Source: a virus (lineage: Duplodnaviria > Heunggongvirae > Uroviricota > Caudoviricetes). From it: 64,000 nt of DNA. The DNA lies in IMG/VR virus record IMGVR_UViG_3300045597_000172. One strand, written 5' to 3'. This document shows positions 1 through 64,000 of this stretch, piece by piece (the first letter of the stretch is position 1; every line of letters starts with the position of its first letter). A model generated the notes under the pieces. The model was given only the letters and a program-made list of their open reading frames with translations. It made no database searches and was not told the DNA's origin. A program made the position numbers and the translations under genes.

Positions 1-1
1 T

Positions 2-799
2 AATAATCGACTTGAAAAAGACGAAAATGGTGTTGCAGAAGCACGTGGAAGTTCACTTACTTCATGGCAAGGGCCATCGACTCAGAATTCAATTGCACAT
101 CCAGCCGTTGTTGATTATGTACTTGCACAGTATCTTGCACATAAACCGGACGCAGTCAACCAAGAATTTGACACTGCGTTTACTAAAAAAATCTTTGCAA
201 AATTTGTATTCGAACACTCAAAATACAATCAGACCATTGCTGACACCCTGAGATTTTTCCAATTTCCAATTGTTGCCAATCCAAAGACTGCAAGATTCTT
301 ATTTGAATCAAAAATTGGTATTGACGACACAATCGAAAATGTCAAATTACTAAATGCTACAAATAGAATTTTCCTAGCGAAAAAATCTGCAAGTGATATC
401 ACTATCAAGTCAACTGGATTACAAACAGTCAACACCTCAAGTGCCAAGAAACGTGAACCAAATGCAGAAGTCCTTCGTGACATTATCAAAGTTGATCCCG
501 TAGCTGAATATGTAATTAAGGAAAACGCAAGTCAACAATTCTACAAAGATTTATTTGATCAACCATTCCGTCCAAAAACAACAATCAAAAGTGAAAAGCC
601 ACGTGATTTAACAATCATTAAAATTACTGATTTACCATTAGATCAACCAGTAATTATTCATAATGAAGATTTACATGACGTAACTCAAACTGAATACGAA
701 GACTTACTACAAAAATTAGATATGCATGCATATCTTGATCTCGTACAAAATAAGTTTGAGACTCAATGGCAGAATCACAATGTTGAAAAATTAGCATAG
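2..799 (+). CDS. hypothetical protein, C-terminal fragment (N-terminus lies upstream of the window)
   Basis: Frame 2 is open from the window edge to TAG at 797-799. The overlapping 12..251 ORF is in a different frame. Codon usage matches neighbouring genes. Confidence 0.45.
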   Translation, partial: NNRLEKDENGVAEARGSSLTSWQGPSTQNSIAHPAVVDYVLAQYLAHKPDAVNQEFDTAFTKKIFAKFVFEHSKYNQTIADTLRFFQFPIVANPKTARFLFESKIGIDDTIENVKLLNATNRIFLAKKSASDITIKSTGLQTVNTSSAKKREPNAEVLRDIIKVDPVAEYVIKENASQQFYKDLFDQPFRPKTTIKSEKPRDLTIIKITDLPLDQPVIIHNEDLHDVTQTEYEDLLQKLDMHAYLDLVQNKFETQWQNHNVEKLA

Positions 800-823
800 C
801 TGAATTTAGAAAGGATTTTAAAA

Positions 824-2038
824 ATGAAAACTTACAAAATTGCAAACGATCTAGGATACTCATCAATGAAATTCAACATTGACGGACAAAAAGAACACAT
901 TCCAAGCATCATCGCTATTCAACGACCACAAAACATTACGAAACCGGTCGTGTTTGACACTCCAGAAGAAGAATCTGAATATTACCGCAATTTATCACAG
1001 CATATGGATGTAACAGTAACTTCCCCATCCGTGAGTCTTCAAGGTCGATTCTTAGTCGGAAAACGGGCAATTGAAGCTGGAATCCCTACTCGTGCTTTTG
1101 ACGTTAATGACTTTTCTGGAAAATCTAAGTCTGATCTTTCCTTAATTCTTACGTTGTCACGAATTGCAAATCAAGTCGTAACTGACGCATATAAGAACAA
1201 ACAGCCATTAAACGAAGTAATTAAAGCGACCGTTCTTATGTCAACTGCATTACCTATCACAGAAGGTAAAACAAAAGGTGCAATCGACGCTTATCGAAAA
1301 CGATATCTTAAAGGAAAGCATTTAGTAAACATTTTGAACTTCGAACAACCTATTACCGTTGAATTAACATTTAAAGACGTTTACGTTGGATTTGAAGGCG
1401 AAATGGCTCAATTCAAAATTGCAAACGCCGATCCTACTTTGAAACAACAAATTCTAAACGATTTTGAAAATTCTTACCCAAGTTTCAAAGGACAAATGTC
1501 AGGCGATGATCTCATCAATCTAAAGAACATTCTCGGAATTGATATTGGCGAAGGTACAACCGATTTTGTTGTCGTTACTAACGGAAAAGCTAACCCTACA
1601 GTATCAACATCCCTAGAAACCGGCTACGGTAATGTTTTGCAAGATGCAGTTTCATTATTGCAACATGACGGAATGAACATTTCCAACCGTGGAGAACTCA
1701 ATGATTTTCTTGCAAAAGACGTTTCGATTTTGACGAAAGGACGTCAAGATCATGCTCGTCAAGTTGTATTTGACCAACTTGAACAACTAGTAGATCAAAT
1801 CATTGATGCTACCTCTGAAACCATGCGTCACGCTAATTCCGACATTGAACTCGTATATGTATACGGAGGTGGTTCAATTCCGTTACTGAAAAATTCAGAC
1901 ATGCGTACGCGTTTAGTAAACAAATTAAAAGGTTTTGCTGGAGGTTACGATATTCCTGTCATCTGGATTGATCCAAGTCGTGCACAGACACTTAATGAAG
2001 ACGGATTGAAACTCGTTGTAGACAACATTTTCGAATAG
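824..2038 (+). CDS. actin-like ATPase of the ParM/StbA/Alp family (plasmid-type segregation filament protein)
   Basis: N-terminal phosphate-1 motif IANDLGYSSMKF and phosphate-2 motif GIDIGEGTTDFVVV of the actin/Hsp70 fold. Size of 404 aa. RBS aaaggatttt 8 nt upstream. Confidence 0.7.
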   Translation: MKTYKIANDLGYSSMKFNIDGQKEHIPSIIAIQRPQNITKPVVFDTPEEESEYYRNLSQHMDVTVTSPSVSLQGRFLVGKRAIEAGIPTRAFDVNDFSGKSKSDLSLILTLSRIANQVVTDAYKNKQPLNEVIKATVLMSTALPITEGKTKGAIDAYRKRYLKGKHLVNILNFEQPITVELTFKDVYVGFEGEMAQFKIANADPTLKQQILNDFENSYPSFKGQMSGDDLINLKNILGIDIGEGTTDFVVVTNGKANPTVSTSLETGYGNVLQDAVSLLQHDGMNISNRGELNDFLAKDVSILTKGRQDHARQVVFDQLEQLVDQIIDATSETMRHANSDIELVYVYGGGSIPLLKNSDMRTRLVNKLKGFAGGYDIPVIWIDPSRAQTLNEDGLKLVVDNIFE

Positions 2039-2051
2039 GAGTGAATAACCA

Positions 2052-2429
2052 ATGTCAAAATACACATACAAATACACGCCTAATGGAAAAAATGCTGAAA
2101 AAATTACTGCATGGCTAAAAAATCAACCAAATAAAGCTGAGTCCTTAAACTTATTGATTTTACAAGCTGAACGAAAATATGGAAATCGTGATATCGTTGA
2201 TATGACCACACAGGCGTTTCTTAACGATGAAATTGGAAAAGTACCAACTTCGGAAACTAAGTCATTGGCCGCACAAGTTATCGAAAGTGCAACACCCAAA
2301 AATCAACAATCCGAAACTGATACGAAAAAATCAACGTATCATGAAGATGCACAACCAGTAACAACTTCACAAGTAAAAAAAGAACCTGAAAACAAAAAAC
2401 CAAATCTAGGCTTTTTAAGTAATAAATAG
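2052..2429 (+). CDS. hypothetical protein; possible ParR-like adaptor by position immediately downstream of the actin-like gene
   Basis: 125 aa, basic N-terminal half, tightly coupled to the upstream gene. Followed by tandem terminators. No motif recognised. Confidence 0.3.
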   Translation: MSKYTYKYTPNGKNAEKITAWLKNQPNKAESLNLLILQAERKYGNRDIVDMTTQAFLNDEIGKVPTSETKSLAAQVIESATPKNQQSETDTKKSTYHEDAQPVTTSQVKKEPENKKPNLGFLSNK

Positions 2430-2436
2430 ATAAAGT

Positions 2437-2470
2437 AAAACCCAACTATTCATAACGTTGGGTTTTATTT
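2437..2470 (+). terminator. rho-independent terminator (aaaacccaac...gttgggtttt)
   Basis: Stem cccaac/gttggg followed by a T-run. Confidence 0.5.
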
Positions 2471-2478
2471 TAAGTTGA

Positions 2479-2499
2479 GGCGCCAACGGCGCCTTTTTT
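2479..2499 (+). terminator. rho-independent terminator, GGCGCC-stem family
   Basis: ggcgcc-aac-ggcgcc followed by tttttt. Confidence 0.6.
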
Positions 2500-2572
2500 G
2501 TAAAATGTTGTCATGTCCCGTACAATATCACGCAAACCAAAAAAATTAATAATTAAAAAAAGGAGAATTTTT

Positions 2573-3880
2573 ATGTCATCTGAAAAAACAATTACATTCA
2601 AGACATTAGAACCATTACTTAAACTTCATATTCAATGCGATCAAGTACCATTCCTTGCTGGTGACCCCGGAATTGGTAAATCAGCAGTTCTAAAGAAACT
2701 TGCAAATAAGTTAGATACTCAAGTATTCGTATTATCAGTCAACCAGTTAGGCACCCGTGAAGACTTAACAGGTGCAAGATCTATTATGGACGAAAATACC
2801 AAAACTTATCGTCAAGTATTCTTTCCACATGCTATTATCCAAGATTGCATTGACTATGCAAATACGCACCCTAAAGAAACACCGTTACTGTTTCTCGATG
2901 AAGTTAATAGAACTAGCACAGATGTTACATCTGCCATCATGGCAATCATTACTGAACGTCGAGTAGGTACTACCGTCTTACCAAGTAACATTAGAATTGT
3001 TGCTGCCGGAAATGATGAAGGTAATATTAACGTCATGGATAACGCATCTAATTCTCGTATGCAAATTTATCACATTGCCCCAGATATTGAATCATTTATG
3101 AATGCACAACCAAATCTTAACTACTATATCAAAATCACATTAAACAAAAATCCAAGATTGCTTGTACAAATTCCAAGCACTACCGATGATCTTGTTGGCG
3201 ATAATGATCCAGATGGAGACGATGATGAAGACGATACAAATTTGGACGATTTGTTTGATGATAACGGAATGAAACAAATCACCGTTCCACGAACATTGAA
3301 CTATTTGAGCGATTTTCTAAACGCTGCTGGTTTCGATGGAAGAAGCATTCCAGCAAACGTTGATGACTTGTATAACCAAATGGAACCAACTGAATCACCA
3401 TTGTTTGCTGCAATTACTGCAACAATTGGCGAAACAGAAACCGCAACAACTTTGTTTGATACAATCGTTACATCAATGAACAACTTAGCTGTTGCACCAA
3501 ATGCAAGTGTTCCATCACTCAACGTTCCAAAGCCAAAGAAAGAAATTGTTGACGCTATGACAAACGATATCGAATCAGACGACGATGTCAATGAAATGTT
3601 TAACGACAACAATTTAACCAGCGATAACTTCGTGGATACATTCTTTACCTTAGTACAACTTGAAAATTACAAAAAGTTAAATTATCGTGATTCAATCAAC
3701 CAATATTACCGTAACTTGACACAGCTAAATCTTGATAATACTGCTCAAATTAAGTTCTCACAAACATTTGCAGAATTATTACGCTACAATTTGGTTCCAA
3801 CACCAATTATCAATAGCATTAAAACAGAATCAGACAGCTTATCAAGTCGATTAGGTGTCTTAATTGACACGTTAAGCTAA
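2573..3880 (+). CDS. MoxR-like AAA+ ATPase with a long acidic/low-complexity C-terminal extension
   Basis: Walker A LAGDPGIGKS, Walker B/sensor LLFLDEVNRTS (the DE[IV]NR signature of MoxR/AAA_5), VAAGN sensor-1 region. ATG at 2573 preferred over track start 2513 because of the aaaaaggagaattttt RBS. Asp-rich tract DNDPDGDDDEDDTNLDDLFDDNG. Confidence 0.6.
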   Translation: MSSEKTITFKTLEPLLKLHIQCDQVPFLAGDPGIGKSAVLKKLANKLDTQVFVLSVNQLGTREDLTGARSIMDENTKTYRQVFFPHAIIQDCIDYANTHPKETPLLFLDEVNRTSTDVTSAIMAIITERRVGTTVLPSNIRIVAAGNDEGNINVMDNASNSRMQIYHIAPDIESFMNAQPNLNYYIKITLNKNPRLLVQIPSTTDDLVGDNDPDGDDDEDDTNLDDLFDDNGMKQITVPRTLNYLSDFLNAAGFDGRSIPANVDDLYNQMEPTESPLFAAITATIGETETATTLFDTIVTSMNNLAVAPNASVPSLNVPKPKKEIVDAMTNDIESDDDVNEMFNDNNLTSDNFVDTFFTLVQLENYKKLNYRDSINQYYRNLTQLNLDNTAQIKFSQTFAELLRYNLVPTPIINSIKTESDSLSSRLGVLIDTLS

Positions 3881-3951
3881 AAGCAAAAGCTGGTGCAAAT
3901 AAGGGTTCGATTCCCTTTTTTGCTATTAAATATTGAAAGGAATAATTGTCT

Positions 3952-4461
3952 ATGTTAATCTCAGAAAATTTGCTTATAACTCTTGAAAAAATTGCAAACA
4001 CAAGTTTGAAATACTCACTTGTAGCATCAGAAACAGAATATACTCGTGAAATCGAAAATTTATTACGTGTAAGACCAATTATTTATTATCGAAGAATCGG
4101 ACGAGTTGCTAGTCAATTTGGATGGGAAGAACCAAAAATTTGGAAAACTTTTGCCCAATCCAAAAAACTATCACTCACTAAAATCAAAACTTTTAAATTA
4201 CTATACGGAATTCATAAAAGTAAAAAATACGGAGTTGGATTTATAATTCCGTATGAAGAATCAATTAATTTACAAGAAATAAACGAAGAATTAACAAAAC
4301 TCTTCAAATCACACATAAAAAAACAAGTTAGAGAACAACCATTCAGATTATATGATGATCAAGAATCAAAAGCATTAGTAATAATCGAACCATATCAAAC
4401 TTCAAAAAAGGAGAATACAAATCATGCCAAAAGTAATCATGCAAAACCAAGCACCATTTGA
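3952..4461 (+). CDS. hypothetical protein between the MoxR-like and vWA genes
   Basis: ORF with gaaagga RBS. Track start 3946 is TTG; ATG at 3952 has better spacing. No motif recognised. Confidence 0.4.
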   Translation: MLISENLLITLEKIANTSLKYSLVASETEYTREIENLLRVRPIIYYRRIGRVASQFGWEEPKIWKTFAQSKKLSLTKIKTFKLLYGIHKSKKYGVGFIIPYEESINLQEINEELTKLFKSHIKKQVREQPFRLYDDQESKALVIIEPYQTSKKENTNHAKSNHAKPSTI

Positions 4462-6130
4462 CTTTAGCGATTATGTTCCAAAATTAACACGTTTTGATAA
4501 CCCACTAGAAGATGAACTTCAAGATGCTTTATTCAAAAATTTACTTGCTAAAATGAAAACCCCTGTCAACAATACCGCACCTATCAAAATCATGGTCGAC
4601 GGTAAAGAATATAAAGATGACGAAATCATCAATGATTTAACAAAAAGTGTTGCAGAAGAAGATGTAAATATTCCACGTGATGAAATCTTATCATTACTAT
4701 TTCATCAATCGTCACGTTACCGTGGTAAACATCCAGAGAATTGGAAACAAATCATTGGCAATTCCATTTTATTAAAAAATAAAGCGCCATTGCCTACTGC
4801 AAGTATGCTTTACACATACAACACAGACATTCAGAACCAAGCAAAAGATTTCCTTATGAACGATACACCTCAAACAAGAACTGAACTTTTAATCGGATTA
4901 ATTGGTAATTTAATTGCCAATACAATTAGCGATCGTTGGTGCTTTATCTTAACTAATAATTCTGATTATGACCGTATTAAAGATGAACTTGATAAAGAAA
5001 TCCAAACCTTTACAACTGATCCAGCAATCCAAGGTTTTAATCGAGATGTCCAAGGCATTGCATTTAGTAAAGACGACTGTTTTACTTCGTGGGTTACCGG
5101 AAATAATGTTTTACCGGGATCACTTAATCGTTTTATTTTAGATACACTTGAAGCATTCAAACCAAGTGGTTTTACTGAAACTCTACCACTTAACATTCAA
5201 GGAATCCTGAATCCAATCGGATTTGCATTCATTAATGTTGAAGCATTAGCAAATAGTGACCAATTAAGTTACCAACACGAACTAAAACAGCTTCAATCAG
5301 TGTCAAATAATTTGAGACGTTTTAAAATCAGTAAGCTTTCAAAAATTAAAAACGCAACAAATTATTCAAGTTCTGCACCTCACTATCAGAAACAATATAC
5401 CAAAACCATGAATGGTATTGGATCAAGAAAGCAACGTGGATTTCATAAAACCTTACCATCAACTAAGTGGCAATTATCCGTGATGAGTAAGCTCATTAAG
5501 AAACGAACATCAAAAATTATTTCTGATACAACATACAAAAGTTTTATCACAAGTTTTATGAGAGCAAATCGACGTCATCCAAATGATCCAAACTTACGTG
5601 GACGACTACAAAAAACAAATTACCGTCCAGATATTCACATTTATTTGGACTCATCTGGTTCGATCTCTGAAAGACAATATCGAACTGCCGTAACATTGTT
5701 AATTTGCATTTCAAAGAAACTAAAAACGAACTTGTACTTTACAAGTTTTTCACATGTCGTATCGCAACCTGTTAAATTAAATACCAAAAACGCATCAGTT
5801 AAACAAATCTATCGTCAAATTCAGTTAGTTCCAAAAGTAACTGGCGGTACTGAATATGAAAATGTTTGGAGAATGATTGACGTTCTTGAGAAACAAAATC
5901 GATATCATCAATTATCTCCACAATTAAACTTTATGATTACGGATTTCGAATACAACATCAGTAGTACATGGAATCCTCAATTAAATAAAGCATCTACACA
6001 AAACACCTATTATGTTCCATTAGCTGCCACACAAGATGAATATAATCGAGTTAAAAGCTACGGCATGGATTTTGCTAACCAGTTAATCGATAAAGGTGAC
6101 ATAACAATTAAATCTCGAATGATTATGTAG
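4424..6130 (+). CDS. von Willebrand factor A (vWA) domain protein, partner of the MoxR-like ATPase
   Basis: MIDAS motif IHIYLDSSGSISERQY (DxSxS) in the C-terminal third. aaaaaggaga RBS. Canonical MoxR-vWA gene pairing. Confidence 0.55.
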   Translation: MPKVIMQNQAPFDFSDYVPKLTRFDNPLEDELQDALFKNLLAKMKTPVNNTAPIKIMVDGKEYKDDEIINDLTKSVAEEDVNIPRDEILSLLFHQSSRYRGKHPENWKQIIGNSILLKNKAPLPTASMLYTYNTDIQNQAKDFLMNDTPQTRTELLIGLIGNLIANTISDRWCFILTNNSDYDRIKDELDKEIQTFTTDPAIQGFNRDVQGIAFSKDDCFTSWVTGNNVLPGSLNRFILDTLEAFKPSGFTETLPLNIQGILNPIGFAFINVEALANSDQLSYQHELKQLQSVSNNLRRFKISKLSKIKNATNYSSSAPHYQKQYTKTMNGIGSRKQRGFHKTLPSTKWQLSVMSKLIKKRTSKIISDTTYKSFITSFMRANRRHPNDPNLRGRLQKTNYRPDIHIYLDSSGSISERQYRTAVTLLICISKKLKTNLYFTSFSHVVSQPVKLNTKNASVKQIYRQIQLVPKVTGGTEYENVWRMIDVLEKQNRYHQLSPQLNFMITDFEYNISSTWNPQLNKASTQNTYYVPLAATQDEYNRVKSYGMDFANQLIDKGDITIKSRMIM

Positions 6131-6144
6131 AAAGGAGTCAAATT

Positions 6145-8007
6145 ATGACTTATCACAATGTTCCAACCGGAACTACTAACAACAATAGTAATAGTAACAA
6201 CAACAATAACAACTCTGTACCACCCGTATTACCTATCAGTGCAAAAAAGGCGCTCAAAGATGACGTCCCCGATTTACTAATTGATTACGAAAAATTAGCA
6301 AAGAAACATAAAATCCAAAAAGTAATGTTTAGAGACAACATTATCAATCGATTATTGACAATCCTAACTACTAAAAATCATCCAAACGCATTACTTGTAG
6401 GTGAAGCCGGAACTGGTAAAACAGCTATTGTTAAAGACTTAGCTGTTCGATTATACGAAGCTGATCCAATCGTCACCGCTATGTTAGGGGATAAAACAAA
6501 AATTTACGAATTGCCATTAACAAACCTAGTAGCTGGCTCTGGCATCATGGGCACTATGGAAGCAAAACTAGATAATGTTGTGAAATTCATTAGCAATCCA
6601 AAAAACAACGCTATTCTATATCTTGACGAAATTCACCAATTAACAACTACTCAAAGTTTAAAAGAAGTCGCAGAAATTCTCAAACCTGCATTAGCAAGCG
6701 GAGAACTTCACGTGATCGGGTCTACTACTACTCAAGAACTAAAATTCTGGCGTAGCAATCCGGCATTAACAAGACGCTTTTCGAATTTAATTGTAGATGA
6801 GTTATCAAACGAACAAACGGAACAAATTCTTGCAAAACTGATTCCGGTTTTACAAAAATCTAACATCATGGTTCAAGTTGATCCTACAATTTTAAGTAGA
6901 GTCGTCAAAACGGGTAACCAATATGCTAAAACTCTGGATACACATCGTCCAGATTCAGCAATTACCGTATTGGATCAAGCAATGGCAATGTCAAGATTAC
7001 AATCAATTACGTTAAAACAATCTGGCGTAACAATTCCTGCCAAAGTAACCGAACAATTAATTGATCATGCCGGAAAACAGCTTGTCAATAATAACAACGA
7101 TGATTCATTAACATCGCAAACATTGTCAGATTTACAAACACAATTTGACGAAAATATTATCGGACAAGACAAAGCCAAATCAAAAATTCTTAAATCAATT
7201 CGATCAATGATTCTTGAATTAACGCCACAAAAACGTCCATATAGCTTTCTATTTGCCGGCTTAACCGGAACAGGTAAAACCGAAATCGCAAAACAATTAG
7301 CAAAGGTTTTATTCGGTGCAAAAGATCGATTCATATATCTCAATATGACTGAATACGCAACTGATGCATCATTAACTACGTTAATTGGATCATCACGTGG
7401 CTACGTTGGTTATGATTCCGCACAACCTTTACCACTTGATACCTTAAAATCAAATCCATTTCAAATTGTTTTACTAGATGAATTTGAAAAAGCTAGTACC
7501 GATGTCAAAAGATTGTTCATGCAAGCCTTGGACGAAGGTGAAATAAGTTACGCAGACGGATCACATGTCGATTTCTCACACGCAATCGTTATTGGAACAA
7601 CGAATTCTGGAACAGATAAATTATCAGAATCTCACGTTGGTTTCGGTAATAAAGAATCAATCACCGAATCTGACTTAACAAACGCATTATTAACAAGTTT
7701 TCCACCGGAATTGTTAAATCGATTCGAATATATCGTTGCCTTCGATAAAATCACAAAAGAACAATATGCTGAAATTGTAACAATCAAGTACAACCAATTA
7801 AGACAAGAAATTAAAACATCACATCCCGAACTGGATATCATTCCAACCGTTGCCGAACCCGATATGCCCTTTATTCAAAGTATCACTGATAAAAGCTACG
7901 ATGCGCTAAAGAACGCACGTCCAGCAGAAAGATCAGTTAGACATTTTGTAGAAGATCAACTTTTAAACGCCAATCAAGGAACTATCGACTTAACGGCAAT
8001 TGTTTAG
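6145..8007 (+). CDS. Clp/Hsp100-family double-AAA+ unfoldase (ClpA/ClpC-like, compact, no M-domain) with a putative ClpP-docking loop
   Basis: D1 Walker A LLVGEAGTGKTAIV, Walker B ILYLDEIHQL, IGSTTTQE...ALTRRF. D2 Walker A FLFAGLTGTGKTEIAKQL, Walker B IVLLDEFEKA, IGTTNSG. HVGFG tripeptide loop at the position of the ClpA IGL / ClpX IGF loop. Poly-Asn tract near the N-terminus. Confidence 0.75.
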   Translation: MTYHNVPTGTTNNNSNSNNNNNNSVPPVLPISAKKALKDDVPDLLIDYEKLAKKHKIQKVMFRDNIINRLLTILTTKNHPNALLVGEAGTGKTAIVKDLAVRLYEADPIVTAMLGDKTKIYELPLTNLVAGSGIMGTMEAKLDNVVKFISNPKNNAILYLDEIHQLTTTQSLKEVAEILKPALASGELHVIGSTTTQELKFWRSNPALTRRFSNLIVDELSNEQTEQILAKLIPVLQKSNIMVQVDPTILSRVVKTGNQYAKTLDTHRPDSAITVLDQAMAMSRLQSITLKQSGVTIPAKVTEQLIDHAGKQLVNNNNDDSLTSQTLSDLQTQFDENIIGQDKAKSKILKSIRSMILELTPQKRPYSFLFAGLTGTGKTEIAKQLAKVLFGAKDRFIYLNMTEYATDASLTTLIGSSRGYVGYDSAQPLPLDTLKSNPFQIVLLDEFEKASTDVKRLFMQALDEGEISYADGSHVDFSHAIVIGTTNSGTDKLSESHVGFGNKESITESDLTNALLTSFPPELLNRFEYIVAFDKITKEQYAEIVTIKYNQLRQEIKTSHPELDIIPTVAEPDMPFIQSITDKSYDALKNARPAERSVRHFVEDQLLNANQGTIDLTAIV

Positions 8008-8039
8008 TATTCGGGCCAATTTAGAAAGGAGCACCACCA

Positions 8040-11000
8040 ATGCCTGTTGACTTAACAAAAATTAACACTACTAAGCAACAAAAACCAAAATTTAACACAT
8101 CGTATTTTCATCATTCCCTTACGGGAATGGGTGGAAAAGTCGGATTGTTCAATAATACCAATACTGTTATTGCAGACAATTTCAAAAAGCATCTATTCCA
8201 ATCCCAACAAGCACTTCCAATTGTTGATCCAAAATTCAACAAATCTGATAAAGCCTTAATGTATGCTAGTGACCTAACTCCGACTGTGCCGGGAGGATAT
8301 CAAGACGATAAGCACCACACTTTTGATTTGTCGCCCCTCTCTATTTTGGCTCAAACTGAACAAAAATGCCGTACCGTTAGATTTACAAAACTGCCAGCAT
8401 TTCTTGCAGAATTGAAAATGCATGAACTTGCAAAAAACAAAGATGATGAAACGCTTAGCGTTGGACTAATCGCAAATCGTGTTGAATATTATCATTACCG
8501 CAACATGAAAGATACTGCCCTAACTGCCGAATCATTTATTTTACATTCAAGTCTTGTATTAAAAGTTACAAAACCAAATGCTAAACGAACAACTGTTCAC
8601 ATGCTCAGAAATGATAATTCTGAGTTAGTAACTTTACAGAAAAGCAGCAAAAGTAATCAAATCATTGTACTAAACGACATTGATCTGTACGTTGGTAAAG
8701 AAAATGGACAAGCATTACATCCAACACTATTCATGGCATTATCGCAAATTAAAAAGAATTACAATTTACAAGATGCTAAAGCAAAAAACACAAGTTATCC
8801 AAATGATCTATACGCTACGGCATCCGCAATCATGGATTATTTAGAGACCATTAACATGGCAGATTCAATCCGTGAGCAAGCACGAATTAATCATGAAAGT
8901 CTTCTTGATGATTTAGCAACATTGGTTAAGTTCATGAACAACACACCAGAACAATTTAACAACCATAGAAAAATCATCATTAACGCATATCATCTAATTA
9001 AACTGGAAGAGTTAAACTATAAGGAAAATGACTATCAAAGATTTTACAATGAAATCAAGTATCAAACGTTAAAGCATCATTGCAAAAATCCACTATATCG
9101 TTACAAACCATATAATTTTAACAAACTGATTTCCGTAAATACTAGACTTTCATTAACCCACCAAATTAGTAACCTGAAAAATAACTCTGCTGTTTATAAA
9201 TTCTCACCATCTGTTACAAAATTACAAACAACCGAGAAATATTCACCTGAACAATCTGCCATAATTCATACCACTGAACCATATAGTGTCGGAATTGCTG
9301 GAGCAGGATCAGGGAAATCACATACGTTACTAGGCCGATTAGAATTTCTACAACAAAACGGAATTGATTTCAAAAAGGTTTTAGTAACATCCTTTACCAA
9401 TACGGCTGCTCAAAATATTATTAACCGATTCAAAAGTGGAATTAACTCGTTAACTAACGCAAATTTGTTTCATAAAATCTATCAAGCAAATTTCCAACAT
9501 GAATTAACAAACGATCTAACCATCGCAAATTTGTTAAAGATGATTTCAGATTCAGCACCAATTATGAAATCAAATAGTACAATTAACGATACTCGTTTAA
9601 AGTTAGCAAAATTAATTGAAAGCAGTGTTTCAACTGGATTCCAGAAAGTTGATCCTCGAAAAATAACTGAATCATTAATTGCCTTAATCAACGAAAACTT
9701 AGATGACGTTATCACTATTTTAGATGCCGTTGGACAAACAAGTTTATTACTAGAACCAATCGTAATTAACGCATTAATGCAAAATCAAGCAACCATTAAA
9801 TATCCTAAAGAATTAAACAATCTTGACTTCATTATTACAGATGAATCACAAGATACATCCGCCTTTGAATATGTATTGTTATTGCAACTTGCACAAATCA
9901 ATGACGCACAGTTGATGATTATCGGTGATGCAAACCAAACATTGTATGAATTTCGTAATGCAAACCCTGATTTCCTGAATGCTCTTGAACGTTCAGATGT
10001 TTTCAAAACGTACACAATGTCAACAAATTATCGTTCAAAACAAAGTGTATTAACATTAGCAAATCAGTTTTTAGATGTTCTAAAAACAAATTCGACTGCA
10101 AAATTACAATTACATGCAAATAAATACAGTAATTTAGATTTAGCACAATTCAAAGACGACATTGAACTGGAAAACTTGATTTTACAACCTGAATCAAAAA
10201 AGGCAGAAGATTTCAAGTCTGAATTAATTAGAACTTTAGTTGATCGTCAAGACTTTCGTGATTGGGTTATTGACCAATACCATAACAAAAATCAAATTGC
10301 TATCATGGCATATCGTAATAATGACACCCAATCTATTGGCGAAGCCGTTCAAAGAGTCATTGAAAACACCCTTGGACAAACTGTAACTGTCGGATATACA
10401 AGACAGCCAACGCCACGTCCAAATACATGGCTTTCTCAAATGTTAAGTGGAACATACGATGCTGATTTCAAAAAGTTTGCAAAGAGTGGACATTTAACAA
10501 CTAAGCATGTAATCAATAGTTTAACTGCTAGACTTCAAGTCATTGCAAATAAACGTCATTACAACGCTGGCGTAATTAACCAATGGGCTTTAGACCAAGT
10601 AAATGAACTAACAAAACGACAAATTTTCAAAATCAACCTTAATGATCTCAACGCCAAACGTATTTCGTTAGGCGCATTTAATGGCTTCATCTCAATGTGG
10701 TTAATTAAAGCTGAAACTAAGAAAAACAACGTAAGTCGACTAATTAACAATCAACAAAACACCGACTGGCAAAATTGTGACATTGTCGTTTCAACAATTC
10801 ATTCAGCAAAAGGACTTGAGTTTGATTCTGTAATTTGTTACTTTGACGAAACCATGCGTTCAGCAACTACCCAAGAAAATCTTCGATTATTCGGCGTTGC
10901 CTTAACACGTGCAAAAAGTAAAGAACTGATTTTAAACCGTCCAAAATTAGAACGAGTAACCAATGCGATCCCTGTTCCAACAAGCTTTGCATATGAAAAA

Positions 11001-11087
11001 TCAGATATGTTTAAAACACCAATGCGAACTGCATACATGCGTGTAAAACAAGATTTAACACCCGCACCAAAAAAAGTAAATCCATAA
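8040..11087 (+). CDS. UvrD/PcrA-like SF1 helicase with an approximately 400-aa N-terminal extension of unknown function
   Basis: Motif I GIAGAGSGKSHTLLGRL, motif II FIITDESQDTS, motif VI VVSTIHSAKGLEFDSVI, LTRAK near the C-terminus. N-terminal 400 aa have no recognised motif. Confidence 0.7.
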   Translation: MPVDLTKINTTKQQKPKFNTSYFHHSLTGMGGKVGLFNNTNTVIADNFKKHLFQSQQALPIVDPKFNKSDKALMYASDLTPTVPGGYQDDKHHTFDLSPLSILAQTEQKCRTVRFTKLPAFLAELKMHELAKNKDDETLSVGLIANRVEYYHYRNMKDTALTAESFILHSSLVLKVTKPNAKRTTVHMLRNDNSELVTLQKSSKSNQIIVLNDIDLYVGKENGQALHPTLFMALSQIKKNYNLQDAKAKNTSYPNDLYATASAIMDYLETINMADSIREQARINHESLLDDLATLVKFMNNTPEQFNNHRKIIINAYHLIKLEELNYKENDYQRFYNEIKYQTLKHHCKNPLYRYKPYNFNKLISVNTRLSLTHQISNLKNNSAVYKFSPSVTKLQTTEKYSPEQSAIIHTTEPYSVGIAGAGSGKSHTLLGRLEFLQQNGIDFKKVLVTSFTNTAAQNIINRFKSGINSLTNANLFHKIYQANFQHELTNDLTIANLLKMISDSAPIMKSNSTINDTRLKLAKLIESSVSTGFQKVDPRKITESLIALINENLDDVITILDAVGQTSLLLEPIVINALMQNQATIKYPKELNNLDFIITDESQDTSAFEYVLLLQLAQINDAQLMIIGDANQTLYEFRNANPDFLNALERSDVFKTYTMSTNYRSKQSVLTLANQFLDVLKTNSTAKLQLHANKYSNLDLAQFKDDIELENLILQPESKKAEDFKSELIRTLVDRQDFRDWVIDQYHNKNQIAIMAYRNNDTQSIGEAVQRVIENTLGQTVTVGYTRQPTPRPNTWLSQMLSGTYDADFKKFAKSGHLTTKHVINSLTARLQVIANKRHYNAGVINQWALDQVNELTKRQIFKINLNDLNAKRISLGAFNGFISMWLIKAETKKNNVSRLINNQQNTDWQNCDIVVSTIHSAKGLEFDSVICYFDETMRSATTQENLRLFGVALTRAKSKELILNRPKLERVTNAIPVPTSFAYEKSDMFKTPMRTAYMRVKQDLTPAPKKVNP

Positions 11088-11234
11088 AACACAAGCCGTA
11101 AAGGGTACCTTGGCCCTCATGTTGGTTCAAATCCAATTACGGCTATTGCTATTCCAAAAAATATTCGTTATACTGTATCTGTCCAATATTTATATAATTA
11201 TATAAATAATACAGAACACAGGAGGTCAAAAAGA

Positions 11235-11393
11235 ATGTCAGAACGAGAAACATATTCCGTAAGACTATTGCCAAAAATTATGCAACAAGCACAAATAAAA
11301 GCAATTCAAGACGGATATAACAATCGCTCAATCCTAATCGAAAAGGCAATCATCGAATATTTGGAGGCGCACAAAAATGAAACCAAATCGTAA
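11235..11393 (+). CDS. ribbon-helix-helix (CopG/Arc/ParD-like) DNA-binding protein, 52 aa
   Basis: Not in the ORF track because it is under 60 aa. Strong RBS acaggaggtcaaaaaga-ATG. Sequence SVRLLPKIMQQAQIKAIQDGYNNRSILIEKAIIEYLEAH follows the RHH pattern (beta-strand then two helices). Overlaps the start of the nuclease gene. Confidence 0.5.
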   Translation: MSERETYSVRLLPKIMQQAQIKAIQDGYNNRSILIEKAIIEYLEAHKNETKS

Positions 11394-12234
11394 ACAAAAA
11401 TCCCTAGCACTATTACTAATTGGGATCTTAATCGTTATTGTACTATTCATTGCATCAATCGTCATCGGATCAATTGTTAGCAAAATTAGTAACAACAATA
11501 CAACAAAAACCGAAACTGTACAAAAAGCATCATCGTCAAGCAATACCCCAATCCAAAATATGCCAACACAAACACAATATCAAACAGCATATTACAATGT
11601 ACAAAGCATCATTGGGGATGCTACATACAACGGAAACGGCGCTTATATTGTTAACAATAATAAATCAACATTGATTGCAAAAAATTCAACAAAGCCATTT
11701 GCTGCCAACACACTTGACGCAAAAGGTCGTCCAAACACGGCTAACGCATTCTTGACCAAGCAAACAAGACAATATAAAAACCGTGAAGAAACCAATAACG
11801 GTCGTACAAAATGGGTTCCAAACGGATGGCATCAAGTTGTAAATCTTCCCGGAAAATACACATACGCATATAACCGAGGACATTTACTAGCATACGCACT
11901 TGTCGGTGGAATTAAAAAATACGATGCATCTGAATCTAACAAAAAAAATATCATTACACAAACTATGTGGGCAAACCAAGCATCCACAAGTAATAATACC
12001 GGACAGGCATACTATGAAACCATTGTCAGAAAAGCACTTGATAAAAACAAAAAAATAAGATATCAAGTTCGCCCACTCTATGGAGAAAAATCAAGTACAA
12101 ATGTCGTACCCTATGGTGTTCAAATTCAAGCAGTTTCAACAGACGGCACAATTAACTTCAACGTATTCATTCCAAATGCTCAAGGAAACATCAATGTAAA
12201 TTACAGTAACGGAACGGTTACACAATCAAATTAA
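11377..12234 (+). CDS. membrane-anchored DNA/RNA non-specific endonuclease, EndA/DNA-entry-nuclease-like
   Basis: N-terminal TM helix LALLLIGILIVIVLFIASIVIGSIV. Catalytic-region motif NRGHLLAYALVGG...SNKKNIITQTMWANQ resembles the (D/N)RGH...N...WxNQ signature of the EndA/Endonuclease_NS family. Confidence 0.55.
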   Translation: MKPNRKQKSLALLLIGILIVIVLFIASIVIGSIVSKISNNNTTKTETVQKASSSSNTPIQNMPTQTQYQTAYYNVQSIIGDATYNGNGAYIVNNNKSTLIAKNSTKPFAANTLDAKGRPNTANAFLTKQTRQYKNREETNNGRTKWVPNGWHQVVNLPGKYTYAYNRGHLLAYALVGGIKKYDASESNKKNIITQTMWANQASTSNNTGQAYYETIVRKALDKNKKIRYQVRPLYGEKSSTNVVPYGVQIQAVSTDGTINFNVFIPNAQGNINVNYSNGTVTQSN

Positions 12235-12260
12235 CAACGTAAGAAAGGAACATCAAAAGC

Positions 12261-12953
12261 ATGAAATTACTAGCAGAAGAAAATCTTGCTAACAACATTG
12301 TTACAGCTATCGAACACAGCTTTACCCTGCAAAAAAATATACACGTAACCTTTATTTCAGGAAATCAATTAAAAGAAATTCCAATTGGACAAAAAATACT
12401 TGATAACAGTCTAAACGATCTACAAGAAAATTATCACTTGAAAATCGGAAAGAACTATAACCAAATCGTGCCAACTAGACTATATCTAACGATCTTTGAA
12501 CCTCTGGCAAATAATCAAAACAGCATAAAACTAGTCGTACCATTCAGCGCTAACATTGCAAGCATTCTAATCGGAGCATTAATCAAAAATCCAAAAGATA
12601 AAACATGGACCGAAACTGAAATCACCACTAATCTGGACGAAATAAAAAGAAAATCATTTGACGATCTCGTTATTTACCAGTTGTTTAAATTCTACACACC
12701 TGATAAAGAGAAAGTACCTACTGTTCCAAAAGAAATCCTGAAAAAAATTTCATACAAAGGTTTCGAAAACGACAGTTTTAACATGGAAATTCTATTTGAA
12801 CTTCCAATTAATGATATTTACCAACCATTACAACTAAAAATCATCGAACACGAAAAAAACACAGATTACAATGAAATCTCATTGGCACCCGTGAAATTTA
12901 TCAGTTACGATGAAAAATCAAAAAAAGTACAACTAATTACTTCCTTATACTAA
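12261..12953 (+). CDS. hypothetical protein
   Basis: ORF with gaaaggaacatcaaaagc-ATG RBS. No motif recognised. Confidence 0.4.
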   Translation: MKLLAEENLANNIVTAIEHSFTLQKNIHVTFISGNQLKEIPIGQKILDNSLNDLQENYHLKIGKNYNQIVPTRLYLTIFEPLANNQNSIKLVVPFSANIASILIGALIKNPKDKTWTETEITTNLDEIKRKSFDDLVIYQLFKFYTPDKEKVPTVPKEILKKISYKGFENDSFNMEILFELPINDIYQPLQLKIIEHEKNTDYNEISLAPVKFISYDEKSKKVQLITSLY

Positions 12954-12989
12954 CCGAATAAAAATTAAGAAAGGAGGTCTTCTTATCAC

Positions 12990-15377
12990 ATGTTTAATTA
13001 TCAATCATTGATCAATCCTACTACCTCTGGAATATATCTAAAAGTACCAGCAAGATCACGAAAACAAGAATTTGCATTATATAAAATCACAGACGAGCCG
13101 CAAACAAATCTTGATGAACTAGAAAAAAACTTCGATTTTCGTTATCTAACACTTCAAAAGAACTCATTAACACTGGTATTAATTCCATTCGAAAACGAAA
13201 TCCGATCTGACCAATTTGAAAATCTGGAATTTGAATTTTTTAACGATAACTTCTCAAAATATACGTATGGACATTCATACCGCGACCGAAGCACTAATAT
13301 TGTACCTTTTGAACTACATCATCCTAAAAGTGATTACGTAAACGCTATGAAATTCGTACAAGATCAACAAATATATTTTGACACTGACAAAATTAAAGAA
13401 GCTTTAGCTGAATACGTTAAGACTGAAGAATTTAAAGATATTAGTATCGATGCCTTGAAAACAAGAACATTTTTGCATTCATTAGCAAACGATGTCTATA
13501 ACAGTATTTACACACAAACCGATTTGGACTTGATTTTAAGTATCTTACGACCTCATATTAAGAAAATCGGAAAAGAATATAAAACTGCATATAGTGAAAT
13601 TGATCAAAGTTCAGAACTTAGAGCAAGAACCAAGCCATTTGGACAATACCTAAAGTTATATCGAACCAACCACGGACAAGCCAAAAATATTGCACAGCAA
13701 ATGTTATCGATGATGGCAAGTGATTTTGAACCTAACCCGAAATTGGATCTCTCAATTGCTGCCGATTTAATATCTCAAATCTATCCACCTGCATTAATTG
13801 AAGGTGGTGGCCATGACCGTGATAATGTAGTAATCTTTGATCCACTTGAAGGAATCTGGATTCATAATGAAGACTTATTTTATTCGTTACTAACTGCAAT
13901 ACGTCCATATTCAAAACAAAACGAATTAACGACTATGGTTGCAACATTTGCAGCACAAGCACGTAATAAAGACTCATTTATAAAACCCTATAACCAAAGT
14001 AGATACTTGCCGTTTAAAAACGTAGTTTTAGATGTAAAAACAAAATTGACATATCCTCTCGATCACGATTTAGTCAAAAAACTACACTTTATTGAAAGAA
14101 CTCAAATAAATCTAAACTATGATCCCGAAGTTATTGCTGCCCCAGAATTTCCGGGAAAATTGAATAACCGAAATAAAAACGGAAACTTCACATGGGATCC
14201 ATGGACATTCTTTATGGCTTACGCTGATAACGATCCTAAGAAATTAAACTTCTTCATGTTTTGTCTTTCACTCGGACTATTCTCAGGACACAATTTCGGT
14301 GTTCATGTCAATATCAAAGGTGAATCTCGTTGGGGTAAAACAATCATTAGTGAAGTATTCAAAGGACTATTCCCCGGAAAAGTCTTTACCAAAGCATTTT
14401 CAACATTAAATGAACAATTTGGATTTACCAGTTATGATCCTTCGACAAGTGTTATCTGGATCGATGAATGTAACAGCGATGCCGCACCATTAAATAACGA
14501 ATACGGTATTCAAGTATATGATTCCTTAGCAAATAACCAAGCCCATTTACAAGTTAAAAGTAAAGGAGATCTTCAACTAAATAATCCGCCACAAATGTTC
14601 ATTGATGGTACATCATTTGTAAAAGCTAAAGATATGGATACTGGTCCTGCCGGTAGAACCTTAGTTTATAAATTACCAATGGAAGATGACTCAAAAAACA
14701 GCATCACTGAATTAATCCATCAAGCCTACGCAAAAGACATTATTGAATTATTACAAGATGAAGCTGTTTTACAATTTCTAGTAAACATGATGATTGAAGC
14801 TTACCGTACCTGTCTAGGTTTGACCCCTGATAACTACGATCGATTGTGGTCGTTAAAACTCAATTTAGGTGGACATTCAAGCGATACAACATTACTTCCC
14901 GAATTTGCACGTGATTGGCGTCAAGAAATGGCCAAAACGCAAGGTGGCGACATTCAAGAATGGTTTGAATATGATTTCATGCCATACTTCTCAACTGATC
15001 CAAAAGAGCCAACAAAGATGCACAACGCATTAGCATACTTATTCTATGCCAATGATTACAAAACAAAATACAGTCGCCAAGACCCACACAACCAATTCAT
15101 GTTGGCTGAACGAAACTTTTCTAATCAATTCAAAAATCTACTTAAAGAAAACGGTTGGGAACGTTCCGAAGTACGTGAAGCAAACGGAAGAAAAACTAGA
15201 CAGTCAAACAAATATCTATCAAAACTTAATTTCGCAGAACAAGCCTATAAAGATGACGGACATCAAATTCCAATTGAATTTACAAAAGAAAACATTGATT
15301 CCGATCGTCCATTGAGTTCATATCCACTTGGTATGAAAGTAACTGGTTGGTATAAAATAATCAAAGTAAAGCAATGA
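12990..15377 (+). CDS. P-loop NTPase, putative replicative primase-associated helicase (SF3/D5-P4-like)
   Basis: Walker A IKGESRWGKTIISEVF, Walker B-like VIWIDECNSD. 795 aa. Lies upstream of an AEP-type primase candidate. aaggaggtcttcttatcac-ATG RBS. Confidence 0.45.
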   Translation: MFNYQSLINPTTSGIYLKVPARSRKQEFALYKITDEPQTNLDELEKNFDFRYLTLQKNSLTLVLIPFENEIRSDQFENLEFEFFNDNFSKYTYGHSYRDRSTNIVPFELHHPKSDYVNAMKFVQDQQIYFDTDKIKEALAEYVKTEEFKDISIDALKTRTFLHSLANDVYNSIYTQTDLDLILSILRPHIKKIGKEYKTAYSEIDQSSELRARTKPFGQYLKLYRTNHGQAKNIAQQMLSMMASDFEPNPKLDLSIAADLISQIYPPALIEGGGHDRDNVVIFDPLEGIWIHNEDLFYSLLTAIRPYSKQNELTTMVATFAAQARNKDSFIKPYNQSRYLPFKNVVLDVKTKLTYPLDHDLVKKLHFIERTQINLNYDPEVIAAPEFPGKLNNRNKNGNFTWDPWTFFMAYADNDPKKLNFFMFCLSLGLFSGHNFGVHVNIKGESRWGKTIISEVFKGLFPGKVFTKAFSTLNEQFGFTSYDPSTSVIWIDECNSDAAPLNNEYGIQVYDSLANNQAHLQVKSKGDLQLNNPPQMFIDGTSFVKAKDMDTGPAGRTLVYKLPMEDDSKNSITELIHQAYAKDIIELLQDEAVLQFLVNMMIEAYRTCLGLTPDNYDRLWSLKLNLGGHSSDTTLLPEFARDWRQEMAKTQGGDIQEWFEYDFMPYFSTDPKEPTKMHNALAYLFYANDYKTKYSRQDPHNQFMLAERNFSNQFKNLLKENGWERSEVREANGRKTRQSNKYLSKLNFAEQAYKDDGHQIPIEFTKENIDSDRPLSSYPLGMKVTGWYKIIKVKQ

Positions 15378-15418
15378 CGGTGAAAAGCCGGTGTTAGGTG
15401 CAATTCCTAACATTGCTA
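15370..15418 (+). ncRNA. mini tRNA-like element (7-bp acceptor-like stem, short hairpin, T-arm with loop UGCAAUU); function unknown
   Basis: agcaatg...cattgct 7-bp closing stem. T-arm ttagg-tgcaatt-cctaa. Overlaps the stop codon of the upstream CDS. The 11-mer ggtgcaattcc recurs at 25630. Confidence 0.3.
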
Positions 15419-15463
15419 TAGTTCTATTAATACAAATAAACATGAAAGGATTGTTAATTATCA

Positions 15464-15829
15464 ATGAAATTACATCAAAAAAGTGTAAATATTAAACTTG
15501 ATGAAAATTTATCAAACGAAGTCTTCAACTATTTACAAACTAGCCCCCTATCCGAAGCTAAAAGCTTAACAAACCTTTTGACAATTGGACTAGATGTTGT
15601 AAACGGAAAATATCATGACCGTGAACTTCACGGACTAGAAACTAGAAACGATGAAGTAATCAGAATGCTAACTGCAATTGAAACTCACCAAAAAGTATTA
15701 CAACAAGGTCTGGCAGATATTAATGATGCAGTTACCGATCAAATCAGCGATACTGATTTACTAACTGATCCAATTACAAAAACAGCAATGAAAAAAGAAG
15801 AGCTTAGAAAGGATTCTCAAAATGCATAA
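15464..15829 (+). CDS. hypothetical protein, possibly RHH-like DNA-binding N-terminus
   Basis: N-terminus KSVNIKLDENLSNEVFNYLQ...SEAKSLTNLLTIGLD has strand-helix-helix character. Weak call. Confidence 0.35.
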   Translation: MKLHQKSVNIKLDENLSNEVFNYLQTSPLSEAKSLTNLLTIGLDVVNGKYHDRELHGLETRNDEVIRMLTAIETHQKVLQQGLADINDAVTDQISDTDLLTDPITKTAMKKEELRKDSQNA

Positions 15830-15962
15830 GAACAAGAAGAAATCACAAATCAAAAAGAAATTACGTCGTATTAAAGCAAAGAATATTGCAAATCAAATAA
15901 AAATTCAAAGCCTAAAGAAGACGTCTAAATCATAATAATTATTGTAAAAAAGGAGGTATAAT

Positions 15963-17009
15963 ATGACATCTTTTTATCAATTAATGAAAAATTTGGATCT
16001 TGCAAATGAACCGATTTGGACAATTTCTACGCTTAAAAAGCAGCCCTTAAATCCAAAACCTGCTTTAGCTGCTCACTTTAATCCCAAAACATTCCAAGAA
16101 TGGTTTGAATTATGTTCTGATCCAGAAAATCAATTAGTTACACTAACAGAACTATATAACGAACCAATGGCACCGCTTGACTTATGTACATTACGTGTGA
16201 ATATTGATAGTCAAAAAATCATGCTCGTGGATATTGAGGCAACTTACGATAAAAAAGTAAATCACTACCTAAAAAAAATGCCAGTCATATACGGAGAACA
16301 ATCAAAACATGGTGGTCAACACTACATCATACCAATTCCGGACAATGTTAAAAACGACATTAAATATCATGCGCTATTTATCAAATCGCAAGTTAAATTT
16401 GGCGAAACCAAAGAAAAACACTCTGGTGTTGAAGTATTCTTTCACAACCATTATTTAACATTTACTCAAAACCAAATTCCAATCAAAAATAAGAATACGG
16501 AACAAGATTTAAGGTATTTCCTAGATTATCTAGTTAACAATGTAAACACTAAAAGTATTAATGCCAACACGTATGTTACAAACCAATCCGACATTCCAAC
16601 CGATGCTCTCATAATTGCAAAACACGCAATTACTAAAAGTGGAGATCGCGATATTAAAAAATTCATTGCAAACAATGATTTACCAAACGATTCACAACGT
16701 GAATACCGAAATCTATATGTAATTGCTCGCAATATTATTAAAACCGAACAGTCGCATTACATGGCAAGTCCATTTGCACCAAACGAACTAATTAATCCAA
16801 AATCTGCACATGATCCAAAAATGTTAACATGGGCATTATTACATCTAGCATATAAATACCTAGAACCACGTACTAATCCAAACGTTAGTCCAAATGACCC
16901 AAATGATAAAAGTAATAAATGGAACCAAATGTCAAGTACAAATCAAACATACATTCAATATTCATGTAATAAGGCAATCAGTTACTGTTTAAAAAACAAA
17001 TCCTCATAA
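15963..17009 (+). CDS. archaeo-eukaryotic primase (AEP) PrimPol-like protein
   Basis: Motif I IMLVDIEATYD (DxE). Motif II about 25 aa later, SKHGGQHYIIPIP, matching the sGxGhH pattern. aaaaaggaggtataat-ATG RBS. Confidence 0.45.
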   Translation: MTSFYQLMKNLDLANEPIWTISTLKKQPLNPKPALAAHFNPKTFQEWFELCSDPENQLVTLTELYNEPMAPLDLCTLRVNIDSQKIMLVDIEATYDKKVNHYLKKMPVIYGEQSKHGGQHYIIPIPDNVKNDIKYHALFIKSQVKFGETKEKHSGVEVFFHNHYLTFTQNQIPIKNKNTEQDLRYFLDYLVNNVNTKSINANTYVTNQSDIPTDALIIAKHAITKSGDRDIKKFIANNDLPNDSQREYRNLYVIARNIIKTEQSHYMASPFAPNELINPKSAHDPKMLTWALLHLAYKYLEPRTNPNVSPNDPNDKSNKWNQMSSTNQTYIQYSCNKAISYCLKNKSS

Positions 17010-17023
17010 AACCTTTCAGTTCT

Positions 17024-17045
17024 ACTTACATGAGGCACTAAAAGT
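17024..17045 (+). terminator. rho-independent terminator
   Basis: aggcac-taaaa-gtgcct followed by ttttt. Confidence 0.6.
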
Positions 17046-17137
17046 GCCTTTTTTCTTTATTGTTGATTAATGGTTTAAAAACCCATTAACTTACAATATT
17101 TTATTGTATATTAAAAAACCGAAAGGAGAATCCCATT

Positions 17138-17281
17138 ATGAAGAAGGTAATTCACGCAATTAAAGGAATCAGCCTACTATTAATAATTGGGCTAAGCGTG
17201 TCTACCTTCATCATGATTAGAGTTATAATAGGCTTATGGATTGTTATCCAACTATTATGGCAAGGGTTCACACTTGGCTAA
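17138..17281 (+). CDS. small membrane protein (47 aa)
   Basis: Not in the ORF track. RBS gaaaggagaatcccatt-ATG. Hydrophobic sequence ISLLLIIGLSVSTFIMIRVIIGLWIVIQLLW. Confidence 0.4.
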   Translation: MKKVIHAIKGISLLLIIGLSVSTFIMIRVIIGLWIVIQLLWQGFTLG

Positions 17282-17391
17282 TAAACGACCGGTAAGTCGA
17301 TAAAAACTGCCAACTAAAAAACAGTCGACCAGTCAAGTCGTTAAATACCGACACAAAACTATAATACAAAAACTAAAGGAGGAGTCTAATT

Positions 17392-18078
17392 ATGGCTCTA
17401 CAAAAACGTCCATCTCTTTATGATTTCGTAAACCCCGGTGATCGGGTAGTATTAAAAGGTATCTTAGCATATTCATCTCTTCGTGAAAAGCGCAAGCCAA
17501 AGATTCAAAGCAAGTTTAATAACGATCCTCGTTATACTATCACAATCATTGATCCTGAAATTGTTAATGGTGCAGATACTGAACTTGGAAAGAACATTGT
17601 GCGTAAAGATGTCTCACATGGTTTCTATGATAGCAAAGCTGGCAAGTATGCTGGACACACTGCTTGGACTTTCGACTCGACTTCACTGTTTGCCCCAGCA
17701 ATTTACACCAAAGAAACTGGTAGCGACCATGTTCCAGCAAATGACTTCTTAGAAAAGGAATTGGGTGCTGGACAAGAAGTTGAAGTATTGTTCTCAATCT
17801 ATCACAACAACAAACGTGATATTAACAGTGGTCAACTTGACGGTGTCGTAATTGCTTCACCAGAAAACATTCAGTATTACGGTAGTGGTACCGATTATAC
17901 AGATATGCTGGGTAAGCCAAAGGGTACTTTACAAAAGTACGTTGACGAACGAAAAGCTGAACAAGGTGAAACTAATGTGGAAGATACTACTGAACCACAA
18001 AACGAACCTGCTGAAGAAAAGAAAGACGATGCAAAAGTCCAAAAGAAGGCCGAACAATTATTCGGTGATGACGACTAG
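17392..18078 (+). CDS. abundant small protein with an acidic C-terminal tail; possible ssDNA-binding (SSB-like) protein
   Basis: Very strong RBS ctaaaggaggagtctaatt-ATG. Host-like, higher-GC codon usage. C-terminal EEKKDDAKVQKKAEQLFGDDD tail reminiscent of SSB and T7 gp2.5 tails. Followed by a strong terminator. Function is inferred only. Confidence 0.35.
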   Translation: MALQKRPSLYDFVNPGDRVVLKGILAYSSLREKRKPKIQSKFNNDPRYTITIIDPEIVNGADTELGKNIVRKDVSHGFYDSKAGKYAGHTAWTFDSTSLFAPAIYTKETGSDHVPANDFLEKELGAGQEVEVLFSIYHNNKRDINSGQLDGVVIASPENIQYYGSGTDYTDMLGKPKGTLQKYVDERKAEQGETNVEDTTEPQNEPAEEKKDDAKVQKKAEQLFGDDD

Positions 18079-18093
18079 TCATTAGTTGTCACA

Positions 18094-18160
18094 AAGCATG
18101 ATTCAAAATAGTTTGCTGTTTCTATTGGTGAATCAGACGGTTCAAGTCCGTCCATGCTTA
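18094..18160 (+). ncRNA. degenerate tRNA-like element (acceptor-like stem plus canonical T-arm, no clear D or anticodon arms)
   Basis: aagcatg...catgctt 7-bp stem. T-arm gacgg-ttcaagt-ccgtc. Located between the CDS stop and the terminator. Confidence 0.3.
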
Positions 18161-18165
18161 TACAA

Positions 18166-18189
18166 CGCACCAGTTGGTGCGTTTTTTTT
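18166..18189 (+). terminator. rho-independent terminator
   Basis: cgcacc-agtt-ggtgcg followed by tttttttt. Confidence 0.7.
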
Positions 18190-18240
18190 ATTATGTAAAT
18201 TAAAAATTAAAAAAAAATACTAAAGAAAGGAACACCACTT

Positions 18241-27736: not shown

Positions 27737-28012
27737 ATCTCAGTACGAGGCGCAAAGATTGACGCTAAAAACAAAGAAATTTGTTATATCTGATAACCGA
27801 TTGTGAATTGGTTCAACACCAATACAGAAGTTGGAGCTTAGAATCGGTTAACTTATAAAGTTTGAATCCTTATCGTACTATTTCATGCGTGCATTAACTT
27901 GCCAACCATAATTGGTTGCCGTCGCATAGAACTGCACCGACGTCAGTACAGCGTCGTAAAATAAATTAAGCAACACTCCTACAAGGAAATATTGTGCAGG
28001 TATTTCCATAAT

Positions 28013-28084
28013 TGTCCAATAGTTCAGTGGTAGAATATCTGACTGTTAATCAGAGGGTCGTAGGTTCGAATCCTACTTGGACAG
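28013..28084 (+). tRNA. tRNA-Asn (anticodon GTT)
   Basis: Acceptor tgtccaa/ttggaca. D-arm gttc-agtggta-gaat. Anticodon arm tctga-ctGTTaa-tcaga. T-arm gtagg-ttcgaat-cctac. Confidence 0.75.
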
Positions 28085-28303
28085 TAGATGCTACTAAACA
28101 AAGGCATTGCGCTAATTGCGAAAACCAAATAACATTGTTTACTAACGGTGTAACTAAGCTGGGCTAAATGCATCAAAACGATGCATAAATTATGAGATAT
28201 AAATTAAACGCTGGATTGCAACCAGTTGCTCATAATACCAATATTAAAAATGGTACCATTCTTAATATTAGTAGTTAGGTTCGATTCCTAAACGCTGTTA
28301 TTT

Positions 28304-28369
28304 CGTGATTGTAGCTCAAGACAAGAGTCATCGTTGTGACGAGATATTGGTGCAAATCCAATCAATCAC
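28304..28369 (+). ncRNA. degenerate tRNA-like element (66 nt) with T-loop UGCAAAU
   Basis: Acceptor gtgattg/caatcac (7/7). D-arm-like gctc-aagacaa-gagt. T-arm attgg-tgcaaat-ccaat. Anticodon arm truncated. Confidence 0.3.
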
Positions 28370-28405
28370 ATCATAAAATTCAAAATTGGAAAGGAAGATG
28401 TAAAA

Positions 28406-28669
28406 ATGGAATACCGAGTACCCGTTGCATATGGCTCATACGGAATTGTAAAAGTTAATGCTAAAAACAAGCAAGAACTAATCGAAAAATTATCATCTCA
28501 AGAGTTTATTGCTGAAATGCCATTACCTGACAATCCTGAATATCTCGATGACTCATTCGAAATCGATGTAGATGGTTTAGAATTTGAAGAACAACACGAC
28601 AAAAACGGAAACGCTGTCACCCTAGCATTATCTCATAACGAAATTAAAAAAATAAGAAATCCAGAATAA
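28406..28669 (+). CDS. hypothetical protein
   Basis: RBS ggaaaggaagatgtaaaa-ATG. 87 aa. Confidence 0.4.
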   Translation: MEYRVPVAYGSYGIVKVNAKNKQELIEKLSSQEFIAEMPLPDNPEYLDDSFEIDVDGLEFEEQHDKNGNAVTLALSHNEIKKIRNPE

Positions 28670-29138
28670 AACATTGTCCGCAACGACAATCAGCATTCAT
28701 TAAACTACGTGGTGGAGATGGCGTAGAGTAAAACTCACGTCCAAGAAAAAATACAACATGCTTACATAATGTTGTTGTAAAACAGATATTAAACAAAAAA
28801 TAAATTCAAAGGATGTGATGATCGTGCATAGAAGCCGTTTGCTTCACCGTCCGCGCGACGTTATGATTGAAAATATCAATTCATAAAAAAACAATGCTGC
28901 ATATACTATAAAACATAATTGGTGCGTGGGAAGTTGAAATACTTCTATATCGTTAGTTGCTAAAACCGGCTAATGACGAATTAGAATAGGCAAGTTCCGT
29001 TAAATGTACGCCAACCTAGATCTATGTACGTAAAAGCATAATTGATCGCATAGGAAAGACAGCCAATTTAACTTAAAAAGTCAGCACTAGACAAAAAGCC
29101 GTATCGAAGAACGCGTAATGACGTAATCATTACAAAAG

Positions 29139-29166
29139 TTGACAACCAAAGCCAACATGCTAACAT
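29139..29166 (+). promoter_or_regulatory. candidate sigma-A-type promoter upstream of tRNA-Asn (TTGACA-N16-TAACAT)
   Basis: -35 box ttgaca at 29139-29144, 16-nt spacer, -10 box taacat at 29161-29166. tRNA starts at 29184. Confidence 0.3.
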
Positions 29167-29183
29167 AACGTGTGTTAGTTCAT

Positions 29184-29255
29184 TGCTCAGTAGTTCAGTG
29201 GTAGAATAATTGACTGTTAATCAAGAGGTCGTAGGTTCGAATCCTACCTGAGCAG
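29184..29255 (+). tRNA. tRNA-Asn (anticodon GTT), third copy
   Basis: Acceptor tgctcag/ctgagca. D-arm gttc-agtggta-gaat. Anticodon arm attga-ctGTTaa-tcaag (A-G at the stem base). T-arm gtagg-ttcgaat-cctac. Confidence 0.7.
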
Positions 29256-29533
29256 TTTAAAAAACTATGGAAAGCAAACCATTTAAACTCGGTTATTGAT
29301 TACTGTAGGTCAACAATTTTGTACTATATGCATCAAAGACCCACCGTGCAAAATCCAGCACAAACGAGTCTGAGACATCATTTATTCCATTGATATGTTA
29401 GTCCAACTGACAATTCCGGAAACGGACTAAAATCCGTTGTAGATTAGAATCGTTATTGGATGAGATTACGAAACCGGTCCAATGAATAATGTATCAAGAT
29501 GGTAACAAGGAATAAATACATCAAACAGACGGT

Positions 29534-29605
29534 ACATCTGTAAGCTTACTGGTGAACTATTGGTCTCCAAAACCAAAATTGTTGGTTCGAATCCAACCAG
29601 ATGTA
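29534..29605 (+). tRNA. tRNA-Trp (anticodon CCA)
   Basis: Acceptor acatctg/cagatgt. Anticodon arm ttggt-ctCCAaa-accaa. T-arm gttgg-ttcgaat-ccaac. D-arm imperfect but same architecture as the second Trp gene at 44559. Confidence 0.6.
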
Positions 29606-29766
29606 TAAATCAAATGGTTATATCAATCGTTTGATTCTAGTACCAAAGTCAGCAATAGACTATAACAGCCGTAAAAATAGACGCATACTAACGTAATTAC
29701 TGTATAAAAATCAAACGAAGCATAGTAATTTGATGTGTTATTAAGGTGTAGGATAACATTTATTTC

Positions 29767-30092
29767 GGGCTTGTTTTGGATTCGACAGGGCATTAACGCT
29801 TTAATCTCGTCAACCAGTTAAATATAACTGCAAAAGAAAACACTTTAGTTGCTGCCTAGTTTAACCACTAAATAGCAACACCTCAACCCACTGGCAAAGC
29901 CGTGATAACCAGTGGTTTCAAACACGGATAAGTTAATTATGTTCCATTAACATAATTAATCGAAAACTAAAATGGTTAATGAATGTTTGTCATTAGCAAA
30001 ACTCATTATAAAAAAAATAATTAATGACTATGACGTAAGAATGATTACGGTAAGTGATGTCTTGGACGCGGGTTCGATCCCCGCCAAGTCCA
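29767..30092 (+). ncRNA. ssrA: tmRNA (SsrA), about 326 nt, predicted tag (A)AKENTLVAA
   Basis: 5' end GGGCUUGUUUUGGAUUCGACAGGG (tmRNA hallmark GGAUUCGACAGGG). 3' tRNA-like domain gcggg-ttcgatc-cccgc plus acceptor caagtcc pairing with 5' gggcttg, including a G3-U70 wobble (Ala identity element). Conserved UUAAAUAUAACU precedes resume codon GCA at 29830. Frame GCA AAA GAA AAC ACT TTA GTT GCT GCC TAG ends at 29859. Confidence 0.7.
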
Positions 30093-30284
30093 TAAATCAA
30101 AAAAAAATCGTCAAAAATATCTTGACCAAACTTATATGTTAACATATAAGAGTAGTAGGACCGCATACGCGGGATCCTGAGTACAACTTAGTCTAAAGAT
30201 ACCAAGTTGGAATCAAGCAGAGTCAGCTGCTAAGTCAGACAATTTGAACTACTAATTTTACGATATTTATTAATATCGTATTTC

Positions 30285-30363
30285 GGACTCGAAATCAACA
30301 ACCCTAGGAACGTTGATTCCATGAATAGCTGTTAGCCAGATGGTTTGAATCCATCCGAGTCCA
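30285..30363 (+). ncRNA. degenerate tRNA-like element (79 nt)
   Basis: Acceptor ggactcg/cgagtcc (7/7). T-arm gatgg-tttgaat-ccatc. Middle has a tcaac/gttga hairpin with a 12-nt loop but no anticodon arm. Confidence 0.3.
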
Positions 30364-30394
30364 TTGCACCAAATAAAATAAGAAAGCTGGAAAT

Positions 30395-30955
30395 ATGATG
30401 ACCGATAACATTAAAAAGATTCCACAAATTCCATTGTTACACGATATTCCCTTCAATCAAGAAGACAAAGATCTAATCGTTCAACTATCATTACAAGGTG
30501 TAATTGCATCACTCCACAATGACCCAAAATACGGTTTGTTTTTATCAATCAAGAAACCTATTCGCGGCATGTTGTCAGTACAAATTCTCATCGAAAAAGC
30601 AACTCATGGAAATCTCAAAAAAAGTATTCTTGATAGTTGCAAAAATGCACCTGAACAATTATCAAAAATGCGAGATGTGAAATATTTGGATAGTTTAATT
30701 AATAACATCGAAAACTTCCATTTCATTCGCAAATATGACGAACCTTATTTTAAAGAAAACATTCAGCCATTACTAAACAATCACGCTGAGACAGAAAAAA
30801 TAGATAATAAAATTAATCAATACGAATCTGACACTGGCAAAAAAATTGATCTTACCAAACCTGATTTTCAAAAACGTTTAAACGAAATCCGAAAGATACA
30901 ACGACGAAAAATTCATTTTCAATGTAATCTTATTCGCATTGCTAACAGTATCTAA
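30395..30955 (+). CDS. hypothetical protein
   Basis: RBS aagaaagctggaaat-ATG. 186 aa. Confidence 0.45.
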   Translation: MMTDNIKKIPQIPLLHDIPFNQEDKDLIVQLSLQGVIASLHNDPKYGLFLSIKKPIRGMLSVQILIEKATHGNLKKSILDSCKNAPEQLSKMRDVKYLDSLINNIENFHFIRKYDEPYFKENIQPLLNNHAETEKIDNKINQYESDTGKKIDLTKPDFQKRLNEIRKIQRRKIHFQCNLIRIANSI

Positions 30956-30986
30956 AATTAATCACGGTAATCTATTACCGTGTTAC

Positions 30987-31059
30987 GCAGTTTTAGCTCA
31001 GTAGGTAGAGCATCTGTCTTGTAAACAGAAGGTCACAAGTTCGAGCCTTGTAAACTGCA
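30987..31059 (+). tRNA. tRNA-Thr (anticodon TGT)
   Basis: Acceptor gcagttt/aaactgc. D-arm gctc-agtaggta-gagc. Anticodon arm tctgt-ctTGTaa-acaga. T-arm acaag-ttcgagc-cttgt. Confidence 0.75.
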
Positions 31060-31140
31060 TTGCGGTTAATCCGCAATCTAATTGTTTTCTTCAATAGTAA
31101 ATTATTCCTTTTCCGATATGGTAAATCCATATCGTTTTAT

Positions 31141-31227
31141 GGACAGTTGGCCGAGTCTGGTTTATGACGCTGGCTTTGAACACCAGTTGTGAGCAATCAC
31201 ACACAGGTTCGAATCCTGTACTGTCCG
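31141..31227 (+). tRNA. tRNA-Ser (anticodon TGA), class II
   Basis: Acceptor ggacagt/actgtcc. Anticodon arm ctggc-ttTGAac-accag. Long variable arm with tgtga/tcaca stem. T-arm acagg-ttcgaat-cctgt. Confidence 0.6.
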
Positions 31228-31242
31228 TCCAAATATCTTAAA

Positions 31243-31290
31243 TAGACCTACTCTAATTGAGTGGGCCTATTTTTTACGAAAGCGAAGCGA
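31243..31290 (+). terminator. rho-independent terminator closing the tRNA island
   Basis: atagacctactc-taatt-gagtgggcctat followed by ttttt. Confidence 0.55.
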
Positions 31291-31357
31291 TATCAATGTA
31301 AAAAAAAGTCAAGATCTACTTCAGAAAAAAAATAAAAAAATCGAGGAGTTATTACAC

Positions 31358-32812
31358 ATGTCAACATCTTTAATTATCACTGGAGTAATTGCATTTTTAA
31401 TTGTCATTTTAGCCGTAATAATTATTACAGCATACAAGAAAGTCGCACCTAACGAAGTTCTAATAGTCACTGGTGGTTTTTTAGCTGGACCCTATGTTCA
31501 AACAAATCCACAAACACACACCAAAGTTAAAGTTGTGACCGGCGGTGGTACCTTTGTCATCCCCATCGTGCAACAATCACACATCTATTCACTTGACACG
31601 TTTAACATCGATGTCAACGTAAATGAAATTATGACTAAAGATGCAATTCCAGTTGACGCCGCAGCAAACGCCGTATTACGACCTGCTTCTGAACCACAAT
31701 TACTAGCAGTTGCTGCACAAAAAATCTTTGGCTTAACTGAAGAAGAACGCCGTACTCAAATGGAACAAGTTGTCTTAGGCGGTGTTCGTGAAGTCCTTGC
31801 CGGACTAACACCAATGGAAGCTAATAATCGTTCAAACTTTGCTCACGAAATTGTTACTTCAATTAAACCAACATTCGACAATCTGGGACTGGAAATTACC
31901 GCACTTCAAATCACTAAACTAAGTGATACACATGGCTATTTCGAATCCGTATCTAAACCAAAGATTGTTGATGCCGTATCAGTCGCACGTCAACGTACTG
32001 CTGAAGCTGACAAACAAGCAACATTAGTCGAAGCCGCTAACAATCTTGAAGCTCAACAAGGTAAACTTGATGCTGAGAAAAAGATTGCATTAAGTGAAAA
32101 AGACGTCAAAATTGCTAAAGCACAATACCAAAAAGAAATTAACATCAATGATGAAATGGCCGCTCAAGCTGGTGTCATTACCAAAACAGAACAAGATGCC
32201 ATCATCAAAGAAAAACAAATTGCTGTAAACGAAAACGAATTGAAAGCAACTAAAATTGCACAACAAAAAGCAGAATCAGAAGCAAAAACAATTCAAGCAA
32301 ATAATGATGCTGCCATTATCAAAATTAACGCAAATGCTAACGCAGCAGCAATCAAAACTCAAGCTGAAGCCGAATCAGATAAAATTAATAAAATTGGGGT
32401 TGCCAACGCAGCTGCCAGTGCCGCTAAAATTCGTGAAACTGGTAAAGCTCAAGCCGAAGCACAAGAAAAAATTGCAAATGCGTTATCTAAACATGGCGAA
32501 AATGCAATTATCATGGAAATCATTAAGCAATTACCAATCATCAGTCAAGCTTATGCCGAATCAATCTCCAATATTGATAACTTAACTGTCTTTGATGGTG
32601 CAAAAGGCGTTACAAATCAGCTAGATGCCCAAATGATTCAATCAAGTGAACTTATCAAGAAAGCTACCGGTTTTGATCTTTTTGATTATCTTGGCAAACG
32701 AGGAAACGGTAAATCAGACGTTAACCTAAACCTTAACGATAACAGTAAAGAAGCTCTGACCGAAATAACAAAATCAAACAAATCCGAAACAAATACTAGT
32801 TCAAATAAATAA
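31358..32812 (+). CDS. flotillin-like SPFH/band-7 domain membrane protein (FloT/YuaG-like)
   Basis: N-terminal TM helix IITGVIAFLIVILAVIIITAY. SPFH-like core. About 250-aa Ala/Glu/Lys/Gln-rich coiled-coil with EA-type repeats (AEAESDKINKIGVANAAASAAKIRETGKAQAEAQEKIA) typical of flotillins. Confidence 0.6.
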   Translation: MSTSLIITGVIAFLIVILAVIIITAYKKVAPNEVLIVTGGFLAGPYVQTNPQTHTKVKVVTGGGTFVIPIVQQSHIYSLDTFNIDVNVNEIMTKDAIPVDAAANAVLRPASEPQLLAVAAQKIFGLTEEERRTQMEQVVLGGVREVLAGLTPMEANNRSNFAHEIVTSIKPTFDNLGLEITALQITKLSDTHGYFESVSKPKIVDAVSVARQRTAEADKQATLVEAANNLEAQQGKLDAEKKIALSEKDVKIAKAQYQKEININDEMAAQAGVITKTEQDAIIKEKQIAVNENELKATKIAQQKAESEAKTIQANNDAAIIKINANANAAAIKTQAEAESDKINKIGVANAAASAAKIRETGKAQAEAQEKIANALSKHGENAIIMEIIKQLPIISQAYAESISNIDNLTVFDGAKGVTNQLDAQMIQSSELIKKATGFDLFDYLGKRGNGKSDVNLNLNDNSKEALTEITKSNKSETNTSSNK

Positions 32813-32821
32813 TCAAACAAA

Positions 32822-32852
32822 AAACCTGAACTTATGTTCGGGTTTTATTTTA
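32822..32852 (+). terminator. rho-independent terminator
   Basis: aacctgaac-ttat-gttcgggtt followed by ttatttt. Confidence 0.55.
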
Positions 32853-33062
32853 CTATAACGAATACAAAAAAATATTTAAAAAATTATTAAAAATCGAGTA
32901 TACCAATATATAATTTTATTATATAATAAAAAGTGTGACAATGCTATTATCCAAGATTCCCACGAAAAAAGGAGTGATGCAAAATGAAAAACTTAAATTA
33001 TTACATTAAAAAAACAAAACGAACTAAAAATCGTTTTAACAAAGACAAAGGACGGATCATTA

Positions 33063-36000
33063 ATGAATAAAAAAATAATAGCGAAAAAAGTTTCAATTAC
33101 TATTCTAATTACAATCCTTGGATTAACAAACATGTCAGATGTTTTTTTATTAAAAAATAACATTATACACGCAGATCCTACCAATTGGACACAAACTGCA
33201 AACAACGTTAACGCAACAAACAAAAATCTTATAGACAATGCTGTAACAAATTCAAAAAAGACAGAAAATACAAATTTAATTCAGGATCAAACGCAAACAA
33301 TCGATGCAACATCCTCGAATTTAAATGACATTGAAAATCAAGTCAAAAATAGCAACAACAACATGATATCGGAAATAAACAGCGATACCGAAAAACAAAA
33401 AGCTATTAACGAAAAAAATGAACAAATTGAAAAAGACAACAATTCAAAAAAACAATCATATGAAGCAGCATTAACAAATTATAATAACGAATTAGCTGCA
33501 TATAAAAAAAATCTACAAGATCAAGGATTAAATGATGGTATTGATCCTTCCACATTCAATCAACAACTCCAATTTACTCAAGATGACAGAAACAATACAG
33601 AACCAAAAGTGAGTGTTCAATTGTTATCAGGTGCAGTTAATTACAAAAAATTAATAAGTAATGGATACGGAACTAGTAATTTTCCATGGTCAAATTCACA
33701 TGAAGCTGAACAGATATATGCAAAGAATTCAAACGCTAAATCTATTAACGGTGATTTTGCAAAAATCACATGGGATGGTGTATATGGATATTCATATAAT
33801 GGTATACAAATTAAAAAAATTGTAGAAACATTCAGTGACTGGAAATTAGCTGCTACTAAACATGTAAGTGGCCCTCGTGGAATAACCGTGTATCAAAATC
33901 CAAATGAAAATTTTTGGTATTTAAACGGATCCGACACGACAACAAACTATCAATTTTACGATGAAAACGGGAATTTAATAAATTTCGAACCAAATAACGC
34001 ATACGTCGCGGTAGGTAGTTTGGACAGAGCATATTACGCATACGATTTTGGAAGTCACACATACAACACCAATATCGTAGCCAACCAAATCGAAGAAGTT
34101 CAATTATTGTCAGCCGGAACCGGAATACAATTAACAAACAGTACTATTAGCAATCACGATGGCAACAATATGTTTTCTGATAAAGATAATGTACAAATCC
34201 AATATCAAAATGGTGGATTAACAGAATATGGTGCATTTAACGTTACAGGTGGAAATATTAAACTACATTACCACACAAATATGACAAACGAAGCACCAAA
34301 CGCATCAACATTAACTTCATTTGCAACTATATTTCCATTAAGCTCTGCGCCAAAGAAACCAACAAGTCCAACATACACACCAACAGATCCGACAGTGACA
34401 GATATTCATTATCATTACACAAACATAAATTTAAAATTAACAGTCACAACAAATTATCTTCAAAACAATGATTCAAAAAAACAAGAAGATGGCTCAAAAT
34501 TAGCTGACTCTACAACACAATCCGGAGATAGTAACTCAAACTATTCAACTAGTAAAAAAGATTTCACTGGTTGGCATCTAACTTCTACGCCAACAAATGC
34601 ATCCGGAACATTAACAAATTATGACGTGACAGTTAACTATATTTACGACCGTGATCCCGAAACTGTAAAAGTAAAATACGTAGATGAAGAAACCGGAAAT
34701 GATATTAGCAATCCAACAACATTAAATGGATATTACGGATTATCATATACATCATCTCCGAAATCAATTACTGGTTGGACCTTATCTAAAACACCAAATA
34801 ATACATCTGGAACATATTCAAAGAGTAATGCCGATATCATCTATCAATACAAGAGAAATACCGAAACAGTAACCGCAAATTATCTTGCCAATAATGATAT
34901 TAATAAAAATGAATTTGGACAAAAATTAGCGGATTCAGTAACACAAAAAGGTGGTTTCGGAACAAACTACACAACATCTGCAAAAGATATTTTAGGATGG
35001 CATTTACTTGGAATTCCAACCAATCAAAATGGAACCTACCAAGAAAGTAACCCCGACGTCAACTACATTTACGATCGTGATCCTGAAACGGTAACCGTAA
35101 AATATGTAGACACTAAAGGAAACACGTTAGCAAAAAGCAATACCTTAATTGGATACTACGGATTGGATTATCAAACATATCCTGCAAGTATTGATAACTA
35201 CCACCTAACTGCAATTCCTACAAATGCAACCGGTAAATATTCAAATGGTCCAATTACCGTAACTTACATTTATGACGTTGATCCCGACATCAAAGAAGGA
35301 CTTTCTAACGATGCAATAAACAGTAAAAATTACGATACTGCAATTTCTAACACATCACAAAACGTACAATACAATAATGTTTACCACTATGTTGATAAAA
35401 TCACAGTCGGTGGATCCATGAACCTTACCGATCTAAAAATCCAAACAAATCTACCAAGTGATGTTAATCCAATCGTTAACGGTGGCGACATCAATAATCA
35501 AAACATTAAAGTTTATGTTCGTGAAGATGATGGTTCATTAACAAATGTTACAAGTCAAGGAACACTTGCGTATCAAGTAAACAACAAAGATGTAACTAGC
35601 GATAATAACAAAAATGTCGCAATTGATACTGATAAAACAAGAACTCTGACATGGACACCAAAAACACCATCTGCATTCACTGGAAAACAAATCATTACTG
35701 ATATTCCAGTAAATCTTCAACCAGATGCTGCAAAACTAAAAAGTTATAAATCTGACAACGGTATTAATATCAAACACACCACTCAATTAATTGAATCAAA
35801 TGATTTACCAAGTTCTGGTGAAATAAAAACTGATACCACATCACAAAAAACGTATACCAGCAACAATACAACAATTCAATTACCAAACATCTATACGTTA
35901 AAATTTTACAAATCAGAATTTCAAACCAACGATACAATTAATGGAAAAGTTTGGTTGAAACTATATCCAAACCTTGTCGGACAAGAAGATACAGGTAATA

Positions 36001-37334
36001 AAAAACTAGCAACACTAACAGTTAACGGTACAACTCAAGATGTACAAAGCAGTTTATCAACTAGCAACAAAGAAATTTTAACAAACGTAAATAGTTCAAA
36101 AACTGCTAATAATTCAGATCCAACATTTGATATTAACCTAAAAAGTAATCAAACAAACAGCAGTCAAAATCCAGTTGTTTTAACAAAGAGTCTTATTAAA
36201 GATCAAAGTAACAACAACTCCATTTCAAAAACAACTTACGTTTCAAACGATGATCTTTACACTAGCAAAAACACTGCTGCTCAATACAAAAAAGAAAACA
36301 CCTCAAGTACTGTTGGATCCGCACCTGAAGAAGTTGAAACTTATTACGACCAAGATTTAACAAATCCACAAACAGAAACGACTAACGAAACCTCTCCTAC
36401 TTACGTCAAACTCATGGAATACATGAACGCAAACTATAGTAAGACGGTTAGTGCAAAAGCTGGTTATGGTATTAAAAATGATTTGATTTTAAACTACTAT
36501 GGCCGTCATTTAACAAATCAGTCAACTTCTGATACTGATTTTGAAAAAAATAATCTTGCAACGATCTTTAGTACGGATACGGATTTAACCACTGCCAACG
36601 GAAAAACTTCAAGTCAAATTAACGATAATCAACATGAATTACTTGATTATAATGCCGAAGTCAATTCCGTTAACGACTTAATCAACAATGTCAACAATCT
36701 AACTACGAATGCACAAAAGACAAATTATCTTCAATCGAAACTCGGTACAAACGCCGGAAATTCATTTGTCTATAATCTAGCCGGAAAAGAAAACACACTT
36801 GATCAAGCCGTATCAGACATCAACAAGTCAACTGCCTATGTTAACCTTGATGATAAGACAAAATCATTCATCAATACCGTTGACACCGACACAAATTCAA
36901 AACCGATTGCGCCAAAACTATATAGTATGAATTACCGTTTCAACAAACGACTATTATCATACGAAAATAGTAACAGTAACGGTGTTGAATATTATGACCG
37001 AAACAGTTCACATGTAGCTCAAAACGATGACCAACTAATGAATAAAACCGATCCAATCAGTAGCACAACTGATGGCGGATACAAATTTTATACCAACCAA
37101 TGGTTAAAAATTGGAACATATCCGACACACTACACAAGTAACGAATTTGGAACTAACAATTTCAAATTAAAAGCTGATCGCGATCTAAACATTTATGGCC
37201 GACGTTATCTAACACGTTCTGATACTAAAAATGATGGAGATAAATATGATGACCTATCAATTCAACCTGTCATTTCGAAAAATAGTAACGGAACCGGAAC
37301 TACTATGCCTGACGGTGAATGGAGTAATAAATAA
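33063..37334 (+). CDS. large secreted adhesin-like protein with four MucBP-like repeats (1423 aa); possible phage receptor-binding/adhesion protein or host-surface adhesin
   Basis: Signal peptide MNKKIIAKKVSITILITILGLTNMSDVFLL. Four alternating repeats of about 70 aa between roughly nt 34380 and 35290: TV(K/T)VKYVD..GN.L.......GYYGL.Y and ...NY.T......GWHL...PTN..GT......V.YIYDRDPE. Asn/Thr/Ser-rich. No LPXTG at the C-terminus. Confidence 0.65.
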   Translation: MNKKIIAKKVSITILITILGLTNMSDVFLLKNNIIHADPTNWTQTANNVNATNKNLIDNAVTNSKKTENTNLIQDQTQTIDATSSNLNDIENQVKNSNNNMISEINSDTEKQKAINEKNEQIEKDNNSKKQSYEAALTNYNNELAAYKKNLQDQGLNDGIDPSTFNQQLQFTQDDRNNTEPKVSVQLLSGAVNYKKLISNGYGTSNFPWSNSHEAEQIYAKNSNAKSINGDFAKITWDGVYGYSYNGIQIKKIVETFSDWKLAATKHVSGPRGITVYQNPNENFWYLNGSDTTTNYQFYDENGNLINFEPNNAYVAVGSLDRAYYAYDFGSHTYNTNIVANQIEEVQLLSAGTGIQLTNSTISNHDGNNMFSDKDNVQIQYQNGGLTEYGAFNVTGGNIKLHYHTNMTNEAPNASTLTSFATIFPLSSAPKKPTSPTYTPTDPTVTDIHYHYTNINLKLTVTTNYLQNNDSKKQEDGSKLADSTTQSGDSNSNYSTSKKDFTGWHLTSTPTNASGTLTNYDVTVNYIYDRDPETVKVKYVDEETGNDISNPTTLNGYYGLSYTSSPKSITGWTLSKTPNNTSGTYSKSNADIIYQYKRNTETVTANYLANNDINKNEFGQKLADSVTQKGGFGTNYTTSAKDILGWHLLGIPTNQNGTYQESNPDVNYIYDRDPETVTVKYVDTKGNTLAKSNTLIGYYGLDYQTYPASIDNYHLTAIPTNATGKYSNGPITVTYIYDVDPDIKEGLSNDAINSKNYDTAISNTSQNVQYNNVYHYVDKITVGGSMNLTDLKIQTNLPSDVNPIVNGGDINNQNIKVYVREDDGSLTNVTSQGTLAYQVNNKDVTSDNNKNVAIDTDKTRTLTWTPKTPSAFTGKQIITDIPVNLQPDAAKLKSYKSDNGINIKHTTQLIESNDLPSSGEIKTDTTSQKTYTSNNTTIQLPNIYTLKFYKSEFQTNDTINGKVWLKLYPNLVGQEDTGNKKLATLTVNGTTQDVQSSLSTSNKEILTNVNSSKTANNSDPTFDINLKSNQTNSSQNPVVLTKSLIKDQSNNNSISKTTYVSNDDLYTSKNTAAQYKKENTSSTVGSAPEEVETYYDQDLTNPQTETTNETSPTYVKLMEYMNANYSKTVSAKAGYGIKNDLILNYYGRHLTNQSTSDTDFEKNNLATIFSTDTDLTTANGKTSSQINDNQHELLDYNAEVNSVNDLINNVNNLTTNAQKTNYLQSKLGTNAGNSFVYNLAGKENTLDQAVSDINKSTAYVNLDDKTKSFINTVDTDTNSKPIAPKLYSMNYRFNKRLLSYENSNSNGVEYYDRNSSHVAQNDDQLMNKTDPISSTTDGGYKFYTNQWLKIGTYPTHYTSNEFGTNNFKLKADRDLNIYGRRYLTRSDTKNDGDKYDDLSIQPVISKNSNGTGTTMPDGEWSNK

Positions 37335-37340
37335 CACAAA

Positions 37341-37370
37341 AAACCCGCATTTAACGATGCGGGTTTTTTT
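37341..37370 (+). terminator. rho-independent terminator
   Basis: cccgcat-ttaacg-atgcggg followed by ttttttt. Confidence 0.7.
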
Positions 37371-37515
37371 ATAACTATATAAAAAAAATATGCACAATTT
37401 AATCAAATACCATTGCATTTGTGAAATTTATAAGATAAAATAAAGTTCGTAAGTAATGTGTGCACACACCATATCGTTACATACATCATTCCAAAATAAA
37501 GGAAGTGTTTCAAAT

Positions 37516-37698
37516 ATGCCAGAAGCAATGGGTAATATCTCTTGGTCGACATACGCATTAGTAATTGCTGCCGTTATCTTAGGAGTTGTGCTAATTTCGT
37601 TCCCAGAAATTACAAAATCAATCATGTCATTCTTACAGACAATGATCACTACCGCGGGCGGTAAAATTACCGACACGTTAGCAAAATCAGCATCATAA
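37516..37698 (+). CDS. small hydrophobic protein (60 aa); candidate Flp-type major pilin
   Basis: RBS aaaggaagtgtttcaaat-ATG. MPEAMG-NISWSTYALVIAAVILGVVLI resembles the Flp G/xxxxEYxLIAALIAV pattern with TY in place of EY. Has its own downstream hairpin and T-tract. Precedes a Tad-like operon. Confidence 0.4.
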   Translation: MPEAMGNISWSTYALVIAAVILGVVLISFPEITKSIMSFLQTMITTAGGKITDTLAKSAS

Positions 37699-37797
37699 TA
37701 GCAATAATACAAGTCGATAACGCCGGGAAGATTGAAAAATCGACCCGGTTTTCTTTTTAAAATAAGTAGTAACTCTACAATGTAAGGATGTGAATAC

Positions 37798-38244
37798 ATG
37801 CTATCCGGAAAACTTTATACACTAGGTTTAGTTATGTTTTCAGTCTTTTGCAGTCTTCTAATTGCAATCTATTCAATCATGGAATTCACACAACAAAGAC
37901 TCCAAGGTTCACTTCAAACCGTTACCGAAGAAGCTATCTATGACGCACGGTACGATAACGCACGAAGCACTAATAAAGTTTTTGTACTAGATAAAACAGT
38001 CTTTGAACAAGACCTGATCCATAGCAATATCAAAAGTATTTCCAACGATTCAAGTTTAAAATTAGAATACATGCACGATGATAGTACCGCGGCAAAATCA
38101 CTAAACTTAACAGATTCCCGCATCCCTATCAAAGCAGTTAGAGTAACCGTAGTTGATGGAACAAACGATCACTTAAACAAAACAATTACTTACATCATCA
38201 ACTCAAATTCAAAAACTAAAGACGATGACTTATCAAATAACTAA
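37798..38244 (+). CDS. N-terminally membrane-anchored protein (148 aa); candidate TadE/F-like pseudopilin
   Basis: N-terminal TM helix LYTLGLVMFSVFCSLLIAIYSIM followed by a soluble domain. First gene of the operon containing the secretion ATPase. Confidence 0.35.
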   Translation: MLSGKLYTLGLVMFSVFCSLLIAIYSIMEFTQQRLQGSLQTVTEEAIYDARYDNARSTNKVFVLDKTVFEQDLIHSNIKSISNDSSLKLEYMHDDSTAAKSLNLTDSRIPIKAVRVTVVDGTNDHLNKTITYIINSNSKTKDDDLSNN

Positions 38245-38260
38245 TAAAAAAGGTGAACTT

Positions 38261-39691
38261 ATGGAAAATACAGAAAAAACAAACACTCCAATTACCAAAA
38301 CAGAAAATACCGCAACAAAATTTCACCCCTTTCACGACGACGGTGAAACTGATAAAATCTACAAAATCATCAGTGAACTTTTTGCAGACGAACTAACTGA
38401 AGCACTCTTACCAAAAGGCGATACAAAAAAGATTGTTGAAATTCTACAAACTCGAAAAGAATTTGAAGACTGCACAACTCACGACAATCCGCAACGGGCA
38501 CGTGAGATTGCAACTGATATTGCTGGTTTAGGTGTAATTGAAACTATCATTAAAAAATACAATCATGAAAATATCCAAGATATTGGTTACAACAGTAATC
38601 ACATTTTGACCATTGATACAGCCGAACATAAATTCGTATATACCGAAAAAAACTTTGATCCGCATATCAATACGCAATACATGTTAGGTTTGATTAATCG
38701 GTTAGCGCAGCATGAAGCCCCTTCCGGAAAACAATTCGTAGCTGACTCTCCGATTTATAATGGATCTGCTCATATTGGTGACGGTGACGACCGTATTTAT
38801 CTCCGTATTTCAGCAACACATACAAGTCTCGCACCAACTGGACCAACATTAAGTATACGTGTCTCAAAATCGCACCTAGCATTGACTAAAGAGAACTTCA
38901 ATAACATTGCACCCATGATGATCTACAATCTGTTACACGTCTTTATCGCGGCACACACGAGTATTGTGATTTCTGCCGAAACTGGAGCCGGAAAAACAGA
39001 ACTTCAAAAACTGTTACTTGGATTTGTACCATTTGATGAACGAATTGTTTTAATTGAAGATACAAACGAAATGCATTTGACCACCCTTTATCCAAAAAAA
39101 GATATTTTTTCATGGGTAAGTGATCCGTTACTAACTATAAATCATAAACCTGTTAACACCACTACATTAATCGAACAATCACTTCGTACAAACCCAAAAT
39201 GGTTAATCGTTGCAGAATCTCGTGGTGATGAAGCATACGAATTAATCAGTGGTGCTAGATCAGGTCACCCAATCATCACAACGCTACATGCTACATCAAA
39301 CGCAGCAGTACCCGGACGATTAATTGGGATGTCAGCAATGGGCTACAAATTCAACGAAGAAATGTTAGACCGTGATATTTTAAACTATATCAATATCGGA
39401 ATTCATTTAAACTTAAAATCCAATTATCATGGTCGAAAATTACGGTACATTGACCAAATCGTTGAATACGTACCACGCTCCGAAAAATACCCAGATGGAA
39501 TCAATATACTATTTCAACAACACATCGACAAAAATGGTTACCGCACATACTGGATAAACGAAGCCACTGACAAACTAAAAGATCATATTTACCGTGAACT
39601 TGATGAAAAGCTGAAATATCCAACAATTCAAAAAGACTCACCAAAAAAAGAAAAACTCTTTGAATTCAAGTCTGAAACGGGTGAACAATAA
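38261..39691 (+). CDS. VirB11/CpaF/TadA-family secretion (type IV pilus/T4SS-type) ATPase
   Basis: Walker A ISAETGAGKTELQKL. Asp box RIVLIEDTNEMH. Walker B/Glu box WLIVAESRGDEAYEL. His box SGHPIITTLHATS. ATG at 38261 preferred over track start 38225 because of the aaaaaggtgaactt RBS. Confidence 0.7.
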   Translation: MENTEKTNTPITKTENTATKFHPFHDDGETDKIYKIISELFADELTEALLPKGDTKKIVEILQTRKEFEDCTTHDNPQRAREIATDIAGLGVIETIIKKYNHENIQDIGYNSNHILTIDTAEHKFVYTEKNFDPHINTQYMLGLINRLAQHEAPSGKQFVADSPIYNGSAHIGDGDDRIYLRISATHTSLAPTGPTLSIRVSKSHLALTKENFNNIAPMMIYNLLHVFIAAHTSIVISAETGAGKTELQKLLLGFVPFDERIVLIEDTNEMHLTTLYPKKDIFSWVSDPLLTINHKPVNTTTLIEQSLRTNPKWLIVAESRGDEAYELISGARSGHPIITTLHATSNAAVPGRLIGMSAMGYKFNEEMLDRDILNYINIGIHLNLKSNYHGRKLRYIDQIVEYVPRSEKYPDGINILFQQHIDKNGYRTYWINEATDKLKDHIYRELDEKLKYPTIQKDSPKKEKLFEFKSETGEQ

Positions 39692-40515
39692 TGGCAAAAA
39701 ACAAAAAGATTAAAACTCGAAAAAAAAGATACACCATCAAAGACCTTGATGCGATGGAAGAACTTTACGGTTCACATTTTACAAAAACCACACTTGCACG
39801 AAATTTTCTAACGTACAGTATTGCATCAATTGCTTTCTCCTACGTCCTATATGCAAGTATTCCAATCGTCATCATTTACGTAATACTAAGTTGCCTGTAC
39901 GTTTACTACAACATTATTCCAAACAATGTACGGATGAATTATGAAATGAAAGCTCATGCCGAACGAAATCGTAGTATTAATATCGTAACCCAAAGTTTAT
40001 CGTCTGGACATACATCAATTAAAAACGCCATCAGCATGGCAATTAAAAACTCTAACGGTGAATTTCGCAAAGATCTTAAATTACTATATGCCAAGATCTT
40101 GAGTGATACCACATTCGAAGCAACTCATGACGCATTTACAAAACTAAAAACTAAATATCCTGACGATATCTACTTTGGACTATTCCTAGAACAACTTGAA
40201 GTTGGACTTAACAAATCTCATCCAGATCTAAGAACCCTCATGATCGTGAGAAAATCACACAATTACGAATACAATCGAATTAAAGTCTTTCGTTCCGCAA
40301 AAAGACAAGCGATGCGTGACATGATTAAAATGTTAAGCTTAACATTCGTCGTTTGCTGTACCGTTGCATTTATGTTTGGATATCAAAAGTTTTTAACTAT
40401 GTACGCTCATAACTTAGTCGGAATGGCAATTTCAACATTATTCATGTTCGTACTATTCATGATTATCAAAAAATTCATGAAAATGTATCAAGACACTGCC
40501 ATTAATTCGATCTAA
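39691..40515 (+). CDS. TadB/TadC-like (GspF-family) inner-membrane platform protein
   Basis: 274 aa. TM helices near the N-terminus (IASIAFSYVLYASIPIVIIYVILSCLYVYY) and C-terminus (LSLTFVVCCTVAFMFGY, VGMAISTLFMFVLFMII) with a cytoplasmic domain between. Translationally coupled (ATAATGG) to the ATPase. Confidence 0.5.
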   Translation: MAKNKKIKTRKKRYTIKDLDAMEELYGSHFTKTTLARNFLTYSIASIAFSYVLYASIPIVIIYVILSCLYVYYNIIPNNVRMNYEMKAHAERNRSINIVTQSLSSGHTSIKNAISMAIKNSNGEFRKDLKLLYAKILSDTTFEATHDAFTKLKTKYPDDIYFGLFLEQLEVGLNKSHPDLRTLMIVRKSHNYEYNRIKVFRSAKRQAMRDMIKMLSLTFVVCCTVAFMFGYQKFLTMYAHNLVGMAISTLFMFVLFMIIKKFMKMYQDTAINSI

Positions 40516-40532
40516 GAAAGGAGCACACTTAA

Positions 40533-41387
40533 ATGTTTAACAAACAAAAATCAAAAAACACTACTGAAAAAAAGAGAACAACCAACGTTACCGCGGAAGA
40601 CTTTGATGTTCAAACCATGCGATTAAATCTTGTTCGTGAAGAATTAACATTTCCAGCCAGTTTAATTGGTGATGGCGAACTAAGACTCATGCTCAAAATG
40701 GATACTAAAACACGAGTAATCAAAGGTATCATGGGTAACAGATTCCGTGTCGCAATCGCGGCCGTACTATTTGGACTAATTTTTGGAATGATTTCCAAGA
40801 AGTATTTTATTTTAATGTTGTTCCTAGGAATTTTGATAGCTGCCGTTTCGTGGAATGATAGTATTAAAAAAACAAAAAAATACTACCAAATCTATTCGAT
40901 AAATCGTCAAGTTGCATTTACTGAATTTACTAAAATTGCCGGCGCACTTCTTCCTGAATTAGATAACGGAAAAAACCTCCTATCAATCTTTGAAGAAGTC
41001 AGCAAACATATGGACAATGAAAACGATCGTAAAGCATTGAAACAGTTAATGACACACATGCAGAGTAATAACGAAAGCAGTCAGCCATTTCTTGATTTCG
41101 CCCATCAATTTTCCACCAGTGACCGTGCAGAACTAACCATGCTATACATGCACCAAATGTACCTTGGAAACACGGATACAAGCGGAATCCAATCACTGAT
41201 CAACGATTCAAACGAAGATTACCAAGCACAAACTGAAAAAATAATTACGACCAAAATAAAAAGATTTTACAGCACCGCTACAAAGATCGCAATGAGTGTT
41301 TCAATCGTCGTTTTCGGATATTTCGGCATTTACATTGTCAACATGTTCCAGCACATCTTTAAAATCATGTCCAACGTTAAATTCTAA
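40533..41387 (+). CDS. second TadB/TadC-like membrane platform protein
   Basis: 284 aa with the same TM/cytoplasmic/TM architecture (VAIAAVLFGLIFGMI, ILMLFLGILIAAVSW, IAMSVSIVVFGYFGIYIV). RBS gaaaggagcacactta-ATG. Confidence 0.5.
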   Translation: MFNKQKSKNTTEKKRTTNVTAEDFDVQTMRLNLVREELTFPASLIGDGELRLMLKMDTKTRVIKGIMGNRFRVAIAAVLFGLIFGMISKKYFILMLFLGILIAAVSWNDSIKKTKKYYQIYSINRQVAFTEFTKIAGALLPELDNGKNLLSIFEEVSKHMDNENDRKALKQLMTHMQSNNESSQPFLDFAHQFSTSDRAELTMLYMHQMYLGNTDTSGIQSLINDSNEDYQAQTEKIITTKIKRFYSTATKIAMSVSIVVFGYFGIYIVNMFQHIFKIMSNVKF

Positions 41388-41407
41388 AATAACCGAGGTG
41401 AATAATT

Positions 41408-41776
41408 ATGGACGACGTCAGTATTGGACAACTCATGCATTACCTAACGCTTGGATTATGGATTAGCCTCATTCTATTCATTCTTTGTTATCCAATGTAT
41501 TCAGTTGCACAATTAGTATCATTTCAACAATCATCAGCAACAATTCTATCACGATACGGTGGCGTAACCGCCGATGCCAAAAAAACAGTTAATACCATTG
41601 GGGAAACATATTACAGTAATAAATTCAGTATCGTAGATACCCCAAGCGACAAAACAAGCAATTACGGAGGAAACATTCCATACACAATTCATGTAAGAAT
41701 CCCCGTAATCAGTAACTTAGTCGAAACAAATATCCAAGCCAACACTGAATCAGACGTACGTAACGAAAACAATTAA
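41408..41776 (+). CDS. N-terminally anchored small protein (122 aa); pseudopilin-like, paralog of 41962..42336
   Basis: N-terminal TM helix LTLGLWISLILFILCYPMY. Shares a C-terminal motif Y-[TI]-I-x-V-[RH]-IP-[VL]-I with the 41962 product. Confidence 0.4.
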   Translation: MDDVSIGQLMHYLTLGLWISLILFILCYPMYSVAQLVSFQQSSATILSRYGGVTADAKKTVNTIGETYYSNKFSIVDTPSDKTSNYGGNIPYTIHVRIPVISNLVETNIQANTESDVRNENN

Positions 41777-41796
41777 AAAAAGAAAGATGTGATCAT

Positions 41797-41946
41797 ATGA
41801 AACGCGGTTTTTCAGAATTAGTATTCACAGTTCCCGGAGCGGCATTTATCGCAATGATAATCATTATAATCGCGGCATTTATTTCTCCCAATATGCTTCA
41901 AACAATGTGGTTACTTCTCGTGAATAACAATGGAATCACATTCTAA
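41797..41946 (+). CDS. 49-aa prepilin-like mini-protein (class III signal-like KRGF/SE motif)
   Basis: Not in the ORF track. MKRGFSELVFTVPGAAFIAMIIIIIAAFISPNML. The K-R-G-F-S-E pattern resembles the (K/R)G-F-T-L-[IV]-E prepilin peptidase site, followed by a hydrophobic helix. Confidence 0.4.
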   Translation: MKRGFSELVFTVPGAAFIAMIIIIIAAFISPNMLQTMWLLLVNNNGITF

Positions 41947-41961
41947 GGCGGTGATTAAATA

Positions 41962-42336
41962 ATGGCCCATTTTCCATTTGAAGAACTAATTCGTTGGTTA
42001 TTCATGAGTCTATGTATTGCGTTTTTTATAAATATTTGTGCAATCAGTTTTAACGTAATGCAAATCAATAACTACGAAAAAAATATCGACAATTACATTG
42101 AGAACAACGGAAAACTAGACAGTGCATATATTAACAACAATATTTCACCCAAATTCAACAATTATTTTACCGTAAAGCCCAAATCTACAAACGATGAACA
42201 ACCTCACGACTTTGGTAAAAGTGTTGATTACATCATAACTGTTCATATCCCGCTCATTGCATTTGCAAGCAAAAATGAATCACTTGGAATCAACACCACA
42301 TATTCTGGTTTCAGTACTTCAAAAATTTCAAACTAA
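41962..42336 (+). CDS. N-terminally anchored small protein (124 aa); pseudopilin-like paralog
   Basis: N-terminal TM helix LIRWLFMSLCIAFFINICAISF. C-terminal YIITVHIPLIAF motif shared with 41408. Confidence 0.4.
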   Translation: MAHFPFEELIRWLFMSLCIAFFINICAISFNVMQINNYEKNIDNYIENNGKLDSAYINNNISPKFNNYFTVKPKSTNDEQPHDFGKSVDYIITVHIPLIAFASKNESLGINTTYSGFSTSKISN

Positions 42337-42337
42337 A

Positions 42338-42359
42338 AGACACCTCGGTGTCTTTTTTA
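42338..42359 (+). terminator. rho-independent terminator
   Basis: agacac-ctcg-gtgtct followed by tttttt. Confidence 0.65.
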
Positions 42360-42400
42360 TTAACCCTTAAAATATAACGACCCGTTTATATTCCAAATAA

Positions 42401-42422
42401 AAGCGCCAAAGGCGCTTTTTTT
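42401..42422 (+). terminator. rho-independent terminator, GGCGCC-stem family variant
   Basis: aagcgcc-aaa-ggcgctt followed by ttttttt. Confidence 0.6.
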
Positions 42423-42460
42423 ATAAAACGTTCGTACAAAAAATCAAAGGAAGCGATAAT

Positions 42461-42652
42461 TTGAAAAACGTGTACATCCTAACAAATCATGAAACTGTAA
42501 AAAATTACGTTAAATCATTCAATCCACAAAATGGTTATATGAAATTCACAACAGAAAAACAACTCGCTGCAAAGGTGCAACCCCAAAATGCCCTTAAAAT
42601 CAAGGCAATGTTAGATCATAACAAATTGCATGCCACAATCGCACCTGCATAA
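42461..42652 (+). CDS. hypothetical protein (TTG start)
   Basis: aaggaag RBS. 63 aa. Confidence 0.3.
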   Translation: MKNVYILTNHETVKNYVKSFNPQNGYMKFTTEKQLAAKVQPQNALKIKAMLDHNKLHATIAPA

Positions 42653-42667
42653 AAAGGACTTGACTAT

Positions 42668-43027
42668 ATGAAATCAAAAATAAATCTTATAATTTCAGAA
42701 ACACCTGTTAACGATAAACGTTTCCCAAATTCAAGCATTATTGACACCAATTTCGTAGACAATCTTCACGACAACATTAGAATCTACCGTGTAAATAATA
42801 CCTTTACAGACGATGGTTATTTCAATGATGAATTATCCACCACTACACTTTCTAAATCTGAGCAATCGAAAATCATTGATCTTGCAACATCCCTATTTGG
42901 ATGTGAATTCAATGGAACCGAAATAACATGTACCACAACTGATTATGACAATGGACTCGCAAGAATCATTCAATGCTGTACTACTATCACTGCATTAACA
43001 ACATACACACTCGCAAAGGAGAATTAA
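42668..43027 (+). CDS. hypothetical protein
   Basis: ORF of 119 aa with several Cys. Confidence 0.35.
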   Translation: MKSKINLIISETPVNDKRFPNSSIIDTNFVDNLHDNIRIYRVNNTFTDDGYFNDELSTTTLSKSEQSKIIDLATSLFGCEFNGTEITCTTTDYDNGLARIIQCCTTITALTTYTLAKEN

Positions 43028-43030
43028 AAA

Positions 43031-43426
43031 ATGTCAATTTCATCTAACTTAAATCGTGATTCAAAAACTCGTGATCAAATAATCTTTGGCCAAGACGTAA
43101 CTAATACTTCATACGATATAAAGAACTTCGAAAATCTCTCGTTGAGTAAACTAAAAGAATTATTCAATAAAAACTTTATTGCAGACGGAGATTACCAAAA
43201 CGATTCTCCCACCGCAAAAGAATTTTTAGATTTTCTCAAAGAAAACCCCAACTTTACCGCAAATGGATATGTCGTATCAATAAAACGTGCCGATTATCGT
43301 ACAACCATAACCGGTGTAAACCACGACAAAACACCACTATCCAACGAAGAACTAATCAATTTTAGTAATATGTTTCATGACGCTGACGAATTCGATATCC
43401 AGAAAGGATATGCTTGGTATGATTAA
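43031..43426 (+). CDS. hypothetical protein
   Basis: ORF of 131 aa, translationally coupled to the next gene. Confidence 0.35.
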   Translation: MSISSNLNRDSKTRDQIIFGQDVTNTSYDIKNFENLSLSKLKELFNKNFIADGDYQNDSPTAKEFLDFLKENPNFTANGYVVSIKRADYRTTITGVNHDKTPLSNEELINFSNMFHDADEFDIQKGYAWYD

Positions 43427-43640
43427 CAATTCAGATGAACAAAAACTGTTAATAGAAAAAAGAGACAAACTTATTAAAGAACGAGATCAGTTAATTAACA
43501 ACATAAAAGATCAAGAAAGGAAAATGCAAAATGTCAACCATCAAATAAGAACTGCAAAGATAAAAATAGCAGTTGGATGCTTATTACTATTAGCATTAAT
43601 AATGGTAAACATATTTGCATTAGTAGAATTAAATAAATAA
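43419..43640 (+). CDS. coiled-coil protein with C-terminal TM anchor (73 aa)
   Basis: ATGA overlap with the upstream stop. agaaagga RBS. KIKIAVGCLLLLALIMVNIFALV C-terminal TM helix. Track start 43377 is rejected. Confidence 0.35.
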   Translation: MINNSDEQKLLIEKRDKLIKERDQLINNIKDQERKMQNVNHQIRTAKIKIAVGCLLLLALIMVNIFALVELNK

Positions 43641-43641
43641 T

Positions 43642-43887
43642 ATGACTAATAAAAACCAACCTCATAATTCAACTTGCCCATACTGTACTTTCGACATGCA
43701 TAAGACAGTCTTTGGATTGCATCTCGCAAAATCAATCGGTAACGGATTGGGATTAGCAGCATCATACGACGGATCTGATTGTAACATCTTATTAGTACAT
43801 ACCGAAGATGAAAACCAGACAGTCAGTTGCAGTGGTAATAACGTAAAACTTAAAGCTTGCCCAGTCTGTCAACGAAAATTCAAATAA
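43642..43887 (+). CDS. zinc-ribbon protein, paralog of 57663..57959
   Basis: CPYCTFD...CPVCQRKF. Shares CPYC.FD......G..LA...GN..GLA with the 57663 product. Confidence 0.4.
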   Translation: MTNKNQPHNSTCPYCTFDMHKTVFGLHLAKSIGNGLGLAASYDGSDCNILLVHTEDENQTVSCSGNNVKLKACPVCQRKFK

Positions 43888-43906
43888 CAAACGAAAGGAC
43901 TATACA

Positions 43907-44260
43907 ATGTATAAACCAATCAGTCAAACTAAAAAGTTAATCACCATTGTAAATTCGGCGGATACAAGAGTAACCAAAAAAATATTTTCCAAATCTCAAT
44001 TTTTAAAATCACTTCAATCAAATAAATCCATTCAAACATTATATGATATGGATGACATTACAGACTTAACTAATGAAGCAATACAAGCATCAGATACCAT
44101 TGGTGATGGCAAAATTAAAAACCACAACGATCTTATCCAACATGCAGAAAAATGTTTCAATAAAAACGAATCACTAACAATCTTATATTTAGAGGAAGGC
44201 GCCGCAATCATCATCATTGTTGACACCTTAAATCTAAACGATTACGAAGATTGCGAATAA
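43907..44260 (+). CDS. hypothetical protein
   Basis: ORF of 117 aa with gaaaggactatacA-ATG RBS. Confidence 0.35.
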   Translation: MYKPISQTKKLITIVNSADTRVTKKIFSKSQFLKSLQSNKSIQTLYDMDDITDLTNEAIQASDTIGDGKIKNHNDLIQHAEKCFNKNESLTILYLEEGAAIIIIVDTLNLNDYEDCE

Positions 44261-44271
44261 GAAAAAACGTC

Positions 44272-44321
44272 TACCGAGTATTCTCTTGGATATTATTTCG
44301 GTTCGAATCCGAACTCGGTAA
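44272..44321 (+). ncRNA. mini tRNA-like element (50 nt: acceptor-like stem plus canonical T-arm)
   Basis: taccgag...ctcggta 7-bp stem. T-arm ttcgg-ttcgaat-ccgaa. Only 18 nt in between. Confidence 0.3.
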
Positions 44322-44385
44322 TAAAATCAGAAATTGATACTTGCAACATTTACCTCAATCTGATATTATATAACCAAGCAGTTTT

Positions 44386-44459
44386 CAGGATATAGCTAAG
44401 TTTGGTACAGCGCCGCATTTGGGATGCGGAGGTCACAGGTTCAAATCCTGTTATCCTGA
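44386..44459 (+). tRNA. tRNA-Pro (anticodon TGG)
   Basis: Acceptor caggata/tatcctg. Anticodon arm ccgca-ttTGGga-tgcgg. T-arm acagg-ttcaaat-cctgt. Confidence 0.7.
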
Positions 44460-44465
44460 TTTTCT

Positions 44466-44538
44466 GGGACATTAGCGCAATTGGGAGAGCATCTGCTTTG
44501 CAAGCAGAAGGTTGACGGTTCAAATCCATCATGTTCCA
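44466..44538 (+). tRNA. tRNA-Ala (anticodon TGC) with G3-U70
   Basis: Acceptor gggacat/atgttcc with the G3-U70 wobble. D-arm gcgc-aattggga-gagc. Anticodon arm tctgc-ttTGCaa-gcaga. T-arm gacgg-ttcaaat-ccatc. Confidence 0.75.
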
Positions 44539-44558
44539 TAGTTACAAATTTTTAAAAT

Positions 44559-44630
44559 GTGCTGTTACGCTCAATGGTAAACTACCGGTCTCCAAAACCG
44601 GTCATCTTGGTTCGAATCCAAGACAGCATG
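44559..44630 (+). tRNA. tRNA-Trp (anticodon CCA), second copy
   Basis: Acceptor gtgctgt/acagcat. Anticodon arm ccggt-ctCCAaa-accgg. T-arm cttgg-ttcgaat-ccaag. Same architecture as 29534..29605. Confidence 0.6.
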
Positions 44631-44682
44631 TCAAAAAACCACAAATAGAAACCAAGGTGGTATACACGTCAATCAATTTTTC

Positions 44683-44709
44683 CGCCTTGTGATAAGCATG
44701 GCGGTTTTT
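44683..44709 (+). terminator. rho-independent terminator after the second tRNA cluster
   Basis: ccgcc-ttgtgataagcat-ggcgg followed by ttttt. Confidence 0.5.
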
Positions 44710-44734
44710 AAATTAAATAAAGGCGGTATCCATC

Positions 44735-45334
44735 ATGAATCTAAACAGTATTCTATGTATCATTGCATATCACAATGACGGACTACAAATTTTATTAGAA
44801 GAAAAAAATCAAAATTACGATCTGTTAAACAATCATGTTGATCAAAACTTGATTAATGATACAAAGAAATTCATTGACGAAAAATTCAACCTAAATCTAA
44901 GCACCAATCAAATTTCATTGTTACCGCCCCTACCGCAAATAAATAACAAAACTTTAAGTATACCTACAATCATTCAATTAACCTTAAATCAAGCCGTAAC
45001 ATGTGAAGACACATTCAAAAAAGAAAAAACCTTGGATTGGCATCCCTTCAAAACATTACCCGCCAAGCTAAACAACCGTGAGATAATTCAACAAACAAAC
45101 AGGTATCTTAACGAACAATACAAACTACATGAACTAACAGGGATCCATTATTTATTACCTCACCAATTTACAACACGTTCGCTTAGTGCATTGTTAAGTA
45201 ACTTGACAAATGACTTTATTAAGTATAATAATATCCGTAGAAAATTCGAAAATGAATTAGTCATTGTTAAGAAAGATCATTCAAAAAAAGGTCGACCCAT
45301 TACAATCTTTGAATACCGTAACACAAAAAAATAA
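44735..45334 (+). CDS. hypothetical protein
   Basis: RBS aaaggcggtatccatc-ATG. 199 aa. Confidence 0.4.
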   Translation: MNLNSILCIIAYHNDGLQILLEEKNQNYDLLNNHVDQNLINDTKKFIDEKFNLNLSTNQISLLPPLPQINNKTLSIPTIIQLTLNQAVTCEDTFKKEKTLDWHPFKTLPAKLNNREIIQQTNRYLNEQYKLHELTGIHYLLPHQFTTRSLSALLSNLTNDFIKYNNIRRKFENELVIVKKDHSKKGRPITIFEYRNTKK

Positions 45335-45405
45335 AAAACCATTTTTTGCTAATCTGAAAAATCAAAGATTAGCATTTTAATTTATAAAAGAAAGCAGGAA
45401 ATTTA

Positions 45406-45666
45406 ATGAATAACATTAAAAAGCAATACTACAAAATTACAAAATATGGACGATTATATAGTCGAATTGAAAAAAATCACTACGTTATAACATTTCACAA
45501 CATTGATCACCGTACTGAACCAGAACTACAAAAAAGCATTTATCCCAGCATAAATCTATTACAATCGGAATGTTTAACTAATAGAAAACTAATTAATGCT
45601 GCTAAAGCAAACCTAACATTCGAATCTGCAATTAATCAAACAAATGACATGGCCGTTATTAATTAA
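45406..45666 (+). CDS. hypothetical protein
   Basis: RBS aaagcaggaaattta-ATG. 86 aa. Confidence 0.4.
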   Translation: MNNIKKQYYKITKYGRLYSRIEKNHYVITFHNIDHRTEPELQKSIYPSINLLQSECLTNRKLINAAKANLTFESAINQTNDMAVIN

Positions 45667-46057
45667 TCGGCTATGCCTTTTTTATTTCCAAAAAAAATAC
45701 AAAGAAGATGATCTTATCAAATACGCACACTACTCAGAATTAACTGGCTTTCTACTTTACATTGCATTCGGAACAGGAATAATTATATGGACGTTCTTCT
45801 GTAATTCATTAACAACAGATAAACATCAAAAAAGACGCAACTTTATATATGGAGCACTTTCATGCTTATTTCTCGCCGGAGATATGGTTATTTGGTTAAA
45901 CTCGTGGGTATATCCGCCATTTGCAATGCCCTACGACAAAAACGGTGAGCAAACCACAATTTTTACGAATCTGTATGGCATCACCAATCTATTACAAACA
46001 ATATTATCTTTTAAAATAATTGCAAACAAACTAAAAAACAAACGAAAGGAAAAATAA
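45644..46057 (+). CDS. multi-TM membrane protein (start uncertain; track ATG overlaps upstream gene by 23 nt)
   Basis: Hydrophobic segments FLLYIAFGTGIIIWTFF and ALSCLFLAGDMVIWL. Confidence 0.35.
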   Translation: MTWPLLINRLCLFYFQKKYKEDDLIKYAHYSELTGFLLYIAFGTGIIIWTFFCNSLTTDKHQKRRNFIYGALSCLFLAGDMVIWLNSWVYPPFAMPYDKNGEQTTIFTNLYGITNLLQTILSFKIIANKLKNKRKEK

Positions 46058-46058
46058 T

Positions 46059-46232
46059 TATGTTCAAAAATCGAAAATCAAAACGTGAACCGATCTTCAA
46101 AAAGATTAAATACCAAACCGTAGAAACTGATCTTACAACTAAAACGTTGACACTAGTTGATCATCAAAAAAGTAGAAATTATTACAAAGATTTACATGAA
46201 ATCAAAATAAAAAAGCCGTTTAGGAAACCCTA
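46059..46232 (+). CDS. small basic protein (57 aa)
   Basis: Not in the ORF track. RBS aaaggaaaaataatt-ATG. Stop lies inside the bidirectional terminator. Confidence 0.3.
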
Positions 46233-46245
46233 AGCGGTTTTTATT
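46215..46245. terminator. bidirectional rho-independent terminator between convergent genes
   Basis: gccgtttagg-aaac-cctaagcggt flanked by aaaaaa on the 5' side and tttttat on the 3' side. Confidence 0.55.
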
Positions 46246-46703
46246 TAAACTAGGTAATCACTCACCGATTTAAACTTGGTTGGCGTTACCGTCATCACGT
46301 AATAAGGCCGATGCCATAATCTGGATAATCTCGGAACAGAGCCATTAGATGCAGTTGCTTTTAAAGACAAATCTGGATACTGGTTATTTAATTGATTAAT
46401 CAAATATTGAGCCGTAAACGTTACAAAACGATTAATATCTAATTTTGTCGGCGCAATAACTCTAAATGATAATCCATACGAAAATACCTTTGCATCTACA
46501 ATCCTAACTTGTGCATTAATCGCTCGTTCATCTAGCAACTGCATCAATGACTTTCTAACAGTCTCTGATTTAAAAAATGGCGTATTACCAACAGTCTTAT
46601 ATGCAATTATGTACTCTAAACCGGTCGAAGTTAAATCACGTGATAACGTTAAAACACCCTCATCTGAACTTGATTTCATAGTATCAATCCTCGCATTTAT
46701 CAT
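46245..46703 (-). CDS. hypothetical protein, the only clear minus-strand gene in the window
   Basis: 152-aa ORF. An internal Met9 start (46679) has a better RBS (gaggattgatact-ATG). No motif recognised. Convergent with upstream genes and divergent from the SNF2-like gene. Confidence 0.45.
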   Translation of the reverse strand: MINARIDTMKSSSDEGVLTLSRDLTSTGLEYIIAYKTVGNTPFFKSETVRKSLMQLLDERAINAQVRIVDAKVFSYGLSFRVIAPTKLDINRFVTFTAQYLINQLNNQYPDLSLKATASNGSVPRLSRLWHRPYYVMTVTPTKFKSVSDYLV

Positions 46704-46771
46704 AGATTTGTTAACATTTTTATTCTATAATAAGACTATAACATGCAATATCAAAAAAAACAAAAAAGTGG

Positions 46772-48091
46772 GTGAATATCATTTCTAAACGCATTAAATA
46801 TACAAAGCAAAAGAAAACAGAAATTGGCGCAAAAAAAATCTTCATTACATTACAAAAACATCCAATCGCAGTCGTGAACGTTGGAACTGGTGGCGGAAAA
46901 ACGTTTATGTCAATTCGAGCAATCGCAGCATACAAACATAACGCTCACATTCTAGTAATAACAACCCGCAAGCAAGTAGATTCACACGATTGGCCAGACT
47001 CGATTGATTCATATAATCAAGAAGTATCAGAAGCAAACTTAACATATACTGTTTGTACGTACGGCGCATTAAATTCAAAAAAACAACAATTGGAAATAGT
47101 TAAAGAACTTCTTGATCACCAAGATCAACCACTTTACGTGATTGCTGATGAAGCGCATCGCATTAAGAATCCAAGTTCAAAAAACTTTAAACACATTCAA
47201 AAACTAGCACAATTGCATAATCATGTTGGCACAATCTGCCTAACTGCGACACCTATCAGTGAATCATTGCTTGACGCACGATCATATTTAATTCTAGCCG
47301 GATTTTACCGTAATAAAACCCAATTCAACAAAGAACATGTGACTCGTTACGATGAATATTTCCAACCAATTACAAAAGATCGATCTGGACAAATACACAA
47401 CGAGTGGTTAAAAGATTATGAACTAATAATCAACCGATTAAAAGACATTCAAGTATATGTTCCGACAGACGATCTATTACCAAAAACAATCTATAAAGAA
47501 ATCAACTTTGAATACGATAAAGATACCCAAAAAGCATATCGTCAAATCAAAAAAGACTACTTAAACGGTGTTTATGAATCCGTCGCCGAAGCAAATGCAG
47601 CCCAACGACAATTTGTTGCTGAACATAACGAACAACGATGTGCATCATTATCCAAAATTATTGACGATCCATTAAGACCGTCCGGTCCAATCTTAATTTT
47701 TTATCAGTACAACGCAGAACTGGACAGTTTACTTGACTATCTACCAAACGCACATCCTGATTACAAAATTTTTGAAATAAATGGCCGTAATAAATATGAT
47801 TCGACCACGGTTCCACCAGAGAAATCATTATTTCTTTGTCAATACGTCGCGTCCGGTGAAGCGTTAAATGCGCAATGGTCACATGTTTCAGTCTTTTACG
47901 CACCGACATATTCTTGGGAAAAATTCAAGCAATCACGCGGTAGAAACGTTCGTGCTTACCAAAAAGGAACCACCTATCACATCCGGTTTGTTGTGCTAAA
48001 AACAATTAACGAACATTACTGGTATGATTTAATAGACAACAAAAAAGCATTCACCACAAATCTAATGACCGAATATTTAATGAAAGATTGA
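46772..48091 (+). CDS. SNF2/RAD54-family-like SF2 ATPase/helicase (compact, 439 aa)
   Basis: Motif I VVNVGTGGGKTFMSI. Motif II VIADEAHRIKN (the DEAH-R-[IL]-KN SNF2 signature). Motif III ICLTATPISESLLDA. Confidence 0.6.
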   Translation: MNIISKRIKYTKQKKTEIGAKKIFITLQKHPIAVVNVGTGGGKTFMSIRAIAAYKHNAHILVITTRKQVDSHDWPDSIDSYNQEVSEANLTYTVCTYGALNSKKQQLEIVKELLDHQDQPLYVIADEAHRIKNPSSKNFKHIQKLAQLHNHVGTICLTATPISESLLDARSYLILAGFYRNKTQFNKEHVTRYDEYFQPITKDRSGQIHNEWLKDYELIINRLKDIQVYVPTDDLLPKTIYKEINFEYDKDTQKAYRQIKKDYLNGVYESVAEANAAQRQFVAEHNEQRCASLSKIIDDPLRPSGPILIFYQYNAELDSLLDYLPNAHPDYKIFEINGRNKYDSTTVPPEKSLFLCQYVASGEALNAQWSHVSVFYAPTYSWEKFKQSRGRNVRAYQKGTTYHIRFVVLKTINEHYWYDLIDNKKAFTTNLMTEYLMKD

Positions 48092-48109
48092 CTAAAGGAG
48101 CCTTGAACA

Positions 48110-48316
48110 ATGATAAAAAAACTTAGTAAAATTAAAAATATAGAGTATTACATCCTATACACAATATTAGCAATTACCGCAATTTATGATGGACTAATGA
48201 TCTACGGACTAATCAATTATTTTTGGATAACTTCCACATGGATTGGAATCCAACTCATCATCATGACAAATCTATCGATTCATTGGCTGAAAACCGCAGC
48301 AACATCAAAACATTAA
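48110..48316 (+). CDS. small two-TM membrane protein
   Basis: 68 aa. YYILYTILAITAIYDGLMIYGL and WIGIQLIIMTNLSIHWL. Followed by a GGCGCC-family terminator. Confidence 0.35.
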   Translation: MIKKLSKIKNIEYYILYTILAITAIYDGLMIYGLINYFWITSTWIGIQLIIMTNLSIHWLKTAATSKH

Positions 48317-48325
48317 CAACCGTAA

Positions 48326-48347
48326 AGCGCCAATTGGCGCTTTTTTT
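48326..48347 (+). terminator. rho-independent terminator, GGCGCC-stem family variant
   Basis: aagcgcc-aatt-ggcgctt followed by ttttttt. Confidence 0.65.
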
Positions 48348-48432
48348 ATTAAATGATAATGTGTCTACAACACATTACCAATAAAGTCGTTTAGGATGTC
48401 TAAAACTGATATTATAAAAACAAACTAAAAAA

Positions 48433-48756
48433 ATGAGGTATACAACCATGTCAAATACGACTTTACTAAACGAACTCATCAAAACATTCGAAAACAATCT
48501 CGCTAAGATAGAAAACGCTTCGACAAAAGAAATCAAACCCCAACATGAAAAACAATACATGGCCTTAGAAATTTACATCAAAAACGATGCTGTTGGATAC
48601 TTAGAAGTCATCAACCGTGAAATTCCAAAATTTCGATATGCTACATATGATGATCCATTTATTACGGAAACGAACATTTATACATACTACAAAATAATTG
48701 AAACACTGAAAAATTTATTTAACAGCTATGAACAAATACAACATGAATTAAAATAA
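48433..48756 (+). CDS. hypothetical protein
   Basis: RBS aaaaatgaggtatacaacc-ATG. 107 aa. Confidence 0.4.
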   Translation: MRYTTMSNTTLLNELIKTFENNLAKIENASTKEIKPQHEKQYMALEIYIKNDAVGYLEVINREIPKFRYATYDDPFITETNIYTYYKIIETLKNLFNSYEQIQHELK

Positions 48757-48775
48757 AACCAGAAAGGAACCTAAA

Positions 48776-49189
48776 ATGCTTAACTTACGATCAAACACAA
48801 AAAAAAGACAAAAAGCTCTCGCTTTCTGTCATGAAAATAAATTTAAAATTTGTCTATTTCAAACAACCAACATGTCACCATCAATACACTACGATTATCT
48901 AGGAAGATGCGTCACAATAAATGATCGTAACTATCTAGTAAAAGATCACGATGGCTATTACTGGTCACCAACAAAAAGTCAGTATGAAAACGACTATTAC
49001 TTCGATCAAGCAGTTTGGTTTGATTCAATCCCCGATGTCATAACCTTTGTAACCAATCTAATTTCAAAAAACGAAATTAAAAATACAAATGTCGGAATTT
49101 ACAACTACTATACTGAACATTATGTTGGAAAATTTGAGACTTTCATCAAAGACTTAGAAACCTTAATCAAGAAAGGAATTTTATCATGA
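48776..49189 (+). CDS. hypothetical protein
   Basis: RBS gaaaggaacctaaa-ATG. 137 aa. Confidence 0.4.
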   Translation: MLNLRSNTKKRQKALAFCHENKFKICLFQTTNMSPSIHYDYLGRCVTINDRNYLVKDHDGYYWSPTKSQYENDYYFDQAVWFDSIPDVITFVTNLISKNEIKNTNVGIYNYYTEHYVGKFETFIKDLETLIKKGILS

Positions 49190-49827
49190 AATATTACGCA
49201 ATTAGATCTCCATTTAAGAAAATAGTAACAAGCTGGTTTGAATGCGAAAAATTAGTCAAAGGCGTTAGCGGTACGGAATTCAAATCGTTTCACACAATGG
49301 AAGAAGCTCAGGACTTTATTCACGGCGCTACAAGTAGTAAAACTTCAAAAGAAGATCAACAGAACGTCTTAGACCTACCCTACATCGGCACACGCGTCTT
49401 TGTAGACGGTTCATTTAACGCCCCGGCACATTTATACGGAGGAAGCGCAATCTTCATAGACGACAAACCAGAGCCATCTGTTATACAGACAATTCAATTC
49501 AACGGGAGCAATCCAGATTTCCTAAGATCAAGAAACATTTCCGGTGAAATCGGCGCAACTATTCGTGCTATTAACTATGCAATCAAAAAAAATATCAAAG
49601 AACTAACCATTATTCATGATTACGAAGGCATCGCCAAATGGGCTAATGGATTATGGAGAACCGATAAAACACCAATTGCAAGAGCATACAATGAATCTAT
49701 TGTAAATGCCACTCAAAACCACAACCTTAAATTAAAATTCATCTGGGTTAAGGGTCATACTGGCGTTAAATACAATGAACAATGCGATAAACTCGCAAAG
49801 GAAGCATGTGGTATTGGACTTAAATAA
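49186..49827 (+). CDS. ribonuclease HI with N-terminal hybrid-binding domain (HBD)
   Basis: N-terminal YYAIRSPFKKIVTSWFECEKLVKGVSGTEFKSFHTMEEAQDF (HBD/Cauli_VI-like). Catalytic FVDGS...E...D...VKGHTGVKYNEQCDKLAKEA. Overlaps the upstream stop (ATGA). Confidence 0.7.
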   Translation: MKYYAIRSPFKKIVTSWFECEKLVKGVSGTEFKSFHTMEEAQDFIHGATSSKTSKEDQQNVLDLPYIGTRVFVDGSFNAPAHLYGGSAIFIDDKPEPSVIQTIQFNGSNPDFLRSRNISGEIGATIRAINYAIKKNIKELTIIHDYEGIAKWANGLWRTDKTPIARAYNESIVNATQNHNLKLKFIWVKGHTGVKYNEQCDKLAKEACGIGLK

Positions 49828-49836
49828 GCAATAGAA

Positions 49837-50067
49837 ATGGAAAGATTAACGATGAATACACTAGACATTGAAATTAAAATAACCGATAAAAACATTGCCG
49901 CAACAAAATACAAAATTAGCAAAATTGCAAATCGCGTTTCATATGACTGGTTATTAAATGACGTAATGTTTGCATCAGTAACTCCTGCTCAATTTTCAAG
50001 AATAAAAAAATTAAATGTCGATACCAAAATTGATAACAAAACAATCCAAACAACTACAAAATATTAG
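49837..50067 (+). CDS. hypothetical protein
   Basis: RBS aatggaaagattaacg-ATG (track start 49837). 76 aa. Confidence 0.35.
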   Translation: MERLTMNTLDIEIKITDKNIAATKYKISKIANRVSYDWLLNDVMFASVTPAQFSRIKKLNVDTKIDNKTIQTTTKY

Positions 50068-50084
50068 AAAGGAACACTAAGAAT

Positions 50085-50531
50085 ATGCGTGAGCTGATCA
50101 AAATTCAAAAAAGTTATAAACCAGACAAGCAAACACTTTTCCAATTATATCGCCGATCAAGCATTACAAAAAAAGAACTTTCGTATATCGAATTCGGAAA
50201 AGCGATTGATAAAACTACCTTAATTGTTGCAAAGAACGAAAAAAATAAAATTGTTGGATTCAGCGCATATTACCACAATTGGGGATTTATTTACTTACTA
50301 TATGTTGATCCAAACTATCAGAATCACGGAATCGGAAATAGTCTAATTAAAAAAATCATTCAACTAAGAAGACATAATCGTTACGGACATACTATCAGAT
50401 TACTTTGTGCTATCGAAAATAAATCCGCTCAAAAATTTTATCAACACTTTGGATTTAAAAACAAAGAAACTGTCAAAGGAAACATGTCAGATTGTGTCTT
50501 ATTTATGTACAACCCAAACGAGGAGCTATAA
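50085..50531 (+). CDS. GNAT-family N-acetyltransferase
   Basis: VGFSAYYHNWGFIYLLYVDPNYQNHGIGNSLIKKI (motif A Q/RxxGxG/A). 148 aa. Confidence 0.6.
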   Translation: MRELIKIQKSYKPDKQTLFQLYRRSSITKKELSYIEFGKAIDKTTLIVAKNEKNKIVGFSAYYHNWGFIYLLYVDPNYQNHGIGNSLIKKIIQLRRHNRYGHTIRLLCAIENKSAQKFYQHFGFKNKETVKGNMSDCVLFMYNPNEEL

Positions 50532-50533
50532 CG

Positions 50534-50926
50534 ATGAAATCAATTAAGAAAGACACCCAAACTGCACTTTATGAATTGCTTACCCAAACCATCAACAATG
50601 CAAAACAAAAAGAAGTTGATACAAAAAAAGATATTTTAGTCGGAATTCAAAAATATCACAAAAGCTATATAATTATCGTAATTGAAAACAAACGGAAAAA
50701 TAAACGCGTAATGTCTAGTTACGTAATCAATGCGAATCAAGTAACATTAATGCCAACTAACATTCAAGATTTAGACATATTTTACACAGACGACGAAGTC
50801 AAACATGGTAAAAATCTAAAAAATGGAAAACCTATTACCAAGATGAACATCGATTTTGAACTTCACCCCAACTGGATAAAAAAACAAATCAACAAATTAA
50901 GATCAAAATTCACAAAACTAACATAA
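50534..50926 (+). CDS. hypothetical protein
   Basis: ATG at 50534 with RBS aacgaggagctataacg, preferred over track start 50492. Confidence 0.4.
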   Translation: MKSIKKDTQTALYELLTQTINNAKQKEVDTKKDILVGIQKYHKSYIIIVIENKRKNKRVMSSYVINANQVTLMPTNIQDLDIFYTDDEVKHGKNLKNGKPITKMNIDFELHPNWIKKQINKLRSKFTKLT

Positions 50927-50951
50927 ACCCACTACGAAAGAAGGACTTGCT

Positions 50952-51854
50952 ATGCCAGATTGGGCATATACCAAAATAACTGCACCCACCAATGAAAAAT
51001 TCAAGAAAATACTTACTGCACTCAGTCCAACAAATCAGCCTGAATACAAAGATCCAAAACTTAACAACCTAATTCCAATGCCGCCTGAACTACATCTAAA
51101 TTACAGTCACAACAGTAACGATTTAATCGAAATCTATTGTTTATCACTCCTACTTGCCGCAATTAAAGCACGCCTTACTAACAATCAATCAGAGTTTAAT
51201 AAAATCAAAAACAGATTGGATAAATTTACAGCATATACAAGATCAAAAAACACGCACGGTCTATTGCCGCATCGACTTGGCGATCTAAGCAATGAAATCA
51301 ACCAATCCGATCTCAAAACTAGAACTCGTGAAATTGAACAGTTATTAAACGACAATTTTTCAAATGCAATCAAAAACATTTATCACGATCCTAAATCTAA
51401 TCGAACACCAGCTGAAGACTTAATTTTAAATACCTTATCATCACTGGAATCAAGCCAAAAAAGAATTAAGATTGAGGAATTCATTAAAGCTTACAAGTTA
51501 GATTCATCGCTGACCTATTATTTCGAACCAAGTATTAATTACCATGACAAAAAACTCCTAAAACTTTTATATCAAATCGGAGAACGCTACTTCAACAATG
51601 TCTACGAACATGAAGCACTTTCGTGGTATGATTGGCGTCTTCTAAATTGGGGAACTAAGTGGGATCTTGTCAATGTGAAAATAGACAACAAAAACTTCAA
51701 CATTGAATTTCAAACTGCATGGAGTATTCCAGAAAATGGACTAATCGCATTAGCAAAACGTTGCGGAGAAATAACAATTTACATTTCCTACGAAACAGAC
51801 GATCCTGAAGATGAACCAGAAAAACATACCGTAACCGAAACCGAACTCATATAG
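50952..51854 (+). CDS. hypothetical protein
   Basis: RBS gaaagaaggacttgct-ATG. 300 aa. Confidence 0.4.
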   Translation: MPDWAYTKITAPTNEKFKKILTALSPTNQPEYKDPKLNNLIPMPPELHLNYSHNSNDLIEIYCLSLLLAAIKARLTNNQSEFNKIKNRLDKFTAYTRSKNTHGLLPHRLGDLSNEINQSDLKTRTREIEQLLNDNFSNAIKNIYHDPKSNRTPAEDLILNTLSSLESSQKRIKIEEFIKAYKLDSSLTYYFEPSINYHDKKLLKLLYQIGERYFNNVYEHEALSWYDWRLLNWGTKWDLVNVKIDNKNFNIEFQTAWSIPENGLIALAKRCGEITIYISYETDDPEDEPEKHTVTETELI

Positions 51855-51935
51855 AAAGGATGATCGAGATGTTCAACATCAGAAAAAAATTACAGCACTG
51901 GTAAGTACCATAAAAAATACTAAGGAAGTGCTACC

Positions 51936-52553
51936 ATGTCACAAAACATCATTAATCAATTTGCAATCATTAACGATAATTGCATTACATGCTACGATTA
52001 TCAAAATTTAGTTACTAAACTTGCCCTAGACATCAACCTGAAAGAAAAAATGTATGATGAATACTTGAACGATGTTTCGCAACTGCATTACCAAATTTTT
52101 CGAGTAAGTAATCCAATCGTAAAACAAAATAAATATGTAACCTATCAAGAAAGCACAAAGACAATTGATTTTGAAAAACTCAATCATGACATTTCTACAA
52201 AATTAAAAAACAAAGATTTCAGCAGTAATAATTGGACCGTATCTGAATTAAAAATACCTAGTCAGATTAAACACACACAATATCAAATTGAAAGACGTAA
52301 ATCACATAGTAATCAACACTTAAAAATTGGACGTGTTAATCATGCAGGACTTTATTCTTACTGTAAATACTGGATTCGATGCAACGACGTCATGAACGAA
52401 CCCATTCTCGAAAAAATTGATAAAAAAGTAATCAAACACCAACGACGGTATACAAAACAAAAACTAGAATGGTTTGATGAATGGGAAACATATACGGGTA
52501 AGAAATCAACCGGTTGGAAAAATACCAAACGTAAACATCAATACAAAAACTAA
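51936..52553 (+). CDS. hypothetical protein
   Basis: RBS actaaggaagtgctacc-ATG. 205 aa, Cys/His-containing. Confidence 0.4.
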   Translation: MSQNIINQFAIINDNCITCYDYQNLVTKLALDINLKEKMYDEYLNDVSQLHYQIFRVSNPIVKQNKYVTYQESTKTIDFEKLNHDISTKLKNKDFSSNNWTVSELKIPSQIKHTQYQIERRKSHSNQHLKIGRVNHAGLYSYCKYWIRCNDVMNEPILEKIDKKVIKHQRRYTKQKLEWFDEWETYTGKKSTGWKNTKRKHQYKN

Positions 52554-52570
52554 AGGAAAGGACATTTATT

Positions 52571-52843
52571 ATGTCAAACTGGAAAACTATCCTCGAAACT
52601 ACAACAATCAAAACAACGTCAAAAGAATTTCTCAACGGAAATCAATTAACAAAAACTCCATGGAAACGTGCATTAGAAATCATGCGAAATTATGACAACA
52701 TTGCATGGATTGACACATTTAAAACAAAAAACGAATGCTTTAACTACATTCAAAACGATGATTACTTATCAAAAGTATCATTAAAAAACATGCAACTATA
52801 TCAGATTACTGATCTTGAAGAAGTTTTACTAATTGTCTACTAA
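52571..52843 (+). CDS. hypothetical protein
   Basis: RBS aaaggaaaggacatttatt-ATG. 90 aa. Confidence 0.4.
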   Translation: MSNWKTILETTTIKTTSKEFLNGNQLTKTPWKRALEIMRNYDNIAWIDTFKTKNECFNYIQNDDYLSKVSLKNMQLYQITDLEEVLLIVY

Positions 52844-52860
52844 AGGAGATCTATTAACAA

Positions 52861-53316
52861 ATGGCACAAACACCAGAAAAGAAAATCGAAAACAAAATTC
52901 GAGATGATTTTGAAACTGCCGGTGGATATATTAAAAAGTTTTTTGCAAGTCCGCATACCAATAAAGGAATTCCGGATTTAATTGGTGTTCTAAACGGCGT
53001 TTATGTTGCATTAGAAGTAAAAAGACCCGTTGGAGGTAAACCAACACCTGTCCAACTAAAGAATTTACAAAAAATCGCTAATGCTGGTGGTATCGCATGT
53101 GTAACCAATGATCCCGGAATTGTTTCAGCATTAATAAAGAAAACAACAAATTACAATCCCGAAAATCAAAAAATCACACCCAGCAACAAAAATATAATTA
53201 TAAACTACAAAAAAATACCACAAACCGGCATTACTGAAACTGTTGCAGCTCATTTGTGGAATCAAACAACCGGCCCCCACAGTTTACAAATTTTAAAGAA
53301 GGAGCCATCGCAATGA
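52861..53316 (+). CDS. VRR-NUC domain (PD-(D/E)xK) nuclease
   Basis: GIPDLIGVLNGVYVALEVKRPVGGKPTPVQLKNLQKI matches the VRR-NUC GxPDhh...h.hEhK....LsxxQ pattern. Confidence 0.55.
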   Translation: MAQTPEKKIENKIRDDFETAGGYIKKFFASPHTNKGIPDLIGVLNGVYVALEVKRPVGGKPTPVQLKNLQKIANAGGIACVTNDPGIVSALIKKTTNYNPENQKITPSNKNIIINYKKIPQTGITETVAAHLWNQTTGPHSLQILKKEPSQ

Positions 53317-54458
53317 CTAACGAAAAAATAAAGCCTTACGATTATCGTTCAGCTATCAGAAACGTGATTGACCAATTACCAGATTCAAAACAAGGATTGA
53401 AGATCGGAATCGTCAGCATTCAAGGAATTCTTGATATGGCAAAAATTGCAATTGCAGAACCTGCACCAACAGAAATTAAAAAAATAGAAATTCCACATGA
53501 ATCAAATGTTAACACCAAAACCGAGCCAAAAAAGAAAAACGAAAAACCTGAATTTCTTCAAGTCGAACGATTAATCTCAGGATTCGATTTATACGATCCT
53601 AAAAACCCAGAAAATCAATTAAACTATCATTACGATGAAATCACTGCTCGACGGCTAAGCGTTGAAAATCACGACATCGTCAAAGTTGATTACCAAAACA
53701 CTATGCAACGAAATATTCCGTACATTGTTGAAATTGTCAAAAGTGTCAATGACCCTACGTATTTTACATTACTAAAATATTGCAAAATCGAAAAAGACAA
53801 TCATGGACAACTAATCGTTAAAGAAACCTATAATCATCAATCATTAAAAAGTATGAATCGAGTATTTGACTATTACCTAATTCCTAAGACTATGATTGCA
53901 AAACTCTTTATCAAAGAGGATCAATTGATTGATATTGGATGGTACAATGACGAGCCAGAACGAATAATCGTGAGTCTAGTACATTATGAAGATGAACTAA
54001 CTTTACCCAAAAAAGAAAAACCAAAACAAATATCAAATCAAAATAGTCAAGTAAGCAAAAAAGAAACCGAACCTGAAACCGTATCAACTTTAAAATTTAA
54101 TCTTCAAGGAAAACATGTCGGAATTGTGGTTGGTGACGAACTTAGAAGTGCACCAATCAAAAAATTAATCCAAGAACATCACGGAAGATTAACAATGATT
54201 GATGCCTTTAAACACTCAGACAGCGCAGGTTTTTACGACAAACAACTACGAAAGAAATTTGACATTATTGTAATGGTTCAAAATCAAAATAAACACAACA
54301 CGTCAAAAGCACTTAATAAAGCAACAAAAAAATATCACTTAAACATGGCAATTTCAGACGGATTAGGAATTCAACAAATTGAACGTGCAATCTATCGTGC
54401 ACTTAATAAATATCCTGCATACGAATCAAGTGCAAACATTGACTATCCGATGTTATAA
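53313..54458 (+). CDS. hypothetical protein
   Basis: ATG at 53313 with aagaaggagccatcgca RBS, preferred over track start 53256. Confidence 0.4.
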   Translation: MTNEKIKPYDYRSAIRNVIDQLPDSKQGLKIGIVSIQGILDMAKIAIAEPAPTEIKKIEIPHESNVNTKTEPKKKNEKPEFLQVERLISGFDLYDPKNPENQLNYHYDEITARRLSVENHDIVKVDYQNTMQRNIPYIVEIVKSVNDPTYFTLLKYCKIEKDNHGQLIVKETYNHQSLKSMNRVFDYYLIPKTMIAKLFIKEDQLIDIGWYNDEPERIIVSLVHYEDELTLPKKEKPKQISNQNSQVSKKETEPETVSTLKFNLQGKHVGIVVGDELRSAPIKKLIQEHHGRLTMIDAFKHSDSAGFYDKQLRKKFDIIVMVQNQNKHNTSKALNKATKKYHLNMAISDGLGIQQIERAIYRALNKYPAYESSANIDYPML

Positions 54459-54487
54459 AAAGTGATTTTAAGAAAGGAGATCATCAC

Positions 54488-54943
54488 ATGGGACTCTATC
54501 TATATGCCGCAATCAACAAAGAATCATTAGGTGGAATAGACATTAGTTATGGCAGATTCTTTTGGTTACGAAATGAAATTGCAAAATTAACAGGTTTTGA
54601 ATACCAATACAAAGAAATGACAACTTTACCAAATACGTACTTTGATAAAACAAAACCTGAAAACCGATTAAACAATTCAAAATTCATTCCCAAATACGAT
54701 TCACCATTACTCTTAAAACATCCAGATTCAACATTATTAACAAAAATTGAACTCAAACATCTAATTCAATTTTTAACAATGTCTGATGTTGAAGGCAAAT
54801 TAACAAGAACACAAATAAAATCATTGTGGAATGTTTTAAAAAATAAAGAATCAAAAAACATCAACGTTAAAATGGCGTTCAATGATTTCAAAAATGTATT
54901 ACACATTGCATACGAAAAAAAAGGATATATCAGATGGGAATAA
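54488..54943 (+). CDS. hypothetical protein
   Basis: RBS aagaaaggagatcatcac-ATG. 151 aa. Confidence 0.4.
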   Translation: MGLYLYAAINKESLGGIDISYGRFFWLRNEIAKLTGFEYQYKEMTTLPNTYFDKTKPENRLNNSKFIPKYDSPLLLKHPDSTLLTKIELKHLIQFLTMSDVEGKLTRTQIKSLWNVLKNKESKNINVKMAFNDFKNVLHIAYEKKGYIRWE

Positions 54944-54969
54944 ACCAAATCAACTAGGAGGATATCTCA

Positions 54970-55647
54970 ATGAGTTTTTTATCATTACCAAAAAACAACT
55001 GGCGAAAATCATTACCGTTATATCTAAATCAAGACGATATGATTGAACTAAACAAAAAAGTCAAAGCTGCCTACGAATCTGAAACGGTTCTACCAGAAAA
55101 ATCAAGTATCTTCAAAGCCTTAGAATTAACCGACTACGAAAACGTAAAAGTTGTAATTTTAGGACAAGATCCCTACCCTAACCCAAATAATGCAATGGGA
55201 TTAGCGTTTTCCGTAAAACCAAACGTGAATGTACCAATGAGTTTACAAAACATTTATACCGAACGTTATCATGACCTTGGAATCCCAACATCAAATTCAG
55301 GCGATTTAACAAGTTGGGCAAAACAGGGTGTTCTATTATTAAACACCTCCCTAACCGTAGCTATGAACAATTCAGATAGCCACCGTGACATTGGATGGAC
55401 AGAATTTACAGATGGTGTTATTAAGGCACTTGTAAATCGAAACAAGCCGGTTGTCTTTATTCTTTGGGGAAGTCATGCGCAAAGTAAGACTGATTTAATT
55501 CCAAAAAAGAACAACATTTTAGTACTTAAAAGCAGCCATCCAAGCCCATTTAGTGCAAGAATCTCATTCTTTGGATCATATCCATTTAGTAAGACAAACC
55601 ATTTTCTAAGTGAACACGGATCAAAACCAATCAATTGGGAAAACTAA
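54970..55647 (+). CDS. ung: uracil-DNA glycosylase, family 1
   Basis: KVVILGQDPYPNPNNAMGLAFSV (GQDPY water-activating loop), LLLNTSLTV, HPSPFSA (HPSPLS His motif). RBS actaggaggatatctca-ATG. Confidence 0.75.
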   Translation: MSFLSLPKNNWRKSLPLYLNQDDMIELNKKVKAAYESETVLPEKSSIFKALELTDYENVKVVILGQDPYPNPNNAMGLAFSVKPNVNVPMSLQNIYTERYHDLGIPTSNSGDLTSWAKQGVLLLNTSLTVAMNNSDSHRDIGWTEFTDGVIKALVNRNKPVVFILWGSHAQSKTDLIPKKNNILVLKSSHPSPFSARISFFGSYPFSKTNHFLSEHGSKPINWEN

Positions 55648-55666
55648 AAAACGAAAGGTCAACGTC

Positions 55667-56416
55667 ATGGATAACAAATCAAAACTAATCGTTATTAAAA
55701 ATCGTGCATTAAACAATGACATTAAATTTTACAGCGAAACAAAATCAGTCAAAGATTTTCAAGATGATACCACCATGTTTCTTCAGACTGTCAGCAAACA
55801 AGTAGCAGAACCAGTCTTAAATCAACTAGAAACGCAATTGAAAATTTTAATTGACAGAACAAAACCTTTATATCAACCAACAAAAATTGTATACGAAAAT
55901 AGAATTAACGTTGATCCAGCTGCAACCCGACAAGAAAAAACAAGATTGACTAGAATTGCAACCAAAAATGGAAACATCTTACAAAACATAATCTATGAAG
56001 AACTTCATAAGAACAAAATAGAACCGCAAAACGAATATGAAAATCTTGTTATCGATGCACTTGAAAAATATTATGGCGAAATTTCAGACACTGATGTATT
56101 AGCCAATTACGTTCCATTAAATAACATTCCAAGAATTCTTAACATTGTCGACCAATTCAACGCTGGTTATAAAGACACCGAAATAAGAAATATGACTTTA
56201 TCAGCACTCAAACAAAACAACCTTGAAACCAAGAACTTAAAATTAACATGGTCACGTTGGTCAGATGACAATATCTGTATGTTTGAAAAACGTCATCTTT
56301 TACAAATGAAGATCGGAATAGCATTTTCAATGTCATACAAGTTATTGACGTACGTCGAATTTATGACATGTAACGGATGGAAAACTACCAAAAACTTTAC
56401 CAACGTTGAAATTTAA
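55667..56416 (+). CDS. hypothetical protein
   Basis: ATG at 55667 with aacgaaaggtcaacgtc RBS, preferred over track start 55610. Confidence 0.4.
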   Translation: MDNKSKLIVIKNRALNNDIKFYSETKSVKDFQDDTTMFLQTVSKQVAEPVLNQLETQLKILIDRTKPLYQPTKIVYENRINVDPAATRQEKTRLTRIATKNGNILQNIIYEELHKNKIEPQNEYENLVIDALEKYYGEISDTDVLANYVPLNNIPRILNIVDQFNAGYKDTEIRNMTLSALKQNNLETKNLKLTWSRWSDDNICMFEKRHLLQMKIGIAFSMSYKLLTYVEFMTCNGWKTTKNFTNVEI

Positions 56417-56428
56417 AAACGAAAGAAG

Positions 56429-57646
56429 ATGAATATTGTGTATACAGTAGAAGGACGATACGCCACTGCAAAAGTTTTCAATAACTTAACCGATGCAAAT
56501 GCCATCGGACAACTAATTGGTATTTGTAATGAATTAATTACACAAAACACAAAAGTCGCACTAATGCCAGATGGACACTTCGGCGCAGGTGTTCCAATCG
56601 GAACTACTATCAAATTGCCAAAAGAAAAATCTAAATGGCGCATCTCACCTACGATTATTTCCGGTGATATCGGATGTGGTATGCTCGCCATTAAAATTAA
56701 GCAACACGATCTTGATTTCAAGAAATTAGACGACTTTATAACAAAAAACATTCCAAACGGTGCCGAAAAGAATACAAAAAAGCAAAATGTTAAATTTTCA
56801 ATTGAGACCATTGCAAAAATGACATTCAATTCATCTAAATTTGACAAAGAAGATGTCCTTTACAGTTTAGGCAGTCTTGGCGGTGGAAACCACTTCATTG
56901 AAATCGACAAAGACAAGAAAAATAACTTTTGGCTCGTTATTCATTGCGGATCAAGACATGTTGGTATTGCAGTCTTAAAAGCACACATGGCAATTGCTAA
57001 ACAACACTATTCAGATCAATATTTAGAAACTCTAAGTGAATTTTATCGTGCTGCTGGCCGTGAGAAAGAATTAGAAAAAACACTAAAGGCATTTAAACAA
57101 ACTGACATTTTAACCAATATTGACTATGCATTTTTACAAGGAACATATTTAGAAGATTATTTACATGATGTCAAAATTGCACAAGCCTTTGCTTCAAAAA
57201 ACCGTGAGATTATTGCTAATCAAATCTTAAAAGCCATGAACTGGACAATCGACGAAAAAGTTGAAACGATTCATAACTATTTTGACTACAATGATAATAC
57301 ACTTCGCAAAGGTGCAACTTCTGCACATCACGGACAAAAATTAATCATCCCATTAAATATGCGAGATGGTGCACTAATCTGTTATGGTCGCGGTAACGAA
57401 GATTGGAATTATTCCGCACCACATGGCGCGGGACGTAAATTAACAAGATCAGAAGCCAAAGAAAAAATAAACTTAGCCAATTTCAAAGATGAAATGTCTG
57501 GAATCTATACGACATCCGTTGAAACATCAACTATTGATGAAGCTCCCGAAGCTTATAAACCTACGGAACAAATTACCGAAACCGTTGGTGATACCGTACG
57601 TATACTTGACCGAGTAAAGCCTGTTTATAACTTCAAAGCTCATTAG
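56429..57646 (+). CDS. rtcB: RtcB-family RNA 3'-phosphate/2',3'-cyclic phosphate ligase
   Basis: MPDGHFGAGVPIGTT, GSLGGGNHFIEID, IHNYFDY...LRKGATSA, NYSAPHGAGRKL. All are canonical RtcB metal/GTP-binding motifs. Confidence 0.8.
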   Translation: MNIVYTVEGRYATAKVFNNLTDANAIGQLIGICNELITQNTKVALMPDGHFGAGVPIGTTIKLPKEKSKWRISPTIISGDIGCGMLAIKIKQHDLDFKKLDDFITKNIPNGAEKNTKKQNVKFSIETIAKMTFNSSKFDKEDVLYSLGSLGGGNHFIEIDKDKKNNFWLVIHCGSRHVGIAVLKAHMAIAKQHYSDQYLETLSEFYRAAGREKELEKTLKAFKQTDILTNIDYAFLQGTYLEDYLHDVKIAQAFASKNREIIANQILKAMNWTIDEKVETIHNYFDYNDNTLRKGATSAHHGQKLIIPLNMRDGALICYGRGNEDWNYSAPHGAGRKLTRSEAKEKINLANFKDEMSGIYTTSVETSTIDEAPEAYKPTEQITETVGDTVRILDRVKPVYNFKAH

Positions 57647-57662
57647 AAAGGAGATCTTTACA

Positions 57663-57959
57663 ATGAATTGGATTAAACCGCCATCAAAAAAATACCCCGG
57701 ATATTCAGAGTGCCCATATTGTTCATTTGATTATTACCACCCTGTCAACGGTTTCTACCTTGCCGAAAAACCTATTGGCAACAATATAGGATTAGCCCAA
57801 TATGAGCAATCAACAAAACTTAAAAATGGAAAGGTACACACTGATATCACAATTGTACATCTTGATTCTAAAACTCAAAAAATCACTGCAAGTGGCAGAA
57901 CTACCAATATAAACAATTGCCCCATGTGTGGAAACCTACTAAATTCAACTATTTTTTAA
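57663..57959 (+). CDS. zinc-ribbon protein, paralog of 43642..43887
   Basis: CPYCSFDYYHPVNGFYLAEKPIGNNIGLA...CPMCGN. Confidence 0.4.
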   Translation: MNWIKPPSKKYPGYSECPYCSFDYYHPVNGFYLAEKPIGNNIGLAQYEQSTKLKNGKVHTDITIVHLDSKTQKITASGRTTNINNCPMCGNLLNSTIF

Positions 57960-57982
57960 AACAATAAAAGGAGATTTTTAAA

Positions 57983-58246
57983 ATGTTAGATCCTAAAATT
58001 AAGAACTTAAACAAAAAAACACGAGATGTTTTGGAAATGATGTATGCTGTAAAACTTGTTTACAAAACAAAAAATCCAATTGATGCATTCAAGAAAATAA
58101 AAGAATCATTATCTGATAGTACATTTACTGATCCTGATTCAGCAAGAAATTTCAACATTGTTATGAATCATCCAACCGAAAAACAGTTAGCAATCGAAAT
58201 ATTCCAAAAATATTCACCTGAACAATTTGATAAAGTAACTGCCTAA
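57983..58246 (+). CDS. hypothetical protein
   Basis: RBS aaaaggagatttttaaa-ATG. 87 aa. Confidence 0.4.
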   Translation: MLDPKIKNLNKKTRDVLEMMYAVKLVYKTKNPIDAFKKIKESLSDSTFTDPDSARNFNIVMNHPTEKQLAIEIFQKYSPEQFDKVTA

Positions 58247-58264
58247 AAATAAGGAGTCTTAACT

Positions 58265-58696
58265 ATGTCTACTATCAATACTTCCCTAATTAAGCCGGAC
58301 GCTGACAATCCTAGATACGGACTTTATCTAAATCCGAGAGAAACATTCGGCTGGAACGAACAACTAATTCAACTTATAGAACAAACACCAGAACAACCAC
58401 TGGATTCTCTTTTAGAAGAATATCAATGTCTTAACACGAAAGAAATGCAAGAAAATCCAACCGTGAAAAAGCTAAGTGAATTACTAAACCTAGAAATTCC
58501 TATTTACGGTATTGGAAAGAATTCAAAGCAAGCTTTAAATAATGCTACGAAAAAACTAAACAATCAGTTCAAAAAACTAATGTTTGGGCAATATTCAAAT
58601 GCAGTAGCATTCAAGTGGACATATCTTGATCCACAATATTTAAAAATTATCAAAACAACCATTTCTGAAAATCAAATTATCATTCTAACAAAATAA
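58265..58696 (+). CDS. hypothetical protein
   Basis: RBS aataaggagtcttaact-ATG. 143 aa. Confidence 0.4.
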   Translation: MSTINTSLIKPDADNPRYGLYLNPRETFGWNEQLIQLIEQTPEQPLDSLLEEYQCLNTKEMQENPTVKKLSELLNLEIPIYGIGKNSKQALNNATKKLNNQFKKLMFGQYSNAVAFKWTYLDPQYLKIIKTTISENQIIILTK

Positions 58697-58724
58697 TCTT
58701 AAAATAAGAAAGCTGGAAAAAATT

Positions 58725-59207
58725 ATGTCAACAAATGCATCTATTTCAATTCAAGAAAACAAAAAAATCACAACAATCTATAATCATTGGGATGGTTACA
58801 TCGAAGCTCTTGGAGAAACTCTAATTCAAAACTATACGGATCCTGAAAAAGTAAAAAAACTCATCGAACTCGGTGACGCATCAAGTATTGGAAAAACCGT
58901 AGAGCCATCTAAATTAACTCAAAAATTTGGATTTGACGGCAGCCTAAGTGATGAATTCAAAGCCTTATCTAGCAAACAAAAACATGAACTACGAAAAGAT
59001 GATCAATCAGATAACTATTCATTATTCTACGGTCGTGATCGTGGCGAAAAAGATATCGAAGCTAGAGAATACAACTCAATTGCAGACATGTATCGGCACG
59101 AAGGACAAGAATACAACTATCTGTTTAAAGATGGAAAATGGTACGTTTCATACAGCGAAAAACCAAATTTCAAATCATTAAAAGATGAAATAGAAACTGA
59201 GGAATAA
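58725..59207 (+). CDS. hypothetical protein
   Basis: RBS aagaaagctggaaaaaatt-ATG. 160 aa. Confidence 0.4.
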   Translation: MSTNASISIQENKKITTIYNHWDGYIEALGETLIQNYTDPEKVKKLIELGDASSIGKTVEPSKLTQKFGFDGSLSDEFKALSSKQKHELRKDDQSDNYSLFYGRDRGEKDIEAREYNSIADMYRHEGQEYNYLFKDGKWYVSYSEKPNFKSLKDEIETEE

Positions 59208-59234
59208 ACAATTCAAAAGAAAGGAAGCTAATTC

Positions 59235-60509
59235 ATGACGATCAATCAACCATTAGCAGACAAATTACGGCCAAAAAAATTAAATGATGTCGTTGGACAA
59301 CATGAATTAATCGATGAAGGAAAACCCTTGCGAACTCTAATTGAACAACGCAAAGCTCTTTCTTTCATTTTCTATGGGCCGCCCGGTGTTGGCAAAACAA
59401 CAATTGCCAATGTGATTGCTAACGAATGGAAATTACCTCTTGAAAAATTTAACGCATCAATCGACAACAAAGCAAAATTACAAGCAGCCGTAAAACATCA
59501 TCCAGACGAAACTTTTGCTTTAATTCTTGACGAAATTCACCGCTTAACAACGCCATTACAAGATTATTTACTACCATTCCTAGAATCAGGACAAATCTTA
59601 TTACTAGGCGCAACAACCGAGAACCCTATTATCACCATCAGTCCCGCTATTAGGTCGCGGTGTGCATTATTCGAACTCAAGCCGGTAAATATCCATGACC
59701 TCGCGCAATCGCTCAAACGCGCATATATGAGCTTTAACGAGCAGCAAACACCCGAAGAAAACATATTTGAAACAATCGCTAAATTTGCAAACGGGGATGT
59801 TCGGACAGGCATAAATCTACTTGAAACTCTGCATACGATGTATGGCCAAAAAATTACAATCGACAATATTCAAGAATATGCAAAGCAACAACATTTTGTA
59901 TTCGATAAAAAAGGAAACTTCCATTACGACACGATTTCAGCACTCCAAAAATCCATTAGAGGATCAGATACCGATGCAGCATTGTTTTACGCTGCCCTAC
60001 TAATGCAAGCCGGAGATCTCGAAACCCTCTTACGCCGTATGAAAGTCATTGGATATGAAGATATTGGTCTAGCCGATCCAGAAGCTGTCCAACAAGCAGT
60101 TACTGCGTTAAAAATCAGCGAGGAAGTCGGATTGCCTGAAGCTCGAATTCCAATCGCTAACGCCATCATCATTCTATGTAACGCCAAGCATTCGAACTCA
60201 GCACATGATGCAATCAATCTTGCATTAGAAGATGCCAAAGACAATCAAGCACATCCAATTCCATATCACTTACGCGATACTCACTATTCCGGATCACAAA
60301 AATTAGGTCACGTTGGATACAAATATCCGCATGATTATAAAAATGACTGGATTGCTCAACAATATCTTCCAGACGATCTGCTCAACAAACGTTATTATTT
60401 TCCAAAGAAAAATAAAAACGAAAACCGAATCAAAGAATTTTATCTTGGATTAAAAGAACTACAATTAGAAATACTAAAAGATAAAGGAGCGTTACCACAT
60501 GACAAATGA
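59235..60509 (+). CDS. rarA: RarA/MgsA-like AAA+ ATPase (replication-associated recombination protein A family)
   Basis: DVVGQHELIDEGKPLRTLIEQRKALSFIFYGPPGVGKTTIANVIA, LILDEIHRL, LLLGATTENP, GDVRTGINLLE. Confidence 0.7.
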   Translation: MTINQPLADKLRPKKLNDVVGQHELIDEGKPLRTLIEQRKALSFIFYGPPGVGKTTIANVIANEWKLPLEKFNASIDNKAKLQAAVKHHPDETFALILDEIHRLTTPLQDYLLPFLESGQILLLGATTENPIITISPAIRSRCALFELKPVNIHDLAQSLKRAYMSFNEQQTPEENIFETIAKFANGDVRTGINLLETLHTMYGQKITIDNIQEYAKQQHFVFDKKGNFHYDTISALQKSIRGSDTDAALFYAALLMQAGDLETLLRRMKVIGYEDIGLADPEAVQQAVTALKISEEVGLPEARIPIANAIIILCNAKHSNSAHDAINLALEDAKDNQAHPIPYHLRDTHYSGSQKLGHVGYKYPHDYKNDWIAQQYLPDDLLNKRYYFPKKNKNENRIKEFYLGLKELQLEILKDKGALPHDK

Positions 60510-60717
60510 TCCACACGATAGATTAAAAGAAATTACCATCAACGACGTCATAATGAATCACAGTAAAATTAACGTACCGCAACTACCAGCCGTACAATTA
60601 TTTCTACTAAAAAATCCCAATCACAAAATCCAAACCTACTATGGATGCAACACCTTTTCAGCAAAAAACATAGAAACCCATTGCGGAAAATTAACAGTCG
60701 TATTTAAACAATGTTAG
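60499..60717 (+). CDS. hypothetical protein
   Basis: 72 aa, overlapping the RarA stop. Confidence 0.3.
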   Translation: MTNDPHDRLKEITINDVIMNHSKINVPQLPAVQLFLLKNPNHKIQTYYGCNTFSAKNIETHCGKLTVVFKQC

Positions 60718-60732
60718 AAAGGACTTTATAAT

Positions 60733-61380
60733 ATGTTTACAATAAATGTAATCATGGGAAAAACACTATCCGGAAAATCAACAACATTAAAATCGTTGAA
60801 AAAAATAAATGTGCCATCGCTAATCACCACAACTACAAGACCAAAAAGAACCAACGAAAAAAACCATGTAGATTACATTTTTATCAATGACACTGAATAC
60901 CAATCAGAACTAAAATTGAACAATGTAATCGCGCCACGAAAATACAACGTGGTTAATAACCAAACGTGGTACTATTTTCTAAACAAATCAACATTGACAA
61001 GAGCTATTGCCGAATCTGAAACTAACAATGTTGCACTAATAATTGATCCCGTTGGCTATTTTGAACTAAAAGACTACCTTGAAAATCAAATCAACGACGA
61101 AAAACTAAAGCAAATCAAAATTAAAGGCTGGTATTTAGACGTTTCGCTGAAAGAAAGAATGTCACGCTATCTATCATCACCACGACAAAATGAAAATCCA
61201 CAAGAAGTTTTAAGACGACTTTACGATGACGAATTCCATGCCTTTAAACCACTGGACGACGAAAAAGTCAGAACTGAAAACAATATCACAATCGTAAAAA
61301 ATTCCATGGACTTAATTGAAAAACTCGCAATTAATGCAATTAAAGATCGAATCGAGGAGGAAAACCAAAATGCAAAGTGA
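60733..61380 (+). CDS. guanylate kinase-like P-loop nucleotide kinase
   Basis: VIMGKTLSGKSTTLKSL P-loop. TTTRPKRTNEKNHVDYIFI matches the Gmk (S/T)TTRxxRxxExxGxDYxF motif. Confidence 0.55.
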   Translation: MFTINVIMGKTLSGKSTTLKSLKKINVPSLITTTTRPKRTNEKNHVDYIFINDTEYQSELKLNNVIAPRKYNVVNNQTWYYFLNKSTLTRAIAESETNNVALIIDPVGYFELKDYLENQINDEKLKQIKIKGWYLDVSLKERMSRYLSSPRQNENPQEVLRRLYDDEFHAFKPLDDEKVRTENNITIVKNSMDLIEKLAINAIKDRIEEENQNAK

Positions 61381-61870
61381 TTACCTAAGAAAACTACAAC
61401 GTGAAAATTTTGGAGAAGCGTATCGGCTACATTTAGAAAACCGAGATTCTAACAAAAATACAAAAATCCGAATTATACGACTAAAATTTCCAATTCAGTT
61501 TTATAACAACCACACCCAATTGATTGATGACTGGATCGATAATTGTAATCGTAACTTAAAACCTCGCGAATATGGAATCAATTATTTACAACCAACCGAA
61601 AATCCAAACATCTTCGATGGCCTTGCGTTTCTTCCAAACAAAGAACACCAAGAAAATTTACTACTCACTAACGATAGTGAAATTCTTGGAGAAGATCAAA
61701 TTGCAATTGCTTTATACAATGAAAATGCAACCCTAGAAATCGAAATCACCAAAACAACCGCCCCAACGATTGCTAATTATTACCAATATCCACACATGAG
61801 TGAAACTGAAATTAAAGTCTTAAAAATCAAACACGATTCACCAAAGTACTATACCCAGCTAGTCTTGTAA
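61370..61870 (+). CDS. hypothetical protein
   Basis: ATG at 61370 with cgaggaggaaaaccaaa RBS, preferred over track start 61316. Confidence 0.35.
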   Translation: MQSDYLRKLQRENFGEAYRLHLENRDSNKNTKIRIIRLKFPIQFYNNHTQLIDDWIDNCNRNLKPREYGINYLQPTENPNIFDGLAFLPNKEHQENLLLTNDSEILGEDQIAIALYNENATLEIEITKTTAPTIANYYQYPHMSETEIKVLKIKHDSPKYYTQLVL

Positions 61871-61923
61871 TTACATGATATATGTTATAATTGGACTAAA
61901 ATTAAGTACTGAAAGGATGACTT

Positions 61924-62499
61924 ATGATTAAGAAAAATATTAAAGAACACAAAAAACTATACGTAGGAGGTTTGACAATCATCCTAATTTTGAGTTTGTT
62001 AGCAATCATGCATTTAATACACAGACAAAATAATTATGTGAGTTTACCTCAATCAAACACCCCTGCAAAAATTTTAAGTACCAGTCAAGACTACGCAAAC
62101 AGTAATAAACTTAGCTACGAAATATACTATCGTCCAGACTGTATTGATTGCCAAAAAATGATGAAAGCCGGATTAGTCAAAGCATTGCATCAAACTAAAG
62201 GAAACGTTGTCGCAATCAATACGCTAAAGTTCAAAAATGCTAACAAAAAACAATCATCTGCATGGTTTTCTGAAAATTATGTTACAAATACACCAACTTT
62301 GATTGTAAAATCACATGGATATCCAATTTATCTTTATGCCGGTGATAATATTAAGACATTCAAAACTTTGCTAAATGGAAAAAATCCAAAAACAAACAAA
62401 ACTTTATCCCACAGCAAACATCCAACAAAACAATATTATCAAAACGACTTTACTAAATCGGATACCACATTTGTTCCGTATAAAGTCAACCAAAACTAA
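61924..62499 (+). CDS. membrane-anchored thioredoxin-fold thiol-disulfide oxidoreductase-like protein
   Basis: N-terminal TM helix LYVGGLTIILILSLLAIMHLI. CxxC YYRPDCIDCQKMM. cis-Pro region NTPTLIV. Confidence 0.45.
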   Translation: MIKKNIKEHKKLYVGGLTIILILSLLAIMHLIHRQNNYVSLPQSNTPAKILSTSQDYANSNKLSYEIYYRPDCIDCQKMMKAGLVKALHQTKGNVVAINTLKFKNANKKQSSAWFSENYVTNTPTLIVKSHGYPIYLYAGDNIKTFKTLLNGKNPKTNKTLSHSKHPTKQYYQNDFTKSDTTFVPYKVNQN

Positions 62500-62590
62500 T
62501 AAATCAAGCCATGACGAGAACCAGCTCGGTAATGTACGCAATCTACATCATGGCTTTTAGTTTTAAAAAATAAAAGAAGGAGACCTACTC

Positions 62591-63484
62591 ATGGAATTTC
62601 CAACACAAAAAAAGCTCTACATTTATAACAAGAAGCATCAACGACAGCATCCAGACCACGTGAGTTTTTACTTTTTCGGATCAGGATCAACTGGAAACTC
62701 AGTCTATCTGAAAAAATCAAGACTACTGATTGATCTTGGATTCCCCTACAAAAAGTATCAAAATGTATCACCTATCTTTTTCTACAATGTACGCTATGTT
62801 CTACTGACTCACGAGCACACTGATCATTTAAACGTTGCGACATTATTCAAGTTGTTAGATATGTACCCACATTTGAGATTTCTAATCTCAAAAAGAATGT
62901 TCAAACGTATAACCAACCCACTATACACTACTAACTTCAACACAGATCGTAAAAAAAGAGATATCCAAAAAGAATTACTTAAACAAAAATATTATCAACG
63001 ATTTACAATCATTGATAGTGATACCAAAGAACTCACATTGTATCGACATGATCTGAAGTTAGCACCCGTAGAAATCTATCCACATATCGTTACACATGGC
63101 GATATCACAAATGTAGCCTACGAAATTAAAACTACCGAACTACATGTACTATATTCAAGTGACCTTGATCACGTCTTTGCACCTGAAAGTACCGGACGCA
63201 TCGATAGCGGATTGAATCTTCCACTTGAATATGATCGTTCCGGCAATGTTAAGATTTTCGAACATCCATTTGACTTAATTTTCCTTGAAGCAAACTACGA
63301 TAAAGAAATTCTTGACCGTGTATTAGAAGAAGAACCAGAAAATGCTCACGCTCGTGGAAACTTACGCCACATTTCAGAACAAGAAACATGGCACTACCTT
63401 GATTACGCTCTTGCTAACACCGGTACATTTGTTCCACTTCATGCATCACAAGCATACGGTACGTTAGTACAAGACCTAAACTAA
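62591..63484 (+). CDS. metallo-beta-lactamase-fold hydrolase
   Basis: VLLTHEHTDHLN (HxHxDH), downstream H and D residues. 297 aa. Confidence 0.6.
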   Translation: MEFPTQKKLYIYNKKHQRQHPDHVSFYFFGSGSTGNSVYLKKSRLLIDLGFPYKKYQNVSPIFFYNVRYVLLTHEHTDHLNVATLFKLLDMYPHLRFLISKRMFKRITNPLYTTNFNTDRKKRDIQKELLKQKYYQRFTIIDSDTKELTLYRHDLKLAPVEIYPHIVTHGDITNVAYEIKTTELHVLYSSDLDHVFAPESTGRIDSGLNLPLEYDRSGNVKIFEHPFDLIFLEANYDKEILDRVLEEEPENAHARGNLRHISEQETWHYLDYALANTGTFVPLHASQAYGTLVQDLN

Positions 63485-63506
63485 TATTTAGAAAGAAGAT
63501 ATTCCA

Positions 63507-63851
63507 ATGAAAAAGAAAGTTGTCATCTATACAAAACCAAATTGTCCGCAATGTCATATCACACAAATTCGATTCCATGATCATCACGTTCCTTGCCAAA
63601 CAACTTACTACGGCAACAAAGACGAATCAAATGAAGTCGATATTCTAAGTAAAAATCCCAAAAAACGAGATTGGTCATTACAAAAAATTAATGACCTAAA
63701 ACAAAAATATCATGTGCAAGCCTTACCTTTCGTAAAAGTAATCAATGCAAAAACTGGAGAAATCCTTGATTCGTGGACACATTTTCGACCTAATAAAATC
63801 GACGAAGTTATCAACGAAAATAATGAAAATCATAATTACATTGCTGAATAG
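63507..63851 (+). CDS. glutaredoxin/NrdH-like redoxin
   Basis: KVVIYTKPNCPQCHITQ (CPxC at the N-terminus after a beta-strand). 114 aa. Confidence 0.5.
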   Translation: MKKKVVIYTKPNCPQCHITQIRFHDHHVPCQTTYYGNKDESNEVDILSKNPKKRDWSLQKINDLKQKYHVQALPFVKVINAKTGEILDSWTHFRPNKIDEVINENNENHNYIAE

Positions 63852-63863
63852 AAAGGACATCTC

Positions 63864-64000
63864 ATGCCAAATATCTATAATTTATCATTAATCATATTTG
63901 TCATTTGGATAATCGCAAACATCCTCGAAAGTTGGACCGATAAATGGTTTACAAAAAGCGAAACTTCTAACAGAAACAGCATTAATGCTGTTAAAGAATA
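63864..64000 (+). CDS. hypothetical membrane protein, N-terminal fragment (continues beyond the window)
   Basis: RBS gaaaggacatctc-ATG. Hydrophobic LSLIIFVIWIIANIL. Confidence 0.3.
   Translation, partial: MPNIYNLSLIIFVIWIIANILESWTDKWFTKSETSNRNSINAVKE

Follow-up and report, generated by a model that had tools for sequence, protein, structure and literature searches.

The window, meaning the whole stretch of 64,000 nucleotides that was analysed, carries on one strand the genes for a MoxR/AAA_5-type AAA+ ATPase, a spacer ORF, a vWA/MIDAS adaptor protein, an Hsp100/ClpC-like double-AAA unfoldase and a UvrD-like helicase (Table 1). Tandem terminators part a ParM-like operon from this cassette, and the intergenic gaps downstream of the spacer ORF are 14-32 nt. 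An ATPase start at the upstream ATG 2513 was rejected; the ribosome-binding site precedes the ATG at 2573, homologues begin with MSSEK, and on identical contigs the gene callers predict a protein of 435 aa. The coordinates assigned to the ATPase and the vWA protein in an earlier, sequence-only reading of this DNA are correct.

Table 1. Features of the cassette and of the primase-like gene, with positions in the window.
Feature	Residues	Position (nt)	Strand	Remarks
Two tandem terminator hairpins		2431-2502	+	16-nt-arm inverted repeat at 2431-2472
Second terminator hairpin		2477-2495	+	G+C-rich stem, then T run
Promoter-like site		2498-2526	+	TTGTAA, 17 nt, TACAAT; consensus match only
Ribosome-binding site		2560-2565	+	AAGGAG, 7 nt upstream of ATG 2573; consensus match only
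MoxR/AAA_5-type AAA+ ATPase	1-435	2573-3880	+	435 aa
Walker A	G30-S37	2660-2683	+	GDPGIGKS
Predicted helix-2-insert hairpin	66-85			
Walker B/DEVNR	106-113	2888-2911	+	LFLDEVNR
Pre-sensor-1 hairpin	~129-137			
Acidic insert in AAA+ lid	198-234	3164-3274	+	upstream of sensor-2 PRT
Sensor-2 PRT	239-241	3287-3295	+	
All-helical C-terminal domain	263-435	3359-3880	+	no family match
Spacer ORF	1-169	3952-4461	+	169 aa; overlaps vWA start by 38 nt; no known family
vWA/MIDAS adaptor	1-568	4424-6130	+	568 aa
Family-specific N-domain	1-305	4424-5338	+	
Disordered linker	310-336	5351-5431	+	
Long beta-hairpin	369-401	5528-5626	+	tip: invariant R383, R384, G393
vWA domain	403-568			
MIDAS D409-S413	409-413	5648-5662	+	D409-S-S411-G-S413
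MIDAS T476	476	5849-5851	+	
MIDAS D507	507	5942-5944	+	
Hsp100/ClpC-like two-ring AAA+ unfoldase	1-620	6145-8007	+	620 aa; both Walker sets intact
[VIM]-G-F loop	498-500	7636-7644	+	after NBD2 TTNA motif
UvrD/PcrA-like SF1 helicase	1-1015	8040-11087	+	1015 aa; N-terminal extension of ~400 aa without family
Primase-like protein p348		15963-17009	+	

The identity of the ATPase, read earlier from the motifs GDPGIGKS and DE[IV]NR, holds: both motifs are present, and the Pfam model AAA_5 matches with 51.9 bits (cut-off 22). The subfamily within MoxR is not fixed, because the models for MoxR proper remain below their cut-offs (AAA_3, 25.4 against 27 bits; bpMoxR, 23.9 against 27 bits). No variation was seen among 47 homologues at residues G30, G35, K36, D109, E110, N112 and R113, and N147 and R162 are, by analogy with MoxR, the candidate sensor-1 and Arg-finger. 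The helix-2 insert, the pre-sensor-1 beta-hairpins and the sensor-2 arginine of the lid were all found, and the closest structures are MoxR, dynein or midasin modules; the AlphaFold models of the ATPase and of the vWA protein are both confident. An Asp-rich segment is present as described before, but it comprises about 37 rather than 60 aa and forms an insert inside the AAA+ lid. The insert occurs in all 47 family members with a length of 23-43 aa and a median D+E content of 35% (against 14% for the protein overall); the model shows it as disordered (pLDDT below 50 at residues 205-224), and it ends with the acidic-aromatic motif DDLFDD. The C-terminal domain without recognised motif likewise exists, at about 170 aa instead of the 250 aa first estimated. 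PADLOC yielded two weak candidate-family matches for the ATPase (E = 5.5e-5 and 1.3e-3), the former to PDC-M46A at residues 335-428.

The adaptor has the expected MIDAS in a C-terminal vWA domain; the MIDAS is complete and the domain has the vWA fold, and the genetic pairing of a MoxR-class ATPase with a MIDAS-bearing vWA protein is confirmed. The extra N-terminal region, previously given as 380 aa, is real but consists of a family-specific N-domain, a disordered linker and a long beta-hairpin ahead of the vWA domain. In the model, the hairpin with its invariant RR tip is a candidate pore finger. Pairwise identity of the full-length vWA proteins drops to 19% across the family, and a phmmer search with the N-domain found only 16 matches in 1.84 billion representatives; judged from these comparisons, the N-domain is fast-evolving. 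The DUF2201 VWA-like model was matched by 41 of the 57 family members, and no additional Pfam domains were found on the vWA protein.

The spacer ORF is a real gene, with a 34%-identical homologue at the same position in a relative with 62% identity in the vWA protein; it is missing in relatives with vWA proteins of 53% and 44% identity. The MoxR-to-vWA gap has a median of 101 nt over 63 complete loci and exceeds 300 nt in only eight of them. The ORF is thus a lineage-specific insertion of the closest clade, and the three-gene module proposed earlier does not stand, since it counted this ORF and omitted the next two genes.

The first of these encodes the unfoldase, which matches AAA_2 (2e-41) and phrog_4871, 'ATP-dependent protease' (8.5e-125). 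A ClpP-docking [LIV]-G-[FL] loop after the NBD2 sensor-1 is present in ClpA, ClpC, ClpE and ClpX and absent in ClpB. The corresponding loop here reads H-V-G-F-G at residues 496-500, of which G499 and F500 each show at least 95% conservation across 101 Clp-like homologues. By this loop the protein would be of the ClpA/ClpC rather than the ClpB type, and the tripeptide suggests that it probably docks on ClpP. No ClpB-type N- or M-domain family was recognised, as judged from the 620-aa length and the Pfam matches listed. The UvrD-like helicase is the last gene of the conserved cassette.

The conserved unit thus comprises four genes in the order MoxR, vWA, unfoldase and helicase, and MoxR and vWA are the first half of a four-gene operon of two ATP-driven protein remodellers, an adaptor and a DNA helicase. 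Among 82 loci searched by tblastn, this order was kept, across Actinomycetota and Bacillota, in all that were long enough to judge, the only exception being Staphylococcus jumbo phage SA1, which has the MoxR-vWA pair alone. ORF clustering of 111 loci recovered the Clp-like family in 101, the UvrD-like and vWA families in 94 each and the MoxR family in 81, the last being an undercount, since the procedure picked ORFs on the antisense strand where the GC content is high. When pairwise-identity matrices are compared between the four families over 63 loci, they correlate at r = 0.97-0.99. More than 100 large mobile DNA elements from Gram-positive bacteria carry the cassette, inherited as a unit, and the papers searched contain no description of it.

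It was also considered whether the unfoldase and the MoxR-vWA pair form a quality-control island that benefits the host, comparable to the plasmid-borne ClpK or ClpL heat-resistance loci, with the helicase as an unrelated neighbour. Apart from the Hsp100-type protein itself, this would be in line with the action of certain MoxR proteins as stress chaperones (PMC11432383). The helicase, however, is co-inherited as tightly as the other three genes (r = 0.97-0.98 over the same loci), the Clp-like protein, on its length and Pfam matches, is without the N- and M-domains through which aggregates are handled, and the neighbours are DNA-metabolism genes, not chaperones. Such stress-tolerance cargo is very improbable.

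Regarding the neighbourhood, a primase-like protein accompanies the cassette in 75 loci; in most relatives its gene lies directly upstream of MoxR, whereas the window copy (p348) lies about 10 kb downstream. The invariant residues of p348 (D90-x-E92, S114..G117-G118-x-H120, E157 and H163) resemble archaeo-eukaryotic primase motifs. Six member-to-family matches to three PHROG primase families were obtained (best E = 2.6e-5), p348 itself matches none of these, and no significant match of the primase-like protein was found in Pfam or PDB; a putative primase is therefore named here from motifs and weak PHROG matches only. The other usual neighbours, SNF2, MgsA and YdjM, are also encoded in the window. 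The block in Gordonia pGKT2 additionally holds a P4-type primase, and Rhodococcus pGS01 encodes SSB, SNF2 and a type IV coupling protein at a distance of no more than 30 kb. PemK/MazF-like toxin genes were found downstream of the helicase in 34 loci, and accessory ORFs are inserted at the cassette junctions, including a Sequestin-family Thoeris sponge in one relative (L009). Among the clustered loci no metabolic enzyme is conserved near the MoxR-vWA pair.

The carrier had been taken for a phage, which the PHROGs results do not bear out. No capsid, portal, terminase or tail family, nor any other virion-protein family, was found among 62 proteins of the window, itself a 64-kb part of a contig at least 237 kb long: ten proteins of 824-15377 were scanned at E ≤ 1e-3, and 52 further proteins at E ≤ 1e-5, where the statement holds for 25 listed of the 26 families matched. 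The window also encodes LPXTG/MucBP adhesins and a ParM-like actin. On the other side stand its tRNA array and tmRNA and the 32 related contigs listed in IMG/VR. Since some relatives are entered in catalogues as plasmids and others in IMG/VR, the element may be of either kind. Among annotated phage and plasmid records, the vWA protein matches only actinobacterial plasmids and, weakly and partially, one Staphylococcus jumbo phage; the cultured relatives are actinobacterial plasmids and chromosomal loci.

These observations bear on an assembly role of the pair, suggested earlier and here taken as maturation of a large structure, be it a virion, a tail or the downstream-encoded Tad/type IV-like surface machine. 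Tail growth has been proposed for ATV p618/p892 (PMC4124505), and an assembly role for the MoxR-vWA-peptidase pairs of T4-like jumbo phages (group 2.2; PMC7824862). Foldseek weakly matched the vWA protein to ATV ORF892 (E = 5.7e-4) and to phage vWA proteins with a 'metallopeptidase domain', IMG/VR lists the 32 related contigs, and a T2SSE/VirB11-like ATPase is encoded at 38225-39691 of the window, besides its LPXTG/MucBP surface proteins. ATV and the jumbo phages are likewise viral or mobile-element carriers of a MoxR-vWA pair, but the adaptor here differs in its neighbours and in having no peptidase motif: the window protein lacks HExxH, no His/Glu pair is conserved in the N-domain, and none of the 57 family members matched a peptidase family. 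A structural, pilus or virion gene is conserved beside the pair in none of the 111 clustered loci, where the linked genes are those of DNA metabolism, the secretion ATPase lies 32 kb off and outside the conserved neighbourhood, and the cultured carriers are plasmids and chromosomal elements. An assembly chaperone is accordingly quite improbable; block inheritance with the unfoldase and the helicase suggests work on DNA-bound proteins, not virus assembly.

Among characterised systems, NorQ/NorD, CbbQ/CbbO and RavA/ViaA share the architecture of a MoxR AAA+ protein with a vWA/MIDAS adaptor, and the adaptor here has a NorD-like layout of N-domain, disordered linker, beta-hairpin and intact MIDAS. 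Their clients are metabolic enzymes (cNOR, Rubisco, respiratory complexes), none of which is encoded in the cassette; the pair here sits on mobile elements, constantly accompanied by a Clp-like unfoldase and an SF1 helicase. The ATPase adds the conserved acidic lid insert and the helical domain of about 170 aa, and sequence searches found the adaptor N-domain unrelated to NorD, CbbO or ViaA. Midasin (Rea1), the eukaryotic ribosome-assembly AAA_5 motor with a MIDAS domain, is a single 5000-aa chain of six fused AAA modules, whereas here each chain has one module, the adaptor is separate, and the acidic segment is a lid insert of 23-43 aa, not a long linker.

The N4-like phages (Schitoviridae), in which a homologous ATPase (gp24) and vWA protein (gp25) are among 14 core genes and are middle genes (PMC4193335), may by analogy provide an independent parallel for a link to replication. 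The gp24/gp25-type pair adjoins a helicase and DNA polymerase in LUZ7, and the MoxR-vWA pair of Staphylococcus phage SA1 lies near DNA polymerase. In LUZ7, as in the window, a small ORF separates the two genes, and the LUZ7 pair is immediately followed by a helicase. The gp24-like family phrog_1297 matches the ATPase (7e-32, residues 2-292), and the gp25-like phrog_1314 the vWA part of the adaptor only (1e-8). LUZ7 gp37 and the ATPase have GxPxIGKS, DEIN, AAGN and APRTWE in common, N4-type ATPases share the PRT motif with the family here, N4-type vWA proteins share PNRR before DxSGS, and hhalign against LUZ7 gp39 gave 86.5% probability over 121 columns. Identity over the ATPase core is only about 25-30%, however; the N4-type proteins, of about 356 and 401 aa, do not reach the length of those here and are without the acidic insert, the ATPase C-domain and the adaptor N-domain, their pair is not linked to a Clp-like unfoldase or UvrD-like helicase, and the N4 gp37-type helicase is by annotation of a different family.

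A role of the cassette in defence or counter-defence on behalf of the mobile element, as also proposed before, was weighed as a further alternative. The MoxR-vWA pair would capture or sense an invader or a host immune protein, the Clp-like protein would destroy it, and the helicase would act on foreign or own DNA, for instance in anti-restriction or anti-CRISPR establishment after transfer or in the exclusion of competing elements. MoxR-vWA pairs are the cores of proposed NTP-dependent ternary conflict systems, which occur in Actinomycetota and other bacteria of multicellular habit at variable, often mobile loci with fast-evolving specificity domains (PMC7159879), and one pair is implicated in threat signalling in Actinomycetales (PMC13622651). 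All carriers here are mobile elements, and the fast divergence of the N-domain, the junction ORFs including the sponge, and the PemK/MazF-like genes are hallmarks of conflict loci. PADLOC matched the unfoldase to PDC-M37B (5e-40) and DolB (3e-29), and the helicase to GajB and a DRT-associated helicase model; these matches, however, concern generic domains, the vWA protein was not recognised, and the ATPase gave only the two weak matches. The third VMAP or beta-propeller component of the ternary systems and effector-associated families are absent from the conserved neighbours, and no nuclease, protease, toxin or death-like effector domain was found in the cassette. In the description of the ternary systems by Kaur, Burroughs, Iyer and Aravind (2020), UvrD and SF1 are absent from the text and ClpB occurs in a reference only (PMC7159879). 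The cassette is a fixed backbone of constant order that shows the above correlations over two phyla and has primase-like, SNF2 and MgsA genes beside it. Defence cargo is by contrast usually patchy. A conflict system is retained as a rival that we consider unlikely.

The reading preferred here, at a probability of roughly 0.45, is that the pair is a NorQ/NorD-like motor and adaptor acting in the DNA-replication/establishment module of the element, where its client, a protein or nucleoprotein, is remodelled. While domain identities, conserved motifs, gene order, co-inheritance and neighbourhood were demonstrated directly, we infer from them function, physical interaction, finger-in-pore geometry, ClpP docking, client identity and the replication link. 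In the current MoxR-vWA model, a hexameric ATPase holds one adaptor by a beta-'finger' in its pore, the adaptor N-domain picks the client, the MIDAS ion clamps an acidic residue of the client, and ATP hydrolysis then pulls on it (PMC9976466). The motor and adaptor here would act in the same manner as NorQ/NorD, CbbQ/CbbO and RavA/ViaA, though not free-standing but inside a co-transcribed and co-inherited four-gene cassette whose ClpC-like unfoldase probably docks on host ClpP. The cassette would be part of the replication/establishment backbone (primase-like protein, SNF2, MgsA, YdjM) of large elements of Actinomycetota and Bacillota, and would use ATP to remodel or extract a protein that is attached to the DNA or the replication machinery of the element, the client possibly being handed to the unfoldase as the helicase frees the DNA. 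The linkage to replication genes is suggestive of this, not proof.

A bolder form of this interpretation, which we consider unlikely, is that the four genes are one previously unrecognised machine that extracts and destroys a specific DNA-bound protein and is a backbone signature of a trans-phylum lineage of elements. It would consist of the MoxR motor, the MIDAS adaptor, the ClpP-docking unfoldase and the SF1 helicase, with the acidic-aromatic lid loop gating the motor, either as an internal MIDAS ligand or by mimicking DNA, and its possible clients include a host silencer, an immune nuclease, and an initiator or relaxase belonging to the element itself. The lineage would be a deep one of giant Gram-positive extrachromosomal and integrative elements, which may include Inocle-like oral elements and the 'viral' IMG/VR contigs of about 110 kb from metagenome 3300045988, which share their neighbourhood order with an Actinomyces MAG contig.

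The element carries a MoxR motor and a NorQ/NorD-like MIDAS adaptor that are encoded in one operon, are inherited together with a Clp-like unfoldase and a UvrD-like helicase, and lie in a DNA-metabolism neighbourhood. The sizeable ORFs of the first 20 kb of the window are all on the plus strand; three of them make up what the sequence-only reading described as a three-gene module of ATPase, spacer ORF and vWA protein.

Features of the window, with positions in nucleotides
Feature	Position	Strand	Basis or remarks
ParM/Alp7A-like actin, then 125-aa protein, possibly an adaptor	824-2429		actin 404 aa; phrog_691 'partition protein' 3.5e-29
Two tandem terminator hairpins	2431-2472; 2477-2495 + T run		upstream of the ATPase gene
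Promoter-like site TTGTAA-17 nt-TACAAT	2498-2526	+	directly after the tandem terminators
MoxR/AAA_5-type ATPase, 435 aa	2573-3880	+	ORF, homologues, gene calls
Weak 5-bp hairpin	3901-3917		after the ATPase gene
Spacer ORF, 169 aa	3952-4461	+	overlaps the vWA gene by 38 nt
vWA/MIDAS protein, 568 aa	4424-6130	+	ORF, model, homologues; parts in model: mixed alpha/beta N-domain 1-305, disordered linker 310-336, long beta-hairpin 369-381 + 392-401, vWA domain 403-568
Two-ring Hsp100 (Clp-like), 620 aa	6145-8007	+	Pfam AAA, AAA_lid_9, AAA_2 2e-41; phrog_4871 'ATP-dependent protease' 8.5e-125
UvrD/PcrA-type SF1 helicase	8040-11087	+	unassigned N-terminal extension of ~400 aa
DNA/RNA non-specific endonuclease	11377-12234		N-terminal hydrophobic segment
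Primase-like protein (probable)	15963-17009		displaced ~10 kb downstream
YdjM	18463-18963		neighbour
LPXTG-anchored protein, 1125 aa; adhesin, 1423 aa	19086-22463; 33063-37334		adhesin with four MucBP repeats
tRNA genes, three clusters	within 22540-31231 and 44385-44632	+	18-19 genes
tmRNA, complete	29767-30095	+	Rfam 105.9 bits; tag peptide AKENTLVAA
T2SSE/VirB11-type ATPase, then two ~280-aa proteins	38225-41387		possible Tad-like set for secretion or a pilus
SNF2	46772-48091		neighbour
MgsA	59235-60509		neighbour

The start of the ATPase gene was placed at ATG 2573 and not at 2513, because AAGGAG lies 7 nt upstream of the former, the homologues begin at MSSEK and gene calls on identical contigs likewise give the 435-aa protein. 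ATG 2513, which would give a longer ORF, was rejected since that codon falls within the promoter-like site. The protein matched Pfam AAA_5 with E = 1e-13, exceeding the curated cut-off, and scored slightly under the cut-offs of the narrower Pfam families AAA_3 and bpMoxR. Residues invariant in 47 homologues include G30, G35 and K36 of Walker A, D109 and E110 of Walker B with the MoxR-typical N112 and R113, as well as N147, R162 and P239-R240 of the 'PRT' motif; by analogy with MoxR proteins, N147 is read as sensor-1, R162 as the arginine finger and R240 as sensor-2. The AlphaFold model is confident (pLDDT 85.9) and contains a beta-hairpin before helix 2 (66-85) and short strands preceding strand 4, a predicted layout resembling that of the helix-2-insert/pre-sensor-1 clade. 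An all-helical domain of about 170 aa, C-terminal to the lid, has no family assignment. What had been taken for an Asp-rich tail or linker lies within the lid, immediately ahead of the sensor-2 helix, and is a disordered insertion of some 37 aa (198-234). This insert is a family trait (47/47 members, 23-43 aa), with a median D+E content of 35% (minimum 26%) and 3% K+R, compared with 14% D+E in the whole protein, and it terminates in an acidic-aromatic motif, e.g. DDLFDD or EVFDE, in the members sampled. Acidic segments also go with the combination of motor and MIDAS in midasin and Mg-chelatase subunit D; here the insert might serve as a MIDAS ligand from within the ATPase or might mimic DNA.

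The model of the vWA protein (pLDDT 86.7) has four parts. D409, S411, G412, S413, T476 and D507 are invariant in 57 homologues, and the MIDAS is therefore complete. The hairpin-tip residues R383, R384 and G393 are likewise invariant. The 'PNRR' motif ahead of DxSGS is shared by this family with the N4 gp25-type protein of phage LUZ7 and with the vWA protein that Staphylococcus jumbo phage SA1 encodes. Regarding the N-domain, neither HExxH nor, in any of the 57 members, a Pfam family was found; phmmer yielded just 16 matches in 1.84 billion representative proteins, all of them members of the same family (543-598 aa). A PDB profile search with the vWA family gave no significant match. NorD has the same overall layout; a single NorD binds the NorQ hexamer, the vWA 'finger' being proposed to go into the pore, and the acidic residues bound by the MIDAS belong to the client and not to the ATPase, while the N-domain is thought to confer specificity (PMC9976466).

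Judged from its conservation, the spacer ORF is a genuine gene: a relative with a 62% identical vWA protein has an ORF of 158 aa in the corresponding position (34% identity, E = 1e-30). The ORF is absent in relatives with vWA proteins of 53% and 44% identity. The gap between the MoxR and vWA genes has a median of 101 nt in 63 loci and exceeds 300 nt in only eight, the window included. Other relatives carry unrelated ORFs at this junction, among them one in locus L009 (9738-9983) that matches the Sequestin family, a phage Thoeris sponge (type I Thoeris; bioRxiv 10.64898/2026.06.04.730250). The window ORF showed no sequence similarity to this L009 ORF; it was also unmatched in Pfam, PADLOC, PHROGs and PDB, the best E in the last being 0.15. 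With the spacer missing or replaced in relatives, the supposed three-gene module is therefore a two-gene core with a variable insertion, and the junction seems to take in accessory cargo.

The Walker sets of both rings of the Clp-like protein are intact. Its length is insufficient for the N- and M-domains of ClpB, and H-V-G-F-G (residues 496-500, nt 7630-7644) is located past the 'TTNA' motif of the second ring; 95% or more of 101 homologues keep G499 and F500. The ClpP-docking loop of ClpA, ClpC, ClpE and ClpX has the same position and form, whereas ClpB is without it. The protein was therefore called ClpC-like on the basis of this loop and its short length; as predicted from these features, it could feed host ClpP, and its role may be protease-coupled unfolding and not disaggregation.

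Gaps in the window are 14 nt between the vWA and Clp-like genes and 32 nt between the Clp-like and helicase genes, with no strong terminator-like site inside the cassette; the weak hairpin after the ATPase gene is matched by another after the helicase gene, without a T run. Megablast of 2400-8100 against phage and plasmid collections yielded nothing. Among annotated plasmids, tblastn with the vWA protein picked out three from actinobacteria (Streptomyces, Rhodococcus, Gordonia), all of which, Gordonia pGKT2 included, are annotated in the order MoxR/AAA ATPase, hypothetical (vWA), AAA family ATPase and ATP-dependent helicase. The order is kept in every metagenomic contig looked up and occurs in 72 species-representative genomes, mostly Streptomyces, Arthrobacter/Pseudarthrobacter, Nocardiopsis and Promicromonospora; it is also present in Evansella, Lachnospiraceae, Oscillospiraceae and, from a separate look-up, Virgibacillus. 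When the window proteins were compared with 82 loci by tblastn, MoxR, vWA, Clp-like and UvrD-like genes followed one another wherever the contig was long enough, phage SA1 being the sole locus with the pair alone. The vWA protein is encoded on 32 IMG/VR contigs, with the cassette order in 8/8 examined in a gene-order listing. Clustering of ORFs from 111 loci found the Clp-like family in 101, the UvrD-like and vWA families in 94 each and MoxR in 81 (an undercount owing to antisense ORFs in high-GC DNA). Pairwise-identity matrices of the four families across 63 loci correlate with r = 0.97-0.99; the four genes are therefore inherited together. Regarding phages, tblastn of the Clp-like protein gave generic Hsp100 matches of 30-34% only and no cassette-bearing phage. 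That the cassette is stress cargo is highly improbable.

A family of about 350 aa, probably primase-like, was found in 75 loci, usually directly upstream of the MoxR gene and on the same strand; loci L012, L039, L082, L084 and others have it, and the window copy is displaced about 10 kb downstream. Its invariants (D-x-E, S..GG-x-H, E, H) resemble archaeo-eukaryotic primase motifs. PHROGs gave six member-to-family matches to three primase families, which were weak (best E = 2.6e-5) and did not include the window copy. There was no match in Pfam, the best PDB hit (chain 6a9w, named 'Primase', E = 0.87) was not significant, and only unannotated members of the family came up when 5.8 billion proteins were searched with a profile. 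Other recurrent neighbours are SNF2, MgsA/RarA-type AAA+, LysM, YdjM and PemK/MazF-like proteins. Gordonia pGKT2 has a P4-type primase and a DEAD/SNF2 helicase in the same co-directional block; in Rhodococcus pGS01, SSB and a type IV coupling protein are encoded within 30 kb.

Several further genes adjoin the block. In 34 loci (e.g. L084, L082, L103, L063) a gene for a PemK/MazF-like toxin comes after that of the UvrD-like helicase, and on the plasmids of Rhodococcus and Gordonia Lsr2-type silencer genes adjoin the block. The endonuclease that follows the helicase in the window does so likewise in L010 (17107-18009) and L116 (17010-17933), two close relatives with vWA proteins of 44% and 62% identity, and is always preceded by a short ORF of about 50 aa. 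The ParM-like pair forms a separate operon ending in the two tandem terminators; in L010 an IS605-family TnpB gene sits between this operon and the MoxR gene. (A conserved upstream family, 'c5', of about 337 aa with a Pro/Ala-rich tail, looked SSB-like on visual inspection; it had no match in Pfam, PHROGs or PDB, and no claim is made.)

The attribution to a phage is unproven. PHROGs yielded no virion-protein family, either for the ten proteins encoded in 824-15377 or in the listed matches of 52 further window proteins, no annotated phage with the cassette was found, and the cultured carriers are plasmids or chromosomal loci. Non-phage traits in the window are the ParM-like actin, the LPXTG protein, the MucBP adhesin and the T2SSE-type ATPase. 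Phage-like traits are the tRNA genes and tmRNA, many nucleotide-metabolism genes with RtcB and RNase H, and the 32 relatives catalogued in IMG/VR; a tRNA array with tmRNA is typical of huge phages and some giant plasmids. UDG, NUDIX and a T4 gp30.3-like protein, encoded just beyond the window, count among these metabolic genes too. To the right of the window are more small genes (NUDIX, Metallophos, DHHA1, the T4 gp30.3-like protein), and the region inspected there has neither virion nor type IV secretion genes. A 236,971-bp contig carries the exact window proteins. The most suitable name for the element is 'large extrachromosomal element'. An assembly-chaperone role for the pair, one of the proposals made from the sequence, is improbable.

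The element has about 34-35% GC, all genes on one strand, an almost monotonic cumulative GC skew and DNA-repair-type genes (MgsA, SNF2, RadC, RNase H, RtcB). In these respects and in size, tRNAs and LPXTG proteins, all of them general traits (GC being about 32-35%), it resembles Inocle, plasmid-like giant elements of oral streptococci (PMC12340149). About twenty contigs of 105-125 kb from metagenome 3300045988 (L084-L108) carry the vWA gene, and in those inspected (e.g. L084) the entire neighbourhood is ordered as in Actinomyces MAG contig L082; these contigs may represent full genomes of a single type of element that is filed as viral.

The status as a MoxR-vWA pair rests on fold, motifs and gene pairing. 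Among known systems, Aravind-type ternary conflict systems differ from the cassette, which is without a third component and without an effector, and jumbo-phage peptidase-vWA pairs differ from it in that HExxH and a peptidase family match are missing here; enzyme-maturation pairs differ in that no client enzyme is linked to the present pair. A conflict role, of the kind earlier suggested as counter-defence, is unlikely, if less so than assembly chaperoning. The nearest relatives outside the family are N4 gp24/gp25-type proteins, also uncharacterised; the gp24-type ATPase of LUZ7 has the same core motifs (GSPAIGKS, LDEIN, AAGN, APRTWE) without the acidic insert. In N4-like phages gp24/gp25 are core genes (14 in all) of the middle expression class (PMC4193335). 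LUZ7 has, in succession, genes for the ATPase, a small ORF, the vWA protein (annotated 'HNH'), a gp37-like helicase, a hypothetical protein and DNA polymerase, and in SA1 the pair is a few genes from DNA polymerase; together with the cassette, the pair thus stands beside replication genes in three separate lineages.

In the reading preferred here, to which a probability of about 0.45 is given, the motor and adaptor act on a DNA-bound or replication/establishment client that the cassette removes; the probability left after this and the three rival readings is unassigned. The ATPase hexamer would hold a single adaptor via the RR-tipped hairpin, the fast-evolving N-domain would choose the client, and the MIDAS would clamp one of its acidic residues. 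The client would be a protein on the DNA of the element or in its replication/establishment machinery, and the helicase and the unfoldase, with ClpP, would finish its removal.

In the literature searched, no description was found of the four-gene cassette as an obligatory unit, the conserved acidic lid insert or the family-specific N-domain, nor of the distribution of the cassette as a backbone marker of large Gram-positive elements. Such elements are poorly charted and are filed inconsistently by current tools, as plasmid, chromosome or virus; the cassette is a practical marker for them. MoxR-vWA pairs are widespread, and clients are known for only a handful. The genetic context of the present family is conserved and well defined: genes for a Clp-like unfoldase and for a UvrD-like helicase invariably accompany the pair, most often with a primase-like neighbour. 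The family also occurs on cultured plasmids of Gordonia, Rhodococcus and Streptomyces; what a mobile-element MoxR-vWA pair acts on is therefore a directly testable question.

Follow-up and report, generated by a model that had tools for sequence, protein, structure and literature searches.

A compact class-I Hsp100/Clp unfoldase with a predicted ClpP-docking loop, genetically linked to MoxR, vWA and UvrD-like helicase genes

Introduction

The Clp unfoldases ClpC and ClpE are both restrained and supplied with substrates by their N- and M-domains, and removing this control makes Clp-ClpP toxic (PMC13125188). In E. faecalis ClpE, cryo-EM places the VGF motif in the H-sites of ClpP, changing VGF to GGR abolishes ClpP binding, and the pore-loop residue of the first ring (AAA1) is I194; ClpE and E. 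coli ClpP do not cooperate in vitro (PMC13125188). Mobile elements can encode Clp ATPases of their own: jumbo phages carry ClpA-like genes, annotated and uncharacterised, as well as MoxR-vWA gene pairs (PMC7824862, PMC6102473). Inocles, giant plasmid-like elements of oral Streptococcus, are enriched in the cellular rather than the virion fraction (PMC12340149).

Here we analyze a Clp gene in a 64,000-nucleotide stretch of DNA (referred to below as the window) from the IMG/VR record IMGVR_UViG_3300045597_000172, a 237-kb contig of which the window is 27%.

Results

A two-ring unfoldase without N- and M-domains

The Clp gene and its features are as follows.

6145..8007, + strand: compact class-I Hsp100/Clp unfoldase of 620 aa with an ATG start (Pfam, PHROG, HMMER, AlphaFold2, Foldseek and tree)
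6130..6137, + strand: Shine-Dalgarno sequence GAAAGGAG, read from the sequence, which overlaps the stop codon of the upstream vWA gene and ends 7 nt 5' of the Clp ATG
6145..6258, + strand: disordered N-terminal tail with a poly-Asn tract, residues 1-38 (pLDDT <50), in place of a Clp_N or zinc N-domain
6535..6561, + strand: AAA1 pore loop GSGIMGTME (translation), with aliphatic Ile133 where the KYR motif has Tyr
7393..7416, + strand: AAA2 pore loop SRGYVGYD (translation), with the canonical GYVG, in which G419 and G422 never vary and Y420 is conserved to at least 90%
7636..7644, + strand: V498-G499-F500, the predicted ClpP-docking (P-loop) tripeptide (translation and ClpE alignment)

The JGI and Logan gene calls give an identical 620-aa product, in which Pfam recognizes AAA (residues 83-216), AAA_lid_9 (221-303) and AAA_2 (366-528), with no match to Clp_N or UVR. 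The sequence motifs cited in an earlier note on this DNA are all present (IGSTTT...RRF, LLDEFEKA, IGTTN and a poly-Asn tract at residues 11-23), as is HVGFG, which occupies residues 497-501 (nt 7633-7647). The 286-residue spacing of the two Walker A motifs is close to that of E. coli ClpA (281) and shorter than those of B. subtilis ClpC (337) and E. coli ClpB (399), indicating that the M-domain is absent, and the first Walker A is preceded by 85 residues, versus about 205-213 in ClpA, ClpC and ClpB (213 in ClpA), indicating that the N-domain is absent as well. Walker A spacing, N-terminal length and Pfam content therefore all agree with the note, which described a compact Clp ATPase of two AAA+ modules that has no M-domain and at most a minimal N-domain. 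The first conserved column of the family alignment is L45, with none N-terminal to it.

An AlphaFold2 model of the protein has a mean pLDDT of 86, with residues 1-38 disordered. Foldseek aligned this model to ClpC, ClpC1, ClpA and ClpB (E = 1e-40, TM 0.73-0.79), and the top matches, at TM 0.70-0.79, were S. aureus ClpC (from MecA/ClpC/ClpP), M. tuberculosis and Streptomyces ClpC1 (from ClpP1P2 complexes) and ClpA (from ClpAP). Across 65 relatives, the catalytic motifs of both rings (Walker A and B, sensor-1, arginine fingers and sensor-2) are invariant, as represented by G86/K92/T93, D161/E162, T194/T195, R210/R211, G372/K378, D445/E446, T485/N487, R526 and R592. By module content and fold, the protein is a member of the class-I Hsp100/Clp double-ring AAA+ family.

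In a neighbor-joining tree, the protein falls in a clade distinct from ClpA, ClpB and ClpC and from the ClpA-like proteins of jumbo phages. This clade is specific to mobile elements, and its closest characterized relatives are ClpE and ClpC; ClpE is the best-scoring relative with a solved structure (279 bits by HMMER; PDB 29hb, PMC13125188). The protein also matches PHROG 4871, the jumbo-phage ClpA-like family, with E = 8.5e-125. Close phage relatives were not found by megablast, and all tblastn matches were at most 35% identical.

The VGF loop lies at the ClpP-docking position

The earlier note had placed the VGF of HVGFG at the position of the ClpP-binding tripeptide, and alignment to Clp relatives puts it in the ClpP-loop column and not outside it. 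In the HMMER alignment, each residue of V498-G499-F500 pairs with its counterpart in 602-VGF-604 of E. faecalis ClpE, the docking motif that is sensitive to GGR substitution (PMC13125188), and it also aligns onto the AGF of S. aureus ClpC. The same column holds VGF in B. subtilis ClpC and IGL in E. coli ClpA, and E. coli ClpB has no such tripeptide there. G499 and F500 are invariant among 65 aligned relatives, down to about 40% identity. All 33 tabulated clade members (one per distinct locus) have x-G-F, or IGL in the case of L036, and the variants include TGF in three actinobacterial members and MGF in two (one actinobacterial, one from Clostridia). Residues 494-507, around the tripeptide, form a loop of lower pLDDT in the AlphaFold2 model. 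Judged by alignment, the match at the VGF position is more than chance, and these data suggest that the protein would physically bind ClpP. The behavior of ClpE with E. coli ClpP (PMC13125188) indicates, by analogy, that a P-loop motif alone may be no guarantee of productive docking.

The Clp gene belongs to a conserved four-gene module

The genes and sequence features surrounding the Clp gene are as follows.

2477..2495, + strand: terminator-like hairpin with an 8 bp stem, 6 GC pairs and a T-run, directly upstream of the module (consensus scan; suggestive only)
2513..3880, + strand: MoxR-like AAA+ ATPase (AAA_5), first gene of the module (Pfam AAA_5, E = 1e-13; PHROG 1297 'ATPase', E = 6e-32)
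3946..4461, + strand: small ORF of 171 aa (ORF list) that follows the MoxR gene and overlaps the vWA start with its 3' end
4424..6130, + strand: vWA partner protein of 568 aa, with a C-terminal MIDAS-type vWA domain at about residues 400-568
8040..11087, + strand: final gene of the module, encoding a 1015-aa UvrD-like SF1 helicase (Pfam UvrD-helicase, E = 5e-23, and UvrD_C; PHROG 1967)
11102..11117, + strand: weak terminator-like hairpin directly after the helicase gene (consensus scan; suggestive only)

The genes of the module are closely packed in the window, and the Clp and helicase genes have a ribosome-binding site in common, since the octamer that precedes the Clp ATG also precedes the helicase ATG at 8040. 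The two hairpins count as weak support only, because the numbers of terminators and promoters found by scanning were not above shuffled expectation. The MoxR gene may start further downstream (the Logan call is 435 aa). It adjoins a vWA gene with an intact MIDAS, and the two form a MoxR-vWA pair; no fold was assigned to the N-terminal ~300 residues of the vWA protein. A metallopeptidase role for this protein, as in the MoxR-vWA pairs of jumbo phages (PMC7824862), was rejected because its 568 residues contain no HExxH motif and match no peptidase Pfam family. The helicase has an N-terminal extension of about 380 aa without an assigned family. Whether the 171-aa ORF is a module member is uncertain: it matches no family and has no tblastn homolog in the other loci, several of which have an unrelated small ORF at the same site.

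Conservation of gene order extends well beyond the window. MoxR and vWA genes upstream and a UvrD-like helicase gene downstream accompany the Clp gene in 68 of the 73 assessable loci, from two collections, whose Clp proteins are at least 36% identical to ours. The full module, in the same order and on the same strand, is present in 35 of 40 assessable loci of the first set (metagenome, genome and plasmid) and in 33 of 33 IMG/VR loci, the latter having been recovered with a family-alignment scan (a single-protein scan gave no match). At Clp loci of 34% identity or less, the module was found in none of 100 (0/54 in the first set and 0/46 in IMG/VR). A MoxR homolog lies upstream of Clp in every module locus and the helicase lies downstream, on the same strand, in all of them. 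The module is found on Gordonia pGKT2 and on a Streptomyces plasmid, among others, and synteny is conserved across Bacillota and Actinomycetota. The proposal that Clp and the MoxR-vWA pair constitute one module is therefore upheld by synteny, with the downstream UvrD-like helicase belonging to it too. Conserved gene order of this kind points to linkage and not to physical interaction.

This gene content could also be read as a four-gene conflict or defense cargo, in which the MoxR-vWA pair, as an NTP-dependent sensor, and the helicase would detect foreign DNA, with Clp-ClpP serving as proteolytic effector. MoxR-vWA-centered conflict systems have been described. The bpMoxR Pfam model weakly matches the MoxR protein (below threshold) and the Clp protein, and PADLOC gave domain-level matches to PDC-M37B and DolB (candidate defense ATPases) and to GajB-type UvrD helicases; furthermore, unregulated Clp-ClpP is toxic (PMC13125188). 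However, these PADLOC matches are generic, and PADLOC found no match for the vWA protein or for the module as a whole system. The module is flanked by replication and partition genes and, in every clade member outside four elements from Clostridia (described below), keeps the same backbone position and order across two phyla, a constancy that suits genes for core maintenance or transfer better than it suits variable defense cargo. We regard a defense role as quite unlikely.

ClpP genes accompany some relatives

Four of the five module-less loci at 36% identity or above are conjugative elements of Clostridia (L033, L034, L035 and L037), and each of them combines the compact Clp with ClpP and a TraG/VirD4 coupling protein, the Ser-His-Asp triad of ClpP being intact. 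L036, from Lachnospiraceae, has ClpP in addition to the full MoxR/vWA/Clp/UvrD module. In the neighbor-joining tree, the ClpP-linked members are nested within the module-linked clade. That the relatives in Clostridia adjoin a dedicated ClpP gene supports a partnership of the clade with ClpP. ClpP is absent within 10 kb from all module loci except L036, and we therefore assume that the protease partner of most members is that of the host. In the window, E. coli and B. subtilis ClpP queries gave a single tblastn match (E = 0.44), which was rejected as a ClpP gene, being inside a VirB11-like ATPase. A coupling protein was found neither in the window nor in the module loci.

The lack of ClpP in cis at most loci would also fit a ClpP-independent remodeling chaperone that acts on the element's DNA-bound, replication or transfer proteins, with the VGF loop being ancestral or used only occasionally. 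ClpA activates P1 RepA and ClpX disassembles MuA, and the Foldseek matches of our model include PDB structures of ClpA with bound RepA-GFP. The gene lies in a DNA-handling block that contains the UvrD-like helicase, an EndoNS nuclease and a ParM-like actin, with a coupling protein in relatives. Nevertheless, G499 and F500 have remained invariant in a flexible loop that would otherwise be expected to drift, ClpB-type chaperones have no VGF-type loop, and five loci link a clade member to a dedicated ClpP gene whose triad is intact. Pure remodeling is, in our estimate, improbable.

The carrier is most likely a plasmid-like element

The earlier note had called the unfoldase phage-encoded. We scanned 49 ORFs of at least 120 aa in the window against PHROGs, and the majority against Pfam as well, and obtained no confident family match to capsid, portal, terminase or tail among them (64 of 237 kb, 27% of the contig); the sole match in a structural category was a weak one to tape measure protein (E = 3.4e-4), on an LPXTG protein. 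The cargo comprises LPXTG and MucBP adhesins, RadC, a ParM-like actin and a VirB11-like ATPase, and relatives of the unfoldase sit on plasmids or plasmid-like contigs. A phage origin is thus not borne out, given the absence of a confident phage hallmark and the plasmid-like cargo and relatives, and the carrier, as inferred from 64 of 237 kb, most likely represents an extrachromosomal element of giant, plasmid-like type, a phage or phage-plasmid being the less likely alternative. The host is most likely Gram-positive and, on weak evidence, probably a member of Lactobacillales, because the element encodes MucBP and LPXTG proteins and a 46%-identical homolog occurs in a Lactobacillus equicursoris MAG.

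A tmRNA in the window is real (RF00023, 105.9 bits, tag AKENTLVAA), and 18-19 tRNAs are present as well. Together with the placement of nearly all window genes on one strand, the listing of related contigs in IMG/VR, which labels them viral, and the precedent of ClpA-like genes and MoxR-vWA pairs in jumbo phages (PMC7824862, PMC6102473), these RNA genes would suit a jumbo phage that supplies an adaptor-less unfoldase and redirects host ClpP during infection, possibly against proteins tagged (-VAA) by its own tmRNA. We find this very unlikely. Against it stand the lack of a confident virion or packaging family in the 49 ORFs beyond the weak tape-measure match, the position of IMG/VR jumbo-phage ClpA-like proteins outside the clade and without the module, and the presence of clade members on bona fide plasmids, beside relaxase or coupling proteins. 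The tmRNA gene is 22 kb from the Clp gene and nothing ties it to that gene or to the module, so that a link between them is speculation.

Discussion

We consider it fairly probable, taking the explanation as a whole, that the unfoldase is a clade-specific bare motor that docks onto ClpP through VGF and is guided by partner proteins, on a plasmid-like element. This reading builds on the observed domain anatomy, loop register, family conservation, clade separation and gene linkage. The protein would be a functional double-ring AAA+ unfoldase whose N-domain (for substrate selection) and coiled-coil M-domain (for regulation) have both been lost, leaving a bare threading motor with an aliphatic AAA1 pore loop, a GYVG pore loop in AAA2 and the flexible P-loop V498-G499-F500. 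Its hexamer would dock by these P-loops into the hydrophobic pockets of the ClpP barrel and feed unfolded substrates into it; the barrel would be that of the host for the element in the window and element-encoded for some relatives. The Clp gene would be co-transcribed with those for the MoxR-type ATPase, the MIDAS-vWA protein and the UvrD-like helicase. As the motor itself carries no recognition domain, the choice of substrates probably falls to the module partners, which would then serve as its adaptors. The earlier description of the unfoldase as adaptor-less is consequently doubtful, the conserved neighbors being obvious candidates for substrate delivery.

A bolder reading, which we think unlikely, is that MoxR, vWA, Clp and the UvrD-like helicase form one unrecognized machine, belonging to large plasmids and plasmid-like elements of Gram-positive bacteria, that clears proteins from DNA. 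A DNA-bound or covalently attached protein (a relaxase, for instance, or a nucleoid silencer, stalled complex or host defense nuclease) would be located by the helicase and the MIDAS-vWA receptor, and the Clp protein, free of N- and M-domains, would extract this target and pass it to ClpP. Such a machine would be a bacterial counterpart of the removal of proteins from DNA by the eukaryotic Cdc48/p97 protease-plus-helicase route, and the ClpP/coupling protein/Clp variant in Clostridia would tie the same motor to conjugative transfer.

Under the preferred reading, that of a partner-guided motor for ClpP, the clade is of interest because it naturally lacks N- and M-domains yet keeps the ClpP-docking loop, so that its regulation and targeting must be provided by other factors. 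Clear candidates for these tasks are the MoxR, vWA and helicase proteins, whose genes are invariably linked to it, and they open a testable path towards a new mode of directing ClpP proteolysis. A possible function also emerges for a conserved backbone module of Inocle-like elements and actinobacterial plasmids, whose genes are mostly unannotated. The Clp clade and the small, specific vWA family together provide a simple genomic marker for such elements, with the caution that some IMG/VR 'viral' contigs bearing the module may be plasmids.

Comparison with known systems

Among described elements, the Inocles (PMC12340149) are 245-395 kb long, compared with 237 kb for the contig here, and both are low in GC (about 32% versus 34%) and carry tRNAs, LPXTG surface proteins and DNA-repair genes. 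Relatives show further Inocle-like traits: a bifunctional transglycosylase lies beside the module in L010, and a sortase flanks the module in IMG/VR relatives. The InoC marker (Replic_Relax, PF13814), VirB4 and VirD4 were not seen in the 64-kb window, 27% of the contig. By general features, compared with the published description (PMC12340149), the element looks Inocle-like.

The jumbo-phage ClpA-like proteins (Atu_ph07 gp292 and those of Rak2-like phages) belong to the same PHROG 4871 and, like our protein, are element-encoded class-I Clp ATPases; however, they are about 30% identical to it, fall outside the clade and have MoxR-vWA-UvrD neighbors in 0 of 46 loci. Identification as ClpB/Hsp104 was rejected on Walker A spacing (286 versus 399), on the presence of VGF where ClpB has none, and on the TIGR03346 score (322 bits against a cut-off of 1232). 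ClpA resembles our protein in its lack of an M-domain and in its spacing (281 versus 286), and the protein fits the ClpA model TIGR02639 end to end over the two-ring core. It is nevertheless not a ClpA equivalog, scoring 351 bits against a cut-off of 993, with no Clp_N match and with 85 rather than 213 residues ahead of Walker A. Without Clp_N it has no ClpS docking site, unlike ClpA, its AAA1 pore loop lacks the KYR tyrosine, and in the neighbor-joining tree ClpA groups with the ordinary Clp proteins. ClpC and ClpC1 are its top structural matches (TM 0.70-0.79) and have a homologous (V/A/L)GF P-loop. In ClpC, Clp_N and the M-domain jointly maintain the resting state and serve to bind adaptors, among them MecA and McsB; neither domain is present in our protein, so ClpC-type control cannot apply. 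Identification as ClpC was rejected on spacing (286 versus 337 in B. subtilis ClpC) and on the absence of Clp_N and UVR matches.

E. faecalis ClpE (PDB 29hb) shares with our protein the two AAA+ rings, a homologous VGF, an aliphatic AAA1 pore residue (I194 versus I133) and GYVG in AAA2. The two are only about 32-34% identical, and in place of the zinc-binding N-domain of ClpE our protein has residues 1-45, which lack Cys and are predicted to be disordered. Having no coiled-coil M-domain, it would be unable to form the tetrahedral storage assemblies of ClpE. clpE is chromosomal, monocistronic and heat-induced, whereas the gene described here is in an operon on a mobile element. Lacking the zinc N-domain and a ClpC-like M-domain, our protein is not a ClpE.

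Known MoxR-vWA chaperone pairs include RavA-ViaA, NorQ-NorD and CbbQ-CbbO. The pair described here differs from them in that its vWA protein has a large unassigned N-terminal domain and no HExxH peptidase motif, and in its invariable association with a Clp unfoldase and an SF1 helicase. A literature search on the module, and on the ClpP/coupling protein/Clp trio, found nothing relevant, and the MoxR/vWA/Clp/UvrD-like set is a previously undescribed group of four genes common to giant plasmid-like elements and actinobacterial plasmids.

A compact two-ring Clp ATPase

The ORF at 6145-8007 (+), claimed in an earlier note, is real and encodes a 620-aa protein (Clp): its ATG is preceded at 7 nt by a ribosome-binding site (GAAAGGAG, 6130-6137) that overlaps the stop codon of the upstream gene, and independent JGI and Logan assembly gene calls yield the identical protein (contig, 236,971 bp). 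Every motif quoted in that note was found in the ORF, the main features of which are as follows.

Residues 83-216: Pfam AAA
Residues 221-303: Pfam AAA_lid_9
Residues 366-528: Pfam AAA_2
Residues 497-501: HVGFG (from the translation)
AAA1 pore loop: GSGIMGTME
AAA2 pore loop: SRGYVGYD

The top NCBIfam model, ClpA (TIGR02639), spans the entire two-ring core and scores 351 bits versus a cut-off of 993; scores against the ClpB, ClpV, ClpG and ClpK models are far under their cut-offs, and PHROG 4871 ('ATP-dependent protease') matches at E = 8.5e-125. Between its two Walker A motifs, Clp has a spacing of 286 residues (275-302 in the clade of element-linked compact Clp proteins that includes this one); E. 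coli ClpA has 281, B. subtilis ClpC 337 and E. coli ClpB 399. The spacing is therefore ClpA-like, without an M-domain. The first Walker A motif is preceded by 85 residues, versus about 205-213 in the reference proteins, which leaves no space for Clp_N or a ClpE-type zinc domain, and the family alignment of Clp relatives contains no conserved columns before L45. In an AlphaFold2 model built on 65 relatives (mean pLDDT 86, pTM 0.79), residues 1-38, including the poly-Asn tract, are disordered. Foldseek comparison with the PDB placed the model nearest S. aureus ClpC in the MecA/ClpC/ClpP complex, followed by M. tuberculosis and Streptomyces ClpC1 in ClpP1P2 complexes, ClpA in ClpAP, and ClpB (E about 1e-40 to 1e-35, TM 0.70-0.79 over these matches). 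The Walker A/B, sensor-1, arginine finger and sensor-2 residues of both rings are invariant in the 65 relatives, and both rings therefore look catalytically competent. That Clp is an unfoldase is nearly certain.

Many relatives of about 600-700 aa (40-89% identity) were present in a large protein database, mostly from metagenomes but with a few Bacillaceae assemblies (Salipaludibacillus, Evansella, Virgibacillus, Metabacillus). A further scan of one genome per species added Streptomyces, Arthrobacter, Pseudarthrobacter, Nocardiopsis, Kribbella, Microbacterium, Actinomyces, Parvibacter and Lachnospiraceae at 36-40% identity, and PLSDB contributed plasmid-borne relatives from Gordonia (pGKT2), Rhodococcus fascians and Streptomyces. 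The relatives all fall into one group in a neighbour-joining tree built without bootstrap on 547 columns, parted by a long branch from ClpA, ClpB, ClpC and other bacterial Clp proteins; the ClpA-like genes of jumbo phages in IMG/VR also lie across this branch.

A conserved loop predicted to dock on ClpP

We read the loop register from the HMMER alignment with the top-scoring relative of solved structure, E. faecalis ClpE (PDB 29hb, 279 bits). Residue 441 of Clp aligns with ClpE 546 and, with one target gap at residue 494, V498, G499 and F500 align with ClpE V602, G603 and F604. In a 2026 cryo-EM study of ClpE-ClpP, the P-loop VGF motifs occupy the hydrophobic H-sites of ClpP, and changing ClpE 602-VGF-604 to GGR abolishes the interaction with ClpP (PMC13125188). 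Other Clp proteins have comparable tripeptides in this column (B. subtilis ClpC, VGF; S. aureus ClpC, AGF; E. coli ClpA, IGL), and E. coli ClpB has none. G499 and F500 are invariant across the 65-sequence alignment, and residues 494-507 form a lower-confidence loop between well-predicted elements in the AlphaFold2 model. The alignment and this invariance indicate that the register of the ClpP-docking VGF loop proposed in the earlier note is correct and that selection acts on the motif. Docking of Clp on ClpP is, in our judgment, quite likely. In the pore loops, I194 of ClpE AAA1 (PMC13125188) is matched by Ile133 in the G-I-M-G of Clp; in most of the clade the KYR tyrosine is replaced by I, V, L or M, and the AAA2 pore loop retains GY(V/I)G.

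The Clp gene lies in a conserved four-gene module

To compare neighbourhoods, we searched all retrieved loci by tblastn with the proteins encoded around Clp in the window. A first set (metagenome assemblies, one genome per species, plasmid records) yielded 40 assessable loci whose Clp is at least 36% identical; L044, truncated at a contig edge, was set aside. In 35 of these 40, genes for a MoxR-like AAA_5 protein and a vWA protein lie upstream of Clp and a UvrD-like helicase gene lies downstream, on one strand and in one order; none of the 54 first-set loci with Clp at 34% identity or less has this arrangement. The IMG/VR loci divide in the same way (33/33 at 36% identity or more versus 0/46 at 34% or less), with some near-duplicate contigs included in these counts. 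The distinct contexts come from two phyla and differ in their flanks.

Flanks of the module
Window's group: ParM-like actin, EndoNS nuclease
Second context: YdjM, UDG
Third context: MobL relaxase, HU, bifunctional PBP
pGKT2: Lsr2, DEAD-box helicase, methyltransferase

Terminator-like hairpins bounding the module block (consensus scan)
2477-2495
11102-11117

In the window, the vWA and Clp genes are separated by 14 nt and the Clp and helicase genes by 32 nt, with an identical ribosome-binding site ahead of Clp and helicase. The two hairpins lend weak support because the terminator scan overall is not above chance. The MoxR-like protein combines an AAA_5 domain with an acidic C-terminal half. A profile search over 1.84 billion representative proteins shows the vWA protein to be part of a small, discrete family of 318 members at E ≤ 1e-3 (225 at E ≤ 1e-30), almost all full-length at about 540-610 aa and nearly all lacking Pfam annotation. 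In the helicase, the UvrD core (residues 400-965) follows a ~380-aa extension without an assigned fold. Functional coupling of Clp to these neighbours is likely. A ParM/Alp7A-like actin (MreB-like_C; PHROG 691, 'partition protein') is encoded two genes upstream of the module at 824-2038 (+), with 59% identity in the nearest relative group (L003). YdjM, UDG and EndoNS were found again near the module in distant relatives (L005, L008 and IMG/VR loci), which suggests a broader conserved backbone. It is improbable that the module is a defence system carried as cargo, since PADLOC matches occur at the domain level only and the module behaves as backbone rather than as variable cargo.

ClpP genes accompany some clade members

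The five first-set loci lacking the module arrangement are all from Clostridia. Four of them have their own conserved trio, composed of ClpP, a TraG/VirD4-type coupling protein and compact Clp; the fifth, L030, has neither module nor trio.

ClpP/coupling protein/Clp trio in Clostridia conjugative elements
L033: 7135-11701
L034: 7738-11866
L035: 5854-11707
L037: 1336-5786

The trio ClpPs have an intact Ser-His-Asp triad and are divergent, sharing 30-39% identity with the E. coli and B. subtilis enzymes. A Lachnospiraceae MAG locus (L036) bridges the two arrangements, with the order SNF2 helicase, ClpP, MoxR, vWA, Clp, UvrD and an IGL loop in its Clp. The ClpP-linked members are nested inside the clade (neighbour-joining, no bootstrap). 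Of the comparative evidence, these element-borne ClpP genes beside the ATPase speak most strongly for the clade working with ClpP. Together with a GF dipeptide that stays invariant in a flexible loop, they make it unlikely that Clp is a remodeller acting independently of ClpP. With the protease linked to a coupling protein, the trio may serve in conjugative transfer.

The carrier leans toward a plasmid-like element

The window contains 52 ORFs of at least 120 aa, 49 of them on the + strand, and cumulative GC skew falls near-monotonically to -3.68 over 64 kb, indicating a strongly unidirectional organisation. We scanned the 49 + strand ORFs against PHROGs, and most also against Pfam, and found no confident match to capsid, portal, terminase or tail families. 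The only structural-category match was a weak tape-measure hit (E = 3.4e-4) on a protein ending in an LPXTG anchor. The window thus shows no phage marker to bear out the description of Clp as phage-encoded. It contains, in addition to YdjM, the following.

19086-22463: LPXTG-anchored protein, 1125 aa
22540-31231 and 44385-44632: tRNA array, 18-19 genes, tmRNA within
22661-23284: RadC (RNA/DNA maintenance, as are RNase H, UDG, RtcB and clamp loader below)
29767-30095 (+): tmRNA (Rfam RF00023, 105.9 bits; ARAGORN tag AKENTLVAA)
31358-32812: SPFH/Band-7 protein
33063-37334: adhesin with four MucBP domains, 1423 aa
38225-39691 (+): T2SSE/VirB11-type secretion ATPase
49186-49827: RNase H
54970-55647: UDG
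56429-57646: RtcB RNA ligase
59235-60509: clamp loader

From its cell-surface cargo (LPXTG protein, MucBP adhesin and SPFH protein), the element looks plasmid-like in lifestyle, with a host of Lactobacillales type; GC rises locally to 0.42 at the LPXTG protein. Two ORFs of about 280 aa with no reliable annotation (39691-40515 and 40533-41387) come after the secretion ATPase gene, and the three may belong to a pilus or transfer apparatus. Within the tRNA array, ARAGORN called one unusual gene at 22540-22611, a 'tRNA-???' whose anticodon has 2 nt, and a tRNA at 25973-26058 was called by Rfam and is absent from the ARAGORN calls. The earlier note envisaged a phage unfoldase working with its own tmRNA; the tmRNA is present, but support for this scenario ends there, and we regard it as very unlikely.

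IMG/VR lists related contigs as viral. The module-bearing 'viral' contigs number 33 (L096-L124, L147, L161, L173 and L174) and span 67-230 kb; one of them, L104, is equal in length and coordinates to an Actinomyces MAG contig (L021). In eight IMG/VR relatives the flanks encode YdjM (five loci), PemK toxins, MgsA, CWB2 cell-wall-binding and LysM proteins, sortase, TraX and capsule-synthesis genes, with no virion families among those listed. The module-bearing contigs may in fact be plasmid-like elements that have been misclassified as viruses. The gene profile of the window and its relatives resembles the published description of Inocles, giant plasmid-like elements of oral Streptococcus (245-395 kb, about 32% GC) that carry tRNAs, LPXTG proteins, sortase, a bifunctional transglycosylase and DNA-repair genes (PMC12340149); the InoC marker was not found in the 64-kb window. 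Judged from 64 kb (27%) of the contig, the carrier leans toward a plasmid-like element, and with 73% of the contig lying outside the window it may still be a phage or phage-plasmid.

Proposed mechanism and comparison with known Clp systems

Judged by its motifs, Clp is a catalytically intact double-ring motor with a conserved, predicted ClpP-docking loop. ClpC and ClpE have two domains that select substrates and restrain activity, both of which are missing from Clp. The ClpE N-domain directs the enzyme to misfolded and aggregated proteins, and toxicity in combination with ClpP is described for ClpE M-domain mutants and for constitutively active ClpC (PMC13125188). We propose that the Clp hexamer would dock on host ClpP or, in some relatives, on a ClpP encoded by the element; that substrate delivery and restraint would come in trans, most plausibly via the MoxR and vWA proteins; and that the helicase would set a DNA-associated context for the system. 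We lean toward this overall reading, an intact motor that docks ClpP and whose neighbours supply substrates and restraint. The more specific idea that the MoxR, vWA, Clp and UvrD proteins are one machine clearing proteins from DNA is doubtful.

Jumbo-phage ClpA-like genes and MoxR-vWA pairs have been noted separately in comparative genomics, without experiments, and were not treated as a linked unit (PMC7824862, PMC6102473). Neither the MoxR-vWA-Clp-UvrD module nor the ClpP/coupling protein/Clp trio came up as described in our literature search. The conserved gene context of Clp thus appears undescribed so far, and Clp itself is a new architecture of a well-known type of machine.

Follow-up and report, generated by a model that had tools for sequence, protein, structure and literature searches.

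The question raised by this locus is what RNA elements that resemble the upper half of a tRNA, and that cannot decode, are doing behind protein genes. The window (the whole stretch of 64,000 nucleotides that was analyzed) represents a large uncharacterized mobile element of lactic-acid-type bacteria and has no match in INPHARED, PLSDB, GTDB genomes, or IMG/VR. Its gene content, including LPXTG and MucBP adhesins, a T2SSE-family ATPase, RadC, and an Alp7A-like actin, looks more like that of a conjugative megaplasmid than that of a phage. Several tRNA-biology genes are carried (18 tRNAs, a tmRNA, and RtcB), and tRNA content varies strongly among relatives, L008 having few tRNAs and L006 another set. 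The original prediction of a tRNA-like family was real and understated: the sequence points to about 12 reduced tRNA look-alikes, non-decoding and composed of an acceptor stem, an elbow, and a T-arm with no anticodon, most of them located just past stop codons and kept through compensatory changes.

A family of tRNA-like elements without an anticodon loop

The elements were sought with a descriptor that requires a 7-bp closing stem and, immediately next to its 3′ strand, a T-arm of 5 bp and a 7-nt loop. Outside tRNAs, the + strand contains 9, 10, and 12 matches at spans of 60, 100, and 160, whereas 0.31, 0.46, and 0.70 are expected from 200 dinucleotide shuffles (maxima 2–4). The − strand contains 4–5 matches, which are AT-rich and have non-canonical loops. 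When strict T-loops are required, 23 matches (including tRNAs) are found on the + strand versus one on the − strand. Perfect T-arm motifs number 30 on the + strand (12 outside tRNA and tmRNA genes) versus six on the − strand, and 2.9 ± 1.6 in shuffles. All elements have the same orientation as their flanking genes, and they occupy only a minority of intergenic gaps. They form a tRNA-derived or tRNA-mimicking family that keeps the acceptor stem and T-arm without a decoding anticodon loop (Table 1).

Table 1. Positions of the tRNA-like elements in the window (z, folding z-score; MFE, minimum free energy structure).
Position	Strand	Class	Detected by	z	Remarks
3882..3925	+	mini	descriptor	−2.7	43 nt plus discriminator; single-sequence MFE takes an alternative 5′ strand
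11094..11145	+	mini	descriptor	−2.95	MFE equals the model
15370..15418	+	mini	descriptor	−2.5	T-loop TGCAATT
18094..18160	+	midi, 66 nt	original list	−3.1
22540..22611	+	cloverleaf-like RNA	ARAGORN ("tRNA-???")	−4.9
24110..24173	+	midi, tRNA island	descriptor	−0.8	folding energy not distinctive
25973..26058	+	tRNA-like gene (island midi)	Rfam tRNA, 42.2 bits (cut-off 29)	−1.4
27742..27879	+	possible maxi, 137 nt		−3.4	weak candidate
28145..28299	+	maxi, 154 nt, multibranched	descriptor	−3.7	0/200 shuffles fold equally well
28305..28370	+	midi	descriptor	−1.2
30285..30363	+	midi, 78 nt	descriptor	−3.1	T-loop TTTGAAT
44272..44321	+	mini	descriptor; covariance model R1	−2.3

The eight loci listed originally are as described, with a perfect 7-bp stem abutting a 5-bp stem and a 7-nt T-type loop. 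Seven are clean (15370, 18094, 24110, 25973, 28305, 30285, and 44272), and the one called possible (27742–27878) stays only possible, having a T-stem mismatch. The list was sound but incomplete, as the elements at 3882, 11094, 22540, and 28145 had been missed, the first two lying outside its range. It had also been stated that no anticodon arm can fold; an anticodon loop is indeed absent, but the 25973 element folds a 14-bp hairpin with a TGAG tetraloop in that place, so that "no anticodon loop" is the better wording. The recurrence of the 11-mer GGTGCAATTCC at 15397 and 25631 was confirmed, the second copy being without an intact T-stem. An Rfam scan gave no tmRNA or Y-RNA match for the elements.

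The set is not uniform. Gene-end minis, which are well supported as a class, are distinct from the midis of the tRNA island (24110, 25973, and 28305). Five minis are situated far outside the island, directly 3′ of protein-gene stops. The 5′ edge of the gene-end minis falls between 8 nt before and 48 nt after the upstream stop, mostly 1–15 nt after it. The shortest version is a bare minihelix of 31 nt in the relative L004, and other minis are 40–44 nt long.

The 3882 element begins 1 nt past the stop of a MoxR-type AAA gene (2513–3880) and consists of AGCAAAA, the linker GCTGGTGCAAAT, the T-arm AAGGG-TTCGATT-CCCTT, and TTTTGCT, followed by A|TT. The 11094 element begins 6 nt past the stop of a UvrD-like helicase gene (8040–11087); a 7-bp acceptor stem encloses a D-like hairpin (loop ...CTTGG) and the T-arm GTTGG-TTCAAAT-CCAAT, and the 3′ strand is again followed by A|TT. 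The same three-helix architecture, with a linker ...CTCTTGG..., is found at 44272, 11 nt past the stop of ORF 43907–44260. Both of these elements occupy the expected terminator position directly 5′ of promoter-like sites, at 11146–11174 in the former case and TTGCAA-N17-TATTAT, followed by a tRNA-Pro/Ala/Trp cluster, in the latter. As originally noted, the 15370 element overlaps a coding sequence: its 5′ acceptor strand includes the TGA (15375–15377) of ORF 12990–15377, which encodes a primase/helicase-like protein of 795 aa. The 18094 element, which has an acceptor stem, a long middle arm that is interrupted and ends in a U-rich 10-nt loop, the T-arm GACGG-TTCAAGT-CCGTC, and no D-arm, is situated between ORF 17392–18078 (stop at 18078) and the intrinsic terminator that had been predicted, located at 18164–18183. 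This ORF, called SSB-like in the original prediction, encodes 228 aa with only an acidic ...LFGDDD tail and no Pfam, PHROG, or PDB match.

The remaining elements are more heterogeneous. At 24110, the acceptor strand ACAACTG, a D-like arm (AGCT-AATGGAA-AACT), and the T-arm ATCGG-TTCGATC-CCGGT surround a truncated arm of 3–4 bp with a 6-nt loop. The 25973 element has acceptor, D-, and T-arms and is not called by ARAGORN. At 28305, a D-like arm and a 4-bp arm capped by a tetraloop lie between the acceptor strand GTGATTG and the T-arm ATTGG-TGCAAAT-CCAAT, and the start codon at 28406 follows 36 nt past the 3′ end. The folds of these three midis are weak (z −0.8 to −1.4), and the comparative evidence covers other elements only; they may be decaying tRNA genes. 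The 28145 element ends 5 nt upstream of the 28305 element; its closing stem, ACGGTGT/ACGCTGT, contains two G-U pairs, and the perfect T-arm TTAGG-TTCGATT-CCTAA abuts the 3′ strand. The 27742 candidate begins 5 nt past the stop of ORF 27380–27736 and is closed by a 7-bp stem. It contains a terminal T-like arm with one mismatch (TAAAG-TTTGAAT-CCTTA), an internal perfect T-arm at 27807, and A rather than T after the discriminator; it is not in the syntenic region of L008. The tmRNA gene lies about 190 nt 5′ of the 30285 element, and ORF 30395–30955 begins 32 nt past it. The 22540 element, located 3′ of an LPXTG gene and its terminator, has a 6-nt "anticodon" loop (ARAGORN anticodon "ca"), a non-canonical T-like loop, and no Rfam call.

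Three signatures outside the search criteria appear to mark the elements as tRNA-like in identity rather than as generic hairpins. No CCA is encoded and T directly follows the discriminator in 27 of 28 elements, against a T frequency of 0.265; the real tRNAs behave in the same way (14/14 with ends read), as does the tmRNA. In Lactobacillales, RNase Z matures CCA-less tRNAs by cutting directly 3′ of the discriminator (PMC8549757). The pair G53-C61 is invariant, and a linker GG is present in all 10 elements with a TTCRA T-loop (null expectation 2.9/10). Every copy has a 7-nt T-loop, which begins with T and has A as its fifth nucleotide with a single exception. In the post-UvrD orthologs, the last nucleotide of the hairpin-1 loop and the third of the T-loop, read by eye, covary as the 19:56 pair of the tRNA elbow does: four orthologs have G-C, two C-G, and one G-U. 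At position −1, minis mostly have A and real tRNAs mostly T, so RNase P recognition may differ or be absent.

Conservation and covariation among relatives

The original prediction passed its check for conservation and covariation in related genomes: elements at equivalent gene ends recur in metagenomic relatives whose neighboring proteins are 42–97% identical, and the syntenic orthologs keep their helices through many compensatory changes. For covariation, element boundaries were picked by eye at syntenic intergenic regions, ortholog alignments were analyzed with RNAalifold, and pairing was compared with 500 shuffles. The post-UvrD (11094) element is found in all seven relatives examined, with compensatory changes in 14 of 16 pairs and 92.7% of alignment cells paired, versus 70.5% in shuffles (none of the 500 as high) and 22–46% in slid controls. 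The post-MoxR (3882) element has orthologs 3′ of the same gene in L002, L003, L006, L007, and L014, with compensatory changes in 10 of 12 pairs and 98.3% of cells paired versus 69.8% in shuffles (again 0/500 as high). The G-U pairs in the stems are compatible with the + strand only. The comparative data thus suggest that the RNA structure of the gene-end elements is under selection.

Other elements are kept less uniformly. The post-primase (15370) element is present in L002, where the T-stem TTAGG/CCTAA has become TCAGG/CCTGA, and in L004, with acceptor AGCAATA/TATTGCT, T-loop TGCAAAT, and the position after the stop. It is dispensable, given its absence from four of seven relatives (L003, L006, L007, and L014). 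Syntenic post-"SSB" (18094) elements occur in L002, L006, and L007, and the middle-arm loop CTTTGTTAT(G/T)TTCTT is kept; at the same position, L004 has a bare 12-bp minihelix with the loop TTCGACT (15025–15056). The post-MoxR and post-"SSB" elements track the upstream gene where the downstream gene differs. The ortholog of the 30285 element (L008 4601–4690, also in L009) keeps all 17 pairs, including the compensatory changes U-A to C-G in the acceptor stem and A-U to U-A in the T-stem, while its middle part is divergent and differs in length.

Covariance model R1, trained solely on the post-UvrD orthologs with the 11094 element as seed, finds the paralogous 44272 mini at 31.7 bits (E = 1.4e-4). 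Its other paralogous matches have E values of 0.003–0.09, among them the L004 post-primase copy (0.003) and the 18094 element (0.09). Distant post-UvrD orthologs have non-canonical T-loops (TTGAAGC, TCTAAGC, and TTCATGA), which makes strict recognition by tRNA enzymes harder to defend.

Possible roles of the gene-end elements

In the favored reading, to which we give about an even chance, the elements are cis-acting mimics of the tRNA "top half" and would form mRNA ends by recruiting RNase Z, RNase P, and the CCA-adding enzyme. The modules would be transcribed within + strand mRNAs and fold with the 7-bp acceptor stacked on the 5-bp T-stem and the 7-nt T-loop closed by G53-C61, and the linker or small hairpin would supply the D-loop GG that docks with the T-loop to form the elbow. 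This top half is the part of a tRNA read by the three enzymes. The transcript would then probably be cleaved at the module by host tRNA-maturation enzymes: RNase Z would separate the unpaired discriminator from the conserved U that comes next, and RNase P might, though not necessarily, act at the 5′ edge a few nucleotides past the upstream stop. The product would be a small CCA-tailed tRNA-like RNA, released or left on as a 3′ cap. The sequence data show the structure, strand, and position of the elements, their excess over chance, their conservation with covariation, and the tRNA-like 3′ signature; from these we infer the enzyme recognition, the cleavage by RNase Z and RNase P, the CCA addition, and any effect on expression. 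At 15370, where the element overlaps the stop, an RNase P cut would leave a non-stop mRNA.

Overall, the original interpretation is partly supported. "Processing punctuation" fits the position just 3′ of stops, but the elements are not a general punctuation system, as only a minority of gene junctions carry one. Decoys for anticodon nucleases are implausible, since the elements lack precisely what these enzymes cleave, the anticodon loop. As for priming or packaging signals, nothing was found pointing that way. In broader terms, a DNA-level role would have hairpins form in single-stranded DNA while the element is replicated or transferred by conjugation, where they would be priming sites or work as single-strand promoters; alternatively, the tRNA-like sequences would be attachment or target sites for integrases or other mobile elements. 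The region does resemble a plasmid replication or leading region (primase-like, acidic-tail SSB-like, RadC, and UvrD genes), and in L004 an IscB-like gene (RRXRR and HNH) with a long upstream non-coding region is inserted just 3′ of the post-"SSB" minihelix. We nevertheless find this role hardly credible: the conserved features (T-loop U54/A58, G53-C61, the GG elbow partner, and an unpaired discriminator followed by U) belong to the tRNA fold and are meaningful to RNA-binding enzymes, both acceptor strands are present, in contrast to tRNA fragments left by integration (PMC9897764), the neighborhood contains no integrase, and the constant sense orientation also argues against it.

Functionless tRNA pseudogenes, decaying through turnover of the island, would account for the 24110, 25973, and 28305 elements, whose D-arms accompany truncated or replaced anticodon arms and indistinct folding energies, for the isolated T-loop 11-mer at 25631, and for the differing tRNA content of relatives. 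As an explanation of the whole family this is very unlikely, and several observations already contradict it for the gene-end minis: the retention of 12 stacked pairs via many double substitutions at 42–66% protein identity, the divergence of linkers and flanks while stems persist, unlike in neutral decay, the location of the five minis far from the island, and the retained T after the discriminator and linker GG. It is also conceivable, although unlikely, that the functional product is not the cut, but a released, stable, CCA-tailed RNA acting in trans. Such an RNA might be a sponge for proteins that bind the acceptor stem, T-arm, elbow, or CCA end (toxins that modify or cleave tRNA 3′ ends, CCA-adding or modification enzymes, or EF-Tu-independent tRNA users), or a regulator via conserved loops. 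The 15-nt post-"SSB" loop is conserved across relatives though stems differ, and this element lies just 5′ of a terminator, like a 3′-UTR-derived sRNA; the larger island RNAs (22540, 25973, and 28145) have no adjacent ORF end, and the mobile element invests in tRNA biology. On the other hand, the T-loop and GG are the only conserved single-stranded sequence in the shortest versions, close linkage to upstream stops is unnecessary for a trans-acting RNA, and no partner protein has been identified.

Comparison with known tRNA-like systems

The conjugative megaplasmid pMP7017 of Bifidobacterium breve carries a transcribed tRNA array and its own tmRNA beside replication genes, and is thus a comparator for the host element, although no mini tRNA-like elements have been reported for it (PMC10832533) and it has no sequence similarity to the window. 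The tRNA-like domains of tmRNA and of the Y RNA YrlA (PMC4201824) likewise combine an acceptor stem, a T-arm, and a D-loop analog without an anticodon arm. The elements here have neither the G3:U70 pair, tag reading frame, and pseudoknots of tmRNA nor the Ro60-binding stem of YrlA, and no TROVE gene was identified. Phage T4 encodes stable RNAs C and D (species 1 and 2), which are 120–140 nt long, lie inside the tRNA cluster, and are not known to flank protein genes. Like the 22540, 25973, and 28145 RNAs, they are non-decoding stable RNAs among mobile-element tRNA genes.

Acceptor-T-arm minihelices are laboratory model substrates of RNase P, RNase Z, and the CCA-adding enzyme. They share with the elements the 12-bp coaxial helix, T-loop, and single-stranded 3′ discriminator, and the L004 minihelix is exactly of this type; unlike these constructs, the elements are natural, conserved, and embedded in mRNAs. 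In animal-mitochondrial tRNA punctuation and in MALAT1/mascRNA, a tRNA shape is the cis signal by which RNase P and RNase Z split a long precursor. The mitochondrial signals are functional tRNAs and mascRNA is a eukaryotic nuclear cloverleaf, whereas the elements here are non-decoding and found at some junctions only.

Together with animal-mitochondrial punctuation, the t-elements of plant mitochondria, first described in wheat mtDNA, offer the closest working analogy. They carry the motif GGTTCRANYCC and direct RNase P and RNase Z cuts that form mRNA 5′ and 3′ ends; some lie inside reading frames, and CCA-type additions occur on the released RNA (Forner et al., 2007; PMC1920247). These t-elements are organellar, unrelated in sequence and origin, and mostly imperfect cloverleaves of about 70 nt whose cleavage has been demonstrated, whereas the elements here belong to a bacterial mobile element, are often only 31–52 nt (acceptor, GG linker, and T-arm), and are proposed to be cleaved. 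Both are non-decoding tRNA-like structures with a conserved T-arm and an acceptor-like stem that adjoin or enter the ends of protein genes, the in-frame t-elements being comparable to the element at 15370.

Distribution of the modules in the window

Miniature tRNA-like modules of RNA form a real family in the window, one that is conserved and in part new; its structure and the selection on it are demonstrated, its function being inferred. The original prediction listed eight loci, and at every one of them a 7-bp closing stem was found whose 3' strand directly adjoins a T-type arm (5-bp stem, 7-nt loop), with the candidate at 27742-27879 remaining doubtful; its closing stem forms but its T-stem is mismatched. 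The short gene-end elements (minis) often consist of an acceptor stem, a GG linker and a T-arm, and larger elements (midis) lie in the tRNA-rich island. Some members had escaped the original list (see the table).

Both strands were scanned with a descriptor of this arrangement. On the + strand outside annotated tRNAs, 9, 10 and 12 distinct matches were obtained at spans of up to 60, 100 and 160 nt, respectively, against means of 0.31, 0.46 and 0.70 (maxima 2-4) in 200 dinucleotide shuffles. The minus strand gave 4-5 matches, which are AT-rich and have non-canonical loops. When strict T-loops were required, 23 matches fell on the + strand and 1 on the minus strand. Perfect T-arm motifs numbered 30 on the + strand (12 outside tRNA and tmRNA), 6 on the minus strand and 2.9 +/- 1.6 in the shuffles. 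Because the descriptor yields about 0.3 false positives per 64 kb, chance is an unlikely source of the elements. A relaxed descriptor, with one mismatch allowed per stem, was too noisy for use.

Coordinates of the tRNA-like elements and neighbouring features (window unless a relative is named)
Feature	Coordinates	Strand	Remarks
Post-MoxR mini	3882-3925	+	Absent from original prediction; descriptor match; starts 1 nt after MoxR stop
Post-UvrD mini	11094-11145	+	Absent from original prediction; descriptor match; starts 6 nt after UvrD stop
Sigma-70-like promoter	11146-11174		TTGCTA-N17-TATACT
Post-primase mini	15370-15418		Overlaps upstream stop codon
Post-'SSB' element	18094-18160		3' of 228-aa acidic-tail gene
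Terminator	18164-18183		Separate from the 18094 element
Cloverleaf with 6-nt loop	22540-22611	+	Absent from original prediction; ARAGORN 'tRNA-???'; z -4.9
Midi	24110
tRNA-Asn/tRNA-Ser spacer	25515-25778		MFE -75 kcal/mol over 264 nt
Midi	25973-26058		Rfam tRNA score 42.2 bits, above threshold
Doubtful candidate	27742-27879
154-nt multibranched RNA	28145-28299	+	Absent from original prediction; descriptor match; z -3.7
Midi	28305
Non-coding stretch	28642-28723		L008 1414-1494
tmRNA	29767-30095		Tag AKENTLVAA
Element shared with L008 and L009	30285
Rfam sub-threshold matches	37261-37403	both	Just 3' of MucBP adhesin gene
Mini	44272-44321
Sigma-70-like promoter	~44340-44372		TTGCAA-N17-TATTAT
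RtcB-type RNA ligase	56429-57646		PHROG 'tRNA splicing ligase', E 2.5e-119
IscB-like gene	L004 15011-16732; L005 6249-7970		433 aa, RRXRR + HNH

Relative to the upstream stop codon, the gene-end minis begin between 8 nt before and 48 nt after it, in most cases 1-15 nt after; spacing to the following start varies more (26-375 nt). Element-bearing gene junctions are a minority. The post-MoxR element keeps its place after MoxR with either a 171-aa ORF or a VWA-related gene downstream, and the post-'SSB' element is retained where an IscB-like gene has been inserted downstream. This insertion, just 3' of the minihelix and terminator, is found in one relative only (L004; also L005); about 400 nt of structured DNA without coding sequence, possibly an omega RNA, lie ahead of the gene. 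Promoter-like sites come immediately after the elements at 11094 and 44272, where there is no terminator, and the mini-then-promoter layout recurs in L002, L003 and L014. At these promoters the conserved T after the discriminator doubles as the first base of the -35 hexamer.

Conservation and covariation among relatives

Homologues of the 795-aa primase/helicase-like protein were found in metagenomes at identities from 97% down to about 30%, and homologous loci (L002-L007, L013, L014) were compared at syntenic gene ends, with alignment boundaries chosen by eye inside syntenic intergenic regions. Conservation and covariation in related genomes were among the things on which the original prediction hinged, and syntenic orthologues with many double substitutions were found.

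All seven closer-clade genomes have the post-UvrD element, with acceptor strands unrelated in sequence (AGCCGTA, AGCCACA, GACCCTA, AACGATG, AACGATA, AACAATA). RNAalifold, run without structure input, predicted a 7-bp acceptor, a 4-bp hairpin and a 5-bp T-stem, with double substitutions at 14 of the 16 pairs. By pair counting, 92.7% of the cells are paired; column shuffles give 70.5%, none of 500 reaching the observed value, and slid partners give 22-46%. In the post-MoxR element, conserved in six genomes, 10 of 12 pairs show compensatory changes and 98.3% of cells are paired, a value reached by none of 500 shuffles; the L004 site retains the T hairpin alone. Compensatory changes in both helices were also seen in the post-primase element (three genomes), and the element at 30285, shared with L008 and L009, shows one such change per helix, its middle part having diverged.

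The post-'SSB' element occurs in four genomes, every copy being followed by a terminator, and is reduced in L004 to a bare 12-bp minihelix, GCAGAATAGGGG-TTCGACT-CCCCTATTTTGT. The pyrimidine-rich loop of its middle arm is kept in sequence while the supporting stems vary between genomes: it reads CTTTGTTAT(G/T)TTCTT in L006 (15540-15575) and L007 (15020-15050), and TTTGCTGTTT in the window (18110-18135). A covariance model trained on the post-UvrD orthologues alone matched the window at 44272-44321 (31.7 bits, E 1.4e-4), the L004 post-primase site (E 0.003), the L014 post-MoxR site (E 0.037) and the window at 18095 (E 0.09); these are paralogous elements. No such elements were found in L013, a relative of 39% identity with a different gene order, and the trait is thus confined to the closer clade.

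Resemblance to tRNA and to known RNA classes

Several tRNA-like features lie outside what was searched for. None of the 14 tRNAs whose ends were read encodes CCA, nor does the tmRNA, and all have a T after the discriminator. The same T is found in 27 of 28 elements from the window and its relatives (background T frequency 0.265), and CCA follows the discriminator in none of the 28. The T-loop closing pair (G53-C61) is G-C in all orthologues, and the loops are of the types TTCRAnn, TGCAAnT or TTTGAAT. GG is present in the linker or hairpin loop of all 10 minis with a TTCRA loop (null 2.9 of 10; 0 of 20,000 samples reached 10), as predicted if equivalents of G18G19 dock on positions 55 and 56. 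Among post-UvrD orthologues, the nucleotide that ends the hairpin-1 loop and T-loop position 3, compared by eye, are G-C in four genomes, C-G in two (L006 and L007, loop TTGAAGC) and G-U in one, a pattern suggestive of covariation at the 19:56 tertiary pair. Taken together, the T after the discriminator, the G-C closing pair, the linker GG and the 19:56-like covariation indicate that these RNAs mimic the acceptor/T-arm/elbow half of tRNA and are more than plain hairpins.

The elements have a 7-bp acceptor stacked on a 5-bp T-stem and a 7-nt T-loop with U54/A58 and G53-C61. ARAGORN and Rfam (E up to 10) reported none of those at 3882, 11094, 15370, 18094, 24110, 28305, 30285 and 44272. A 5-bp anticodon stem with a 7-nt anticodon loop, which would make a tRNA, is lacking: the cloverleaf at 22540 has a 6-nt loop, and the element at 25973 has, where the anticodon arm would be, a 14-bp tetraloop hairpin. 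The suggestion that the elements are decoys for anticodon nucleases was set aside, as they have no anticodon loop. Affiliation to the tRNA-like domain of tmRNA was also rejected; the 3:70 pairs are C-G, G-C or A-U, the G3:U70 pair that would allow charging by alanine identity without an anticodon is absent, as are a tag reading frame and pseudoknots, and the sole Rfam tmRNA match is the true tmRNA. Bacterial Y RNA (YrlA), in which a Ro60-binding helix accompanies the tRNA-like domain and whose gene adjoins rsr (TROVE), has no Rfam match here; the ORFs that were scanned yielded no TROVE domain, a 568-aa ORF giving a weak VWA match only. Integration-site tRNA fragments, which comprise just the 3' part of a tRNA duplicated beside an integrase, do not fit, both acceptor strands being present and co-varying, with no integrase seen nearby. 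Nor are the elements intrinsic terminators: they have no U-tract, and a terminator pattern scan picked up, among them, only the T-arm at 3882, owing to its 3' strand TTTTGCT.

Other structured sequences were noted nearby. The strongly structured spacer between tRNA-Asn and tRNA-Ser has a perfect 7-bp pair, GGACCGT/ACGGTCC, at the acceptor-stem position and no T-stem. It includes the predicted second copy of the 11-mer GGTGCAATTCC, at 25631, an orphan T-loop. An 80-nt non-coding stretch (28642-28723; …GTCCGCAACGACA…TAAACTACGTGGTGGAGATGGCG…) has no Rfam match and is 77% conserved in L008, the adjacent island DNA being unalignable. The matches at 37261-37403 (Thr_leader 37.8 bits, Leu_leader, STnc370) most likely reflect a bidirectional terminator hairpin and no leader.

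Host element and possible function

The window has a G+C content of 34%, and its + strand carries nearly every gene. ARAGORN finds 18 tRNA genes and the tmRNA; the tRNA genes lie mostly in the island (22.5-31.2 kb), with three others at 44.4-44.6 kb. The tmRNA tag of L008 (3657-3998), an 82%-identity relative, is AKRNTLVAA. Co-occurrence of RtcB with the tRNA island and tmRNA points to a capacity for tRNA repair. Other recognised genes encode an Alp7A/MreB-like actin, a MoxR-type AAA ATPase followed by a protein with a weak VWA match, a ClpB-like ATPase, a UvrD-like helicase, a non-specific endonuclease, the 795-aa protein, YdjM, an LPXTG surface protein, RadC, flotillin, a MucBP adhesin, a T2SSE-family ATPase with membrane partners, an SNF2 helicase, RNase H, UDG and a clamp loader. 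No phage structural genes were seen among the window's genes. This absence, together with the LPXTG and MucBP adhesins, the T2SSE-family ATPase with its membrane partners, RadC and the Alp7A-like actin, points to an element probably nearer to a conjugative megaplasmid, such as pMP7017, than to a phage. pMP7017 also has a tRNA array and tmRNA (PMC10832533).

DNA and protein searches of INPHARED, PLSDB, GTDB genomes and IMG/VR gave no close relatives, and the sole matches in curated collections are tRNA-Asn-sized, to Lactobacillus phages, whose tRNA-Asn that of the window resembles. The family is known from Logan, ENA and JGI assemblies only. An identical flotillin copy lies on a 236,971-bp JGI contig and the nearest flotillins are from Ligilactobacillus; flotillin P0067 was dropped as a route to relatives, being a chromosomal host gene. 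The mobile element is bacterial and of Lactobacillales type.

An acceptor/T-arm minihelix suffices as a substrate for RNase P, RNase Z and the CCA-adding enzyme. CCA after the discriminator is an anti-determinant for RNase Z, and the elements have the features of its CCA-less substrates, namely an acceptor/T-arm helix, an unpaired discriminator and no CCA. For RNase P, the usual favourable context is U-1 and G+1; the helix and elbow mimic are present, and the minis mostly have A at -1 and +1 versus T and G in the real tRNAs. We infer, as the best-supported reading, that the modules may be cis signals for RNase Z, RNase P and the CCA-adding enzyme. RNase Z would cut at N73|U74, and RNase P may act at the 5' edge, where the A at -1 is unlike the T of real tRNAs. 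Lactobacillales tRNA genes lack CCA and RNase Z cleaves right 3' of the discriminator (PMC8549757); t-elements, tRNA-like folds with GGTTCRANYCC, steer such cuts at plant-mitochondrial mRNA ends, including inside reading frames (PMC1920247).

Cutting at both edges would excise the module as punctuation, and a 3' cut alone would leave the upstream mRNA capped by a tRNA-like structure with a CCA tail; the same data are compatible with a variant in which the functional product is the released small RNA. For the gene-end minis, simple tRNA-gene decay is contradicted; it is possible for the island midis at 24110, 25973 and 28305, which have folding z-scores of -0.8 to -1.4 and no orthologues. A role at the DNA level is unlikely, since what is conserved belongs to the tertiary fold of tRNA. 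Returning to processing, a wider scenario may be offered tentatively, and could well prove wrong: a lineage of very large bacterial mobile elements (the source contig is 237 kb) might have evolved a mitochondria-like way of making mRNA ends, in which 31-52-nt tRNA top halves after selected stops, sometimes at expected terminator sites, undergo cleavage by the host's RNase Z and RNase P and receive a CCA tail. Processing at an element overlapping a stop, of which there is at least one, would yield a non-stop mRNA that the tmRNA encoded on the mobile element could deal with, and released minis may also sponge defence toxins that target tRNA ends.

If RNase Z or RNase P cuts the modules, a bacterial mobile element would borrow host tRNA-maturation machinery for mRNA shaping. 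The modules would then be a natural set of minimal substrates for both enzymes (31-52 nt, tertiary covariation included) and compact parts for transcript-end engineering in Gram-positive bacteria, and would account for sequences that annotation pipelines miss or miscall as odd tRNAs. A further outcome of the analysis is an uncharacterised family of large, metagenome-only elements with tRNA arrays, tmRNA and RtcB. tRNA-shaped processing signals are textbook knowledge for mitochondria and a few eukaryotic long non-coding RNAs; to our knowledge, they are not recognised in bacterial plasmids or phages as a design feature that is conserved and repeated. The elements share with t-elements a non-canonical tRNA-like fold with GGTTCRANYCC, a likeness of analogy and not of membership, as t-elements are organellar whereas these lie in a Lactobacillales-type bacterial mobile element. 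By that analogy, the modules would be t-element-like or minihelix signals in a new setting, that of uncharacterised very large bacterial mobile elements.

What the first reader, a model, noticed from the sequence alone, without database searches (positions are those of the whole stretch)
29767..30092. Phage-borne tmRNA (ssrA) with intact tag reading frame (A)AKENTLVAA
The element begins GGGCUUGUUUUGGAUUCGACAGGG and ends with a T-arm (gcggg-UUCGAUC-cccgc) and acceptor strand that pairs with the 5' end, including the G3-U70 Ala identity wobble. The conserved UUAAAUAUAACU block immediately precedes a resume codon GCA, and the frame runs AKENTLVAA to a TAG stop. The -VAA ending matches the ClpXP/ClpAP degron class. 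tmRNAs are encoded by only a few large phages, mycobacteriophage Bxz1-like being the known example. Here it sits in the same genome as a phage-encoded Clp unfoldase with a ClpP-docking loop (6145..8007), so the phage may bring both the tagging RNA and the unfoldase for rescuing or targeting stalled ribosomes during infection. At about 326 nt it is short, which implies a reduced pseudoknot set.
Basis: partly seen in the sequence, partly recalled or inferred. Interest (0 to 1): 0.72.

Follow-up and report, generated by a model that had tools for sequence, protein, structure and literature searches.

The report
tmRNA gene on giant Lactobacillaceae replicon
The window really does contain an intact ribosome-rescue RNA (tmRNA) gene, carried with about 20 tRNA genes on a rare extrachromosomal element of at least 237 kb; such genes are already known on large phages and megaplasmids, so the find is ordinary in kind, apart from lacking the one pseudoknot (PK1) that nearly all tmRNAs keep.

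Summary
Observation confirmed. ARAGORN calls a tmRNA at exactly 29767..30092 (+) with tag AKENTLVAA*. Rfam RF00023 scores 105.9 bits (threshold 47, E 2e-40, full length).

All canonical parts except PK1 are present: a 7-bp acceptor stem with G3·U, the T-arm, a long helix 2, the UUAAAUAUAACU block before resume codon GCA, the stop codon in helix 5, and complementarity for PK2, PK3 and PK4. The gene is identical in three independent metagenomes.

- "Phage-borne" is not shown. In 118 kb of contiguous sequence I found no capsid, terminase, portal or tail gene. I also found no relaxase, VirB4 or VirD4.
- The element mixes plasmid traits (ParM, a CpaF/Tad-like module shared with conjugative plasmids, LPXTG and MucBP adhesins) with large-phage traits (NrdDG, ATP DNA ligase, RNase H, RtcB, methylases).
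- Its ParM and ligase are closest (44-50% identity) to Limosilactobacillus plasmid-prophages. One of these, p53608_1, also carries a tRNA array and a tmRNA.
- tmRNAs on phages and megaplasmids are well documented (Al-Shayeb 2020; phage G; pMP7017).
- The Clp claim holds: a ClpE/C-like unfoldase with a VGF ClpP-docking loop. No ClpP or SmpB was found.

The unusual feature is that PK1 is absent: only 17 nt separate helix 2 from the resume codon.

The parts
29767..30092 (+). tmRNA (ssrA) gene, 326 nt, one-piece; CCA not encoded
   Evidence: ARAGORN; Rfam RF00023 105.9 bits; identical in three samples
29767..29773 (+). Acceptor stem, 5' strand GGGCUUG (G3 of the G3·U pair at 29769)
   Evidence: Pairs with 30085-30091 in the MFE fold and the CM alignment
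29778..29786 (+). Conserved GGAUUCGAC (D-loop analogue of the tRNA-like domain)
   Evidence: Aligned at posterior probability '*' to the RF00023 consensus GGaUUCGAC; invariant across this RNA, p53608_1 and phage G
29786..29812 (+). Helix 2, 5' strand (tmRNA nt 20-46)
   Evidence: Pairs 20-29/289-298, 32-34/283-285, 36-40/277-281, 42-46/265-269 in the MFE fold; same register as the CM
29813..29829 (+). 17-nt linker ACCAGUUAAAUAUAACU between helix 2d and the resume codon; this is where PK1 should be and is not
   Evidence: CM replaces the PK1 subtree (26 consensus nt) with 5 nt; only AU-rich 5-6-bp helices are possible here; p53608_1 and pMP7017 keep the PK1 helix
29830..29859 (+). Tag reading frame GCA AAA GAA AAC ACU UUA GUU GCU GCC UAG = AKENTLVAA*
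   Evidence: ARAGORN coding part 64-93; sequence
29848..29879 (+). Helix 5 (nt 82-88 / 107-113), enclosing the UAG stop codon
29888..29927 (+). PK2: CCACUGG/CCAGUGG (122-128/143-149) plus CCGUG/CACGG (134-138/157-161)
   Evidence: Helix enumeration; H-type topology read from the coordinates; no covariation test was possible
29932..29975 (+). PK3: 12-bp stem 166-177/183-194 plus CCAUU/AAUGG (178-182/205-209)
29977..30028 (+). PK4 (tentative, AU-rich): 211-216/237-242 plus 223-230/255-262
   Evidence: alternative pairings exist
30031..30064 (+). Helix 2, 3' strand (nt 265-298), including the GACUAUGACGUAAG motif
30068..30084 (+). T-arm GCGGG-UUCGAUC-CCCGC
30085..30092 (+). Acceptor stem 3' strand CAAGUCC (U of the G3·U pair at 30089) plus discriminator A; followed by UAA, not CCA
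29730..29759 (+). Weak promoter-like site TTGATG-18 nt-TAACAT, ending 7 nt before G1 of the tmRNA
   Evidence: no more frequent than chance (2 found, 1.6 expected), so only suggestive
22540..31231 (+). tRNA array surrounding the tmRNA (15 ARAGORN tRNAs plus one extra Rfam tRNA); tRNA-Asn 29183 and tRNA-Trp 29533 lie immediately upstream
44385..44632 (+). Second small tRNA cluster (Pro, Ala, Trp)
6145..8007 (+). ClpE/ClpC-like two-ring AAA+ unfoldase (620 aa) without N- or M-domain; VGF ClpP-docking tripeptide at 7636-7644
   Evidence: Pfam AAA_2, AAA and AAA_lid_9; PDB ClpE 8e-82 and ClpC 6e-75 with an aligned VGF/AGF loop

Best explanation
This is a genuine and probably functional one-piece tmRNA gene that has lost pseudoknot PK1. 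It sits in a tRNA array on a rare extrachromosomal replicon of at least 237 kb, whose host is most likely a member of the Lactobacillaceae. The replicon is of the megaplasmid or plasmid-prophage type. On present evidence it cannot be called a phage.

Inferred mechanism:
1. The RNA is transcribed with, or next to, the neighbouring tRNAs.
2. Host RNase P trims its 5' end. Because CCA is not encoded, a 3' endonuclease trims the other end and the CCA-adding enzyme completes it.
3. Host alanyl-tRNA synthetase charges it with alanine through the G3·U pair.
4. It binds host SmpB and EF-Tu and enters ribosomes stalled on broken or stop-less mRNAs.
5. Translation resumes at GCA and appends (A)AKENTLVAA.
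6. The -VAA end delivers the tagged product to host ClpXP, and possibly to host ClpP docked to the element's own ClpE/C-like unfoldase.

The likely benefit is extra ribosome-rescue capacity while a large AT-rich replicon is heavily expressed. This matches the proposal made for the expressed tmRNA of megaplasmid pMP7017.

Shown here: the gene, its structural elements, its conservation across samples, the absence of PK1, the absence of SmpB and ClpP in 118 kb, and the ClpP-docking loop. Inferred: transcription, processing, charging, tagging and degradation.
For: tmRNA identity: ARAGORN; RF00023 105.9 bits, full length. That score exceeds those I obtained for the expressed pMP7017 tmRNA (78.1 bits), the p53608_1 tmRNA (80.7), and phage G (67.6) and Tomas (104.4).

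Intactness: G3·U, the T-arm, helix 2 in the consensus register, a resume context AUAACU|GCA matching the consensus AUAAuU|GCa, a 9-codon frame with the stop in helix 5, and PK2-PK4 complementarity. Fold z = -4.24. 100% identity in three samples.

Carrier:
- The longest contig carrying the adjacent ORF is 236,971 bp.
- ParM is 50% and 44% identical, and the ATP ligase 48% and 47% identical, to Limosilactobacillus pLM1 and p53608_1. Both of those carry terminase or other structural genes, a holin or endolysin, and RepA.
- p53608_1 has six tRNAs and an adjacent tmRNA.
- A 453-aa protein is shared with pMP7017 and with Lactococcus megaplasmids.
- The CpaF/Tad-like module is shared with conjugative plasmids.
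- LPXTG and MucBP proteins point to a Gram-positive host in or near the Lactobacillales.

Precedent: pMP7017's tmRNA is highly transcribed (PMC10832533).

PK1 tolerance: in E. coli a stable hairpin can replace PK1 (PMC3968760). Oenococcus oeni tmRNA naturally lacks PK1 helix 4 (PMC1168896).
Against: There is no expression, charging or tagging data. No relatives of this tmRNA were found, so none of the helices could be tested by covariation.

PK1 is the one pseudoknot reported as required for tagging in E. coli (PMC3968760), so its absence could mean reduced or lost function. No SmpB was found on the element, so function depends on a host I could not identify directly.

It could hold either virion genes or a conjugation system. 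Nucleotide-metabolism genes (NrdDG, dNMP-kinase-like, two non-specific nucleases, ligase) fit a lytic phage better than a plasmid.
Confidence: 0.78

Rival explanations
1. One reading: the carrier is a true huge (jumbo) phage. The tmRNA is a phage tool that keeps host ribosomes available, or senses stalled ribosomes, during lytic infection, and it works together with the phage's own Clp unfoldase.
For: - About 20 tRNAs plus a tmRNA.
- NrdD/NrdG, ATP-dependent DNA ligase (A_M plus OB_2), two non-specific endonucleases, a dNMP-kinase-like protein, NUDIX, DHH and metallophosphatase, a T4 gp30.3-like protein, RNase H, RtcB, and Dam and N4 methylases.
- Many small ORFans, almost all on one strand.
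- Several PHROG families of unknown function.
- Huge phages are known to carry tmRNAs (PMC7162821); phage G has one within a tRNA cluster.
Against: No terminase, portal, capsid or tail gene in 118 kb by Pfam or PHROGs. A ParM partition protein is present. The adhesin-CpaF/VirB11-membrane protein module is syntenic with conjugation regions. LPXTG and MucBP adhesins and GtfA/GtfB glycosyltransferases are present. No relatives were found in IMG/VR using four proteins or patterns. The closest cultured relatives by ParM and ligase are maintained as plasmids.
Confidence: 0.35
2. The gene is a decaying or non-functional tmRNA copy, and loss of PK1 is the first step of erosion. It is carried passively in the tRNA array.
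For: PK1 is missing, and PK1 is the pseudoknot needed for tagging in E. coli (PMC3968760). There is no SmpB on the element. Degenerate tRNA-like sequences lie nearby at 30153-30363, and there is a tRNA call with a 2-base anticodon at 22540.
Against: Every other functional element is intact, and the covariance-model score is higher than for the expressed pMP7017 tmRNA. The short tag frame is open, ends in a canonical degron, and has its stop in helix 5. The deletion removes PK1 cleanly and leaves helix 2d and the resume context in register. The sequence is identical in three samples. A PK1-free design is known to be workable (PMC3968760; O. oeni in PMC1168896).
Confidence: 0.1
3. The RNA is a competitor rather than a helper. 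It captures host SmpB and stalled ribosomes so that tagging follows the element's own short tag. That would re-route or change the fate of tagged proteins, for example towards the element's ClpE/C-like unfoldase, or serve as a read-out of host translational stress.
For: The tag is short (9 encoded residues) and, by my own recollection of host tags, differs from the usual Lactobacillales type. A ClpP-docking unfoldase lacking the N- and M-domains is encoded 22 kb away. Al-Shayeb 2020 mentions phage use of tmRNA to sense stalled ribosomes (PMC7162821).
Against: The tag keeps the ordinary hydrophobic -VAA end, so nothing suggests a changed fate. There is no genetic linkage beyond being on the same replicon. 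There is no ClpP and no adaptor. This is pure inference.
Confidence: 0.08
4. The window is part of a bacterial chromosome and this is simply the host's own ssrA.
For: A tmRNA is normally chromosomal; the LPXTG and MucBP proteins are cellular-type genes.
Against: No housekeeping genes in 118 kb. Most ORFs have no family match. ORF186 next to the gene has only two relatives among 5.8 billion proteins. The longest contig is 237 kb. The tRNAs are interleaved with ORFans. ParM is present. No species-representative genome carries this tmRNA.
Confidence: 0.01

Closest known systems
tmRNA of Limosilactobacillus reuteri ATCC 53608 plasmid p53608_1
   Same: One-piece tmRNA directly beside a tRNA array on a large low-GC Lactobacillaceae extrachromosomal replicon. 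That replicon encodes a ParM homologue (44% identity) and an ATP ligase (47%) related to those of this element. It shares the Firmicute-type 5' end GGAUUCGACAG, a UAAAUAUAA block before resume codon GCA, a tag that ends GCU GCC UAG, and no encoded CCA.
   Different: 375 nt with a clear PK1 helix and resume codon at position 89; tag ANNHRVTALAA; overall sequence too diverged for BLAST. Its carrier is 138.5 kb and has recognisable phage structural genes, a holin and an endolysin. Only 3 of 204 ORFs are shared.
tmRNA of Bifidobacterium breve conjugative megaplasmid pMP7017 (PMC10832533)
   Same: A plasmid-borne tmRNA next to a large tRNA array (18 tRNAs). It is experimentally shown to be highly transcribed. 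The carrier shares a 453-aa protein (35% identity) with this element. The proposed role is extra trans-translation capacity.
   Different: 397 nt, 57% GC, PK1 present, tag ANTVSSSRFTLAA, actinobacterial host. The carrier is a characterised conjugative plasmid.
tmRNAs of huge and large phages: Bacillus phage G, Streptomyces phage Tomas, mycobacteriophages, and the Xanthomonas and Stenotrophomonas phages (Al-Shayeb 2020, PMC7162821; PMC12484599)
   Same: tmRNA embedded in a tRNA cluster of a very large mobile genome. Phage G's is also short (309 nt), Firmicute-type, and shares the UUAAAUAUAACU block.
   Different: Those carriers are proven virions. Phage G's block lies about 20 nt further from helix 2. 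The Xanthomonas, Stenotrophomonas and Chryseobacterium phage tmRNAs are permuted two-piece forms. There is no detectable sequence similarity outside the tRNA-like domain.
Oenococcus oeni tmRNA (Burks et al. 2005, PMC1168896)
   Same: A Lactobacillales tmRNA reported as one of the very rare cases that cannot form PK1.
   Different: It is reported to lack only helix 4, keeping helix 3 as a hairpin, and it is chromosomal. Here the whole PK1 segment is missing. I could not retrieve the O. oeni sequence to compare directly.

Membership tests
tmRNA (Rfam RF00023, one-piece) | Covariance-model score above the curated gathering threshold over the full model | tested here: met
   105.9 bits against 47, E 2.2e-40, model positions 1-374, not truncated
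tmRNA (Rfam RF00023, one-piece) | tRNA-like domain: 7-bp acceptor stem joining the 5' and 3' ends, with the G3·U alanine identity pair, a T-arm with a 7-nt loop, and discriminator A | tested here: met
   G1-G7 pair with C319-C325, including G3·U323; GCGGG-UUCGAUC-CCCGC; A326
tmRNA (Rfam RF00023, one-piece) | Long helix 2 in place of an anticodon arm | tested here: met
   23 base pairs in four segments, nt 20-46 with 265-298, in the consensus register
tmRNA (Rfam RF00023, one-piece) | mRNA-like region: conserved A-rich upstream block, resume codon, short ORF with a hydrophobic Ala-Ala end, and a stop codon in helix 5 | tested here: met
   UUAAAUAUAACU|GCA...GCU GCC UAG = AKENTLVAA*; helix 5 at 82-88/107-113
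tmRNA (Rfam RF00023, one-piece) | Pseudoknot PK1 between helix 2 and the resume codon | tested here: not met
   Only 17 nt lie between helix 2d and GCA. The CM deletes the PK1 subtree (5 nt where the consensus has 26). No GC-containing helix is possible. PK1 is not universal: O. oeni and some organelle tmRNAs lack it (PMC1168896), so this does not exclude membership.
tmRNA (Rfam RF00023, one-piece) | Downstream pseudoknots PK2-PK4 | tested here: inconclusive
   H-type complementarity is clear for PK2 and PK3, and AU-rich and ambiguous for PK4. With no homologues available, covariation could not be tested.
tmRNA (Rfam RF00023, one-piece) | Partner protein SmpB available | tested here: not met
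   No SmpB by tblastn in 118 kb of the element. Host SmpB is presumed. This concerns function, not family membership.
tmRNA (Rfam RF00023, one-piece) | Expression, alanylation and tagging activity | not testable with these tools
   Needs RNA-seq or a Northern blot, an in vitro charging assay, and tag detection
Tailed phage (Caudoviricetes) genome | Large terminase, portal, major capsid and tail genes | tested here: inconclusive
   None found by Pfam or PHROGs in 118 kb (and the precomputed Pfam).
Plasmid / plasmid-prophage of Gram-positive bacteria | Active partition system | tested here: met
   ParM/actin-like protein at 824-2038 (Pfam MreB-like_C; phrog_691 partition protein, 3.5e-29). It is 50% identical to the annotated ParM/StbA of pLM1.
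Plasmid / plasmid-prophage of Gram-positive bacteria | Replication initiator (Rep) | tested here: inconclusive
   No Rep was recognised in 118 kb. A P-loop 795-aa protein (12990-15377) and a 348-aa neighbour are unassigned.
Conjugative plasmid (MPF type, Firmicutes) | Relaxase, VirD4 coupling protein and VirB4 ATPase | tested here: not met
   Only the CpaF/VirB11 ATPase, two membrane proteins and small membrane ORFs are present (38225-44260). The plasmid counterparts continue with VirB2, VirD4 and VirB4, but the window continues with tRNAs and a helicase. This applies to the 118 kb examined.

The most novel reading that the evidence does not exclude
This is a naturally PK1-free one-piece tmRNA that is fully active. 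Together with the element's stripped-down ClpE/C-like, ClpP-docking unfoldase it forms a portable tag-and-unfold kit on a new lineage of giant Lactobacillaceae replicons that bridge megaplasmids and phages. If so, it would be a natural counterpart of the engineered E. coli PK1-replacement mutants, and would show that the most conserved tmRNA pseudoknot is dispensable in vivo.
Probability: 0.15. Interest if true: 0.6.

Novelty: new member of a known kind. Interest (0 to 1): 0.35.

Why it matters
Taken at face value this is one more tmRNA on one more large mobile element, and that class is already documented for huge phages, cultured phages and megaplasmids. Three things give it modest value.

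1. It lacks PK1, the pseudoknot nearly all tmRNAs retain and the only one reported as needed for tagging in E. coli. A working natural example would inform models of how the region between the tRNA-like and mRNA-like domains is held in shape.
2. Its carrier is a rare replicon of at least 237 kb that combines plasmid maintenance and adhesion or pilus genes with phage-style nucleotide metabolism. Its nearest cultured relatives are Limosilactobacillus plasmid-prophages. This adds to evidence that tRNA-plus-tmRNA cassettes are a recurring cargo of Gram-positive gut and food megareplicons.
3. As a by-product, a tmRNA was found on the 138.5-kb p53608_1 plasmid of the well-studied strain L. reuteri ATCC 53608. 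The genome paper does not list it, and the plasmid is smaller than pMP7017, which was described as the smallest plasmid known to carry a tmRNA.

Tried and rejected
- **Close relatives of the tmRNA.** BLAST against GenBank phages found none at E 1e-5. At E 10 it matched only the T-arm and acceptor of other phage tmRNAs, and against plasmids only noise.
- **Exact and degenerate pattern scans.** None matched in viral contigs, genome contigs or metagenome contigs. The control pattern does match the window. The JGI sample that holds the element is evidently not in the scanned metagenome collection.
- **Relatives through the adjacent ORF186.** It has only two homologues. The 80%-identical one lies on contigs under 1 kb without the tmRNA. 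Covariation analysis was therefore impossible, and I did not build a covariance model.
- **Relatives in IMG/VR** through the 795-aa protein, the ligase and the 453-aa protein: none.
- **Walking the contig** to find virion or conjugation genes.
- **Lactococcus megaplasmid pJM1A as a close relative: rejected.** Only about 11 of 204 ORFs are shared, at 20-39% identity, and it has no tRNA or tmRNA.
- **Phage G as a second PK1-less example: not upheld.** Its UUAAAUAUAACU block lies further downstream, leaving room for extra structure.
- **A dedicated promoter upstream of the tmRNA.** The TTGA-N18-20-TAACAT motif occurs no more often than chance.
- **The two tRNA-like folds at 30153-30363.** No Rfam family matched them.
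- **Sample accessions** were searched in the literature, with no hits.
- **A replichore model from GC skew.** The skew changes sign near window -5 kb without a matching strand switch, so I did not rely on it.
Full report
**1. The observation**

The feature is real and sits at exactly the stated coordinates. ARAGORN calls a tmRNA at 29767..30092 (+) with tag peptide AKENTLVAA* and coding part 64-93. Rfam's tmRNA model RF00023 matches 29767..30095 end to end (model 1-374), at 105.9 bits against a gathering score of 47, E 2.2e-40.

Reading the sequence with the MFE fold and a helix enumeration gives the following. tmRNA numbering is used; window coordinate = 29766 + n.
- Acceptor stem 1-7/319-325, with G3·U323 and discriminator A326.
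- The conserved GGAUUCGAC.
- Helix 2 as four stacked segments: 20-29/289-298, 32-34/283-285, 36-40/277-281 and 42-46/265-269.
- A 17-nt linker, ACCAGUUAAAUAUAACU.
- The frame GCA AAA GAA AAC ACU UUA GUU GCU GCC UAG (64-93).
- Helix 5 (82-88/107-113), enclosing the stop codon.
- PK2: CCACUGG/CCAGUGG plus CCGUG/CACGG.
- PK3: a 12-bp stem plus CCAUU/AAUGG.
- An AU-rich and therefore tentative PK4.
- The T-arm GCGGG-UUCGAUC-CCCGC.

The gene is followed by UAA, so CCA is not encoded. The fold is more stable than shuffles (z = -4.24, 0 of 100 as good). The 326 bases are identical in contigs from three independent samples.

**2. The missing pseudoknot**

The one that is missing is PK1.

In the covariance-model alignment, the PK1 subtree (26 consensus positions) is replaced by 5 nt. 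In the same model's alignment of the p53608_1 and pMP7017 tmRNAs, the PK1 helix is present and paired. Only 17 nt separate helix 2d from the resume codon. In E. coli, PK1 alone occupies nt 49-78 and the resume codon is at nt 90 (PMC1168896). Between nt 20 and 66 only AU-rich 5-6-bp helices are possible, and they conflict with helix 2. A direct alignment with the p53608_1 tmRNA shows the gap at this place.

According to Burks et al. 2005, PK1 is found in nearly all tmRNAs, and Oenococcus oeni (a member of the Lactobacillales) is a rare exception that lacks helix 4 (PMC1168896). Giudice et al. 2014 summarise that PK1 is the only pseudoknot required for tagging in E. coli, but that a small stable hairpin can replace it (PMC3968760). 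So a PK1-free tmRNA is unusual but not implausible as a working molecule. Because no homologue of this RNA could be found, none of these helices could be tested by covariation.

**3. What carries it**

GenBank phages have nothing similar at the DNA level beyond tRNA genes.

The window encodes:
- a ParM/actin-like partition protein;
- MoxR and VWA proteins;
- a ClpE/C-like unfoldase;
- a UvrD helicase;
- an LPXTG protein, an SPFH protein and a 1423-aa MucBP adhesin;
- a CpaF/VirB11-type ATPase;
- an SNF2 helicase, RNase H, RtcB, MgsA and UDG.

Nearly all ORFs are on the + strand.

I extended the sequence to 118 kb (window -16.3 kb to +102 kb) using exact-protein contig look-ups. Downstream lie two DNA methyltransferases, non-specific nucleases, a kinase-like protein, NrdD/NrdG and an ATP-dependent DNA ligase. 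There is then a strand switch at about +96 kb, followed by HU, a rhomboid-like protein and GtfA/GtfB-type glycosyltransferases.

In all of this there is no terminase, portal, capsid or tail gene. There is also no relaxase, VirB4 or VirD4 (same calls, plus 21 and 50). The longest contig carrying the neighbouring ORF is 236,971 bp, so about half of the replicon was out of reach.

**4. Plasmid connections**

A concatenate of family-less ORFs hit almost nothing in phages but 273 plasmids, 223 of them conjugative. All those hits were through ORFs 39691-40515 and 40533-41387.

On Enterococcus and Bacillus plasmids these two proteins follow a CpaF/VirB11 ATPase and a large surface protein inside the conjugation region, which continues with VirB2, VirD4 and VirB4. 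The window has the first half of that arrangement (adhesin, ATPase, two membrane proteins, five small membrane ORFs) and then switches to tRNAs and a helicase.

A 453-aa upstream protein (phrog_12834, 1.6e-62) is shared with SPbeta-like Staphylococcus phages. It is also shared with the Lactococcus cremoris megaplasmids and the Bifidobacterium megaplasmids, including pMP7017. The Lactococcus plasmid pJM1A shares about 11 of 204 ORFs at low identity and has no tRNA or tmRNA.

**5. The closest cultured relatives**

The ligase is 47-48% identical over its full length to genes on 'non-mobilizable plasmids' of Limosilactobacillus mucosae (pLM1, 108 kb), L. reuteri (129 and 138.5 kb) and Ligilactobacillus salivarius. 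ParM is 50% and 44% identical to the pLM1 and p53608_1 proteins.

Both of those plasmids carry RepA, HU and an unmistakable phage module: tape measure, large terminase and holin in pLM1; structural proteins, holin and endolysin in p53608_1. They are therefore plasmid-form prophages. Wegmann et al. 2015 describe p53608 pI as a RepA/ParA megaplasmid with 98.8% of its genes on the leading strand, an incomplete prophage, nucleotide-metabolism genes and six tRNAs (PMC4667477).

ARAGORN and Rfam show that p53608_1 also has a tmRNA directly beside those six tRNAs: 375 nt, tag ANNHRVTALAA, 80.7 bits. So the combination of a ParM replicon, a tRNA array and a tmRNA already exists in a cultured Lactobacillaceae strain.

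Only three ORFs are shared with the present element, which is therefore a distant and much larger cousin. These links, together with the LPXTG and MucBP proteins, make a Lactobacillaceae host likely. I could not test this directly.

**6. What is already known**

- Al-Shayeb et al. [quoted passage not shown]
- Phage G carries a 308-309-nt tmRNA in a tRNA cluster (PMC12484599).
- A permissive BLAST hit 83 GenBank phage records at the conserved 3' end, and several of the listed hits carry tmRNA annotations. One-piece forms occur in phage G and Streptomyces phage Tomas. Permuted forms occur in Xanthomonas, Stenotrophomonas and Chryseobacterium phages.
- Dineen et al. 2024 show that the conjugative megaplasmid pMP7017 expresses a 397-nt tmRNA next to its tRNA region, and propose that it gives translational support (PMC10832533). 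I confirmed that gene (78.1 bits) and the 18-tRNA array.

The kind of thing is therefore known, on both phages and plasmids.

**7. The Clp claim**

ORF 6145..8007 has two AAA+ modules (Walker A at residues 86 and 372). It is most similar to ClpE (8e-82) and ClpC (6e-75), with ClpB and ClpA close behind. It has VGF (498-500; window 7636-7644) aligned to VGF of ClpE and AGF of ClpC, the ClpP-docking tripeptide. It lacks the N-terminal and middle domains.

No ClpP and no SmpB is found in the 118 kb. The proposed partnership with the tmRNA is unsupported conjecture. In the well-studied systems ClpXP does most of the degradation of tagged proteins by reading the C-terminal LAA (PMC3968760). That a -VAA end works the same way rests on my own knowledge of other species' tags, not on a test here.

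**8. Most likely mechanism**

I infer, without having shown, the following sequence.
1. The gene is transcribed with or next to the upstream tRNA-Asn and tRNA-Trp. A consensus-like promoter lies at 29139-29166, and a weak one ends 7 nt before G1, though that motif is no more frequent than chance.
2. Host RNase P, a 3' endonuclease and the CCA-adding enzyme mature the RNA.
3. Host AlaRS charges it through the G3·U pair.
4. Host SmpB and EF-Tu deliver it to stalled ribosomes.
5. (A)AKENTLVAA is appended, and the product is degraded by Clp proteases.

The benefit would be added rescue capacity for a large, AT-rich, heavily expressed replicon.

Rivals: a true lytic jumbo phage as carrier (0.35), a decaying copy (0.1), a competitor or sensor role (0.08), and a host chromosomal gene (0.01).

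**9. Verdict**

I classify it as a new member of a known kind. Absence of PK1 is the one trait that could lift it to a new variant. Interest is 0.35.

Noticed in passing
L035:819-1193 (minus strand) = LN906635.1 about 100,819-101,193 (L. reuteri ATCC 53608 plasmid p53608_1): A 375-nt tmRNA (tag ANNHRVTALAA; Rfam 80.7 bits) sits beside the plasmid's six tRNAs. The genome paper lists only the six tRNAs, and six locus tags (pI107-pI112) are missing from the CDS table, so the tmRNA appears to be unannotated. At 138.5 kb this plasmid is smaller than pMP7017 (190 kb), which was described in 2024 as the smallest plasmid known to carry a tmRNA.
   Followed up: partly
window 30285-30363 (+): A tRNA-like fold that neither ARAGORN nor Rfam calls. 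It has a 7-bp acceptor stem GGACUCG/CGAGUCC with discriminator A, a T-arm GAUGG-UUUGAAU-CCAUC, and a single 7-bp hairpin where the D and anticodon arms should be. MFE is -23.3 kcal/mol, z = -3.06. It could be a degenerate tRNA or an unknown tRNA-like RNA.
   Followed up: partly
window 30153-30254 (+): A multi-hairpin structure of about 100 nt, closed by UAGUAG/CUACUA, directly after the tmRNA (z = -2.5). It has no Rfam match.
   Followed up: partly
window 22540-22611 and 25973-26058 (+): ARAGORN reports a 'tRNA-???' with a 2-base anticodon at 22540. Rfam finds an extra tRNA at 25973-26058 (42.2 bits) that ARAGORN does not call. Both are atypical tRNAs in the array.
   Followed up: no
window 33063-44260 (+): A 1423-aa MucBP adhesin, small ORFs, a CpaF/VirB11-type ATPase (38225-39691), two membrane proteins (39691-41387) and five small ORFs with N-terminal hydrophobic segments. 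This is syntenic with the first part of pXO2-type and Enterococcus faecium plasmid conjugation regions, but without VirB2, VirD4 or VirB4. It may be a stand-alone Tad-like pilus or adhesion module.
   Followed up: partly
window 6145-8007 (+): A minimal two-ring Clp unfoldase (620 aa) that lacks the N-domain and the middle domain but keeps the VGF ClpP-docking loop. No ClpP is encoded nearby.
   Followed up: partly
window 2513-6130 (+): A MoxR-type AAA+ ATPase (2513-3880) is followed by a 568-aa protein with a C-terminal VWA domain (4424-6130), the classic MoxR-VWA pair. It lies just upstream of the Clp unfoldase.
   Followed up: no
L025:422-730 (Bacillus phage G, JN638751.1 412060-412368): In phage G's tmRNA the conserved UUAAAUAUAACU block lies inside the tag that ARAGORN and the 2025 paper report (AKLNITNNELQVA). 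By analogy with this tmRNA and the Rfam consensus, translation may instead resume at the AAC after the block, giving (A)NNELQVA.
   Followed up: no
downstream of the window: L014/L016 (window about +74 to +102 kb): N4/N6 and Dam methyltransferases, two non-specific endonucleases, NrdD/NrdG and an ATP-dependent DNA ligase. After a strand switch near +96 kb come HU, a rhomboid-like protein and GtfA/GtfB-type glycosyltransferases, which in other bacteria glycosylate serine-rich adhesins.
   Followed up: partly
L023 and L024 (SRR12718067 and SRR12718064): Related elements share the upstream small-ORF block. To its left, across a 1.8-kb gap, lie minus-strand genes for a type IA topoisomerase, YdjM, T5orf172 and an AAA protein. 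This divergent switch may mark the replication origin. The 83-aa protein at this end has 24 near-identical cluster members on other contigs, so this block is more widespread than the tmRNA region.
   Followed up: partly
window 56429-57646 and 62591-63484 (+): An RtcB RNA ligase and a metallo-beta-lactamase-fold hydrolase (Lactamase_B_2, weak match; phrog_392) lie on the same replicon as the tRNA array. Together they could serve tRNA repair or 3' processing.
   Followed up: no
window 12990-17009 (+): A 795-aa protein with a P-loop (GESRWGKT) and a 348-aa neighbour have no Pfam or PHROG match and no relatives in IMG/VR. They may be the element's primase-helicase or replication initiator.
   Followed up: no
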